NCBI GenBank assembly: GCA_964036045.1
Contig: OZ038378.1
Coordinates: 10,726,001-10,790,000, forward strand
DNA from: Eutreptiella sp. 'Long Island Sound 2002'
Lineage: Eukaryota; Protista; Euglenida
DNA length: 64,000 bases
Direction: 5' to 3'
Both the position numbers and the translations under genes were made by a program. The number at the start of each line of letters is the position of its first letter. Positions within the stretch are counted from its first letter, which is position 1. Positions 1 through 64,000 of the stretch are shown piece by piece. The notes below the pieces were generated by a model, which saw nothing but the letters and a program-made list of their open reading frames with translations, made no database searches and was not told the DNA's origin.

Positions 1-773
1 TGTTGCAGATCATGAGCTGCGTTTCAGGCCATGAGGTGTTGAGAGCTCTTGAAGGTTGCTCAACGTGCGGGTGGATGCTGCTTGAGGGCTGTTGCCCGTC
101 GGAGCGAGGCACACAAACTTGTTGGGAGCTGTTGAGGGGTGGATGAGCGGCCGGTGCATCATTGACACTTTGTTGAGGGCAGTGGAGGGCTGAGTAACGG
201 ATTCAGGATCACCCAGTCTTGCTGGTGAGTGTGCGACCCTTTTGGCTGGGGGTCACAACTGTGAGGCTTTGAGTCGTGACCAGCCGGGTTTGTAGCCTCT
301 CCTCCAATGCTGTCAGCAGATCAATGTGCAAATTGCGTGCTCCGTGTATTTCTGGGCAACAATGGTGCAATAGAAAGGTTCACCATGTTGAGGCAGTCGG
401 CGAATCATCTCGAACGAATTGTCAGATCATGCGCAGGTGCAATAAACTGCACTTGGGTACATTCGAGGGGGTAGTTTTGCAGCATTCCCCTACGGGTTGA
501 ATTCGGGAGCTTTCTCCATTTGAAAGCATCGGTTAAGAAGCATTTCCCCGCAAAAAAAAAATTTTGGACTTCGGCCTAGCCAAGCCCCCAAAAGGCTGAG
601 AACCAACTGTTTGGGTGCCACTGTTGTCTTGTGTTTGCTGACGTCTCCTGATGAGGGTCTGTGGGTGTGTACACACAGCCTTGTGACCCCACCCTGATCG
701 TGGGGATTTAGACAGGGGCTCGTTCTTCATCCGTAGCCCGCAAGGATTGCAGCAATCTGCCCCCGGAGGCGGC

Positions 774-955
774 TACTCCCCTGCCAGCACCGACAAGCTC
801 CACATTCGTTATTCCCAGACCGTGAGGTCTGAAGGGTGCCCTGAGAATGATATGGGAAGTGTAACGCCGGGGGGTGGGGGGGGACGGATCACGGAGTGTC
901 ACACATCAGCGGTGCACTGCATTTCCAGGCATTTTGCCCGTGGTGTTTCAAGTAG
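774..955 (+). repeat. Dispersed repeat (SINE/MITE-like), copy 1; homologous to 29952-30125
   Basis: Shared colinear blocks ACTCCCCTGCC..GACAAGCT(C/T)CACATTC..ATTCCCA.ACCGTGA and GAGTGTCACAC(A/G)TCAGCGG(T/C)GC(A/G)CTGCA.TTCC.GGCATTT. Confidence 0.65.
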
Positions 956-3581
956 AGTGTGCTCCCTGCGTCATTAATCCGCGGCCTTTCTGTACTCAGA
1001 CTGAAGGTCTGTCGGTTCTGTGGATGGGCGACTGGGCAACAGGGAAAAGGGTGGAAAACATTTGAATCCGGCGCACATGGTCGCACCCAACATAGCCTCC
1101 CACAGTTCACCCCGTGCGCCTATGAAGCGTCTGGGCAGCAGGGCAGCAGGGCAGCAAGGGACAGGAGGAGACGCGCATCGTTCTCCTGCACCGCAACTCC
1201 ATGCGCATAACAACAGTGAAGACATCGAGACTAAGTAGAACACGAAGTGGTAAATGTGCAAAAGAAAAGTTAATGACTGAAGCTCACCGAAGTTTCGGCC
1301 GCCGAATTTGCAGCTGGCCTTCAGGGCGGCCCTCAGGTGTCCATCACGATGCGCCCCGCGTGTGGCGCGTGGGGAGACAGGACACCCCGAGCCTGCGAGG
1401 GTTTACGATGCCTGCGAGACAACACCTCATGGCTCTTGCTCTGCACCACCCCTGCCCCCCTCACTGCCCACTTGCCAAATACCATGAGTCGGACTCAGGC
1501 GGTTTTCCACTCATCGGTGTTCTGCACCAAAGCACATCTGATGGAAACCCCCCTTAGGGGCTGTTCCACAAAGGTCTGCTCCTGCTGCCCAGTTCCTGCA
1601 AGCGCCGGCAGGCTTCGCATTCAGCCAAGCCCCCGAAGTGCAAGTGGCAAAAGTCTCGAACGGTGTGGCGCCCTTCCGCCGAACTACAAACACGTGGGAT
1701 TGTGGGCGCAAAGGCACATTCTGTCATGAGGTTGGGGGGAGGGGGGCCGGAACTTTTAGTCCTCTTGCCGTGGGTTGCGGTGTGCACCCGGGCGTTGCCT
1801 AGTGACGCCCACACGGGGGGCGGGGTTTTTGGGGGGGCCCGACGGCGGGGCTTACCCCCCTCCCCCCCCCCCCAAGCACCCAGACGAACTCCTCAGACCA
1901 GGACCAGCAAAGTGAATCAGCGGGAGCCCAGTCAAGGGAAAGTGACAGCGGAGAGCCACTGCCTAAGGGAAGGGGGGGTGCCGCCCTGACCCGTCCCATC
2001 GGGGGCATGGCGCTTGTTCGCGTGCTGCCCGTGTATGATAGTTTAGGCGGACAACCACAGATGCAGCCCATGCACTTGCGGAGGTGAGCACTGGTAACGT
2101 ACGCAAGAACGCTCGTACGGTGCCCATATGATTTGAACCGCACCCCCGACGGTAGGGACAGGCCGCGGCACGTTTGAGTGCCAAATCAGATTTTGCAAAG
2201 TCTGGTCACGGGAGCCCTCAAGGCCTGTCCCAGGAGCTGCCCCCAAAGCCGACACGCACATCAACATCCGAGGACACAGCAATGCCCAATGAGCGTACGC
2301 AACAACACCTCACCAAAGATTGACCCTCAATTCCGTGGTTCCCAAATTCGCGGAAACCTGATGCACGACTGAATGCCCCCGCCACAGATACCTGCAGCCA
2401 TCAATCCTTGACTTGGAAGCGCCAAAATGAATCCGCAGCATTGCCTGAGACTACAGAATATTGACTCCACGGCTCCAAGGCAATCACAACACCTTCGTGG
2501 AGTATGCTTTGGTAGTGCGGTGCACACATCGTGTGACTCAGGACATACTTCAGATGCATTTGGGTGGGGTGCACGTGCTTGTCTGCCACTGGTGCAGTGT
2601 GTCTCAGTGTACTGGTTTGGCTTGGCGAGACGCAATCCTTTCCCCATACACACACACACACACACATCCTGGCCCCCCGCCTCCTCTGTAGCAAAAATCA
2701 AGTGATGTGCATGACTTTAGCTGGGCGCTCTGCAGTCCGGCACGTTCGTTGCACGCATTACCCCCGTTCCCGGTTCCCTTTCACTCCTGCTTGAATCGTA
2801 CCACAACGGCGCCCGCCATCTGTCGCGGTCCAAAACACGCCCATCATTCGATCCGTCCCTCCCCTTCCCTTGCTCTACCTTCCTGTCTCTGCAGGCACAG
2901 TCTCCCGTGTCTCTGCCGTCCATCTCCTGACCCTGCCCCATGAGCAGGTCGCAAGTGGCGGTTCTCCACCATCCAGCGGAGCCTGGATAACCACCGAGAC
3001 AGGCCCCTCGTACTGTCTGGTCTGCGTTGGTGTGGCCTGCGCTGTCAGTTGCTGGTCTATCCCGCCCCGAACCCCGTCGTCTCTGTGGCAAAAAGCATCT
3101 GCATATCTTTGGTCTATGTAATTGGGCGATGAATCATAATTTATATAAGAGGAGGAGGAGGGCGCGAGAGCAACACCCACCTCCGCAATGACTCCAGATT
3201 TCCTGCTGTCGGGTCCCGTGACCTACCCCCTCCCCCCCACAAAATTTGCTCTGGCGCCTTCAATGGCTGTTGGCGGTGAACGGACGGGGGTTGACGCCTC
3301 AATCCCGAACAAGCCGGCAATCGCAGGAGACCCCGGACTGTGATCTTCGTCCTCTTCATGGGATGACAGTTGGCGAACCGCGGGTGTCAAATTGCCTGGT
3401 CGGGTGTGGGTGGAAGCAGATGTTGGTTGGAGCTGGAGTGGAGGTGGGATTGATGGAGGGGGACCCGGCATGGCGGGGCACGCGGTAGCGCGGGAGTACC
3501 CCTGAGCTATCGAGCTCCGCGGAGATGCCCTGGAGGCAGGATTGGAGGTGGGCCCTGCTGTAGCTGCTCTTGGACTAGGGC

Positions 3582-4901
3582 TCATGCCACAAGACCCGTG
3601 CCCGCCACACTCAACTTCTTGTAGGCCTCGGCGAAGTCGTGGTAGAACCTCCGCGAGTCCTGCGCATACAGTTTGATGTACGGGAGACACTCCGCGTCCT
3701 CGGGCAGCGCCTTGTCCGAGGGCAATCCGATGTGGGAGGTCATGGCCTTCTGCTCCGCCGTCATGTTGGGGGCCGCCCACGGCTTCTCCAGCAACGTCTT
3801 GTAGTACGTGTTGTCGAACGTGACCGGGTCCCCGAACCCTTTGGAGCCGAGCGTGTGGGCCCCGCACAGCGCCACGAACTCCTGCGTCGTGAAGCCGGAC
3901 TTCGCGAAGTGCGCGCGGAGCTCCGGTCCGCTGAGGGTCTCCTCCGGGATCCGCCCGGGGGGATCTGCCGCGGCGGCGTCCACGCGGCCCAAGGGCACGG
4001 TGATGCTCGGCCCCCCGGCGGCCTCGACTACGTAGGCCCCCGCGAGGCAGATGAGGTCCGCGAAGGACAGCGCGGCAGCGGGCCCGCCTTGCAACAGCTG
4101 CTGGGCCTCTTGGACGGGGCGGAGGCCTCGCTTGAGCCCCCGGCTCTCGGGCCGGTCCAGCTCAAACTGCACGGAGGCATTGGCCCCGCCCGTGCCCGTC
4201 CGCACGTCGTACGTCCCGGCGTCGTGGAAGACAAGCCGCAGGACCGCCGGGTACCGCGCGCTCGGGATGCTCCGGGCGAAGGCCTCCCGGACGGCGCTCC
4301 GGACCGCGGCCTCGTCGGCGGCCAACGCCGGCGCCGCTGTGAAGGCGGTGGACAGCCCCGCCCCCAGGCCCACGGCGGAGAGCACCGCCTGCCGCCGCGG
4401 CAGACCCAGGGCGGAGGGTGGGGGGGTCGGGGCGGCGCTGCAGCTCTCGGAATGCGGGCGTGTCCCCGGCGACCGCCTTGTCACGTGCCGAGCGATGCCC
4501 AGTGTTGCCGCGACGCAGCTCCCCAACGCCAGCCACCACCATTCCATCGCCGAAGCCGTGCCCACCCGCGCAGGAGCTCCATGGGCGGCCCCCCGCTGCG
4601 GGCTCCCAGGGAGGGGCCTACCGCGACCCCGCGGCGCCTCCATGGCAGCGAAGCTCGCAGGGTGTGCATGGGACTCTTTCCCGGGGGCGTGGGCAATGCC
4701 ATGTGCCTTGGAACTCGTTGCCACGCCCCGTGCGACTGTGTGGTAGACCGGGAACTGATCGTGGTGCTTCTTGACGACGGTCCAAACAAGACCCCCCATT
4801 ACGAGGCCGATGATCACCGACACCACCATCTCCGTGCGCACAAACGAACCGGCGGTGTCATCAGCAGCACGTCTGTCCATGATGAGTGTCTCGTAACGCA
4901 T
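3582..4901 (-). CDS. Ascorbate peroxidase-related protein (APx-R / APX6 class, class I heme peroxidase); plastid- and probably thylakoid-lumen-targeted; intronless; 439 aa from ATG 4901
   Basis: Motifs RLVFHDAGTY (distal Arg/His), GGANASVQFELDRPE, SFADLICLAG, LGRVDA, GAHTLGSKGFGDPVTFDNTYYKTLLEKPW and GLPSDKAL closely follow the APx-R pattern, including the short loop after the proximal His and no proximal Trp. The ORF track starts at GTG 4958, but the first ATG is at 4901 (MRYETL...). Confidence 0.93.
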   Translation of the reverse strand: MRYETLIMDRRAADDTAGSFVRTEMVVSVIIGLVMGGLVWTVVKKHHDQFPVYHTVARGVATSSKAHGIAHAPGKESHAHPASFAAMEAPRGRGRPLPGSPQRGAAHGAPARVGTASAMEWWWLALGSCVAATLGIARHVTRRSPGTRPHSESCSAAPTPPPSALGLPRRQAVLSAVGLGAGLSTAFTAAPALAADEAAVRSAVREAFARSIPSARYPAVLRLVFHDAGTYDVRTGTGGANASVQFELDRPESRGLKRGLRPVQEAQQLLQGGPAAALSFADLICLAGAYVVEAAGGPSITVPLGRVDAAAADPPGRIPEETLSGPELRAHFAKSGFTTQEFVALCGAHTLGSKGFGDPVTFDNTYYKTLLEKPWAAPNMTAEQKAMTSHIGLPSDKALPEDAECLPYIKLYAQDSRRFYHDFAEAYKKLSVAGTGLVA

Positions 4902-4978
4902 GGGCAATCGACTGGGCCTCGATGCGGCACTTCGAGTGGCGAGCGGACGGTTGCACAAAGGCCCAAAAAAATCGAACC

Positions 4979-5005
4979 CTCAAAAAGACAGAGAGGACAA
5001 AGGGA
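4979..5005 (-). promoter_or_regulatory. Candidate spliced-leader trans-splice acceptor for the APx-R gene
   Basis: Minus strand reads TTCCCTTTGTCCTCTCTGTCTTTTTGAG, a polypyrimidine tract plus AG about 80 nt upstream of the ATG. Closer AGs exist, so the exact site is uncertain. Confidence 0.4.
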
Positions 5006-5524
5006 AGTATCTGTGCCGCGCGCACACGGCGCACTACTTTTGAGGCGCATTTTTCCGGGACGGCCTGGGCTTTCCCCCCTCCTAAAACGGCCCTACAGAG
5101 AGAAGGCTCCTTGGTGGTAAGCACGGTTGCTTGGTCGGGATAGGTGGCTAACTCCCGCACCGCGCACGCGCGCCGCATCAGGTGTTCCCCCCTGATCGGC
5201 AAGAGAAGCGGACTCAAAACTGCAAAGAATGCCTGTGGGGCTTCAAACATGCGCTTGGTAGTGGGATTTGCAATCGGATTTCTCAACAATATTCGTGCGC
5301 CAGAAATTCATTTGGCAAATTCATAAAATCGCCGTTTGGGAGGGGATGCCTCAACTGCTACTGCACTAAGGTCACCACGTTGCTGTTGAGCAACAAGATT
5401 TGGCTGATGAGACTCAGGCGGGTTCTGTGGTGTCTTGCCATGCCCTGAATAGAGTGTGCACAGCTCCCTTACATCCCGCATATGCCCCATGGAGAACAAA
5501 GTCTCACACCACCGTTAGTGCAGC

Positions 5525-5700
5525 AGGCTGTATGTAGCACAGCTTGATCTTGGAGTTATGTAGCCCCTTTGCCCACATATGGGCCTCCAAGACAGCAGGG
5601 GTTATGTAGCCACTTTGGGAGCTATGTAGCCACGTCTGACTTTGTCCCCTTGTTGGGGACCCCAAAGAAGGTTGAGAAGAGGCCTGGACCACAAGCTTGG
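5525..5700 (-). repeat. Degenerate relic of the 85-bp satellite family in reverse orientation
   Basis: Contains GGGGTTATGTAGCCAC, GACTTTGTCCCC and TTGGGGACCCC, which are reverse complements of core monomer motifs. Confidence 0.6.
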
Positions 5701-8114
5701 GGTGCAGTATATGCACGCGTTCAGCGGTAACCCCGTTAAACATACACTTTGTGAAAAAACGTGCGCATGACAGGGCTGTAAGCCCCTAGAACGGAAATGT
5801 GTGACCAATGAAAATTTTACGGTGCCATCGCTGTAAACATTGATGAATGTCAGTCAAATTTCACATATTCTCTATCAACAAGTATATGCAAGTCTGAAAA
5901 ACAAGTTCCAGCGGCGTCTTAAACTAATAGTGCAGGATCCGGACCTTGTTCAAAATTGCTGCAACGGTTGATTGGCAGCCCCAAGGAAATGTGTAAAACA
6001 GATCCATAAAAGGGTAGATAGCTATACGTTGCAGTTTCTAGACAAGCTAGAAGAGTCATCCTAATTGGACAACTGCAAGGGGGGGAATATTGATCAAATG
6101 TGTCCCAAACAGTTAATCAATGCTCCCATTGTTCGCAATGTTGTGTGTGGTGATTAACCCTCAATATCACATCTACGTGCAAAAATGTTTACGGCCTTGC
6201 GCCGTAAAAAAAAGTTGTTTCCTTCATGGTTGGAACCCCATATACTAATTGAAACATATGTTCTCTGTCTGACGGAGAAGGGCAAAGATGGACAAATTGG
6301 GAGGAACCTGCATAGTCTACTTGTACCATTGCTATGCTACCAGGCATCCCCTCTCGTAAGCATACCATGTGGTGACAGCCGCAAACAATGACCCCTCCCT
6401 CCCCCCTGCACCGGTTGTTACATGCGAAATCACATCAAAGTATGAGCCCTCATCTACTGCAGGCACAGCAACCCGTGTACCATGGAACAACAGCATCTAG
6501 TTCCAAAATGTCATCCTGCTCAGCAAGGTCCTCAAAGATGGGTGTTACAACAACCGCTTCAGTTTTGTCATTTTCCACTGCACCAAATTTGGTGTCACCA
6601 TCACTCAACTTGTCCTCGGGTACGTCCTAGGGTTCCTAACCAGGCACTGCAAGGGCAACCTCCTCTATCTCACTATCAGACGCTACAAGCACCTTGGCTG
6701 CAGAGGAGCAGTTACCACTGCGGGTTACCATTTTGATACCTATGGGTGACACAGAGAGCCCATTTCAACCAACCTAACCCACTTTTTCATCCCATGACCC
6801 CCCCCCCCCTCCTATTCCACATGCCCCAACACACATGCAAAACCCACTTCACAGCAAAATTTCATGCTACCCAACGGGACTTGCTTTTGCAAAACAAAGA
6901 AACGGGACTAGGGCATTGATGTGTCGGTGTTGTGGCAAACATGTAGACCAATGTACACACACGGTACGTGCATTGTGCCTCACACTCTCTGGTGCGCTCC
7001 TATAATGCTTCTGATCCATCACTTGGCAAGTAGGTGCAGGAGGAGGTTGGGGTGGAGGTCTTTTTGGTAAAAGTCCACACCCATTTGGTTAGAAATCTTT
7101 TGTTTGAACACCAACTTCAGCACATAACTACCCCCCCTCCGTAATAAAATCCTGTACTAGACACTATTGATTCACTGGATATTATTTTGTTACCAGAGAA
7201 TAATATGGACTGTGCTTCTTTTGGTGTGTGATGTGTCCCATGTCCTGTGTCTCTCCCCCTGCACTGCTGCAATACCCTACAAGACATCCTTTCCCATGTC
7301 AGATGATGAGGGTAGTGACATTTCCCATGGATATGTGTCAAATGAGGGGGATTACTCCGACTCTGAATCCAGTCCTGATGTTGCTCCAAGTGCTCCAAGT
7401 TGCTGCAAGTCCCATGTTCCTCATGCTGCACCTGTGGTCTTGCCGGCCCCTGCCCCAACAATTCGCTTTCCTATTTCTCACGCAAGTGAAAACATTGATT
7501 GAGGACACAGTTGTAAAAGTGTGTGTTGCGATGTTCTGCGAGTGATGCTACTCATGCTCCGAGAAGTAACAACAATAGCAATCATCCATAGGCAGTGGAT
7601 ACTAATTTTGATGTGTGAAAATAATATCCGGTACTGGACTTTATTTTCAAATACTGGGTATTGTTCAAGGGGGGTTTGAAGAGGTTTTTGCCACACTCCA
7701 CCATGTTATGTCCAAAGCTACAACAAAGTAGACATTTGTGACCTCCACAGTTTTTGCATTTTTTTTTTTTTGATCAAAAAGGCCAGTTCATAAGTGCCAG
7801 GGGCCACAGTGGACCAAGGTCGAAGTAAGATACAGATTTCGGCGAAGCCAGGGTATGCATACGGGCTGCAGCTCGTGACTGTGCCCCCATGGTTTCCCAT
7901 TGAGGTTGGTGTAGTCATGTCAATGGTACTTCCCACTCATTTGGGTCCCAGTGCGTTTTGTGGCGTTTCGGTAGCGGTTGTAACGGGACTTCCCACAAGG
8001 TGGGGTCCCAGTGCTCCCGCGGCCGCTTCCGTATCAGGTATATCGTCTGTCGGGCTGGTCGGGTTGTTTGCCAGTATTGTGATGTCTTGTGTTTGCACTT
8101 GGCTCACCAAATAC

Positions 8115-8912
8115 ATGGCACAGGCACTTCCGCCGCGAGAAACGCCCCAAAACCTACGGAACCAAGTCGGGGCGCCCACGTGGTGCGGCGCGAAACGCAA
8201 ACGTAAGGCCGAGGACGCAACGGCTGACCCAATCGACCCCGGCCAATGGTTACAAGATGCACGCAACGCGGGCGATAGTGAAGCAGTGGCATGGTTCGTC
8301 GCGCGAGCCACTAACACAGGGGCAGACGACCACATAAAGAAACGTCAGCGCCTCAACGTTGACACACAGCGGTGGGAACAGTACAAGACAACCACAGACA
8401 GGCTGGCAAACGAACACGCACAGCAAGCACGGGACATATACCACAAAGCACACCTGGAGGCGATGGCACGACAACACCTGCGCACCCTACACATGGGCTA
8501 CACCAACGCACTGACGGCAAAAACCGACTACCACAGGCTTGTCGTAAAACTAGTCAACCAACAGAGACAAACACAACGACTGCACGACACACATGCACAC
8601 CTGTACCAAATACGTAGGCAATGGTACGAACAAGCGAAGGAAGACACAAGGTTGTGGTACACTGACGCAAAACTGCTACTGATGGTCAATGACCGATACT
8701 GGAGGCTGAGTGCAGGCACTGCCAAGCTACTTGACCTGCACCATCAACAAGCGACCTACATGTGGCAGCAGCAGACACACCTGACTGCCATGGCACAGTA
8801 CTACCAAGACGCCTGCACACAGTTTTTGCATTTTGTACCTGGGGGGGGGGGGGGGGACATGAGCACTTTTGGGGGATTGGTTCTTTTGTCCATGTCTACA
8901 GCCAATTTGTAG
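8115..8912 (+). CDS. Orphan ORF (265 aa from ATG 8115; frame open from 7794), possibly of mobile-element or viral origin
   Basis: Long open frame with basic clusters (KRKRK, KKRQR) and a Q/H/T/A-rich, probably helical body. Its A/C-rich codon usage differs from the GC3-rich host genes. It runs into a poly-G stretch at 8841. No family recognised. Confidence 0.3.
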   Translation: MAQALPPRETPQNLRNQVGAPTWCGAKRKRKAEDATADPIDPGQWLQDARNAGDSEAVAWFVARATNTGADDHIKKRQRLNVDTQRWEQYKTTTDRLANEHAQQARDIYHKAHLEAMARQHLRTLHMGYTNALTAKTDYHRLVVKLVNQQRQTQRLHDTHAHLYQIRRQWYEQAKEDTRLWYTDAKLLLMVNDRYWRLSAGTAKLLDLHHQQATYMWQQQTHLTAMAQYYQDACTQFLHFVPGGGGGDMSTFGGLVLLSMSTANL

Positions 8913-10208
8913 GAATTCATTTTTTAAATCCGGACGAAGCCACACACCACCCTCCGCCAAACAAAACCGCAAACAATCATTGTGTGAGGAGGGGGTATGG
9001 ACGTGTCGAATAATGCCTCGTGTTGCAAATATTGCACTCAGGTGGGTCATTCATAATCTATTTAGGATGCTTAGGCCGCAAAATGGGTTGGCTTGACAGT
9101 GTTGGCTGCAAATGATGTGGAAGCACACCCGGGGAGACAGCACGCAGCCGGTCTCTGTTTGACAATTGAGCGACTTCTGCTCCGTACCGTTGCTCACGTT
9201 CCGAATGCCCTTGTGAAAGGACCAGTTGTCCGGTTGTGATCTCCGAGTTGACTTGTGCACCAATAAAACATTAAACCTTGTGTCCAGCCACTTCCGAAAA
9301 AGATGCACACTAGTCTCCGCGGTGCTCCATGATGTGCTTGACACACAGGGGTGATGTGCAACAAAAAAGACCAGGCATGACTTCTGAATCTAGAACTACC
9401 ATGAGAACACTGCATGGACGTAGAGAAAGGTTGCATGCTGGTCTAGCTGAACTGTATGACAGAAACAACGAGGTAGATTGCTTCAAACTGGAACCGCACA
9501 ATTCGCATGAGCACAAAGTTGCAATACCGCCACAATCAGGGAAGATCTTGAGGTGATGTCCGCCTTGCACTTGCAGAGGCCTTGCTGTCCCAAATCACAT
9601 CTCTGAGGGCAACCGCTTGTGAAGTGGAAGCACGCAAACATGTGGGTGTCATGATGATGCTCGGCAAAGTGAGGGAAAATGATATATGCGGGCACCAAAT
9701 ATATACACATATATGTACATATATATACATACATATATATGGATCATGCACATGTGATGTGGGCAAGAAATGCTGGAAACACATGACCTGATGCAATGCG
9801 GCGAATCACATTCTTGCGAAGCATCAACTCTCATACCATTACATATCATCGCTCACTCACGCGAGAAACCAACCCAATGTGGACCACCGGAGCGGTTCAT
9901 TGATGATGACAATGGTGGCTCATTGCTAAAAGATTTTGCCAACCACCGTGCTTCCCCGTGCTTGCACCATGTGGCCCAATCTTGGCCATTCCCAATGAAA
10001 AATGTGGCTGCATGTGTTACCTATGTATGTAGTGATTTCGATGAGGGAAGTTGCTATCATGGTTAGGCAGGTAGTCCAAAAGGGGCATGCAAGAGAGGGT
10101 CCAAACAGGGCATACGAGACACATATATAAGGGTTCCATCGACATATAATGCCCTCTATCCTGCATGTTCCAACCCAACCATCATTGTTCCATCCACCAA
10201 CCAAACAC

Positions 10209-10600
10209 TCACCTTGTCTCCACCCACCAAGCCATCATCTTGCCACACTTCTTCTTTCCATTTGTATCTCTGTCATTCTCACCATACTGCGAGACAACTT
10301 TTGTGCCATCTTTGCAAAGCAGATGAACACGGGCATCTTTTCCACACTTGAAACTGGTGACGCCATCTTTGCAAGCAGAGGGGCCCAAGCCCAAATTGTT
10401 AATTTCGGAGCACCATTGATTGTCGCATCCAGTGTAGTACCGGTAGTGCCCACAGTAGTGCGTCTTCCCCTTGCCATCTTTGAATGTATCTTGACCATTG
10501 GTCCAGCCCCCTTTGCTTGCATCATAATTCCCCTTGTAGGTTTTGGAGTATATCTTGCATTCTTTTTTTGACGGCCCAGTGCCCATGTCTGTCCCGTGAA
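10209..10600 (-). pseudogene. Possible decayed fragment of a small Cys/Gly/Lys-rich protein with a beta/gamma-crystallin-like motif
   Basis: Translation includes NNLGLGPSACKDGVTSFKCGKDARVHLLCKD, resembling the Greek-key 'ND.(V/I)SS(F/I)K(V/C)G..V.L' pattern. Pattern recognition only. Confidence 0.22.
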
Positions 10601-13600
10601 GGTGGTAACATTGCATCAACCGCTGTTGAAGGATGTCAACTTCAGAATTCGAGGTGGCCTTGGTGGCTTGCTTGGATGAACGTGCACAACACAAAGGCAT
10701 TGTGGGTGTACAAGGCAAACTGTGTAGTCAGAGAAAGCGAGCTATGGATATGGTCATGACACGGTTTGCTGCTTTGTAGGTCTAAAGTGCACCAAGCAAA
10801 CGCATGATTCAACGAGAACCTTGCACCAAAACTTGAGGACAACATTAAAATCATATTACATGCACGTGGATCATAAGATCATGAGAAGATTGGTGGTCTT
10901 ATAATGCAGCATGTGAGACATGTGAGCGCAATCAACATTGAAGATTCAATTAGCAGGCATGGGAAATCAAATCTTTTTTGGCAGCAGAGTGCAAAATGCC
11001 CTCGTACGGAGCTGTAGAATTTACGGTACTTTGAGAGCAGGGGACAACATTAGTAGTGGCCCACAAGTGGGCCATCTCGCTACAAAACCACTGCCCTGTG
11101 GGGGCTCCCCGACGCTTCACTGCAAGGGACAAAATCAGCACTGGGCCACAAGTGGGTGTGGTACCTGCATAATCCCTACCGTATGCGGGGTACCCAACTC
11201 TTCATAGCAAGGGACAAAATCAGGAGTGGCCCACAATTGGCCATGGCGCCTAAACAACTCTTGCCATCTGGGGAGTCCACAATAAATCACAGCACAGGAC
11301 AAAATCAGCAGTGGCCCACAATTGGGCCTAGCGGCGTCATAACCCCTTCCTTCTGGGGCGCGCAACGCTTCATATCGGTGCCCAAAATCAGCAGTGGAGC
11401 GCAATTGGGCCTGGTGGCTACATAAGCCTTGCCAATTGAGGGTCCCCGAGGCTTCACATTACGGGACAAAATCAGCAGTGGCCCACCGTTGGCCCTAGTG
11501 GCTACATAACCCCAGCCGTTTAGAGGGTCCCCAACACTTTAGAGCCGGGCACAAAATCAGCAGTGGCCTACAAAGGGGCCTAGTGGCTACAAAACCCCTG
11601 CCATCTGAATGTGTCCGCAATGCTTCATAGCGGGGTACAAAATCAGAAGTGGCCCACAATTGGGCCCAGTGGCTACAGGAACTCTGTCATCAAGCGGTGT
11701 CAAACGCTTCACAACGGGGGACAAAATTAGCACTTACCCAGAATTGGGCCTGTTGGCTACATAACCTCTAACTTGTGAAGAGTCCCAAATACTTTAGAGA
11801 GGGTGACAAAATTAGCAGTGGGCCACAAGTGAGCCATGTGGCTACATAACCCCTGCTATTGGGGTGGTCCCCAACGCTTCAAAGCGGGGGAAAAAATCAG
11901 CAATGGCCAACAATCAGGCCTAAGCGCTATATAACCCCTACCATGTGGGGATCCCAAGCGCTTCACGACGGGGGAGCAAATCAGCAATGGCCCACAAGTG
12001 GGCTTGGTGGCTACATAACCCTTGCGGTCTAGGGGGTCCCCAATGCTTCAAAGAGGGGGACAAAATCAGCAGTGGCCCAAAAGTGAGCCATGTGCATACA
12101 CAACCCTTGCAGTCAGGGGGATGCCCAACGCTTTAGAGCGGGGGACAAAATGAGCTGTAGCCCACCATTGGGCCTAGTGGCTACATAACCCTTGCCTTTT
12201 GGGGGGTCCCCAACACTTTACAGCATGGTACAAAATTAGCAGTGGCCCCAAAGATGGCCTATTGGCTACATAAACCATGCCATCCGAGGGTGTCCCCAAC
12301 GCTTCGGAGAGCTGTACCAAATCAGAAGTTGCCCACATTTGGGTGTGATGGCTATATAACCCCTACCGTATGGGGGTCCCAAATGCTTCACATCGGGGGA
12401 CAGAATCGGCAGTGGCCCACAATTGGGCGCGGTGGCTACGTAACTCCCACCGTTTGGGGCGTCCCCAAAACTTCATAACGCAGAAAAAAATCAGCAGTGG
12501 CCCACAATTGGGACTAGTGGCTACATAACCCCTCCCGTCTACAGCATCCCCAACACTTCATAACGGGGGACAAAATCAGCAGTGGCCCACAATTGAGCGC
12601 AGAGGCTACATAACGTCTGCCGAATGGGGGGTCCCCAACACTTCATACCGCGGGACCAAAATCAGCAGTGGCCAACAATTGGGCTTGGTGGGTATGTAAC
12701 CCCTACCATAGGCCATGAGGCAACGGAAACTGGGCTCGCATACGCCCCCGTACCATAGGGGGGGGGGGGGTCCCAAACGCTTCAAAGTGGGGGACGAAAT
12801 AAGCAGTGGCCCACGACTGGGCCTGATGGCTACATAATTGGTGACGTCTGAGGGTCCCCAACGCTTCACAGCGAGGTACTAAATCAGCAGTGGCCCACAA
12901 TTGGGCTGCGTGGCTACATAAACCATGCCATTTGGGGGGGTCCGCAATGCTTTAGAGCATGGGATAACAACAGTTGTGGCCCACAATTGGGCCTAGTGGC
13001 TACATAACTCCTACTATCTTAGGGTGTCCCCAACGCTTTGTAGCGGGGTACCAAATCAGAAGTGGCCGACAAATGGACCTAGTGGCTGCGCAAGCCTTGC
13101 CATCTAGTGGTTCCCCAACGCTTGAGAGCGGGAGACAAAATCAGCAGAGGCCCACAATTGGGCCATCTGGCTACATAACCCTTGCCGTATGGGGGGTCCC
13201 CAATGGTTCGGGGCAAGGGACAAAATCAGGAGTGGCCCACAAGTGGGCTTGGTGGCTACCTAACCCTTGCCGTTTGAGGGGACCCCAACGCTTCAAAGTG
13301 GGGGACGAAATCAGCAGTGGCCCAAAATCGGGCCTGGTGGCTACATAACCCCTGCCTTTTGACGGGTCCTCCACGCTTTAGAGTAGGGTACAAAATCAGC
13401 AATGGCCTGAAAGTGGCTCGTACTGGCTACATACACCGTGCCATCCGAGGGTGTCTCCAACACTTCAAAGAGGGTCACGAAATCACAAGTGGCCCACAAT
13501 TGGGCCTGGGGGCCACAAAACCCTTGCCGTCTTGGGGGTTCCCAACGCTTCATAGCGACAAAATCAGCAATGGCCCACAAGAGGGCTTGGTGGCTATACA

Positions 13601-14798
13601 CCCACTACCGTATAGGGGTCCCAAAAACTTCACATCGGGGGACAGAAGCGGCAGTGGCCCACAATTGGATGTGGTGGCCATATAACTCCTGCCGTCTACA
13701 GCATCCCAACACTTCATAACGGGGGGCAAAATCAGCGGTGGCCCACAATTGGGCATTGTGGCTACATAACCCCTGCCGAATGGGGGGTCCCCAACACTTC
13801 ATAATGGAGGACAAAATCAGTTGTGGCCCACAAGTGGGCATGGCGGCTATGTAACCCCTGCCGTATGGGGGGGGGGGGGGGCGTCCCGAACGCTTCAAAG
13901 TGGAGGAAAAAATCAGCACTGGCCCACGATTGGGCCTGGTGCCTACATAACTCCGGCCGTCTTGGGGGTTCCCAACGCTTTAGCGCATGGGACAAAATCA
14001 GCAGTGGCCCACAATTGGGCCTAGTGGCTACGTAGCGCCTAACATCTTAGGGTGCTCCCAACGCTTCATAGCAGGGTACCAAATAAGTAGTGGCCGACAA
14101 ATGGAACTGGTGACTACATAACCCTTGCCATCTAGGGGGTCCCCAACGCTTGAGAGCGGGCGACAAAATCAAAAGTGGCCAACAAAGGGGCGGTCTAACT
14201 ACACAACCCCTGCCGCCTGCAGGGTTCTCACCGCTTCGGAGCGGGGGACAAAAGCAGCAGTGGCCCACAATCACGTCGGGTGGCTTCATAACCCTTGTTG
14301 TCCCGGAGGTCCCTAGCGCTTCAAAGGAGAGGACAAAATAAGCGGTACCCCACAATTGGGCCTAGTGGCTACATAAACCCTGCCATCTGTGCGGTTTTGA
14401 ACGCTTCATGGCGCCGTACCAAAGCAACAAAGGACTACAATCAGGACGTGTGGCTACATAACCCCTGCTGTCTGCGAGGTCCATACCGCTTCAAAGAGGG
14501 GGACGAAATCAGCAGTGGCCCGCATTTGGGCCTATTGCTTACATAAACCTTGCCATCCGATGCGGTCCGTAACGCTTCACAGCGGGGTACAAAATAGGCA
14601 GTGGCCTACAATTAGCCCTAGTGGCTACATAACTTGTGCCGTGTGGGGGGTCCCCAACGCTTCATAGCGGGGGACAAAGTCAGCAGTGGCCCACAATTGG
14701 GCCTAGTGGCTACATAACCCCTGCCATCTGAGGGTGTTCCGAACATTTCATAGCGGGCGACAAAATCAGGCATGGCCCGCAATGGAGCCTCCTAGTGG

Positions 14799-15305
14799 GC
14801 CCAAATTTCAGCCACCACAAAGCGAGGGTGCTGGCCGTGGCCTAGACCCCCTGTTGGGGGCCACAAAACATGGGGCAGCCCCCCCCCCCCCTCCCCGACA
14901 CGGTACCGCGACACCCGTCCCCCCCCCACAGACACAGCCCCCCCCCCCCCCCCCCCTCCCTTAAGCGGACGAGACAGCCCGATCTAGGGGTGGGCTCCCT
15001 TAAGCGAATGAGACAGCCCGATCTAGGGGTGGGCTCCCTTAGGCGGACGAGACAGCCCGATCTAGGGCTAGGCTCCCTTAAGCGGACAAGATAGCCCAAT
15101 CTAGGGGTGGGCTCCCTTTGGCGGACGAGACAGCCCAATCAAGGGGTGGGCTCCCGAGGGGCGCGGTGGCGAGCATGACAGAGCGGCGCACCGCCCGATC
15201 AGGGGTGGACACCCACGGTAGAAGGAGGGTGTGATAGCCCTCCGACGACGACCAACCCGGTAGAGGCCCCGGGATACCTCAACCTCAACCTCAACCATGA
15301 TGGAC
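14799..15305. mobile_element. ~507-bp non-satellite insert carrying five 39-bp tandem repeats
   Basis: Flanked by CCTAGTGG at 14791-14798 and 15306-15313 (possible 8-bp TSD). The 39-bp unit CTCCCTTAAGCGGACGAGACAGCCCGATCTAGGGGTGGG occurs x5 at ~14957-15155, and (CCTCAA)3 lies near the right end. Confidence 0.6.
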
Positions 15306-15792
15306 CCTAGTGGCTACATAAACCCTGCCATATGAGGGGGTCCCCAACGCTTCATAGCGGTGTACAAAATAAGCATTGGCCCACAAGTGTGCCTAGTGGC
15401 TACATGACCCCTGCTGTATGGGGGGTCCCCAACGCTTCAACGTGGGGAACAGAATCGGCAATGGCCCACCAGTGCGCCATGTGGCTACATAATCACTGCC
15501 ACCTGGGGGGTCCCGAACGCTTCAGAGCGGCGGAAAAAATTAGCAGTGGCCCACAATTGGGCCTGGTGACCCTTGCCGTCTAGGGGGGCCCCAACGCTTC
15601 GCAGCGGGGGACAAAATCAGCAATGGCCTCCAAGTGGGCCTACTAGCTACATAACCCCTGGAATCTACGGGTGTCCCAAACGCTTCACAACAACGCACAA
15701 GATCAGCGGTGGCCCACTATTGGGCCTAGTGCCTATGTAACCCGTACCGTCCAGGAGGTCCCCAATGTTTCAAAGTGGGGGACACACTCAGC

Positions 15793-16175
15793 CGGACCCC
15801 CAGGCGGTAGGGTTTATCTAACCACCAGTCCGACTTTTGGGCCACCGCTAATTTTCTTCCACTCTATGAAGCGTTGTGCACCCCCTAGACGGCACGAATT
15901 ATTTAGGCACCAGGCCCAATTGTGGGCCACTGCTGATTTGTCCCCTACTCTATAGCATTGATGACACTGTCAGATTGCAGGGGTTATGTAGGCACCGGGC
16001 CCATTCGTGTGCCACCGGTGATTTTGTCCCCTGCTACGACACGTTGGGGACACCCTCACAGGGCAGGGGTATGTAGCCATCAAGCCCCATTGTGGGCCGA
16101 TGCTGATTTTGTCCCCCGCTCTGAAGCGGTGGGGATCCCCCATCACGAAAGGGTTATGTAGCCATGTGGCTCATT
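15793..16175 (-). repeat. Inverted block of ~4.5 old-type satellite monomers
   Basis: Reads GGCCCAATTGTGGGCCACTGCTGATTTGTCCCC and GGGGTATGTAGCCA, i.e. the monomer reverse complement, between forward-oriented monomers. Confidence 0.85.
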
Positions 16176-16180
16176 TTAGC

Positions 16181-19100
16181 CTCGGGGATCCCCTCCGCTT
16201 CAGAACAGGGGGCAGAATCAGAAGTGGCCCACTTGTGGGCAATGTGGCTACGTAACCCCTCCCGCCTCGGGGATCCCCTCCGCTTCAGAGCAGGGGGCAA
16301 AATCAGAAGTGGCCCACTTCTGGGCAAGGTGGCTACGTAACCCCTGCCGCCTCGGGGATCCCCACCGCTTCAGAGCGGGGGGCAGAATCAGAAGTGGCCC
16401 ACTTCTGGGCAAGGTGGCTACGTAACCCCTCCCGCCTCGGGGATCCCCTCCGCTTCAGAGCGGGGGGCAAAATCAGAAGTGGCCCACTTGTGGGCAAGGT
16501 GGCTACATAACCCCTCCCGCCTCGGGGATCCCCTCCGCTTCACAGCAGGGGGCAGAATCAGAAGTGGCCCACTTGTGGGCAAGGTGGCTACATAACCCCT
16601 CCCGCCTCGGGGATCCCCACCGCTTCAGAGCGGGGGGCAAAATCAGAAGTGCCCCACTTGTGGGCAAGGTGGCTACATGAGCCCTGCCGTCTCGGGGATC
16701 CCAACCGCTTCAGAGCGGGGGGCAAAATCAGAAGTGGCCCACTTGTGGGCAAGGTGGCTACGTGACCCCTCCCGCCTCGGGGATCCCCTCCGCTTCACAG
16801 CAGGGGGCAAAATAAGAAGTGGCCCACTTGTGGGCAATGTGGCTACATAACCCCTCCCGCCTCGGGGATCCCCACCGCTTCAGAGCAGGGGGCAAAATCA
16901 GAAGTGGCCCACTTGTGGGCAAGGTGGCTACATGAGCCCTGCCGTCTCGGGGATCCCAACCGCTTCAAAGCGGGGGGCAAAATCAGAAGTGGCCCACTTG
17001 TGGGCAAGGTGGCTACGTAACCCCTGCCGGATCGGGGATCCCCACCGCTTCAGAGCGGCGGGCAAAATCAGAAGTGGCCCACTTGTGGGCAGGGTGGCCA
17101 CGTAACCCCTGCCGTCTCGGGGATCCCCTCCGCTTCACAGCGGGGGGCAAAATCAGAAGTGGCCCACTTGTGGGCAAGGTGGCTACGTAACCCCTGCCGG
17201 ATCGGGGATCCCCACCGCTTCAGAGCGGCGGGCAAAATCAGAAGTGGCCCACTTGTGGGCACGGTGGCCACGTAACCCCTCCCGCCTCGGGGATCCCCTC
17301 CGCTTCACAGCGGGGGGCAAAATCAGAAGTGGCCCACTTGTGGGCAACGTGGGCTACGTAACCCCTCCCGCCTCAGGGATCCCCTCCGCTTCAGAGCACG
17401 GGGCAAAATCAGAAGTGGCCCACTTGTGGGCAAGGTGGGTAAATAACCCCTCCCGCCTCGGGGATCCCCTCCGCTTCAGAGCAGGGGGCAGAATCAGAAG
17501 TGGCCCACTTGTGGGCAACGTGGCTACGTAACCCCTCCCGCCTCGGGGATCCCCTCCGCTTCAGAGCGGGGGGCAGAATCAGAAGTGGCCCACTTGTGGG
17601 CAACGTGGCTACATAACCCCTCCCGCCTCGGGGATCCCCACCGCTTCAGAGCAGGGGGCAGAATCAGAAGTGGCCCACTTGTGGGCAACGTGGCTACGTA
17701 ACCCCTGCCGCCTCGGGGATCCCCTCCGCTTCAGAGCGGGGGGCAGAATCGGAAGTGTCCCACTTGTGGGCAAGGTGGCTACGTAACCCCTCCCGCCTCG
17801 GGGATCCCCTCCGCTTCAGAGCAGGGGGCATAATCAGAAGTGGCCCACTTGTGGGCAAGGTGGCTACGTAACCCCTCCCGCCTCGGGGATCCCCTCCGCT
17901 TCACAGCGGCGGGCAAAATCAGAAGTGGCCAACTTGTGGGCAAGGTGGCTACGTAACCCCTCCCGCCTCGGGGATCCCCTCCGCTTCAGAGCGGGGGGCA
18001 AAATCCGAAGTGGCCCAGTTGTGGGCAACGTGGCTACATAACCCCTCCCGCCTCGGGGATCCCCTCCGCTTCAGAACAGGGGGCAGAATCAGAAGTGGCC
18101 CACTTGTGGGCAATGTGGCTACGTAACCCCTCCCGCCTCGGGGATCCCCTCCGCTTCAGAGCAGGGGGCAAAATCAGAAGTGGCCCACTTGTGGGCAAGG
18201 TGGCTACATAACCCCTGCCGTCTCGGGGATCCCCACCACTTCAGAGCGGGGGGCAGAATCGGAAGTGGCCCACTTGTGGGCAAGGTGGCTACGTAACCCC
18301 TGCCGCCTCGGGGATCCCCTCCGCTTCACAGCGGCGGGCAAAATCAGAAGTGGCCCACTTGTGGGCAACGTGGCTACGTAACCCCTCCCGCCTCGGGGAT
18401 CCCCTCCGCTTCAGAGCGGGGGGCAAAATCAGAAGTGGCCCACTTGTGGGCAAGGTGGCTAGATAACCCCTCCCGCCTCGGGGATCCCCTCCGCTTCACA
18501 GCGGCGGGCAAAATCAGAAGTGGCCCACTTCTGGGCAACGTGGCTACGTAACCCCTCCCGCCTCGGGGATCCCCTCCGCTTCAGAGCGGGGGGCAGAATC
18601 GGAAGTGGCCCACTTGTGGGCAAGGTGGCTAGATAACCCCTCCCGCCTCGGGGATCCCCTCCGCTTCACAGCGGCGGGCAAAATCAGAAGTGGCCCACTT
18701 GTGGGCAACGTGGCTACGTAACCCCTCCCGCCTCGGGGATCCCCTCCGCTTCAGAGCGGGGGGCAGAATCGGAAGTGGCCCACTTGTGGGCAAGGTGGCT
18801 ACATAACCCCTCCCGCCTCGGGGATCCCCTCCGCTTCATAGCGACGGGCAGAATCAGAAGTGGCCCACTTCTGGGCAACGTGGCTACGTAACCCCTCCCG
18901 CCTCGGGGATCCCCTCCGCTTCAGAGCAGGGGGTATAATCACAAGTGGCCCACTTGTGGGCACCGTGGCTATGTAACCCCTCCCGCCTCGGGGATCCCCT
19001 CCGCTTCAGAGCGGGGGACAGAATCAGAAGTGGCCCACTTCTGGGCAAGGTGGCTATGTAACCCCTGCCGCCTCGGGGATCCCCTCCGCTTCAGAGCGGG

Positions 19101-19203
19101 GGGCAAAATCAGAAGTGGCCCACTTGTGGGCAAGGTGGCTACGTAACCCTTGCCGTCTCGGGGATCCCCACCGCTTCAGAGCGGGGGGCATAATCAGAAG
19201 TGG
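16181..19203 (+). repeat. Young homogeneous 85-bp sub-array (~35 copies) of a distinct monomer variant
   Basis: Unit AAAATCAGAAGTGGCCCACTTGTGGGCAAGGTGGCTACGTAACCCCTCCCGCCTCGGGGATCCCCTCCGCTTCAGAGCGGGGGGC; GAAGT recurs at 16221, 16306 and 16391; few variable positions. Confidence 0.97.
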
Positions 19204-22200
19204 TGCCCAAAAGAGGACGGAATCGCTACGTAACTCCTGCTTTCTCAGCGATCCCCAAAAAGGGGGGATAGACATGGCCCACGTTGGGCCGGGGCAAAAA
19301 GGCCTCTAGGGGCGGTCCTTAAGGGGGGTCCTTAACAAAAAAAAATCTCGTCCCTTAAGGACCCCCCTGGAGCGGGGTATAAAATCAGCAGTGGCCCACA
19401 ACTAGGCGTGATAGGTGCACAACCCCTGCCGTCTCAGGGATCCCCAACGCTTTAGAGCGGGGAACAAAATTAGCAGTGACCCAAAAGTGGGCCTGATGGC
19501 CGTGTGGGGGGTCCCCAACGCTTTAGAGGGGGGGGGACAAAATCAGCAATGGCGTGGTGGCTACATAACCCTTGACGTCCGGAGGGTTCCCAACGCTTCA
19601 ACAGGGGGGGACAAAATAAGCAATGGGCCACAATTGGGCCTGGTGGCTACGGAACCCCTACCGTCTAGGTGTTTGCCAACGCCTTAAAGCGGGGGACAAA
19701 ATCAGCAAGGTCCCACAATTGGGCCTAGTGGCTACGTAACCCGTGACGTTTGGGGGGTCCCCAACGTCGTACAGCGGCATACAAAATCAGTAGTGGACTA
19801 CAAGTGGGCCTGGTGGCGACATAACTCCTGCTGTTTGGGAGGTCCCTAATGCTTTAGAGCAAGGGACAAAATCAGTAGTGGCCCACAATTGGGCCTAGTG
19901 GCAACATAACGTCTGCCGTCTAGGGGGTCCCCAATGCTTCATAGCAGGGTACAAAATCATCAATGGCCCTCAATTGGGCCTAGTGGCTACATAACCCCTC
20001 CAATGTTGGCGGTCAACAACGCTTCATAGTGGGGAATTCCATCAGCAATGGCCCACGACTTAGCCTAGTGCCTACATAACTCTGCCATCTAGGGGTTTCT
20101 CCAATGTTTCGACGTGGGGGACAAAATTAGTAGTAGCCCACAATTGGACCTAGTGGCTACATAACCCCTGCCGTCTAGAGGGTCCGCACCGCTTTAGACC
20201 AAAACACATCAGCAGTGGCCCAACATTGAGTCTGGTGGCTACATAACATTTGCTGTGTCGGGGGTCCCCAAAGCTTTAGAGCAAGGGACAAAATCATCAG
20301 TGACCCAAAGCTGGGCACGGTGGCTACATAACCCTTGCCGTCTGGGGGTCCCCAACGCTTCACAGCGGGGTACGAAATCAGCAATAGGCCACAATTGGGC
20401 CTAGTGGCTACATAACCCCTGCCGTCTAAGGGGTCCCCAACGGTTCACAGCAGGGGACAAAATGACCGGTCGCCCACAATTGGGCCTCATGTCTACATAA
20501 ACTCTGCAATCTCGGGGGGTCGCCGGTGCTTTAAAACGGGGGAAGGGGGGGATCAGCAGTGACCCACAAGTGGGCCTTGTGGCTACACAATTCCTGCCGT
20601 CTTGGGGGTCAACAATGCTTCATAGCAGGGGACAAGATCACAATGGCCCACAACTGGGCCTAATAGCTACATAACCCCTACCGTCTGGGGGGTCCCCAAC
20701 GCTTTGAAGCGGGGGACAAAATTAGCATTGACCCACAATTGGGTGTCATGACTGCACAACACCCACCGTCTGGAGGCTCCCCAAGCGCTTCAAAGCAGGT
20801 TACACAATCAGCCGTGCCCCACAAGTGGGTGTGGTGGCTGCACAATTCTTGCCGTTCGGGAGGTGCCCAAGGCTTCACATCAGGAACAAAATCAGCAATT
20901 GCCACAAGCGGGCTTGGTCGCTTCATAACCCCTGCCTTCTTGGCGATCCCGAACGCTTTAGAGCGGGGCAGCGGTGGCCCAAAAGTGGGCCTAGCGGCTG
21001 CATGACTTGTGCCATTTGAGGGTGTCCCCAACACTTCATAGCGCGGTACAAGATGAGCAGTGTCCCACAATTGCGCCCAGTGGCTACACAACCACTGCCG
21101 TCTGAGGGTCCCCGAACGCTTGATAGCAGGGGTCAATTTCAGCAATGGCCCACAGTTGGGCCTAGTGGCTACATAACTCCTGCCGCTTGGGGCGTCCCAA
21201 ACGCTTCAGAGTAGGGGACAAAATCAGCACTCTCCCGCAATTGGGCCTCGTGGCAACACAACCGCGGCCATTTGGGCGGTCCCCAACGCTTCACATTGGG
21301 GGACAAAATCACAACTGGCCCACAATCGGACCTTGTGGCAATATAGCCTCTTGAGTATGGGGGGTCCCGAGTGCTTCAGAGCGGGGGACAGAATGAGAAA
21401 TGGCCCACGATTGGGCCTAGTGGCTACATAAACCTGATTGGGCCTAGTGGCTACATAAACCTGATTGGGCCTAGTGGCTACATAAACCCTGCAAAACTAA
21501 GGGGTCCCCAATGCTTCACACCGGGGGACAAAATCTGAAGTGGCCCACGAGGGCCTTGTGGCTACACAACCCCGGCCGGCTTTGGGGGGTTCCCAAGGCT
21601 TCAGAGCAAGGGACAAAATCAGAAAGGCCCCACAATTGGGATGATTGATGGTTACATAACCACTGCAAGGCTGGGGGATCCGCAACGCTTCACATCACGG
21701 GGACAAAATCAGTAGTGGTCCACCATTGGGGCTCGTGACTACACAACCCCTAACTTCCGGGGGGGGCCTATTGCTTCAAAGCGGGGGACAAAATTAGCAG
21801 TGGCCCAGAATTTGGCGTGGTGGCTACATAACCTCTACCACTAGGGGGGTCCCCAATGCTACACAGCGGGGGAAAAAATCAGCCATGAGCCAAAACTGGG
21901 CCATGTGACTACATAACCTCTGCCGCCTTGGGGGGTTCCCAAGGCTTCAAAGCGGAAGACCAAATCAGAAGTAACCCACAATTGGGCCTCTGCAAGGCTG
22001 AGGGGATCCGCAACGCTTCACATCGCGGGCACAAAGTCAGCAGTGGCGCACAAGTCGGGCTGGTGGCTACAGAGCCCTAACTTCCGGGGGGTCCCTATTG
22101 CTTCAAAGCCGGGGATAAAATCAGCAGTGGCACAAAATCGGGCTTGGTGGCTACATAAACCCTACCGCCTAGGGGGTCCCCAACAATTCATAGCGGGGGA

Positions 22201-25200
22201 CAAAATCAGCAATGGCCCACCAGTGGGCCGGGTGGCTACAAAACCCTTGTAGGCTAGGGGGTCCCCAACGTTCCAGAGCAGGGGACAAAATCAGTAGTAG
22301 CCCACAAGAGGGCCTCATGGCTACATAACCCCTGCCTTCTAGGGGGTCCCCAATGCTTCAGTGCGGGGGACAAAATCGTGAGTGGCCCACAATTGGGCCT
22401 AGTGGCTACTTAACCCGTACGGTCTCGGGGTCTCCAACCTTTTACAGCGGGGGACAGAATTAGCACTGGCCCACTAATGGGAGGACAAGCTACATAACCC
22501 TTGCCGTCTAGTGGGTCCCCAACGCTTCCAACCAGAGGACAAAGTTAGCAATGGCCCAAAGCTGGGCCTGGTTGCTTCATAAAACTTGCCTTCTAGGGCG
22601 TCCCCAACGCTTCGGAGCGGAAGACAAAATCAGCACTGGCCCACAAGTGGGCCCTGCGGCTACATAATGCCTGCAAGCTCGGGGTCCCCAACACTTCCGG
22701 GTGGGGGGCCAGATCAGCAGTGGCCAACAAGCGGGACTAATGGCTACATAACACCTGCCCTCTAGTGCCGTCGAGCGTGTACCCAACGCTTCACAACAAG
22801 GGACAAAATCAGAAGTGGCCCACTATTGGGCCTTGTGGCAACACAACCTCTTGAGTCCGGGGGCTCCGGAACACTTCATAGCGGGGGACAAAAGTAGCAG
22901 TGGCCGACAACTGGGACTAGTGGCTACATAGCCCCTGCAGGCTAGGGGGGTCTGCAACAGTTCACATCACGGGGACAAAATCAGCAGCAGCCCACAAGTG
23001 GGGCCGGTGCCTACAGAACCCCTAACTTCAAGGGGGGGGGGGGGGGCTATTGCTTGAAAGCGGGGGATAAAATCAGCATGGGCGCACAAAGGGGGTCGTT
23101 GCCTACATAAACCCGACCATCTAGGATGTCCCCAGCAATTCATAGCATGGGACAAATTCAGTAGAGGACCACAAGTGGGCCGGGTGGCTACAAAACCCTT
23201 GCAGGCTAGGGGATCCCCAATGCTTTGGAGCAGGGGATAAAATCAGCAGTGGCCCACAACTGGGCCCGGTGGCTACATAAGCCTTGCCGTCCAGAGGGTC
23301 CCCAACGCTTCATAACGGGGGACAAAATCAGCACTGGCTCACAAGTGGGCCGGGTGGCTACAAAACCCTTGCAAGCTTGGGGGTCCCCAACACCTCCAAG
23401 CGGGGGACAAAATCAGCAACGACCCACAAGTGGGCCTTGTGGCAACATGACCCCTGAGGTAGGGGGGGTCCCCAACGCTTCAAAGCGGGGGACAAAATCA
23501 GCAACGGCCCAGAATTGCGCTTGGTGGTTACATCACCCCTCCCGCCTAGGGGGTCCCCAACACTTCTGAGCGGGGGACAAAATCAGCAACGGCACACAAT
23601 TGGGCCTAGTGGCTACATAACCCCAAATCGGGGTGTCCCCAAAGCATCACAGCGGGTAACAAAATCAGAAGTGGCCCACAATTGGGCCTAGTGGCTACAG
23701 AACCCCTAGAACCCCTGCCATCTAAGGATGTCCCCAACGCTTCACACGGGGGACAAAATCAGTAGTGGCCCATAATTGCGCCCAGTGGCTACACAACCCC
23801 TATCGCCTGGGGGTTCCCACCGCTTCACAGTGGGGGGAAAAAACAGCAATGTCTCAGGATTGCGCCTAGGGGCTACATATCCCCAACCTTTTGGGGGGCC
23901 GCCAACGCTTTAGAGCGGGGGACAAAATCAGCAGCAGTGGCCCAAAAGTTGGCCTAGTGGCTACATAAGCCCTACCGTCCAGAGGGTCCCCAACAATTCA
24001 TAGCAGTGGACAAAATCAGCAATGGCCCACAATTGGGCGTGGGGCGACAGAACCCCTACCGTCTAGGGGGTCCACACCGCTTCAGAGCGGGGGACAAATT
24101 AAGCAGTGGCGCACAATTGGGCCTGGTGGCTACATAGCCGCTGCCGTATGGGGGCTACCCAACACTTAAGAACAGGGGACAAAATTAGCAGTAGCTCACA
24201 ATTGGCCCTGGTGGCTACATAACCCCTGCAAACTAGGGGGTCCCCAACGCTTCACAACGGGGGACAAGATCAAAAGTGGCCCACAATGGGGCCTTGTGGC
24301 AAAATAACCCCTTGAGTCTTGGGGGTCCCAAACGCTTTAGAGCGGGGGACAAAAATAGCAGTGGTTCACAATTGGGCCTTCTGGCTACATAGCCCCTACT
24401 GTCTAGAGGGTCCCCAACGACTGATAGCAGGGGGCAAAACAAGCATTTGGCCCACAAATGTACCTGGGGATTACATAACCCCAGCCGTCTAGTGCGTCCG
24501 CAACGCTTCGCGGTGGGGCACACAATCGCCAATGGCACACAAGTGGGCCGGGTAGCTACATAATCCTTGCCATCTGTGGGTGTCCTGAACGCTTCACAGC
24601 AGGGGACAAAAGCAACAATGGCCCACAGGTCGGCTTGGTGGCTACGTAAGCCCTGCCACCTTGGGGGTTCCTAGCGCTTTAGAGCGGGAGACCAAATTAA
24701 TGATGGCCCACAATGGGGCCTAGTGGCTACATAACCCGTGCCCTCAAGGGGGGTACCCAACACTTCACAGCGAGGGACAGAATCAGCAGCGGCGCACAAG
24801 TGGGGTTGGTGGCTACAGAACCCCTACCGTCTGGGGGGTCCCCAATACTTCAAACTGGGGGACAAAATTAGCAGTGGCCCAGAATTTGGCCCAGTGGCCA
24901 CATAACCCCTACCGATGGTCCCCAATGCTACACAGCGGGGGACAAAATCAGCCATGAGGCAAAACCGGGTCATGTGACTAAATAACCCCTTCCGCCTTGG
25001 GGGTTTTCCAACACTTCAAAGCAGGGGACAAAATCAGAAAGGCCCCACAATTGGGACCGGCGGCTACATAACCCCTGCAAGGCTGGGGGATCCACAACGC
25101 TTCACATCGCAGAGACAAATCAGCAGTGGCCCACAAGGGGGCTTGTGGCTACACAGCCCCTACCGTCTGGGGGGTCCCTATTGCTTCAAAGCGGGGGACA

Positions 25201-25399
25201 AAATTAGCAGTGGCCCACAAATGGGCTTGGTGGCTACATAACCCCTACCGTCTAGGGGGTCCCCAACAATTCATAGCGGGCGACAAAATCAGTAATGGCC
25301 CACAACTAGGCCTGATGGCTACATAACCGCTGCCATCTAGAGGGTCCCCAATGCTTCAGAGCGGGGGACAAAATCAACAGTGGCCCACAAGTGGGCCCA

Positions 25400-26611
25400 G
25401 TGGCTACATAACCCCTGCCATCTAGGGGATCCCCAACGCTTCAGAGCGGGGAACAAAATCAGCAGTGGCCCACAAGAGGGTCATTTGGCGACGAAATCTT
25501 TGGAGGCTAGGGGGTCCCCAACACTTCAAAGCGGGGGTCAAATTCAGCAGTGGCCCACAAGTGGGTGATTTGGCTACATAACCCCTGCCGTCTAGAGGGT
25601 CCCCAACGCTTCAGAGGAGGGGACAAAATCAGCATTAGCCCACAAGTAGGCCTGGTGGCTACAGAACCAGTGCCATTTGGGGGGTCCCAGACGCTTCACA
25701 GCGGGGGACAAAATGAGCAGTGCTTCACAACTGGGCCTAGTGGCGACATAACCTGTGACGTTTGGGGGGTCTGCAACCTTTTCAAGGTGGGGTACAGAAT
25801 TAGCACTGGGCCACTAATGGGAGGACTGACTACACAACCCCTGCCTTCTAGGGGGTCCCCAACGCATCACTATAGGGGACAAAATCAGCAGAGGACCACA
25901 GCTGGGCCTGATGGCTTCATAACACCTACCTTCTAGGGGGTCCCGAACGCTTCGTAGCAGGGGACAAAATCAGCAGTGGCCCAGAATTGGGCCGGGTGGC
26001 TACATAACCCCTGCCATCTAGGGGATCCCCAACGCTTCAGAGCGGGGAACAAAATCAGCAGTGGCCCACAAGAGGGTCATTTGGCGACGAAATCTTTGGA
26101 GGCTAGGGGGTCCCCAACACTTCAAAGCGGGGGTCAAATTCAGCAGTGGCCCACAAGTGGGTGATTTGGCTACATAACCCCTGCCGTCTAGAGGGTCCCC
26201 AACGCTTCAGAGGAGGGGACAAAATCAGCATTAGCCCACAAGTAGGCCTGGTGGCTACAGAACCAGTGCCATTTGGGGGGTCCCAGACGCTTCACAGCGG
26301 GGGACAAAATGAGCAGTGCTTCACAACTGGGCCTAGTGGCGACATAACCTGTGACGTTTGGGGGGTCTGCAACCTTTTCAAGGTGGGGTACAGAATTAGC
26401 ACTGGGCCACTAATGGGAGGACTGACTACACAACCCCTGCCTTCTAGGGGGTCCCCAACGCATCACTATAGGGGACAAAATCAGCAGAGGACCACAGCTG
26501 GGCCTGATGGCTTCATAACACCTACCTTCTAGGGGGTCCCGAACGCTTCGTAGCAGGGGACAAAATCAGCAGTGGCCCAGAATTGGGCCGGGTGGCTACA
26601 TAACCCCTGCC
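25400..26611 (+). repeat. Tandem duplication of a 596-bp (7-monomer) satellite segment
   Basis: ORFs 25550-25936 and 26146-26532 translate identically (offset 596), and idiosyncratic stretches such as GAGGGTCATTTGGCGACGAAATCTTTGGAGG recur exactly. Confidence 0.9.
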
Positions 26612-29600
26612 TTCTAGGGGGTCCCCACCGCTTCAGAGCAGGGGACAAAATCAGAAGTGGCCCACAAGGGGGCCTCATGGCTACATACCCCTTGCCTTCT
26701 AGGGGGTCCCCAACGCTGTAGAGCTGGGGACAAAATCAAGAGTGGCCCACAAGCGGGCCTGGTGGCCCCATAACCCGTGCCGTCTGAGGTTCTCCAATCT
26801 TCTAGAGCGGGTAGAAAATCAGCACTGGCCCACTAATGGGAGGATTGACTACATAACCCCTGCCGTCTTGGGGGTCCCCAACGCTTCACAGCACGGGACA
26901 AAGTCAGCAATGGCCCACAGCTGGGCCTGGTGGCTACATAACACCTGCCTTCTATGCAGGTGCCCAATGCTTCAAAGCAAGGGATAAAATCAGCAGTGGC
27001 CCACGAGTGGGCTCGGTGGCTACATAACCCCTGCAAGCTAGGGGGTCAGCAACGCTTCACCGCCACGGACAAAATCAATGGTGGCCCATAATTGGGCCAG
27101 GTGGCTACATAACGCCTTCCCTTTGGGGGTCCCCAACGCTTCAGACTAGGGGCGCAAATCACAACTAGCCCACCATTGGGCCTGATAACAACATAACCCC
27201 TGCCGTCTAGTGCCGTCGAGGGGGTCCCCAACGCTTCAAAGTGGGGGACAAATCCAGCAGAAGTGGGCCTCGTGGCTACATAACCCGTGCCATCTTGGAG
27301 GTCCCCAACGCTTCAAGCCACAAAGGGGCCTGGTGGCTATATAACCCCTGCCGTCTTGGGGGCCCCCACGCTTCAGGCCACAAAGGGGCCTAGTGGCTAC
27401 ATAATCCCTGCCGTCCGGGGGTTGCCAACGCTTTAGAGCAAGGGACAAAATCAGCATTGGGCCAGTCCTGGGCCAACTGGCTACATCCATGTATTTTTTG
27501 CCTTTAGTAATATCTTCTAATTTTTTCCTTTGCGGTAAAGGTGCGCAACTTTTTTTTCGTGGTAAAGGCATCCAAACTTGTTTTTGGTAAACGCGAGTAC
27601 AAAAAAGTCGTCAAGTCGTGTAATTCTTTTTTGCGGCAAGCGCGAGATCAAAAAAATTGTCACGGCGTGTAATTACTTTTTTTCCAGTAAAAGCGAGTAC
27701 GGGTTTACACGTAATTACCGCAAAAAAAAAAAAAACAGACGACGTGACAATCCTTTTGTTACACTTATTTACCGCAAAAAGAAAAATAACACAGATTACA
27801 ACATACACAATGTCTTGACCCCCTCCTCCCGTACCCCCCAGCACAGCTTGCAATCCCCCCCTGCGTTCAGCAAATTGATTCTGACCCCCGTTGGGGAGGG
27901 CCCACTGGTCTGCAATCATCTGAATGTTGGAGAATTGGATGAGCATAAATGTGTGTGCTGGTTGCTGCTTACGCAGCCGAGCCATGGAATGCACCGTTTC
28001 ACGCCCTGTCCTCAAAGAGGCCCTCCTCCTCTTCCCTGCCTTCCATTGTGCAGGTCACAAACTCAATGCAACCATTGAGTGGCTCAAGTGTGCAGGAGGC
28101 ATCCCATGCAACATTCTGGTGGAACTCCAGCGATGGCAGTGAATTGTTCATGGCCCTTCCTCTGACAGACACCACATCCCCACCTCCAATTGGGATGAGT
28201 GGATGGACCCCCTCGCCATGGGACCATTGGCCTGGGACGGCTGCACTAAAGGCTGCAATATGTGTTGGCAGGTGCTGGTTTCACATCGTTGCCCACAGAG
28301 CATTCCTCGCTGGGAGAACCATAGAATGCCCGCATTGGATCATGCAGTGTGAGGATGCAGAGCACAGTGGGTGTAGGCCCAAGTATCAACTTCTGCTTCA
28401 TCAGCCTCTCTGGTCTATCACAACCCTTGAAAAGAGCCATATTCTCAGTGAGACAAAGATACCACAAAACTGCGCTTTTGCTTCCCCACCACCAATAGAC
28501 ACAAATGACCTCATCGGGGGTGCCACTTCTGCAGCGCCTGCAGAACGCAATTTGGGTAAGTATCCTGGAACAGAGGAAATATAGTGGTACATCAATACAG
28601 CCGCTTTTTATGTAAGGTATACCATTATGTTTTGGTTTCACTCGTTTCACAGGCATTGTCGCAAGCAGCATCAGCAAGCATTGGCTTGTTATGCAGGTAG
28701 CAGCATCAGCAGGCTCAGTGGAGTCAATAGGCTGAGCAGCAGTAGATGTAGCACTTGGTGAAGAACTCATTGGGTTGTAGATAACAACATACACAGTGAT
28801 CGCAAACGTTCCCCTCATCAAAATCAACGTTGGGCCATCGGACAAGGCAGCAGGCGCAAGCGGCGGGGGACTGCTCCACAAAGGCTGGTGGGGAAACGTG
28901 GGGGACAACTGGTGTACATACGGATGCGGGGGGGGGGGGGGGGTTTGGGTCAGAGGGCCAGAGGGGGATGTTCGTCGCACTTCCCCAATGGCCACTTATG
29001 TCCTTCGGCCTCGTGTTGCCAAGTGCAGCCTGGGCCATTGGGGACGCACTTCCAGGAAGTGCAAGGAGGATAGAGGTCTCCCACGGGCCACAGGACAGCG
29101 ATCGGCTGAAATGCGATGCCCTGGGGCTACTGGGGTACGGACTCTTGGAGAGTGCACAGGGATCAGCGGTGCTCATGGATGGGCAACACACAACGATCAA
29201 AAGTGGGGAGGGAGGGGGGGGCTCTCCAGCCCCAGAGGCCCGTCACCATTCGACTGGTCGCCGTCCTTGGCCGGTGACAGCGCTGGTGGGGGGAGGCACA
29301 CACTTGCACGGGCAGGTGTTGCTCATGGCCACCTTTGCAGTGGGTTTCTGATCACCACGGCACGCGTTGCGTGCTGTGAGGTCCCTTGTAGGGTGTGCCT
29401 GCAGCTGGGGTGATGCACGGCCTGCAAATCCCAAGGATTTTGCGGCCGAGGGGGGGGGTCCCATAAAGGCTGGTGGGTTGCTGAGCGGAACGTCTGTCCT
29501 ACTGCCACGATGGCAGTATTCTGCCCAATTATGTATTAGAAGAGAGGGGGTCGGGGACCCAAAAGGTTGTGTACCAAAACTGGCCCGAATCAATATTTCC

Positions 29601-29951
29601 TTTTGTAAACTTCATGTTTTCCCACCATGAAATCTGGGTCCAGAGGGGGGGGGAGGTTACCCCCCCTCCTCCAACGGTCTTCAGCCGTTCTAATACATCT
29701 CTGATTCTGCCCCCCCCCCCCCCCCCGGGACGGCCGATTTTCTCCAATTTTGGCAATTTTTGGGGCGCCAAGACGCCCGATTTCGGTCAAACTTGGACCG
29801 CCAACTCAGCCCATTTTGGTCGACACAGAGGCGCGGAAACGGTCAATTTTGGTTAAATTGGAGGCAGCCGGGGGGCCAATTTTGGTTAATTTCGGGCCGC
29901 CGAGTCCGCCACTTTGGGCCCCAGCCCCCCCCCCCCCCCCTGTCAGCAGTC

Positions 29952-30125
29952 ACTCCCCTGCCGGCGCTGACAAGCTTCACATTCAGTCATTCCCATACCG
30001 TGAAGGTGGTGCTCTCCGCCAGGAAATGATGTGGCACGTGTAACACAGGGCCGGGGGCAACCGCATCCCCCGAGTGTCACACGTCAGCGGCGCGCTGCAG
30101 TTCCGGGCATTTGCTTGTAGCGTGC
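29952..30125 (+). repeat. Dispersed repeat, copy 2; homologous to 774-955
   Basis: Same colinear blocks as copy 1; lies ~130 bp beyond the CRAL-TRIO stop codon. Confidence 0.65.
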
Positions 30126-30257
30126 CCAGTGGACTGCGCTCCCTGTTCCATGGGTCAGGCCGTTCCCGATGGTTCTGTGCTCTCGGGCTGAGGGGCTGTG
30201 GGCCCTGGGGCCCGAGTGCCGGGCCACGGGGGGGGGGGGCGGGGACGGGCGGGGGGG

Positions 30258-30461
30258 TTACGATTCGTCAGGAATTCGCACGAGGGCGATGGACTCGGCC
30301 CTGCGCTTCAGGGCGGCGCGCAGCTCGTCCTCGTAGCTGCCCTGAAACGTGCCTCCGAGTGCGGGAGGCATATCAGCGGTGCTGTAGCCAATGGAGGCTT
30401 TGTAGAGGTCTTTTTGTTTGCACGTGTGCATGCGCTTGCGCAGCTTCTCCTTCAAGAACAC
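30258..30461 (-). CDS. CRAL-TRIO (Sec14-like) domain protein, exon 2 of 2
   Basis: Acceptor CGCTTTCAG|GTG. Encodes VFLKEKLRKRMH...DMPPALGG, the typical CRAL-TRIO C-terminal pattern, ending at a stop at 30258. Confidence 0.85.
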   Translation of the reverse strand: MFLKEKLRKRMHTCKQKDLYKASIGYSTADMPPALGGTFQGSYEDELRAALKRRAESIALVRIPDES

Positions 30462-31466
30462 CTGAAAGCGGAGCGGCATAGTGTTGCTGCCCCTCCCCCT
30501 CCCCGATTCAGATGCAGCACCACATGTGGTTGCGCTCCAACCGCTGCTGTGCCCCCCCCGATGGCGCACCAACCGTTTTGTAACCGCCGGGCCTTGGCTC
30601 CCACCGGTTCTCGAACCACCAGTACGCGCTGTGGCACCACTTCTCAGATCTGCCTTTAGCCTCTGGCCCTCTGGTGCGCATCGCTGGAGAGTCCCCCTGT
30701 GTACTGCCTGGCCCCCAGGTGCACATGCATGACGGAAGACAGGGAAAACGATTGTCAGGGGGGATTGCATGCGTAGACAAAGCCCTGCTGACGGGTGAGC
30801 CACAGAAAAGGGCTGTGGGCCCCATCACAGCGACATTCGCAAAAAATAATGTCAAAACAAAGAAAAGCACAACGGTGACCCAGCCCCTCTTTTCCCATCA
30901 CACGCACCCCGCCTCACCGTTGGTTTTCTGAACGCAGTTGTTGTGGTCAAGATGCGCCATGACATATTTGTGAGCCCATGGGCCACACCCCCTACGACGG
31001 GCATCCCCCCCCCGACCACACCCTCGACGCACTGCTTGCAGACCGCCGTGCGTAGACAATGGGCGGGGGACGGGCAACGCCCTTGGCCCCTTGCACAAGC
31101 ACAAACCCAGAAACCGACGGCCACTGATGCCCCCGATGCAGGTCGAATCAGACCACCACACTTCTGCCAGTCTCGTAGGTGAGCATCATGACCGCAGTCC
31201 CCCCCCCCCCCCCCGGGTGTCCACTCACCGACCAGCACTGACAGGCCTCGGATGCAGTCATTCCCAGCTCATGAAGTTTGGAGGGTGCTGTCCATCGCTG
31301 ATGTAGGCACCCTGTAACAGAGGGAGAAGGGGCTCCAGAAGTGTTATCCCTCATGACATGTGTCCTACTGCACCCCCCAGAGCACGCAGAATCATAAGAC
31401 GGGGGGGGGGGCGTCCGGGTGGGTCCGAAGTCGGGCGGGTGGGTCTCATCCAAAATACCCCCCCCC

Positions 31467-31485
31467 CTCTTATAAACGAGGCCTG
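31467..31485. mobile_element. Putative MITE terminus CTCTTATAAACGAGGCCTG, with a second exact copy at 34050-34068
   Basis: Identical 19-mer occurs twice inside the CRAL-TRIO intron, each next to GACCCACCC(G/A)-type subterminal repeats and a poly-C run. Confidence 0.45.
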
Positions 31486-32368
31486 AGGGCTGCACACCGA
31501 GCGTCAGGGCAGACCAGGGGGTCAAACGGCCCCCGTCCAACGGCACGATGTTCGGCCCAGACAGAGTGGGGGGGGCGACGGGGGCATCCCCATCGCCCTA
31601 TGGCATGGGCACCCATGTCACACTCTGCACCCGCCGCCCCCCCACAGACGTACCGTCATACCGCCGGTTTCCTGAACACACTTTTTGTGGTCAAGAATGT
31701 ATCGTGACCTGGTTGTGTGCACATTGCAGAGGGCAAGAGATCCAAAGGTCACGATTGCGGCATGTTTCAGGCCCTTGTTTGTCATACCGCGGATCGTGCG
31801 CAAGAACGGCCTTGCCTCAGTGGCTTGTCCTTTAGAGCGCAACGCTCGACGACGAGTGAGGGCTACGCCTGCGCGCCGCAGGTGTGCCGCAGGGCGCGCC
31901 CCAGGTGCCGCAGGCACCGCAGGGCAGGAATAATCCTCTTAAACTGTAGAAACAGTGAAACTTGCAACAAGAAGGAAAAAATACCACTCCATGACCATTT
32001 GGAGTACCTGCTTGTACAAAACCCACTGAGTGACTAGCACAAGGACCGCACTTGAGCAGGGGAAGCACGGGGGCTGGCGCCAGCCAATGTGTGACCCCGA
32101 GGGGTGTTCAACAGTTTGGGGGGCTGTAGGGGGGGGGGGGGGACCCCACCCCCCCCCTTCGTTGAGCCAAACCCAGCACCTTTTCCGGCAGGCCCCGTCC
32201 AAGCGCGCAAACACACAAAGCTAACAAGATGCACTGTGAATGGTGATTGTTTTGCTGCACTGCAGCACTTTCATAGCAGTACTGAATGTTGCCTTGAGTT
32301 CGCCCAAAGGCCTTTCCTTCCCCTTATCACAAACCACAGACATATATGTAGAGAAGCGAAGGGAGTCT

Positions 32369-32404
<36 letters not shown>

Positions 32405-32770
32405 GAAGTGAAGGGAGGAGAGGGGCCTCAAGCATCGGAATCATCCTCCCACTCCTCGCGTGCCCTCTTGCCGGTACTCTTGGGGCGAGCACGCTTCTTT
32501 GGCCGGGCTGCTTGTGCTCTTGTGACCGGGCAGGCTGCCGACCCATCAGACATGGATTCTGATGGCACATAGTCACTAGTGCCTGACGGGGCACTACTGC
32601 TGGAGGCTGCACTCGTACTGGAGGAGGCATTGGTGGACGAGCTGCTGCTACTACTACTGCCACTGCTACTACTACCTTGGTTTGGCCCAGAGAGAAGAGC
32701 AGGGAGAACAGTGGGCAGAGCCGGCGGCGCAGCAGGCTTCGCCTTCGGTGGCAATGGGGCCCGGAAATTG

Positions 32771-32828
32771 TCAGATCGGGGGGCAGAATCAGAAGTGGCC
32801 CAGAAGTGGGCAAGGTGGCTACATAACC
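32771..32828 (+). repeat. Solitary monomer of the young 85-bp satellite variant inside the CRAL-TRIO intron
   Basis: GGGGGGCAGAATCAGAAGTGGCCCAGAAGTGGGCAAGGTGGCTACATAACC carries the diagnostic GAAGTGGCCC and GGGCAAGGTGGCT of the 16181-19203 variant. Confidence 0.85.
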
Positions 32829-34088
32829 TTTTTGTGCTTTTCAGCCATTTTTGAATTCCCCACAAAATTCTGAGTATTTTGAGTATAGACACATGGGGTG
32901 GAACAAAAAAAATTCCCCCCGCCGTATGCCTAAAACAAAATCAGCGGCGCCTCCGGCGCCGACAAAGCACACTGTTCCGTGCGACAATTTTGGGGTCCGT
33001 AGAGGGGGGGGGGGGTGCCCCCCCCCCCCCCCCTTTGGGGTCAGGTCCCGGCCACGGCCAGCCCCCGTGAGGGGAAGAGCTCCGAATGCAGGATCTTCAC
33101 TTAGCAACCAACGACATTTGTATAGCGCCTCGTCTTGCAAATTTGGCGCTCAAAGCATGGACGTTTGCTGACAGGAAGGCAAAGCGGAACCCCTACCTTC
33201 TCAAGTAGCAACATAACCTGCCTCCTTGAGCATGACCACATGGGCTAAACTATTTTACTTTTACTAACCCCTTCAAATGCACCAAAATGTAGAGGAAGCA
33301 AACTTGGTACCCATAGACCGTGGGCGGATCGGCTACATAGCCCGGGATTCCCCATCACCCCAACCCAAAGCCCCAACCCACATGGGTTAGCAAGGGGGGG
33401 GGGGGGGGCTCCAAAAAAAAAACAAAAAAGAGTCCCCAGGGGACGTATTGCACAGTGCAAAGGGGTGGAGTGTGAAAAAGTAGTGAATCCAATAACAATG
33501 AACTGCCTGTTTGTTTGCTTCCTAACGCGCGCGGCAGGCGCCGCAAGGGTGTAGCCCTCAGTGCATGTACAGTGCGCAATGGTCACTGTTTGTGTCTTCT
33601 CACGGCGCGCATGAACAACGCCCTTGCCAGAGCAACAGTCGGTGTTGTTTCCGTCAAATTCAGTACGTTTACCGGGCACATTTGTTGTAAGTCAAATTCA
33701 TTCAAACCACTCAAGGTAGACCACAACATGGAGGCCCATTTGGCTCTGAGGGTGCAGGCTTGTGGGTAACAAACATTTGTGGATCTTCAAAGTGTCTCGT
33801 ACTAGGCACCCACGAGGCATTGACGACAACATCAAACCATGAACAGATTTTGGCATGGTGCCTGCATAAAGACGAAATGAAAAGGGGAAACAGCACACAA
33901 CCAGGCAAACCTTCGGGAAAGAGGGTGTGGCAGGTGCCCAACCCAGGAAACCCTCGGAATTATAAAGGGAGGGGAGGATCCAGAACCTTAGACCCACCCA
34001 ACCAGCTGAAGACCGACCCACCCGGACCCCCCCCCCCTTTGCAACGTTACTCTTATAAACGAGGCCTGGCAGCCCTCCCTGTGCACAC

Positions 34089-34682
34089 CTTGCAGATGTT
34101 CATCATCGCGGTCAGGATGGGTCCCGCGTCCACCATGTAAAACTGGTGGTATCGGAGGGGGTAGGAGTCCTGATAGATGACAGCCGCACGCTTCTCCATC
34201 TCCAGGTTGAAATTCTTCCACCCAAGGCCTCGACACAACCCAACGAAGGTGGCCCCAGCCCGGACTTCATCAAGGTCAGCGCAGCTCGCATCCATGGTTA
34301 ACAGCCATTCTTGGATCAAGGCAATCCACTCTGACTCACCCTGCATCTTCGACGGCAGGAACTGGGCATAATCCCAGCAGGTGGTCGGGTGGCCGTCGAT
34401 AACAAACTTGCTGGGCAGCACAAGACTCGGCCACTTTTTGTTCAAAAAGCCCTGGGCTTGCTGCATGGCAGTCTCTGTTGAGTAGCCATACTCACCCACA
34501 ACAACACTTTGGTATTTCTGGACGCGTTGGACGGCTTCATTGGTCTTGCCCTTGCTGATGATAGCGAACTGCGCCAACAGGAAATCGGAGTCTGGAAGCG
34601 GCACGCCCTGGCCCCGCAGGGCTGCCTTGAGCTCTTTACACCACAGGACCTCCTCTGCTGTCAGCGTGTGCTTCGATGCCAT
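34089..34682 (-). CDS. CRAL-TRIO (Sec14-like) lipid-binding domain protein, exon 1 of 2 (265 aa spliced)
   Basis: Encodes DSDFLLAQF...GLGWKNF...YQDSYPLRYHQFYMVDAGPILTAMMNICK; donor AAG|GTGTGC; 3627-bp intron (30462-34088) joins in frame to give ICK|VFLKEKLRKR. Confidence 0.88.
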
Positions 34683-34695
34683 GTCGAAGGCTCGG

Positions 34696-34712
34696 CTGTG
34701 AGGGACGGATGC
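34696..34712 (-). promoter_or_regulatory. Candidate trans-splice acceptor for the CRAL-TRIO gene (13-nt 5' UTR)
   Basis: Minus strand CATCCGTCCCTCACAG|CCGAGCCTTCGACATG. Confidence 0.45.
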
Positions 34713-36380
34713 GTGGGCGTGGGCGTGTCAATGCATACACGACAACGCAATGGACAACAGCACCCAAAGCGGTGTGGTGTAGGTGTGAGCTGCATACCCT
34801 TCCCCCGTGTACAGGGACACGTTGAAGAAGGGGCCAAGCCATGCAAAGTCATGGGTGACCAACCAATGCAGCGGTCTTGAAATGGGGAGACCAAAATTTC
34901 GCCCCCCGCCAGCCCGTTCAAAGCCGAGAGCCCAAACCAATACGGTCCGACCCTTTCATTGGTACTCCTTTGAGACCCTCTTCAATGCTCTCTTCGAGGC
35001 CTTCTTCCATGCCTTCTCCTGCAATCGCCACTATCACTCGCATCGTGTTGCCGGCTTTGATTGTCGGGGTCATATCAGGGGCTGCCAACATGTATCGGCC
35101 TTCATATCTTTGACACTGCGCATCTTTACACGCCACGGTAAAGCAGGAAATATACAACTGCAACAGTGAGCCCCCCCCCCCATGCACTAGCGAGGGCACT
35201 GTACCCCAAAACAGATTGAATGGCAACCAAATGCATGGAAACAGGTCAGTCATACGATGACAGAAGCGGTGTGACCCAGCAATCTACCCCATCACACAAG
35301 CACGGGCCAGGTTCCAAAAATGACGGTACAACGGAGACATTTCGCTTCGACAATACCGTGCCCACCCACAACCTGAGGCTTTGGGGGGTGAGCTTGCAGC
35401 GGACTTAGCCGCAGGCTTAGAAATGGGTTTTGGGGTCCTACTCTTAGGAGAAAAACAATTGCCAACGATATCCTTTGTGGACTGACTTGATATTAATGGC
35501 ATGACTGCCACCTGAATTCGGTCTCATGAAATATTGTGAAAGCGGCCTGTAGCATTTGGGGATCGTTTTTGAGGAAATGTTGCTGTGCCCAAACTCAACC
35601 ATCACGACCATCAGACAGGTCCACTTTACCGGTACAAGCTACTCAACATGATGTTGAATTGTACTGGGGACCTCAAAAACAGCGGCCCCAAAAAATGCTC
35701 CAAGACGACCGTACCAAAAGGTTGCAATGCTTGGTGGTGGCACTTCCTAAAGTGGGGGGGGGAGAGGGGGGCTGGACCACAATTGCGCCATGAACCATTT
35801 TACATCTACCATTCAGGATTCATGAGCGAATCAAACTGTGTGCCAAATCAATACACTGAATACATCTCCTGAATTTGGGACCCGCCATATCATGGACGAC
35901 AGGGGCCACAAAGGTAATTCCCCATGAAGATTGACACTGCACCACACGCAGGGCCCAGAACGTTCTGGTATATATATTCTCGATTTTGTACTGTGGTGTA
36001 TCTTCCATCGTGTGCGCAGGCCTCCTGTCAGTCCCCGGGAGCTAGGACATAATCATGATTCACACTGCAACAGTCTGAAAATCTTTAGATGCTATGCACA
36101 CTGCTGATCATGGTGTGTAGCCTCTTGGTGGACAAATTCCTCAAGGAGAATATCATAGGCTGTGTTAGCTGGGCTACAGCGGTGAGAATTCACAATGCTC
36201 TGTGGCAGCCTGCTAATTCATTTATTATCGGCGAGCTTAACGAAACATCAAACCTGTTCCTGATGGCCAATGTTGGCGCTTCCTCGGGCATACGTGGTAC
36301 AGAGGGCCTGCATTGTCCGGTCATGTGTCTTGCGTCTTGCGTGGGGGGGATCAAAGCTCCAGAAAAGTACCTCAGGAACG

Positions 36381-36479
36381 ACCACCACCACCACCACCAC
36401 CACCACCACCACCACCACCACCACCACCACCACCACCACCACCACCACCACCACCACCACCACCACCACCACCACCACC

Positions 36480-36557
<78 letters not shown>

Positions 36558-36620
36558 GCAACAACAACAGCAGCAACAACAGCAACAACAACCAACAGCA
36601 GCAGCAGCAGCAGCAGCAAA
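36381..36620 (+). repeat. Compound trinucleotide microsatellite (CAC)n-(CAA)n-(CAG/CAA)n
   Basis: About 100 bp of pure CAC, then about 75 bp of pure CAA, then mixed CAG/CAA. Confidence 0.98.
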
Positions 36621-39600
36621 GAAGAATGACAACAACGATAACAACAACAATTATGCCCGCTTGCGCTGCATGGAAGGGGGCATTTTCGTTTAAGGGCGTG
36701 ATGCCCCGTGCCAGAGCCCAAACCTCACCCTACCTCACCGCAAAGCATTGCACTGTGGTGCTGCTGAGTCTTTGGCAACCGATGTTCATGAACACGGCAT
36801 CCCCCTCTGAGTCATCATCACATTCGGATAAGACTTCCAAACAAAATAAACCCCTACAAGCACCAGCACCATACAACTGCACACTTCCTGAGCCTGCACT
36901 TTCCTGTGCCTGGGAGAGAGGAATCAGGTTAGGGACCATGGGCTATGATGGCAGCGCCGAAAAGGGCAAGGGGAGCCACTGCACCTGTACGGCCACCCTG
37001 GGGCGCCATTTGGCCTATCCGCACCCTGTGCGCCACGTTTTGGGAATTGGTGTGGAGGCTGTGATGCCCGAAGCCCAGAAATCCTAATCTGCCAAAACAG
37101 GCAGTCGCTATTGCACCTCTGCAGACCCGTCAATTTGACAGCAGCGCGCTCAAAGTGGACGCTGGTCATTTCGGAGCATCCGTACAATGGGGAACCGTGA
37201 GGAACCTTGTCCGACGGCGGTTGACAAGGCAAGGTCTGCGCGTGCAGCTGTTGGCGATTCACCGACGGCGGCTGGCGGTTGACCAGCTGCAGTTGATGCG
37301 GAACCCACGAGGTCCAGCCGGCGATCGCAAGCAGTTGGTCGGCAACAGCCCGCATTTGCCTGCCAACCGCCAGCCAGAGTCCGCCCTTTGTTCCTTCTTT
37401 TCAGCCTTACAAACGCAAGGGTCAACCACTTACAGAACAAGCGTCACCGTCCACAACACAAGTCAGGCTGTCAAAACTAAGGCTCGCAGCACACGCCAAA
37501 GAGCTACACAACCCTCCCCCTGGGAACCGCGAAATGAAACCCCGAGGCAACCCGGCGTGCCTTGATCCGCCGCCGATCTCCGTGAAAGCCACAGATCACT
37601 GCCACAGGGCACAGTGTTGAGGAACACTGTACTCTGCCGCACTGACCATCCCCCCATCCCAACGGCGGTACTACAGCGCATGTTTGCGCCCCCCCGGACG
37701 TTCAAATACAACGACAAGACGTTGCCTTAGCACTCAGCCGAGCCGCCACTCGTCCAACTCTTCCAGAACTTTCCCCCGGGGCTGCGGTGTGAATCCATCG
37801 GCGGATGTGCTCTCCACGGGCTCTATGTACAGTCGCTGTGTGCACACCCTCCGAGGGGTGTCTGGCCCTCAGCGTGGGCCAGCGCGTCGGGTCGCGTCCC
37901 TGCAAACGGGTTTGGTGCACACCATCACGCGTCCTTGCGTAAGGCCTCACAAGGAAGTGCTAATCATGTGCACCTGCTCGGCAGTGAGTGTGCGTGACCT
38001 GGCCCCACCAGGCGGTACGGGTGCACGGTGCGTGCACAGGGCAGATCTTTGTTGCACGCACCGGTGGATGAACCTCTCCCACAACCCCCCCCCCCCCCCC
38101 GGCACATGCACGTGAACCACGATGGCAACACAATCGTCACCTGAAGTTGCTCGTGGTAGACCATGGCCCAAAACCTTGTCGCGGATGAAATGCAGACACC
38201 TGCCCGGCCCACGACATTAAGACCTGGAATCGATGGTAAAGGACCCTTGGTCCATCGCTGGACCACGATGATCGGGTGATGCAAAGGCGTTTTTATGACA
38301 AAATGCCATCATCAGGAGCTCCTCCCACATTGACAGCCAAAGAAAAGCCAAAGGACTTGATGACGGAGTGGTCGAGCACCACCGAGAGTGGGACATGCAT
38401 GTTGAGGTTGCCTTATGGTACCAGGATCGCAACAGGGAAGCCGACAAGTTTGTAAGGCTGCGCTAAGGAAGCAAGGCCCGGCGCTTATGGAACAGGAAAG
38501 GGTGGCCACAACTTATTGAAATACATCCGAATAAAGGCACCGGCTGTCTCATGAGTAAAACACTGCCTGGCATCCTGAAAGAAGTGAAACACTAAGCTCC
38601 AGTCAGAGACAAGAGCATGCTCAGCGTATGCACGTGGTGCGCCCCGTCACCACGTGCGCACATCGCGTCAGCTGCTTGCCTCGTGTTTAGTCATTGAAAA
38701 GAGCTGAGGGTTCCATAGTCAGTGTGCATGCCCATACACACGTAAATGCACGCAAGGGGGATGCATGCGGGGCAGGGGGGGGGGGGGGGATGGTTGTTGC
38801 AGCTTGCACACAGCAGTCAGCAGGCATCTGGTGATACCCAGTGGTTACTGACGACGTGGTGGGAATGCAGATGTGCTGGTGGCAATCGATGGTATTTGAC
38901 AGAACACGGATGGCAGTGGGCAGCGGGTGGCCAACGGCACGGAGGGTACTGCGACAGATTTTCCGTCCTGAACGCCAAACCAAACGGCGGGCCTCTGTCA
39001 GGCCCGTCCCTTGACAGAGCGGCCCAGGGGTGGGCTTGGGATCACCACCGAGCGCTCTCATGAAGCACTCCAGATCTCTCTGCCTGCAGCACACGGCAGA
39101 AACGGAAAATGGGAGGTTGGGGGGGGGGGGCTTTGAAGTGTCGTCGGTGTGCCGGTTGGTACTTCCGGTTTCACGCACTTTGGGTGTGTTTTGTGGAGGC
39201 ATGCCTCAACGCTGTGGACGGCCGATGCTTTGGCGGTGCAGTGCTTCCGCTGCCCGCCGTCACCGCCTGTCGGTTTGTTGCTGCGCCGACCGCACTCACG
39301 GGCACACACAAGAGCGTGCTGCTGGCGTCGTATATCAGCTCGCACCTCCTGACGAGGGCCTGAGAGTAATGTTTGGCGCGGGGATGACCGAATAGAGAAA
39401 TGCCAAACGCACACAACACGGCACCGGAAGTGGCCATGAACAGTCCATACTGCAGGGCGGCCTTGAGCAGCGAATGCTCTCGCGTCCTTGCGTACGGCCC
39501 TGAACTGAGAGGGTCCGACGGCGATTAGAGGGCAACGGACAGCCGTTACAAGAGGAACCGAAAGGAAGCCATGGCGGCCTGTAAGGGCGGTGTTTATAAC

Positions 39601-40185
39601 ACAACAAAAAGACGGGAAAAACCCGGCGGGTGACTCCTACTGAGTGGGAGTTAGATCGGGACCCCTCCACACCGGAATGGAGCTGAATCCTACCGAGCGT
39701 GGATTGGATCGGGGCCCCGTTGACAGTCATGACCATGCGGTCGTCTTGTTCGGAGGTTCCTCCCGCTTTGTGGTCCGAGGACTGCGGTTAGCGAGGCCAA
39801 CAAACCACACGTCCGCCACAGGGACTGGCCCCGAGGACATGCATTGCATCGCTTCACTCTCCTGAGCCTTGCAGACAATGTGATCATTGAGGTCCTCAAC
39901 GCGCGACTGTACCCAAGGCCACACGAGAATACGCCGGACTCCGGTGCGCCCGGACCTCGGCAAAGCGCAGTCCGACAGGACCCCCGTGTCGGGGACCAGC
40001 CAACCGGCGTCAGCGGATCATCCCCGCCAAACGCCGCCAGCTGCCCCGCGTCTGCCACTTCGACCCCCGAGGCTGTCGTAGTGGGTACCCCCAAAAAAAA
40101 ACAAAGCCCCGTGCTCCTGAAGGACCTGCCACCAGCGGGGCCCCGAGCGAGCGCCTGCCTTTTCGACCCGTCCACGCCACGGGGC

Positions 40186-40548
40186 TCAGGCAGAGCCGCA
40201 CTTGATGGCACGGATCAGGTCCATCGCCTCCGCAGCATCGCTCGCGGCGGCGGGGCCCCCGGTCTGGGCCCCCAGGCAGGCGGCGATGCTGCGGTACAGC
40301 CGCTGCAGAGTGTGGGGCGTCATGTCGGGCTGGGCCGTGGACTGCAGCGTGGTGCGGTGCATCTCCTCGGACTTGCGGGAGGCGACGTGGAGGATGGCGG
40401 CCTTGATCCCGGCGAGTCGGGCCACGTTGAGCCCGAAGGACGACGGGGACACGCCCTGCTTCAGTTTGTACAGGAACGTGATCTTGGGGGGCACGAAGTC
40501 GTCGTCACTGGCCTCCGCGTGCGATTGCTGCCGCCGCCGCAGATGCTC
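40186..40548 (-). CDS. MSH3: MSH3 exon 12 (helix-turn-helix, stop)
   Basis: TGCCAG|GAG; ...[26 protein letters not shown]...; TGA at 40186-40188. Confidence 0.9.
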   Translation of the reverse strand, partial: EHLRRRQQSHAEASDDDFVPPKITFLYKLKQGVSPSSFGLNVARLAGIKAAILHVASRKSEEMHRTTLQSTAQPDMTPHTLQRLYRSIAACLGAQTGGPAAASDAAEAMDLIRAIKCGSA

Positions 40549-43500
40549 CTGGCAGACCGACGATGGAGTGACAGGCCGTTGGCAAACGCGTGTACGGGAG
40601 GGCGAGCGAGACACGCGTGCACACAAGAGGCGTGACACCCGAGCGGAGACATGTGCCTGGGGTCACCCACGAGGGCATCGAGAGAAGTCGGTACAGGCCC
40701 CCAGTACAGCCACAAGCACATTCTCAACGAAGGTCAGACATGTCCCGCTGGCAGACACATGGCGTGGACCCTCCGGGACAGGGGCCTTGTCTCGTCCGAC
40801 AAGAACCGGTTGACTCAGAGGTACGTGGCCGTAGCACATTCTGTTTCACGTCTGGCACCCTCCCCAGTGCCCTCACTCAGAGGGCGGGTAGAATCCAACC
40901 CCCGACCCCTGAACAAGGGATGGCTGTTCGCCATCATTCAGGAGAAGGAGGGTCTGTGTGTGTGAAAGAACGGGGGCTCGGTTGACGCCCCCTGACCAAT
41001 GCGGGCAACCGTGTGTCAAAAAAAAAAGTTGTGCTCGTTCCAACGGCTGTTTTCGAGATTCTCTGTGATTGGGGTCCGGGTCACCAGCCGGGGCCATGGG
41101 TTTTGGTGAGGGGCCCTCTGTCCATTCATCGCACCTTCGGCACGGGGCTTCGGAGGAACTGATTCATGGTCCTCCCACGGACCCTCGCCCCACGTGTCGG
41201 GGGCCCGATTGGCCTCCGCCCCGGGCGAGACTAACACCCGAGTCCCCCAGAGCGACTGCAGACGGGGCGGTCCCCAGGCCAGCACGTATGACAGAGGTCA
41301 CCGCAGTGTCAGAGTCGTAGGGTGCTCGGTTCCACGTGCCAAAAGGAGAGGACCCCTGGGGCCCTGGGTGCCATCCCATGTACAGTCGTCTCTTCCTCAT
41401 CCAGGGCACACAAGTGTGTTGGGGCGTCGTGGGGGTCGGCAAGCCCCGGCCGGCCAGAGGCTGCACGATCATCATCACCGGCCCGAGTCCGGGCACACGC
41501 CTCAGTGGCAGCCCAAGTGGCAGATTGGGTGGAGGTGGCGTTGACTTCGTGGCACTTCTGGCAAGTGTGAGAGCACCAACCGAAGGACGATGGAGGACGT
41601 CAGGCGGGCCATAGCTGAGTGGAGTGAGCCATAGGGGCATCGCGCTTGCGGCAGGCCAGGGGGCGATGGTATCATGGGGGGGTACGTGCTGGCGGCAGGG
41701 TGGATGGTGCGGTGCCGCTCCACGTGGGGCTGAGGGCACGATGGTGGGGGACCCGAGGGGGATGTTGGGAGGCCAGGGGCACACCTCGTCTTCATCCCGG
41801 AAGAAGGCCATGTAGTAGGACTCGACCATGGGTTTGTAGGCCTTCGCGAGGTCCGTGAGGATGGGGTAGTGGGTCACGAACAGGCACGTGCACCGGATCT
41901 GCGTGATGATGTGCTCCAGCGTCCCGTGCGCGATGGCCACCCCGTCGTGCGTACTGGTGCCGCGCCCCAGCTCGTCCAGAATCACCAGCGACCGGTCCGT
42001 GGCCCGGCGGAGGATGTCCGACGTCTCCTGCAGCTCGACCATGAACGTGCTGTGGCCCTGGGACATGTCGTCTCTGGCCCCCATCCGCGCGTAGATGGCG
42101 TCGAATACGCCGATGCGGGCGCTGGCGGCCGGGACGCAACACCCGATCTGGGCCATCAGGACGATCAGGGCCACCTGTTGTTACCGGACGTCGCGTCACA
42201 AAAATGAAAAACGGTGCCGTGCAAAATCACCAAAAAACTTCCGCAGGAGACGACAGTCCACCGGCAGGGCCGGGCCTCATCAGCAACGGCGGTTGGGCCT
42301 TCACTGACGGGAGTTGGGGGACACAATTTGGCCAGTAATGAGTGCCGGCGTTCGCGGTCCACAGCCGGTGGTCGACGCAGAGGGCCGTCTTTAAGGTCCT
42401 CATGGACAGTCCTGCACTGTTGTAGAGTGGTAGAGGAGGCAGTGCTGGGGGCACATCCTGCGGGGGGATGGCTGGCCCACGTAGATCCCAGGGACACCAT
42501 TTTCTTGCATGATCCCCGGGTTTCCATATGGCAGAGCGTCGCCTAAGCCGTGCTTCTCAAGCCTGCTGTGCTTTTTTTTTGGGGGGGGGGGGGTCTGGCA
42601 TGCTCTCATCTTGCCGATGATGGTCCATGCATCAGAGGAATTTGTATGCCACAGCGGGGCCCAACACTGCTGTTGTCTCCATCGTTTTGAGCGCTTTGTG
42701 CACGTGTCGCGCGGGGGGGGGGGGGGGCTCCTTGCAGTCCAAACATGAAATTACTTGACTCCCGGGTTTGTGGTCTCTGGACCGGCTGATGCTGTTTGCA
42801 GTCTTTGACATGGCATGGCAGCGGTTGGCCTGCCGTTTCAGGCAGCCTCGTGCATTTCCATGGGCGGTCCGGGGTCGTGCACGACACACACAGCACGTCG
42901 CACCTGCCGGATGTACGACGACTTACCGCCCATGTTGGGCCCGGTGATGATGATGCAGCGCTCGTGCTCCGTCAGCCGCACGTCGTTGGGGACGTACGTA
43001 GTGGCGGAGGAGGACGCCCCGTCGTCCGTGGCGCGGCGCTTCTCCTGTCCACAGGGCGTCAACATCCGCGACACGGGCACAATGCACATGGACCCTTCGC
43101 CCGATCGATCGGGCGCACACAAAAGCCCACAAGCCTCCCACTGTCTGGTGCTCAACTTTCAGGAAGCAATCCGAAGTCGGGTGCCAAAGGTGAATGAAGG
43201 CACTGGATCACGTTTCGAAACCCCCTTGTCCCAGTGCTTCCAAAAAAACCCGTTTCACGTTTTCTGACTTTGGGGTTCTGGTCAACATGCGTCAGATTCG
43301 CGACACTGTTTGTGACAAAAGGGGGTCATGAGGGGGAGGGCTGTACGAATACACGCATATACGCGTATGCATACATGTGTATACATCGCGTATCCGTTTA
43401 CGCGGATATAAACACCATGGCTCTGTGGGGAGTTTGTGTTTCCACGTTTCGTTGGGTCTCCTGAAGGTTGGGCGATGCAGGGTGTGTACAAACCAACAGT

Positions 43501-46500
43501 GCACCTAACGTGCCAAAAGTGACAAAGCCCCCCAAACCCCTGAAAATCGGAAAATATGCAACACGTGCCATGGAACTCAGAAACCCCAAGCTTGTCATGC
43601 AAAGGTTGCCTGCGTGCCCCCCACCCCAAGAAACCAAGCTCCTGCCGCACCTTGGTTTTCTGAATATTGTCACTCGGCATCTGCAGCGCGCCGAAAGTGC
43701 ATACAATTGTCAGGCCATGTTTACCTGTGGCACACAGTGCCTACAAACTACAGACCGCCGGACCCGTGTACGCGACGAGTAAACGTTGTTGCTGCACTGT
43801 GTTTTGGGGGAGGGGGGCTTTCGGAATATTGTCTTCGCGTCTTCACGTCTTCGCGTCTATAACATGCTGACAGTGTCTACAATTAGCAGGCCGCATGTAC
43901 TACAAAGTACAGACCGCCGGACCCCTATGCACAGGGACACACTGTTGCTACCCTGTGTTTCAGTATACACAACATATACCCACATACACAAACTCCCTAC
44001 ATAGACATGGTGTTCGTAGACGCGAAGATGCATATGCGTGTATACGTGCATACGTATATGCGTGTACGTCGCGCACACGTCGCGTATACATATACGTGTA
44101 TACGCCCACATACATATGCATGTATACATGCGTATTCGTACATAGCTGCAGACTTGCGCTTGAAGGAGGGCAGGAGTGAGACCTCTGCCCCTCCACTTCA
44201 GGGTCACAACTCACTGCACCCCAGCCGCTTCTTTCCACGCCCAATAGCCCTCCACCATTTTGTATCCGTCAGCCCTTGCCCCCCAACCGCCTTTCCGAAC
44301 ACTAGTGGGCCGCTTTGGCACCCCCCTTCAGCCCCCTGCCCCCGTAAATGCATCCCTGCGTCCTGTGTTTGCCCCACAAGCATCACTTTGCGATCCACTA
44401 GGTTCAGGCAACACGATCTGGCTGCGTCTCTATCGCTCGACTTAGCCTTGACACATGAATGGAAAATAAATGCACAAGAGGCTGCCTGCAAGAGCATGTG
44501 CACTATGATAAAAGAAAGACTGCGGTGATGCCCATTGGCAATGTTTTGCTGTAGCATATCACTCACATCACAAACATGCTTGTCCACCTCCGCATACAAT
44601 CCGGATGTGCCCGAAACCCCTCCGCCGTACATGGGAACAAGACCACACAGCAAGCAACCAAATGCAATCCACAGACAGAGGGCAAAGGATAAGTGGGGCC
44701 AAAACAAAATGGACACCGGCTGTAAGTGGTGGCAAACACCCCAAGCAATGGTCACTTTCTAAGCATTTTAGGCGGTAACAGCGGACTGTTTGAAAAATAG
44801 GAGGGAGTCTGTCAGGTGACGGCCATGAGAGAATTATGTAGCTGCAGTACAAGGCCACAAAATACAACAGCCAATTGGACGGTGCAGCAGCGTCGAGAAG
44901 AGCAAGGGCCAAAGTGCACGCAAAACAGAATCAACAACAAGCAGAGCCCATGAAACTCTTGTCGGCGTGGCAACCCACAGGGGCATAAAGAGAGCGTACA
45001 CAGGGGGCCTTGTATACCCCGGGTACTATTGCAAGCACATTCTCAATGTCACCCTGACAGTCAAACAGACAGTGTGGACGGACCCTTGCCACACCCTCCG
45101 CAACACTGACCTTGTCCAACAAAGCCATCCACGAAGCGCGCCAGGAACCAGTTCACTTGGAGGCACATAACTGTAGCGCTTTGCAGCCGCATGCGCCCCC
45201 CCCACCCCAGGGACACAATATGGCCATTAACCATTATCCTCATGGGGGGTTTTGCCATAAAGGCTGACTGAGTGTGTCATCATCATCATCAAGAGGGGGG
45301 AGGGGGGGCTGCACGCCCAAAGTGTGGCCCCAAGCTCCGCAGCAGGACGCATGTGGCCGCTGCCTTGGTGCGGCGGTGGGGCCTGCAGGCGGTGCTGATT
45401 CGAGGGCCTGGCCCTGGCCCGAGCCTTATGGTGCCGGGGGTGCGAGGAGGGTACGATGCTGAATCGACACGACACTGGCCGACAACGGGAGTGCTGCCCA
45501 CACCTGCAGCAGGCGCTCGACCATTGGGTGCCGACAGTCCTCGAGGATCACTTCTCGCTTCTCGGAGATCTCCGGCCGACAGTACCCCGGGAGCTTTGCG
45601 ACCTGCGGCGGGGGTTGAGGGATGCCCTTGGGATGTTGATTGATTGGGGGCTTGAGGGGGAGACCAGTGCAATGCTGATCAGCGGCCGTAGCCACTACAG
45701 AAGAGAGCGAGTCACCAGCCCTCAGCAGTCAGCAGAGCACCACACCCCAGTCATTGTTTTCGGTGCCCCGGAACTCTTGGAAGGTCCTGCACTCCCCCCC
45801 CCCCGCCCCGCGGCGTCCAGTTGGGAAACATCTGCGCTTGCACACCCCGTCTGCAGCTTTGGAGACACTTACGGCACACGAGAGCATACCGGCGTGGGGC
45901 TGGGGTGGAGGAGGTATGTGGGGTGGAGGCGGGGCAGAGATTAGGGCGTGGGAGGGCATGGGAGGTCGAGGAGGGCGCTTAGGATAGAGACCTCTGCCAG
46001 GGAAAAGAGGCAATCCAGCACCGCCAGTTTGTTGATGACCCCCCGGAAAAGGGCGTAGCTCTCGCCGCTAAACTCGCTCAAAAGTTGGATCCAGCACCTG
46101 TCGGACTCTATCGCCAGCCGCTCTTTGCACTGCGCCAACTTCTTCGCGCATTCCACAATAAACGGTGTGTGGAAGCGGTGGCAGGCCTTAATGCGGCTGA
46201 CCACGGACCATGCAGCGGGCACACGGTCGACATCCTGCAGGCAGAATGAACGAAGGGCACGTGGATGGGCCTTATCCCCTTGTAGAGGGGAGTAGACCCC
46301 ATGCGTTGATTCTTTGGAGGGTCTAGACCCTTCAAATAATCAACGCATGGCCACTCATGGCCCCATCTTTAACCCCCCCTCGTAACCCCCCTCATACCCC
46401 CCCCCCACCCCACGTACTCCCCCCCGTAGCCCCCCATCCCCCCCGTATCCCGCCACGCCCAAGAAAACCCTGGGGCTGGTGACCTTGCACCCCCCAATGC

Positions 46501-49500
46501 ACACTCCCTGCCCAACTCCAGCCCCTTCATTTCCCCTTGATACAACCCTACTATCTCGTAAAAGACACATGCATCACCAGGTGCAAAATTCGAAATCGGC
46601 AGTTTTGTCTGACATTGTTGCTGACCATCACATAACCAACACGGCTGCAGAAGGATTTTTCTGCAGATGCCTTCCCGTGATTTTCCCTGATTTTCCGTGA
46701 TTTTCCAGAATTTGCCATGGCATTTCCATGGCTGCAAACTTCCCATGTAGTTCACAAATCTGGGCTTTGGGGCCTCAGGAGCAGGCAATCTGTTGCTTCA
46801 CCGCAACTCCCCACAGAATATCACGTTGTTCAAGAACAAAAAACTGAAAGAATGAGAGGCCGGTTGGTGAAAGGGGTCAAAGAAAGCACAAAACAACTAC
46901 AGCGGCCTACTGATATTTCGAGAAAAGTTCCTCCACATCTCCGTTGCTGTGCATGGCCACAAGCTTGGAACATTTCTGCCCGTGTTCTGGCAACCAGTCC
47001 AGCCAAGCTCAACAGGCATCCCATTGCAACACTGGTCATTGGGTCCCAGAAATAGCCACAACCTCCTGCAAATGGGCGGTCTAGACTCCTAGGATTTGAT
47101 GATATCTTTGGTGATGAATTTCTGCATAGACACCCATACGGTCCTCCTTTTGTTGGCGCATATAGCTCCCCTTGCCACACCCTTTCACTTCTTCTGTGTT
47201 GGAGCTGTGGGTTTGCCGGAAGAAGGCATGCAAAAACCATAAAGGGGGGACAAAGAACGACAGCAGTAGCAGCAGTAACACCAACCGAGAAGTAGACCAA
47301 CAACAAAGGGCAACACCAACAACCGTGTAAACGACCTGTCCATTTCTGTGATTTTCTGGGATTTCCGTGACTTTGGACTGTGGCCCACATCCGTGATTTC
47401 CGGGGATTGCCACAGATAAGACAAGAAATCCTGCATTCAGGCCATCTCAACCATCCATGCTGCTGGAATGGGATCACTGGGTGTGGGGGTAGAGGGGTAG
47501 GTCTACATCTGCGTACAGACAAAATATGCATATGCCTTTCTTGCCGATCCCCCCTGACCTTTTTTCCTGGACTGCAAGTGTCAGTCACGGATGTTTATCA
47601 CATGGTCTTCCTGAGAACGTCCGGAAGCAGGAAGTCAAGGCCCCTGGAGCATGAGGGTATTGCTGGGCATGAGTCCTGCGTCGGAGAGGGCTGCACGTAT
47701 ACGCGCGTACACGCGTATACATATACGCGTATACGTGTACGCGTATACGTCGCGTACACGTATACGAGTGCACGCGTATACGCGTATACATGCCCTTGTG
47801 CATGGGTAAACGCCGTTAGCGGACCGGTTTTTAGGGAAGAGGGCCTTCGGCCCCATTCCCAAATATTGTCTCTTTGCGTCTACAACACGCCGACAGTGTC
47901 TACAATCAGCAGGCTGCGTCTACTTGTGGTGCACAGTGTCTACAGACTACACGCGGGTAAACCTGAAGGTGCACAGTGTCTACAAAGTACGCACAGTGTC
48001 CACAGACTACACCTACACGCGTATACGTCGCGTACACGTATACGCATACACATGTATACGCGCATGCGCGCGTATACGTACATATCTGGCGTCGGAGGAC
48101 CACTCGCCGGCATGCCAGCGTACGACTATGCGCATTGCCAGCCATCAATGCCGACCCTGGCGTTTGAACCCACGACCCCCAGGGGGCTTCCCTGCGGAGC
48201 TCCAGACACTTGGCTTTACTCCCCAGCACCAGTCGAGTAACTGTGCCCTGGGGGCCGGGCGCTGGAGTTGCACAACCCACCGCTGTCGGCTCTGGAAGAG
48301 GGTTCCGTGCTTCAGCGTGCAGACGTGCCACGAAGGAAGCCGGGGACCTTCAGGGGCACTTCAATGAGGTAATCGGTGCCACTGACGCTCTTGTACTCGA
48401 TCGCGGAGTTGCGCAGCTGCTTCCGCACGTCCCCCAAGTGCTCCTGCAGCTGCGCTTTGATGGTGCTGATCTCTTCATCGATGGCCAAAACGGAGGGGAA
48501 GGCCTTGGACTTGAGGAACAGACTCGCCTTCTGATTTGCTGCCGCGGCCGTCTGGTCAAACGCGGTCAAGTACTTCGTAATGGCCTCGTTGAGGTCCCGG
48601 ACCGGAATGCCCACGAGTGTCTGGATCAGGAGCCGCGACGTGACAGCGCTCAGGCTCCCGTGCAGCGAGAGCCCGGACGGCGGGGCGGCGTCTGCGGCAT
48701 CGTCTCCGTCCTCGTCGCATGCCATGCGGACGACCGTCTGCCCATCCTCGTCCTTCAGGTACGTCTGCAGCGTGTTCGCCACCTTCTGGAACGCCTGCGT
48801 TGCCGTGGGGGAACACCAGAAGAGCACCAGGAGCCTTTCCTAATTCAACCAAGAAAAAAAAAGACTGCGGTGTCCCGTGACACTGAGTACGCCAACTGCC
48901 GGCGGACCACCACCAACGAACGCCAGCGGACCGCCGAACGCGGGGTTGGGGGAACGGCTGGGGATGGGGTGCCCTCATTCGGGTGATGATGGTGCCGTGG
49001 ATGACGGTAGCTTTGTCCACCCAATCCTGATTTTGGGTACCGTGGATGTGGGACACTGGGCTGGGTTGCGGCTGGGCTAGGGCTGATGCCGGTGCTGGTC
49101 ATGCCATTACTGAATGACCCCCCCCGATGGATGACTCCGGTGGGGGGAGAGGGGGGGGGGTCGGCTGCCCATCCAATCGACCGAACCTACCCACCTAAGG
49201 ACCAGGGGGACAAAGGGACAAGGTCAGGGAAGAGGGGGGGTGCGAGGCCTGGAGGGGGGGGGGGGATTTTCGGAGTTGGAAAAGCGCCAGATCCGTGGCC
49301 CTGCGTCGTCTCATTGACGTCAGGGGCCTAAGGCCAGAGGCACAGACAGGCATGTCAGCTAGCCACGGCTTCAACACTGTTCGCGTGCGGACATCCGGGG
49401 TCCCCATGCACCAGTCTCTGCCTGCAGTCGTACCCGCTGGCGTAGGCTCAGGATCAGCCTGCAGCAGCATCTGCGTGCAGTAGTACCAGCGCATGCAGTG

Positions 49501-52500
49501 GCGCCTGCGTGCAGTCAGCCATGTGTGCACCGGCGTCTACCCACCCCAGTTTCTGCCTGCACCAGGCCCTCATCAGCCATATGCTCCCACGGCATCGAAT
49601 CGAGACCAACAATCCAGCTGGCAGCAGCCGCTGTCACCGTCGTGCGCACGAGAGCACCAGCCCTGTCAGTGTCTCGTGTCGCAGTGGCGGCTGTCAGTAG
49701 CCGCCAGTACAGGGGCCCAGGTGAGCCACCCCTGGGCTGTCGCACCCTTCTTGTACCTGCTAGATGCCGCGATCCTTGTGGCCGCAAAGAAGCGGCCCAC
49801 GCCTGTCCCAGCCTCCAGCCTCGAGGCAGCGGAACATAATTGTTCCGGCCCAACAAGGAAAAGGGGCGGGAGGGGAGGACCATCCATGCCTGTCACTTTG
49901 GAGGGTAGACTCCTTATCGTTGTTGGGTTTTTTTTTTTTGGCCTGTCTGGCTTCCAGTCCTGCAGCAAGGGAACGAGGAAGGAGGGAACCCCGGGGGGCA
50001 GGCTCCCGGGTTGTTGGCTACAGCTGCTAGGCAACCACTTGTCAACCAAGATCCCAAGAGGTACTACCTGCACTGCACACGCACTGCACACCGTGCGCGC
50101 GCCAGGTCGAGTTTTGGAACAAACTGTGGGGAATGGTTGCTTGGGGATGGTCACTGTTAATTTTTGGAGGCTTCTGGATAGCTGCGGTTAATTCCTGTTG
50201 GAGACTGCAAGCACCGGCCATCGCAGATGCCCAAGATGCAACCGTACATCACCGACACCCCAGAACAACGGGGAGCAGCGGGGGATAAGCCCCGTGGTAG
50301 AAACTGATTGTGGTTGATAGCAACACCTGATTGGACTGGATTTTATCCCAAAACCCGCAGGATGCAGGCTGGAAGGACCTGGACGTTGCGCACACATCGC
50401 GACACGCCAATATGGCCCAGAGGCACGAGATGGGGAGTGGATGCATATGCGTTCCGGGATGCGGACCGGACTTCCCAGACGCCCCGGGAGGTCGAAATGC
50501 AACGGCAGATGCGCCCAGGGATACGGACCGGAAACAACACCACGGGGGGACCGAGACGCAGACGGGAATTACCGACGTGCACTCCGGACCCAACATCAGG
50601 AAATACATCCTGGACTGCCCACACGGCATGCACCGGCATATGCGCCGGGATGCAGAGCGGATATATCATGCACACCGACATACAGACCGGAAGCACCAAA
50701 TATGTCCCAATAAAAACATCTTTTCCAACAAAAACAGTTCAAATTTGACCACATCTGAGGGCAGCGCACCTTCACAAACTTGAGAAATTCCGCCGGGTTG
50801 GCCTTTTGGTAGTGGCACTTTGTCAACACCTTCTCCAAATCCATCATCCCATCCAGCACGGCCTTCCGGAGGCTTGTCAGCGTGTCTGCACACGGCCCCT
50901 CCGTCAGTTCCGCGACTGCCTCCTGCCTCGCAACAATAGCCGCGGGCTTGAGCAGAGGACAGCACAACCACTGGTACAAGAGCCGGGCGCCGAAGGGCGT
51001 GCGTGTGTTGTTGAGGAGCCAGTACAGCGAGCCCTTCCCCTGCCAAGCCCTGTGCCCGAAAGAGCCTGCGGCAAGCGATGACGTCGACTGGAGGATTTCG
51101 AGATTTGCTAAAGCGGCAGCGGGCAAGAGCATGTGGTTGCGCGACGAGAAGTGCTCAAAGTGCCGCCCCTCCTGCAAAAGAAGAAGCAGCAAATCCAGTT
51201 GAAGCTGCGCGTCTGTAATTGTGCAGAATATCCAACAGAGTGCTGTGGCCTACAGGTAAGTTGAAGCTGCACAACTTGAGGTATTTCTTTCATCAAACTC
51301 TACACGGATCAAACAGGCAGATGAAGGTGAAATGTTCCTTCGTGGTGTGGACTTTAACTCTGATGATAAAAACGTGTCTCAAACTGTGCAGCTTCACGTA
51401 CGCCAGAGAGCGGACACCTTCTGAGTGTCAACCTGTTCGGTTGCGAATGATCAGGGAATGCTGAGATAAAAACATGTCAGTCCCCGAGCTACGGCGGTCT
51501 TGGGCCGGACTGTGGTCCGAACCCACGGAACGCCGTAGAGTGCAGCGACACCGCACCACGCAGCTGTCTGGTTCGATCCCGGGTGTCGGCATTTATTGGT
51601 AATTGATTCGCATTTATGATTCCTATGTTATGATGCAACGCCTCGAACAGCAAGCCGACATAGCTCAGCTGGGAGAGCGTTAGACTGAAGATCTAAAGGT
51701 CCCTGGTTCGATCCCGGGTGTCGGCACTCAGCGAAAGTGTGTCCTTGCCACTGCACTGAGTAAACCGAGGAGCACTTTACAGCAGTTTTTGCCACTGCAC
51801 TGCGTGCCCTCCGGTACTGTACCGTAGTACTGTACCGTAGGGCACTGTACCGTGGGGCACGCAGTGCAGTGGCAAAAACTGCTGTAAAGTGCTCCTCGGT
51901 TTACTCAGTGCAGTGGCAAGGACACACTTTCGCTGAGTGCCGACACCCGGGATCGAACCAGGGACCTTTAGATCTTCAGTCTAACGCTCTCCCAGCTGAG
52001 CTATGTCGGCTTGCTGTTCGAGGCGTTGCATCATAACATAGGAATCATAAATGCGAATCAATTACCAATAAATGCCGACACCCGGGATCGAACCAGGGAC
52101 CTTTAGATCTTCGGTCTAACGCTCTCCCAGCTGAGCTATGTCGGCTTCCTGATGTTACCGCGAATCATGAGGACCGAGGTCGTCATATATGATAAATGGT
52201 GATTTTTCTCCCTTTGAGACATCGGGACCCATCTGACCCAACATCTCAGGCAATAGCCAGATTTTTGAGACATCCGGGACACATCTGATTCCAAACTTTC
52301 AGGCAAAAGCCAGATTTTTCAAGATCTGGATCCTTTTTTCAAGCGACAGCTGAAGGAATACGCTTCCCCCAAGGGCCACGCAGAAGACTAGAGTCCAGAG
52401 CCACAGGTGCTAAATGCACTGATTCCCTGCTTCCTCCAATGACGCACGTGTGCTCAACATATGGGGTAGCAGGCTTGGCTGAACAGGGTGCAGGCAGATG

Positions 52501-54015
52501 AGGAGGGCAGGGTACAGGGCTCATGCAGAAGAGTCCGACGCAAGAAGCGCAGCGGCCCCTTTGAACTGCCCGAAGGGGGCCATGACAGATGTGGCGCGAG
52601 CACGGGATGAAAGGCGTGGGGGGCAGGGAAGGGGGGGGTACACAAAGAAGCGTGACCCGCGTACCTGCCCCAACGGGGACGAGCACTGCCGGAGCAGATG
52701 CTGAAGCTTGAAGGGCCTCAGGTACTCCAAAACAACCCCGAGACTCCCGACCACTGCCTGCGGCAGTGCCTGCACCTCCTCCAAAAGCGCGGGTGAGTCC
52801 CCGGGCTTTGGTTCGAAGAACTTGAGGACGCGGTCGCGCTGTGCCTCGGGCCCGAAGAGGCGGGCCGGCAGGGTCTCCAGGTGCACGCAGCCCATCCGGT
52901 CCAGGTCCTGGGCACCCGAGGTCTGGCCCCACGTGTTGACACCCAACTGTAGGATCATGCCTTTGGTCAGTGCCGACAGCGAATCCGGGATCACCACCTC
53001 CACCGGCTCCATTTGGTACAGCCGCGTTTCAAGTTCGCGGCGCAGGGGGCCATCCTCGAAGGTGTCCCACACAATGGCACCTCCGGTGGTGAGGGACACG
53101 GCAACGAGCGTGACCTGAGCCAGAGAGGGGTATGACGATGACTTTGACGCGACGTTCTAGCTTTACTTTGGGGGGCGAGTGGCGCCATCAACGAGAGACT
53201 GCTGACAGTGGTCTCCAGCCTTGCATAATCGGACATGCCAATTGTGTCCGGCAGGAGAACTGAGGTTGGGGATTAGCACTGCATCATTTGCAACTGAGAT
53301 AGGAACAGACGCCGCACCGATTTCCGCGTCGCACTAAGCATAAATGTTGGGGTGAAGGAGGGCGGCGGGCGGTATACTCCTTCCAAAGAACCTTTTCTGT
53401 GGCGGGGGTTGTAGGTGCTGCTGGAGTGGCAAGAGGTGTTGAAGTCTGTGGGGCGTGTCAGCCTGTGCTGATGTCTTTGGGGGTGGCTGAACGTGCTGTG
53501 GTGTGTGCTGGAGTGGCCTGTTGTGCGCACGCGTCAGTTGGAGTGGCTCGTTGCGTTGATGTTGGAGTTGCAGTGGATAAGGCTGAACGTTCCGCTGGTG
53601 ATGCCGCCTGTGTAAGGTTCGAGATACTCCGGCATGGGCAGACACACATCTACAGCCACCACCAAAGCACCCGTCGTTTTCCCCCTCCCAGACCTGCACG
53701 GTCTTCGGGTTGCCTTCCAGAGGCACAGCTGCGTCGGCGGACGTCTCGGAGATAATGAGCAGGCGGTTGTGCTCAGACTTGTACAGCCCCATAGTACTGC
53801 CTTGTGTGTCGTGCCCCTGGAAGCTGTCGTCCTCCTGGAGAAGAGAGAAGAGTGTGTTGGGGTGTGGTCAACAGTGTGCCGGGTCAAACGACAGCTGGGG
53901 CTGGGGCGAGGACCGCCACATGCAGGCACAGCCATGGCAAGGGCCAAGACGATGATAGAGGGAGCTCCAGCAGGTTGGTCGAGGGCGACAATATGCTTTC
54001 GTGATGAAAAAAGGG

Positions 54016-54086
<71 letters not shown>

Positions 54087-57000
54087 GGTGTGGGTGTGTG
54101 TGTGGATTGTGGCTGTTGCAAAAGTAAGGTAATTGCGAAACTTAATTGTTTTCGACCTTGGAACGCCCGGTGTGTGGAGTCCAGTCCCGCTTTGGCAAAA
54201 AATCCTGCAGCCGGTAAGCAATCTGCTGCAACCCAACCTTCTCCTCAATCACCTTCTCCCCATTCCCTCTTTGTCTCCAGTGTTACCTAGTGCCGACTCC
54301 AGTGTTACCTCACCAACCCACCTTGGAATTCCGTAGGCTATTCTGCACATCTTAGGGTTCGGGGCTGCTGGGGACGACAGCTGGCCTACATTTACGAAGC
54401 AGTGGGTGCGTCGCCAACACGCCCTACAGCATTAGCCAAGATGGAGTCCCTGTGTAGGTAATCGAGGGGGAGGGGCGTGTTGGCGACGCACCCAATGCAT
54501 TACCTACACAGGGACTCCATCTTGGCTAATGCTGTAGCTCCTGCAGCTCCCCACGCTGAGGCTGAAGATTTGTGGTCCAAAAAGGCCCCCTCAAAAGGTT
54601 GCATTTGATTCCTTTCCCGTAGCTTTCATGGAGGGGAGGATGAAGCAAACAGCACCACCACCGCCGGCAAGCAACAAGCTACAACTACAGCCCGAATCCG
54701 TTTGCCCCATTTTTTTGATGTATTCCTTGACTTCCCACATCTCAGGTTTGAACCAAAAACTGAATGATGGTGGCTGGACTTGTAGGAGGGGGGGTTGGGC
54801 CTGGAGACTGGGGGGATGGGGCTGGCACTCAGAGAAACGAGGGGGCCTCAGAAGAAGGAGGTTTGGACTTGCAAAAGGGGGTGATTTGGACTCTGATTCG
54901 CCAGCCAATACTTGGAGGAGGAGGAGGGCGATTCGGCAGCCAAAGTCTGGCTGGGGTTGAAGACGGAGGCTTGGGCACAAATAAGGACGTGGCAATCGGT
55001 GACCGGAATAAAGGTGGCACGGGTAAACATTTTGGTCAATTTACGCTCGAAGGGCTTGGAGCTGTTGGCCTCCCGGAAGGCCGCAGACTCGGTCTGGTGA
55101 ACAACGCCCACCTTGTACCCCAATCCCACAAGCCGGTCCACATGAAAGTACAGCCGCTGCACCGGAATGCTGGCGGTTAAAAAAGGCTCCCCCTCACGCT
55201 GAATCAGCATAATCTTCAAGTGCTTCGCCGCCACCTCCGCGTCTCGCCCGAAGAAGCGGAATTTGTACCCACACTCCACAAACAGCACCTGAGGGACAAA
55301 AAGACAGACGAACACACAAACGCGTGAATGCACAAAACCTGCAGGAGGACGCAAGAACCTCAAACGCCGGGAAACACAACTGCATACAACAACAGAACGG
55401 GTGCCAGTCCTGTTAGGGCTGTCCCGAGCATCCTGCCTTGCCTGTTTGCAAAGTCTCAAACCCTCACCCAAAGTGTACTTACCAATTCCAAGACATCCAG
55501 CCTGAACAAGCTGTTGATGAGCAGCTAAAGCCAGACACCCCCGGCAAAGGTTGGTGGGGGGGTAGACACCATGCCGGACATTTTCGGCAATACTGACTGG
55601 CTGGGGATGGGTGGCACCGGACTACCGGACTCCACATGTTGGCTGGGGTTGATGGAATGAATATCATCTGTTTTCCTTTCTTCCCATTTCATTCTTGTCT
55701 TCATGCACCATGACAACGCACATGCGCCCGTGGGGCAATGATCGGCAATGAGCCTCAGGCGAAGCGAGAGCAAGTGAACCGCACGGACACGCTGCCCTGT
55801 TGGAGAGTTCAGCCGCATCTCCAAATATCTGCCCGAACTTAATGCACACTCTGATCGCAACTCTGCAGTGCGAGTTTCAGGTATTGCATGCCACGCAAAC
55901 AAGGTCCCCCGCACCGGCAGTGTCCAAAGTGGCCGAAATCCTCCTCCTCTGAGCTTCTCAGCCCCACAACAACATTACACACTTCGGGTGCAGGCTGGTG
56001 CCCAGTGATCCCCCAGGGGTAGGGGACGAGGGAGTTAGAGGTTGGGGCCAGGGTCAGCCCAACCACCCACCAAAAATACCCCACTCGCCAGATGCGGTGC
56101 CCCCCGTGGCGTGTGATGTTGGTCACTCTGCAGCCAGCCCTAGCCACCCGACAACATTACCAACTGAGGCTTGTGGCCTCGGGACACCACCTGTGATGCA
56201 AGGCAACTTCAAAGAATCCATGTTCTCGAGTGATTTTGAGGATTCTTGCAACCCCAGAGCCCCCCAGCCCCTGAACTGAGAATGACGCAGCGCTGGTGCC
56301 ATGGGGGAAGCGGGCTGCAATTGTGAACAGTGTCACTCTCGTCCACGCACACTTTGCCCCCCCGAACTGACCGCGAGCATGTACTACGCGGTAACAGACC
56401 CGCGTTTATAGTACACCCGCCCCGACCTCTGACTTCAGGAGACAGCCAATGGCAAGGTTGCTTGTTAAGAGGTTGATGAGTATGAGCTGTGATGGTCCGA
56501 ATGGTGCCTTGATCACCAACTCTGGCCTGGCCCAGTATTGAGCAATTGAGTTCTCCATATTTGGCTCTGGTGAATACGGTTGCCCCTGTCGGTCGTGCTC
56601 TGGGAGTCTGGACCCCAAGAGGACACTGCATTTTGAGAAGGCGGATGCACATGTGCACAACTTGCCTTGCAGCCCCCCTCCCCGTCCCCCATCTCCTGTC
56701 CCATGCCTCCATCTGTCAGCGCCAGTGGGTATTGGGGGCAGAGGGCAACGTACATGAGCAGTGGCACACCCTGTTCCCCATCTTTTGGCATGCCAGTCAT
56801 CCGGATGGGTATTGGAGGTCATTAACCTCTGTGCAAAGGCCTCATTTTTTGGACACCAGGTGTTCTCCAGTTTCGCCTATGGGGCACACCCCTTTGTCAC
56901 CCTGCCCACACTGCACCCCACCTGTGGTGGAATGTCCCGTAATCTGAGTATGCTACATGTTGGTGTGTCCCTTCCAGCGGGGCCTTTAGCCCGCTGCAGC

Positions 57001-59618
57001 ACAGTGTACACGTCCAAGCACTATCACACACATTACCATCAACAAACAGCAACCTACCACTGCACACATTTGCACACCATCTGTATGCCGTGTGCAAAAG
57101 CAGGCCTCGAAACAAGCACACAGACATGTTTGGCATACCACGTCTTTATTCTGGTTTTTGATGGCCACATACTGCTCCTCGAGTGGAGTCAGCTTCTCCC
57201 GGACCCTTGTTCCCGTCGTGACAATGTCCGCTTGGCCCGTGCCCTGATGCAATGAGGTTGGCACATTGGGAAAGTGAGGCTGAGAGTGCGCGGCAGGTGG
57301 TGAACCATTTGGGGACGGATTGGGAGGATTGGCGCTTGAAAGGCAACACGCACTGGCTCCAACTGTCCACAAACGCACGTGCACTGATTTGGGGTTGGCA
57401 AAGGACAGGGTAAATGGTGGGGGCAGTACTCCACGAGGGCATAGGGGGAAGGCAGCATGCACCCAGGACGGCTGCACAAGACTTTCAAGTCAGGGTAGGC
57501 ATGTCCTGACAGACAGGCAGTGTAGACGGAACCTCCGGAGCACTGACCTTGTTTGGCAAAGCAGTCCTGAAGGAAGCGATTCACAGAGGCTACTTCTACT
57601 AGTGGTCCTTTTGTTTTGCCTGGGACCAAAATCCACCAAACCTGACTGTTTTTTGTTTGCTTGACTTTCAAAGTGTGCGACTGTCGCTGACTGGCTGACA
57701 GTGCTACGAAAGTGCTCAGATAAGATCCTGGAGTCTAGTGTCTCTGAGATCTGACAATGTCAAACCCCCACAGGGTAAGTGTGTTGATGGGGTTGTTCAT
57801 TTCATGTCTGCTGGTTAGAGAACACTGTCTAGCACAGCATGTGCTGTTATGCCGTGAAGGCAGAATCAGAGTATCGTGGGGAACGTACAGTGTCCGTATC
57901 CAATAGAAGCGCCGACACATCAAACCCAAATATGCAGCGTCTAGTGTCTGCATGTCGTGCTACAAGCCCAAGGGGGCGAAGACGGGTACACCTCAAAATT
58001 GAGCAAAGTTGAAGAGTCAACTGGAGCCAGTGGCCCATACACCAGTCATACCGGCAATGTGTCAGACCCATTCCAATCAAAGGAGGTCGACTGGGAAAGC
58101 AAGTTACTACCCCTTGGCATAAGAGAAATTGGCGGGGAAAAAACAGGACGCCCCAACTTCCTACGCGATAGATGCTGCACATGCTCCCCAGGGCGACCAC
58201 TCCAGTGGTAGTGCAACTGGCATCGGAAACAGTCGATGCCCGTCTGAGCCCCACTAGTGTCGCTCCTCTTCCGCCGCAGGCAGAAGAGTATGACGAGGAG
58301 ACGCGCCCCCTGCCGCTAACGGAGCCGGTGGTGGGGTGCACTGCTCCAGGCTGGGCCGCCTTTTTGCCCTATGTGGGAAAGCAGCATGACGTGTTCTTAG
58401 GTACCTCTGGAAAAAACTGGAGACACGCCACCCTGCCACCCATGGTACTAGTGGAGGGGCGCGCAGCTGCAGGGGTAGGTGGCAGGGCTGCCCCAACAGC
58501 CCCCGGCCATGTTGGGTTGATGAGGAACTGAACCTCCAAAATCCACAAAACCTGACTGTGAAATGTAGGGTGGGTTGTCCATCCTGCATAGCATAGTGCC
58601 AAAAACACAGCAGAACAGCACATGCACCCCCCCCGCCCTGCGCGCGCACACACACACAAACACACACACACACACGATCAACGTGACAAACAGGCACTGG
58701 TTGATCCATCAGATCTCATCATGCGAAATGGCAGACAAGAGACATGTGGGACACCATGGACCTTCGTGCAGCACGAAAGGAAACGGAAGCGAGTTGAATC
58801 CGGAGTGGTCCAATCCAGCATGCAGCTCGGTCGCGCGCGCGCGCGCACACACACACACACACACATACACACACAGAAACACAGACACATACGCACGCAC
58901 CCACGCACGCACACGCATACAAGCACATGCATACATGATAGCAGAAGCACAGATAAGTGTCACAGAATGCTCAGCAGGCCAGTGCAGACAAAGGTAACAA
59001 GGTAACAGACGGAAGTGCAAAAGATAGGCCCCTTTTTGAACAGTGACAATAGGCTGAAATGTACGTGGGGTTTAGTGAATGACGATGCACACGTGTGAAG
59101 AGTGACTGCACAAGCATCCAGCAGTGCTGCATGTCCCTGCGGATGGCGAGAAAACAAACTAGCAGTGATGAGTGGAGGGTCCTGTGCAACCTTTGAACTT
59201 GGTGTCACACCAAAAACATTGGCAACGGGCAAACCGACTGCCTTGTGCCAAGCCACTGCCCAGACCTGGCTTTTGGAGGCCATAGCCGCCTTGGAGCGTG
59301 CCATGGGGAACTGGTTGCATAGTGTTGGGTGTAACCACCCAACCACGCACACACCGGAAATGTTACATGAGGCATTGTTGTGCACTTGAAAAGCCCTAGA
59401 GTTCCGCTGCCCCTTGGTCAAGCGTGCAAACACATAATGCTGGATAGATGCCCAGAAGAGAGGCGGCACAACTGGTGCAACGAATGACCCGACGCTGAAA
59501 AATTGGAAGGAGAGAGGAAGTGGTGCAGTTTGGGTGGCGGAACACGCACATACTTGCAGAAACCATGGATGACTGAGTACAGCTTATCACGAGCTTTAGA
59601 AACTGGTAGGGGCAGTGC

Positions 59619-59671
<53 letters not shown>

Positions 59672-61362
59672 CGCTCGCTCGCTTGCTTAATCCCTTGCTC
59701 GCTCGCTCTCTCTTTCTCCTCCCTCCCTGCCCCTCCCTTTATCTCTACCTTTCTCGCTTGCTCATTTGCTGACTCTATCTCTCTCCCTCTCTTTCCCTCC
59801 CCTTCCTTCTCTGTCTTCCCTCCTGTGTGCCCCAATGTCCATTCAATCAACATTCATTCATGCTTTCGTCAATGTGATCACTAGGCCTTTGGAAACACCC
59901 TCCCCCCCATACATACTTCACGGACACACACGCGCGTGCACACAGGCAAGGATACAGGAGGGCGCAGAACAATTAATGCCAAGTTAATGTAGACAAAGAT
60001 GGCAGACAGGCCGCACACACGCAAACGCAATCCGCTGCCTTGAAATTCGGCCCGCAATCTTTGCGGCTTCGCATCGGCCATTGCATTCGATGTTGGCGTC
60101 CCTCGTCCCTCGTCCTTCATCAGTCTGTGATTCAGCCCATCTTTTCGCTGTGGTTTTCACAGTGCCATATCAATCACTTTACACAGGGTAGATGGTGCAC
60201 GACATGACGGGTCTCCCGGGCTTCTTCTTCTGCAAACGTTGTTCCGCTTGTTCAGACCTGTGGTACTTTCTCTGCAATGCCAAAAGGCTGGGTTTGGGAG
60301 TGACCTAATCCCATCTGACTTCATCCCGATATTTTCTCTGACAAAGTTCTGACTGTCCGGTGCTCGAGCTGCACGACACGATGGGTCTCCCGGGCTTCTT
60401 CTTCGGCAAACGTTGTTCCGCTTGTTCACACCTGCACATAACTGCGAGCTGCCTTTGTGATACAGTAGCAGTAGTGGATTGTGGTCGAAGGGTGTGCTAC
60501 ACACTGGGGCATGGGGCGTTGAACTTGCCCTCCGATGGGCTTGCCTACATCCGGCAGCACCACCTACAAGACACCTAGCAGGCCCCAAAGCCATAAAACC
60601 CACAATTATATCATTCCCCCTAAAAATGCCCACTACCACAACTGAGTGAGGCACACCGAGATCAATTATGCACCCCCCTTGTGGGCTCGCAATACCAAAC
60701 CAATGAAGAGCAATTGACGTCGGGAGCCCCCATCTAGATAGCTGGGAGGCACAGAGCAAAAAATGAAGACCAATTGAGAGGCAGCATCAGAGATGCCATT
60801 AGACCCCAGCATGCTGGGTCTGCCAGATGTGAGGGCAGTGGTTGCCCAGTGTGGGTGTTGTTCTGTGGTTACCGCTGACTTGATTGCATGGCGCTTTTCA
60901 AAGAAGAGGACTGCATCTTCTCCCATGTTTCCATGCCTCTGGGGGAGTGGTGTTTACCTGCTGGAGGCTGCCCGGTGTGTTTCAAACTGCTTCTGGCGGC
61001 TGCTTAGCTTTTTCACAGAGCATAATAGCATCTCTGAACACGAAAACAATGTTAACGCCCCCCACGATAACAATGTCACCCTCTCAGAGGAGAACAACAC
61101 GCCTAGAATCGCCAGGGCCGCTGGGCATCTCTGAAATGGAATTCAGTAGTAGTAGGGGCAGGGCTACCTCACGCAGCATATCTTGAGCACACTGCACAAA
61201 ATTGGACGGACCCGGCAGCTTTGGTGCCTCCAAGCATCCCTTTGTGCTGCTGAATGGATGGATTTGGCAGCATGGTACAGCATGGCGCAAGCCAGTAACA
61301 GTAAGGCATCTTGCCTTGTTCCTGCTGTGTCTGAACATTAGTGGGCAGGAAAACCTCCAACC

Positions 61363-61401
<39 letters not shown>

Positions 61402-61883
61402 AGAGAGCACGCTGAGACCTGGACAAAAGCAATGTCCTTATTGCTTTTGTCGGCTTTGGTTGGTGCCGCAGAGAAGGTATGCATCGCAGTCCCGTTGGTG
61501 GCAGCGTTTTGCTTTGTGGACGACGTGTCCTCCTCATCAAACATCAGAGCGACATCCTCGCAGGTTGGGCTCTTCTTTCCGGCCCCTTCTTTCGGTGACA
61601 CAACTTTGGGCTGTTTGGCCTTGGGCTGCCCCTCAGGTGTCTCTGTGGCCGTCCGTTTTGGAGCTGCAGGCGATGGCGTGTGACTGGATTGGGGCGGCGG
61701 CACAGGGGACGCCGCTTTGGAAGGGGTCCCGTTGGAAGGGGTCAGGGACGGCGTGGGGCTGGCAGTGGGGGGTGCAGCAGGGGGAGGTGCCTTAGGGGTC
61801 GGCAACGGGGACGGTGATGCGGTGGAGGGGGCAGGCGTGACAGTAAAAAACTTGGAGATTGTGGGCTGCTTCTTGGGAGGCAT
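40186..61883 (-). CDS. MSH3: DNA mismatch repair protein MSH3 (MutS-beta subunit), 12 exons, 3531 nt CDS including stop, ~1176 aa
   Basis: N-terminal PIP-box QPTISKFF; KLTPLEEQY; [11 protein letters not shown] (MSH3-type, not the MSH6 GxFYE); ASIP..RL; QTESAA; Walker [10 protein letters not shown]; STFMVEL; DELGRGTST; FVTHY; C-terminal [11 protein letters not shown]. All exons join in frame through GT-AG introns. Confidence 0.96.
41785..42174 (-). CDS. MSH3: MSH3 exon 11 (ATPase core)
   Basis: CAACAG|GTG; [11 protein letters not shown]...STFMVEL...DELGRGTST...FVTHY; GAG|GTGTGC. Confidence 0.94.
42904..43044 (-). CDS. MSH3: MSH3 exon 10 (Walker A)
   Basis: GGACAG|GAG; ...YVPND...[16 protein letters not shown]; CAG|GTGCGA. 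Confidence 0.9.
43355..44145. repeat. Repeat family with alternating purine-pyrimidine palindromic cores (MSH3 intron 9); related copies at 47693-48085 (intron 7)
   Basis: Cores such as CGCGTATACGTCGCGTACACGTATACG, with shared flanks ACAGTGTCTACAAT(T/C)AGCAGGC.GC.T.TAC. Confidence 0.7.
45504..45602 (-). CDS. MSH3: MSH3 exon 9
   Basis: CCGCAG|GTC; [11 protein letters not shown]...[11 protein letters not shown]; CAG|GTGTGG. Confidence 0.9.
45992..46234 (-). CDS. MSH3: MSH3 exon 8
   Basis: CCTGCAG|GAT; DVDRVPAAW...RFHTP...[12 protein letters not shown]; GAG|GTCTCT. Confidence 0.9.
48348..48794 (-). CDS. MSH3: MSH3 exon 7 (lever/clamp)
   Basis: AACGCAG|GCG; AFQKVAN...[26 protein letters not shown]; AAG|GTCCCC. 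Confidence 0.88.
50770..51171 (-). CDS. MSH3: MSH3 exon 6
   Basis: TTTTGCAG|GAG; LANLEIL...[19 protein letters not shown]...DLEK...EFLKFVK; AAG|GTGCGC. Confidence 0.92.
51654..51726 (+). tRNA. tRNA-Phe(GAA), inverted duplicate
   Basis: 73 nt; acceptor GCCGACA/TGTCGGC, D-stem GCTC/GAGC, anticodon stem TTAGA/TCTAA with loop CTGAAGA, T-loop TTCGATC. Confidence 0.95.
51938..52010 (-). tRNA. tRNA-Phe(GAA)
   Basis: Exact reverse complement of 51654-51726. Confidence 0.95.
52073..52145 (-). tRNA. tRNA-Phe(GAA) variant with C instead of U at position 33
   Basis: Identical to the other copies except that the anticodon loop reads CCGAAGA. Confidence 0.8.
52665..53114 (-). CDS. MSH3: MSH3 exon 5 (connector domain)
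   Basis: GCTCAG|GTC; [21 protein letters not shown]...ELETRL...LEYLRPFKL; CAG|GTACGC. Confidence 0.9.
53694..53834 (-). CDS. MSH3: MSH3 exon 4
   Basis: TTCTCCAG|GAG; EDDSF...NRLLIISE...KTVQ; CAG|GTCTGG. Confidence 0.85.
54017..54104 (+). repeat. (TG)n microsatellite in MSH3 intron 3
   Basis: About 60 bp of pure TG followed by a degenerate tail. Confidence 0.97.
55004..55288 (-). CDS. MSH3: MSH3 exon 3 (mismatch-binding domain I)
   Basis: CCTCAG|GTG; [14 protein letters not shown]...FTRATFIP; CCG|GTCACC. Confidence 0.9.
57139..57243 (-). CDS. MSH3: MSH3 exon 2
   Basis: CATCAG|GGC...[19 protein letters not shown]...GTG|GTATGC. Confidence 0.85.
58640..58920 (+). repeat. (CG)n/(CA)n microsatellite patches in MSH3 intron 1
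   Basis: Two patches, at 58640-58675 and 58832-58920. Confidence 0.9.
59618..59825 (+). repeat. (CT)n/(TCGC)n microsatellite and pyrimidine tract in MSH3 intron 1
   Basis: Direct reading of the sequence. Confidence 0.93.
61419..61883 (-). CDS. MSH3: MSH3 exon 1 (PIP-box plus Pro/Ser/Thr-rich tail)
   Basis: [13 protein letters not shown]...; upstream TTGGTTCAG|CCATG is a possible SL acceptor; donor CAG|GTCTCA. This region is poorly conserved, so the 3' boundary is less certain. Confidence 0.75.
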
Positions 61884-62324
61884 GGCTGAACCAAATGAGG
61901 ATGGGTCGCAGTGCAGCGTGGGTGCATACATCTAGCTGCACTCAACGGCTTCGGGTCCGTTGCTCTCTTCATTGGCAGGATGTGTTTGCCTTCACTTAGT
62001 GTTTCATGTCACAATGTTACCGCCAATGACCTGCGCACCTGACAGCGCATCTGCAGGCCTCTAGTCCATGTGCAAGAGTCTTGGAGGACAGTTTCTTGTT
62101 CCCAGCTCCAGTCAATTACCGTGCAGTAAGCAGTGACCCTCCATCTGCTACCACCCAGTTCAAGCACTGTAGGGGAGGAAATGCAATTTAACCACGCACC
62201 TCACAATGCACTAATTTCGGGGACAACAACATTGGGGCCTCACAGTTCTGCTCTTCACAATTCACCATGGGCTTTGGTAGTACAGCTGGTTGCTCAGCAA
62301 CCAGTAGCAATGGGCCCCGGAACA

Positions 62325-62395
62325 CTATGCCCCTAAAACACTATGCCCCCCGATGGCCTATGCCCCTGGAACACTATGCCCCAGAACACTGTGCC
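62325..62395 (+). repeat. Short minisatellite with AACACTATGCCCC core
   Basis: Core repeated 4-5 times with small variations. Confidence 0.7.
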
Positions 62396-64000
62396 GTACC
62401 AATTTTCTTCGCTTGTGTCAGATCAGTGCACCCCAGTTCCTGAAACACCTTTGGCACATCCAATGTAGATGTTGCCAACGTCACCATTAGTAGAAAATTC
62501 GGACACATGTGGTTCCTTATTGTCTTTTGTCTTTTGCAGTGTCATAAGCATCATCCATCAACAAACAATTCAACATGATTTTGGACATGCTCCAACGCTT
62601 TTGCCTGCTCCTCAAATGCCATGCAACACAGGTGGTGGTGCTGATCTCACAAATTCATTTGACACGTGATTAACCCCTTTTGCAACCCAAGATTCAGGCC
62701 AGTTGTGCACAGTTGTCTGCTGTTGTCTCTGCCAGACTTTTGAGCAACGAGAGCTCCCACGGGGAAGAAGGGTTCTATCAGATGGTGTGCACATGCACCG
62801 GAGATGGTCACACAACCGGGACCCACTGCAGCCTCCTTTACTGTTTGATTTTGAGCCCTTCCCCCATTGTTATGCCGCACAACATTCATGCCACTGCAGC
62901 CATCAATGTGGTGTCCTTAAGCCCAGCGTAGTGTGTGGCATCAACTGAGGCAATCATGGCAGGTGTGGCAGGTTACACATGGGCAGCATGCAAGCAATTG
63001 CCTCTACATGGACAATAGGACAGATAGAGAGGGCCGGTGACCATGACCATGCATACGGAGACATGGCGCCGAGACAAAGGCAACACGAAGGCTAAGTGCA
63101 CGTGCACATGTAGGTACTTTGGCTGGAATTGGGAGAAATTACCAGCAGAGTACATGCAGATAGATGAAGTGTGCGCACACATGCTACGTAAGTGGCACAG
63201 CCACAGCCGCAATGGCCACACATGGCATGAACCATAATAGGCTGTACTACAACGGAAATAGCGGTGGAACTCCGAGGCACATGTGGCCTCCTCGAGGTGA
63301 AGACATGGGCTATGAAGAAGCTTGCTAGGTTCTTGAGGTGGGCACAACGACCCTACTAGTTGCTGGCGGATTTCATTGATGCTACCACGGCCCTAATGGT
63401 GCACGGGGAGATGCACGGAGAGACATAGGCACACACCCAAATGCCGGCAACACAAAAGTGTGGGAGGTGGTGGTGAAGGTCAAGTATGATGCGAAGGCCA
63501 AAGAAGAGCATGACAAGTGGCAGAAAGTATGCAAAGAGGATCACCATGGACTAGTGTGGGTTCAAGTGGGCAAACATGGGCATAACATGGACACAACATG
63601 GACACGACAAATGTGTCCATGACTCCATGTAATTGGCAGATTTGTCACGAAAACCATGTCTTATGCGGTTGCACTGCATTTCGTACCGAATTAAATTTGG
63701 TACAGAATTAATATGGTCCCTACGCCCGTTGTAACTTAGACAAGGCCATAGCTTAGGAAAGGCGAGCCATCTTGAGCAAAGCTTGGGTGGCGCATGACAA
63801 TCAGTTTCTCCTGAATCTGCGTTTCTTCGGTGTGCAACTCAGACACACCCTAGGCCTCTTGCAAAGAATCCACCAACACAGCTTGTACACATGTGTTTGT
63901 ACAGCTTGGCCCGTGTTCCAAAAAATACCCAAATTAAGGAGGTGAAAATGCATGGTAAAATGATGGAATATGCCAAGCGCGCCCGAATCCTGAATAAACC

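Follow-up and report, generated by a model that had tools for sequence, protein, structure and literature searches.

Whether a set of introns that all fall between codons calls for a special mechanism of intron gain or maintenance is the question raised by a 64,000-nucleotide window (the whole stretch of DNA analysed here) from the genome of Eutreptiella sp. 'Long Island Sound 2002' (contig OZ038378.1, positions 10,726,001 to 10,790,000). Two genes on its minus strand, an MSH3 gene modelled with 12 exons and a CRAL-TRIO gene modelled with two, are interrupted by 12 introns, all of which are GT..AG and phase 0, with every flanking exon length a multiple of three. The donor context is G/GT in all 12 (AG/GT in ten), the acceptor is CAG in all 12, and each downstream exon begins with G. 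These lengths, contexts and phases had been described in a sequence-only reading of the window, and they were borne out by a script that reproduced both exon models exactly and in which, given the exon lengths, an AG before and a GT after each exon, the 12 MSH3 exons were recovered as one consistent chain.

The identity of the larger gene is well supported, in that MutS domains I to V follow one another along the exons in the Pfam assignments made exon by exon, with I, II, III(/IV) and V in that order and MSH3 as the top match. Human MSH3 is the top solved-structure match for exons 3 and 5-10, and the database matches are named MSH3, all of these homology searches having been made with single exons. 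Exon 1 (61419..61883, 465 nt, ATG at 61883, predicted 3' end) encodes an N-terminal low-complexity tail with a PCNA-box-like QPTISKFF; it has no Pfam match and weak codon periodicity, and the earlier caveat that junction 1 lies in an unconserved tail holds. Intron 1 (57244..61418, 4175 nt, CAG/gtctca..atcag/G) is predicted within this unconserved region, where 35 alternative in-frame GT/GC-AG pairs are found within 60 nt. Exon 2 (57139..57243, 105 nt), at the start of MutS domain I, shows coding periodicity and a weak solved-structure alignment (E 1.8) of its residues 13-34 to human MSH3 chain residues 8-29, and across intron 2 (55289..57138, 1850 nt, GTG/gtatgc..ctcag/G) the human MSH3 numbering is continuous at 30/31. 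Exon 3 (55004..55288, 285 nt) carries MutS domain I (Pfam MutS_I 19-110, E 7.5e-20; human MSH3 residues 32-124) and is followed by the predicted intron 3 (53835..55003, 1169 nt, CCG/gtcacc..tccag/G), at which a tandem CAGGAG acceptor and further alternative pairs are present. The linker exon 4 (53694..53834, 141 nt) has no significant homology in Pfam or among solved structures; its G+C by codon position is 0.62/0.40/0.79, and its 47 amino acids compare with a 46-residue gap in the human MSH3 numbering. The predicted intron 4 (53115..53693, 579 nt, CAG/gtctgg..ctcag/GTC), whose 20-nt ends are able to base-pair at -19.5 kcal/mol, leads to exon 5 (52665..53114, 450 nt; MutS domain II, Pfam MutS_II; human residues 175-304), and intron 5 (51172..52664, 1493 nt, CAG/gtacgc..tgcag/G), likewise predicted, adjoins an 8-residue insertion relative to human MSH3.

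In the second half of the gene, exon 6 (50770..51171, 402 nt) encodes the first half of MutS domain III (Pfam MutS_III 1-100, E 5.9e-27; human 308-427), its final residue being aligned to human MSH3 residue 427 at the border of intron 6 (48795..50769, 1975 nt, AAG/gtgcgc..cgcag/G), the 10-nt ends of which are able to pair at -11.9 kcal/mol. Exon 7 (48348..48794, 447 nt) covers the domain III/IV region (human 449-540), and exon 8 (45992..46234, 243 nt) the end of domain III (Pfam MutS_III 156-194; human 546-622), with continuous human numbering at 543/544 across the intervening intron 7 (46235..48347, 2113 nt, AAG/gtcccc..tgcag/G). At intron 8 (45603..45991, 389 nt, GAG/gtctct..cgcag/GTC) the numbering is continuous at 623/624, and a 69%-identical relative, P0003, is collinear at the join to exon 9 (45504..45602, 99 nt; human 624-655). 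The predicted intron 9 (43045..45503, 2459 nt, CAG/gtgtgg..gacag/G) lies outside RNA-contig coverage and adjoins an insertion of 10-12 residues with which exon 10 (42904..43044, 141 nt) begins; this exon contains the Walker A motif (Pfam MutS_V 1-17; human 659-692). Exon 11 (41785..42174, 390 nt) encodes the ATPase core (Pfam MutS_V 18-139, E 1.3e-48), its join to exon 10 falling at profile positions 17|18 of MutS_V, and exon 12 (40186..40548, 363 nt including the TGA stop; Pfam MutS_V 136-187) is covered by RNA contigs.

The two introns of the ATPase region are directly supported by RNA, to the base. An RNA contig (run X3, record 17) joins 42171/42901 and so skips exactly the 729 nt of intron 10 (42175..42903, CAG/gtgcga..aacag/GTG), with 6 ambiguous letters and no mismatches, while contigs from runs X1 and X2, of two studies, join 40547/41784 and skip exactly the 1236 nt of intron 11 (40549..41784, GAG/gtgtgc..gccag/G), again with no mismatches. 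Together with the exon-by-exon alignment to human MSH3 structures, in which the numbering is continuous at introns 2, 6, 7 and 8, this confirms six of the 11 MSH3 junctions. For introns 1, 3, 4, 5 and 9, the positions given are plausible on the basis of GT-AG ends, reading frame, codon-position G+C periodicity and length. A search with exon 5 for transcript-derived protein fragments spanning introns 3-5 returned only P0121 and P0122, neither of which was accepted as transcript support: the first stems from genomic DNA as a read-through gene call, and the second a diverged fragment inside an intron of a dynein gene in another assembly. The CRAL-TRIO gene is assigned from its exon 1 (34089..34682, 594 nt), in which Pfam CRAL_TRIO positions 15-116 score 27.9 bits against a cut-off of 22.6; its predicted intron (30462..34088, 3627 nt, AAG/gtgtgc..ttcag/GTG) separates this from exon 2 (30258..30461, 67 codons plus stop), which shows coding periodicity.

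The splice sites themselves look like those of ordinary spliceosomal introns. The 20 nt upstream of the AG contain, over the 12 introns, 98 C and 73 T among 240 positions; an exact GTGTG donor, the consensus taken to pair with Euglena U1, is confined to introns 9 and 11 and the CRAL-TRIO intron, the remaining donors matching it in part; and end pairing is weak in ten of the 12, only introns 6 and 4 being able to pair their ends. The CAG/CTG end motif of nonconventional introns is absent at its published positions in all 12, and an assignment to the nonconventional or intermediate class was rejected, given the GT-AG borders throughout and the missing motif. The genome also holds 5,458 matches to the E. 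gracilis spliced-leader sequence (none to a control), and gtata comes after the copies, in agreement with the published SL-RNA gene; on this basis the analysis took the genome to be that of Euglena.

What remains is the phase. The sequence-only reading had set 12 of 12 against a phase-0 frequency of one half and arrived at 1/4096, which proves to be the wrong null for this genome, in which about 80% of codons end in G or C (about 40% in G) and G is frequent as the first base. Within the MSH3 exons, 49 of the 60 AGG sites (82%) place the AG/G cut on a codon boundary, and in 29.2 kb of other coding sequence AGG is distributed over phases 0/1/2 as 82/12/6% and AG/ as 71/17/12%. The background point that GC3-rich codons enrich AG/G at phase 0, made in passing in the earlier reading, turns out to be the whole explanation. 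Among the cryptic in-frame GT-AG pairs near the MSH3 junctions, too, phase 0 predominates. Under a phase-0 null of 72-82%, the probability of 12 out of 12 is 0.02-0.09; at the rate of 0.72 it is 0.02, which is on the high side, though the gene was chosen after the fact.

An independent, phase-blind sample was drawn from the same genome by taking as a junction the GT..AG pair that gives zero indel between abutting Pfam/profile coordinates in MutS paralogues, CCT, HSP70, proteasome, dynein AAA_6 and class I tRNA synthetases; it thus represents only housekeeping families that are conserved, in which paralogues have some positions in common. About 86% of 139 junctions had a good conventional solution, and 119 were accepted, with phases 0/1/2 of 86/17/16 (72/14/13%). 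These counts fit the AG/ codon-position distribution (p=0.69), the AG/../G subset (64/11/7) fits the AGG distribution (p=0.56), and a 50/30/20 split is rejected (p=6e-6). Any false GT-AG solution in the sample would favor phase 0; judging by the nearly constant CAG and G contexts, few such calls are to be expected, the exon flanks having G at -1 in 96%, A at -2 in 82% and G at +1 in 84%, with C at acceptor position -3 in 97% (n=119). As 81.5% of the sampled junctions are G/../G, the probability of 12 out of 12 for this feature is 0.086. The sampled phase-0 fraction thus equals the AG/G codon-position expectation, an outcome that the earlier reading had itself named as speaking against its proposal. 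Its suggestion of a mechanism restricted to codon-aligned AG/G sites is not supported either, since 33 of the 119 junctions are phase 1 or 2 in the identical G/GT..CAG/G context, such as DEL-G-RGT, which two MutS paralogues have, and an HSP70 position of phase 1 that recurs in five accepted junctions, and since the GT/AG introns of Vesteg et al. 2010 (PMC2920757) comprise five of phase 0 and five of phase 1. The 13 introns of that study are the only intron-phase report that a search of the euglenid literature returned, exon flanks and phase not being analysed by Gao et al. 2024 (PMC11170887).

In the explanation favored here, the 12 introns, in common with nearly all conventional introns of this genome, sit at exon junctions of the form (C/A/G)AG/G(T), which is the classical protosplice, or exon-flank, consensus. 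That consensus is read by the U1 and U5 snRNAs and by U2AF. Recognition of the exon flanks by the spliceosome may produce the junction context, through insertion bias or through later selection, two sources that these data do not separate. Because roughly 80% of codons have G or C in third position and many begin with G, AG/ and AG/G lie on a codon boundary in 71-82% of cases, and because of this, phase 0 is expected for about three introns in four. We consider it highly probable that the AG/G exon context on codon boundaries explains the phase-0 introns, an all-phase-0 gene then being unremarkable, and, as a joint statement held with that same confidence, that the 12 introns (11 in MSH3, one in CRAL-TRIO) are conventional U2-type GT-AG spliceosomal introns of the E. 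gracilis type. In animals and plants the share of phase 0 is around 50%, which the 72% found here (n=119) exceeds, the excess being fully explained by AG/ in GC3-rich codons. The locus itself is of little consequence, as it shows normal introns in two housekeeping genes; of wider, if modest, use are the calibrated nulls for this genome (phase 0, about 0.72; G/../G, about 0.8), against which all-phase-0 intron sets can be judged.

The alternative that survives best, albeit as an unlikely one, is that the introns arose through a process targeting and duplicating AG/GT, such as a transposon with target-site duplication or a tandem duplication of an AGGT-containing piece of exon. Introner elements, known from Micromonas and Aureococcus, are introns derived from transposons, with splice sites recruited from target-site duplications. 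On such a reading the flanking repeats would be relics of origin and the phase bias would reflect where the target occurs; the repeats noticed earlier (CAGGTC at intron 4, AGGTC at intron 8, CAGGTG at intron 10 and AGGTGT at the CRAL-TRIO intron) are indeed present, and four junctions of the window with AG/GT on both sides also match at +3. Spliced junctions read AG/GT in about 40% against 21% expected, and T is overrepresented at +2 of the following exon (41 among 100 exons beginning with G vs 21% expected by codon context, p=7e-6), an excess for which codon usage is not the explanation. In a first set of 72 junctions, moreover, the first bases of the intron agreed with those of the following exon more than in shuffled pairs (p=0.002), as in CAG/gtgacc..cag/GTGACC and CAG/gtcgg..cag/GTCGG. 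A second set of 59 junctions no longer showed this signal (p=0.50-0.68; 7 of 21 matching at +3 vs 8.5 expected), on which account a target-site-duplication origin was dropped, and the upstream side gave no repeat signal at all (p about 0.5). In the window, no target-site duplications beyond the consensus were detected, the mean repeat of 4.17 comparing with 4.05 in shuffled donor/acceptor pairs (p=0.32), and no terminal inverted repeats of the 12 introns beyond chance. The introns are also mutually unrelated, an all-against-all blastn giving a single 54-nt match, and a genome search with the three shortest, the repeat-bearing introns 8, 4 and 10, found no further full-length copies in 2.28 Gb. 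An Introner family was rejected on these grounds. Furthermore, (A/C)AG//Gt is a general eukaryotic protosplice consensus too (PMC3488318), and a fixed target motif and a splicing consensus give the same pattern in these data. The +2 T excess and the unreplicated match of intron start with next-exon start are the only hints of AGGT target duplication. That most conventional introns were gained at AGGT sites by a target-duplicating process, the 72% phase 0 being an insertion preference and not a splicing constraint, is improbable; were it true, the unusually tight tie to AG/GT (-1 G 96%, +1 G 84%, GT about 40%) would reflect the process of gain.

Still less likely is that hand joining created part of the all-phase-0 pattern, nonconventional introns, introns of phase 1 or 2, or micro-exons having been passed over for the nearest in-frame GT..AG. 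Such a bias is conceivable given that nonconventional introns make up 57% of those published for E. gracilis (Gao et al. 2024, PMC11170887), that 13-46 other in-frame GT/GC-AG pairs, mostly phase 0, lie within 60 nt of each junction, and that the joins at introns 1, 3, 4, 5 and 9 and at the CRAL-TRIO intron are predicted ones, two of them (5 and 9) next to insertions. It is opposed by the six of 11 MSH3 junctions confirmed by RNA or exact collinearity, by the CAG acceptor after a pyrimidine tract and the lack of the CAG/CTG motif in all 12 introns, by the right length and coding periodicity of exon 4, and by the good conventional solutions for about 86% of the 139 phase-blind junctions. Very improbable, finally, is the earlier idea that selection keeps exons symmetric so that skipping preserves the frame: each of the ten internal MSH3 exons has a length divisible by three, but because all introns are phase 0, itself explained by codon position, this follows automatically. 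In the sample, 28% of junctions have a phase other than 0, skipping of exon 3, 5, 6, 10 or 11 would delete core MutS domains, and exon skipping is nearly absent in E. gracilis, for which Gao et al. 2024 (PMC11170887) give, over 28,337 introns, 11 events of which one is canonical. Taken as a whole, the earlier observation is partly confirmed and its interpretation partly supported.

Set beside known systems, the codon-position account places these introns closest to the conventional introns of E. gracilis, which have a GTGTG donor, a CAG acceptor and a C-rich pyrimidine tract (Gao et al. 2024, PMC11170887). The 12 introns are like them in GT..AG borders, acceptor and tract, their donors match GTGTG exactly in three cases and in part in the others, their lengths of 0.4-4 kb lie within the published range, and removal is seen in RNA for two, so that no essential difference is found. 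They differ from nonconventional euglenid introns, which have non-GT-AG borders, often ambiguous through direct repeats, and a CAG at +4..+6 pairing with CTG at -8..-6, a motif absent here, where GT-AG borders come with pyrimidine tracts; introns 6 and 4, in being able to pair their ends, resemble the 'intermediate' introns of Milanowski et al. The likeness to Introners of Micromonas and Aureococcus lies in the short AGGT-containing direct repeats at both ends of 4-5 of the 12 introns, but unlike Introners they form no sequence family, have no multiple copies and carry repeats no longer than those of shuffled donor/acceptor pairs. With the protosplice-site introns of other genomes (2012, PMC3488318) they have in common the consensus (A/C)AG//G(t) and phase 0 as the commonest phase; whereas in those genomes protosplice-site frequencies leave part of the phase-0 excess unexplained, the AG/ distribution of 71/17/12 here accounts for phases of 72/14/13 without remainder, and the exon flanks are stronger, with G at -1 in 96%.

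The 12 phase-0 introns described by a sequence-only reading of the MSH3 and CRAL-TRIO genes are real, yet ordinary for this genome. That reading gave no coordinates, and the gene models were recovered with an exon-chain script searching for stop-free segments of the reported lengths with AG before and GT after, which returned a single ordered solution for MSH3, running from 61883 down to 40186 on the minus strand. The CRAL-TRIO gene, also on the minus strand, consists of exon 1 (34682-34089), an intron (34088-30462) and exon 2 (30461-30258). As had been described, all exons of the recovered models are multiples of three in length, the donors read G|GT in 12/12 introns and AG|GT in 10/12, every one of the 12 acceptors is CAG and is followed by an exon starting with G, and the repeats CAGGTC, AGGTC, CAGGTG and AGGTGT sit at the junctions to which they had been assigned. 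Exon-by-exon Pfam searches place MutS_I in MSH3 exon 3, MutS_II in exon 5, MutS_III in exons 6 and 8, and MutS_V in exons 10 (positions 1-17), 11 (18-139) and 12 (136-187). A ttcag lies 2 bases upstream of the chosen MSH3 ATG at 61883 (61884-61890); it would suit a spliced-leader acceptor and favours this ATG over the upstream one at 61931.

The window corresponds to positions 10726001-10790000 of contig C1 in a 2.28-Gb assembly. The 24-nt spliced leader (SL) of Euglena gracilis has 5,458 matches in this genome versus 0 for the reversed control, and in the two copies inspected the SL sequence is followed by gtata or gatta, in agreement with the 5' splice site reported for the SL-RNA gene. The SL count and these downstream bases identify the genome as that of E. 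gracilis or a very closely related organism; a chromosome-level E. gracilis assembly of 2.37 Gb has been published (PMC11252322). The approximately 5,458 copies of the SL exon occur on both strands, scattered across the chromosomes. The copies at L001:1-3024 and L002:1-3024, two retrieved loci, resemble SL-RNA genes (gtata after the SL) within a common longer repeat unit, and the splice donor is mutated in one of the two.

Support for the individual junctions comes from several sources. RNA and DNA contigs were compared with the window over 40250-46240; the genomic DNA run X7 is collinear with it. In RNA contigs from two studies (X1 and X2), 40547 is connected directly with 41784, so that 1236 nt with minus-strand GT..AG ends are missing, and there are 0 mismatches; an RNA contig from run X3 likewise connects 42171 with 42901 and lacks the 729 nt between them. 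The two missing segments match the proposed MSH3 introns 11 and 10 exactly; introns 8 and 9 are without RNA coverage among the contigs over this interval. In exon-by-exon comparison with solved structures, human MSH3 residue numbering is continuous across introns 2 (30|31), 6 (427|428), 7 (543|544) and 8 (623|624), exon 4 (47 aa) fits a 46-residue gap in that numbering, and P0003, a relative with 69% identity, stays collinear over introns 8 and 10. G+C content is low at codon position 2 and high at position 3 in MSH3 exons 2-12 and both CRAL-TRIO exons, is weakly patterned in MSH3 exon 1, and lacks this pattern at the intron starts. The putative introns 1, 3, 4, 5 and 9 and the CRAL-TRIO intron are suggested by GT-AG ends, frame and length, and each has nearby alternative in-frame GT/GC-AG pairs, including tandem CAGGAG acceptors; insertions adjoin introns 5 (8 residues) and 9 (10-12 residues).

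Several observations concern the same transcripts and introns. The MSH3 mRNA pieces in estuary metatranscriptomes (X1, X3 and X4) are identical to the freshwater Euglena sequence, which reflects either presence of the species in the libraries or carry-over from it. Within intron 11, a 186-nt estuary-metatranscriptome RNA contig (40681-40866) is wholly intronic with 0 mismatches and may represent either intron retention or an independent transcript. Within intron 9, some 45 nt at 43849-43901 reach a word depth of 18,240 in the DNA run, versus approximately 38 around them, and recur inside many unrelated RNA contigs; this segment is thus either the terminus or the core of a repeat that is transcribed and very abundant.

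The probability of 1/4096 originally attached to 12 of 12 phase-0 introns assumed a phase-0 frequency of 0.5, which is the wrong null here. In the MSH3 exons, G+C makes up 81% of codon position 3 (G alone 41%) and G makes up 34% of position 1, because of which an AG|G cut falls on a codon boundary at 49 of 60 AGG sites, and cryptic in-frame GT-AG pairs near the real junctions are overwhelmingly phase 0. An independent sample was drawn from genome-wide exon-by-exon Pfam matches to MutS_V, Cpn60_TCP1 (CCT), proteasome, HSP70, dynein AAA_6 and tRNA-synt_1, junctions being accepted where a GT..AG pair gave zero indel against the profile coordinates of abutting matches, with phase and exon context ignored and a pyrimidine required at acceptor -3. 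This phase-blind procedure accepted 119 of 139 junctions, leaving out 12 without a GT/GC-AG solution, 7 with a poor one and 1 ambiguous MutS-paralogue junction. The accepted junctions are 86 phase 0 (72%), 17 phase 1 (14%) and 16 phase 2 (13%), which rejects a 50/30/20 distribution (p=6e-6) and fits the 71%, 17% and 12% predicted by AG| across 29.2 kb of these genes (p=0.69); the 82 junctions of AG|..|G type (64, 11 and 7 in phases 0, 1 and 2) likewise fit the AGG expectation of 82%, 12% and 6% (p=0.56). The 72% share is fully explained by the codon-position distribution of AG|, and its agreement with the 71% expectation is the outcome that the sequence-only reading had named as telling against its case; the AG|G preference acting on GC3-rich codons is the only part of its interpretation that holds. 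For 12 of 12 phase-0 introns the probability is 0.020 if the phase-0 rate is 0.72 and 0.09 if it is 0.82, and for 12 of 12 with G on both exon flanks it is 0.086 from the sample rates; the gene had, moreover, been picked after the fact.

Across the 119 junctions the exon ends with G at -1 in 96%, A at -2 in 82% and C at -3 in 49%, the next exon has G at +1 in 84% and T at +2 in 42%, and acceptor -3 is C in 97%. The T excess at +2 (41 of 100 G-starting exons versus 21% expected, p=7e-6) reproduces the extended form of the protosplice consensus already described, (A/C)AG||Gt (PMC3488318), and these data fit either a fixed insertion target or a splicing preference. Restriction of introns to codon-aligned AG|G sites, as had been proposed, is contradicted by the 33 phase-1 or phase-2 introns among the 119. 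A MutS paralogue on C21 has intron phases 2, 1 and 2 and splits a DELGRGT glycine codon (G|gtctgt..ttcag|GC), in one on C4 a phase-1 intron interrupts the following glycine codon of the motif, and at Pfam positions ~155-163 five accepted HSP70 junctions have in common a CAG|gt..cag|G intron in phase 1, while a sixth copy, whose donor is GC, was set aside; Vesteg et al. (2010) listed 10 short GT/AG introns, 5 in phase 0 and 5 in phase 1.

The junction repeats do not behave as target-site duplications, averaging 4.17 in length in matched donor/acceptor pairs versus 4.05 in mismatched ones (p=0.32). A junction-specific repeat signal at the intron start, seen in the first 72 pooled junctions as greater likeness to the next-exon start than in shuffled pairs (p=0.002), was rejected as not replicated in 59 further junctions (1.44 observed versus 1.44-1.46 expected, p=0.50-0.68; +3 matches 7/21 versus 8.5 expected). 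An Introner family finds no backing either, all-against-all blastn of the 12 introns giving one 54-nt match only (introns 7 and 9) and the genome search giving no second full-length copy of the repeat-bearing introns 8, 4 and 10. Selection for symmetric exons is not supported, since symmetry follows automatically when all introns are phase 0 and E. gracilis hardly ever skips exons (11 events, 1 canonical; Gao et al. 2024, PMC11170887).

The searched families also vary in exon structure. Several dynein heavy-chain genes are intronless, with single open frames of 4,281-4,822 codons (C8:18042166, C5:10870786, C20:26164998), and about 20 paralogues are broken into many exons. Two tandem MutS-homologue copies on C8 (L003 and L004, at 50.71 and 50.74 Mb) carry an intron at the same place, in phase 0 (CAG|gtcgct..gatcag|GTT), but its length differs between them (848 nt versus 3,927 nt). 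A diverged copy of ~31 codons of MSH3 exon 5 (84% identity), in a dynein heavy-chain gene intron at L119:10001-10402 (ENA contig ctg9057_28x_l of another assembly), is a stray gene fragment.

Neither the strong AG|G(T) exon-flank consensus nor the 72% phase-0 share was found reported in the euglenid intron literature, and the two, the latter explained by AG| codon positions, are mildly new as description. In published counts, 43% of E. gracilis introns are conventional and 57% are nonconventional. CAG/CTG at the defining nonconventional positions occurs in 0/12 window introns, and a good conventional solution exists for all 12 and for ~86% of the 139 sampled junctions in conserved genes. The ~86% GT-AG solutions in these housekeeping junctions, versus 43% in the published census, raise the possibility that nonconventional introns occur mainly in other classes of gene. 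Intron 6 (48795-50769) can pair its ends at -11.9 kcal/mol with 10-nt ends and intron 4 (53115-53693) at -19.5 kcal/mol with 20-nt ends, so that these two GT-AG introns are capable of the strong end pairing by which the "intermediate" euglenid introns are defined.
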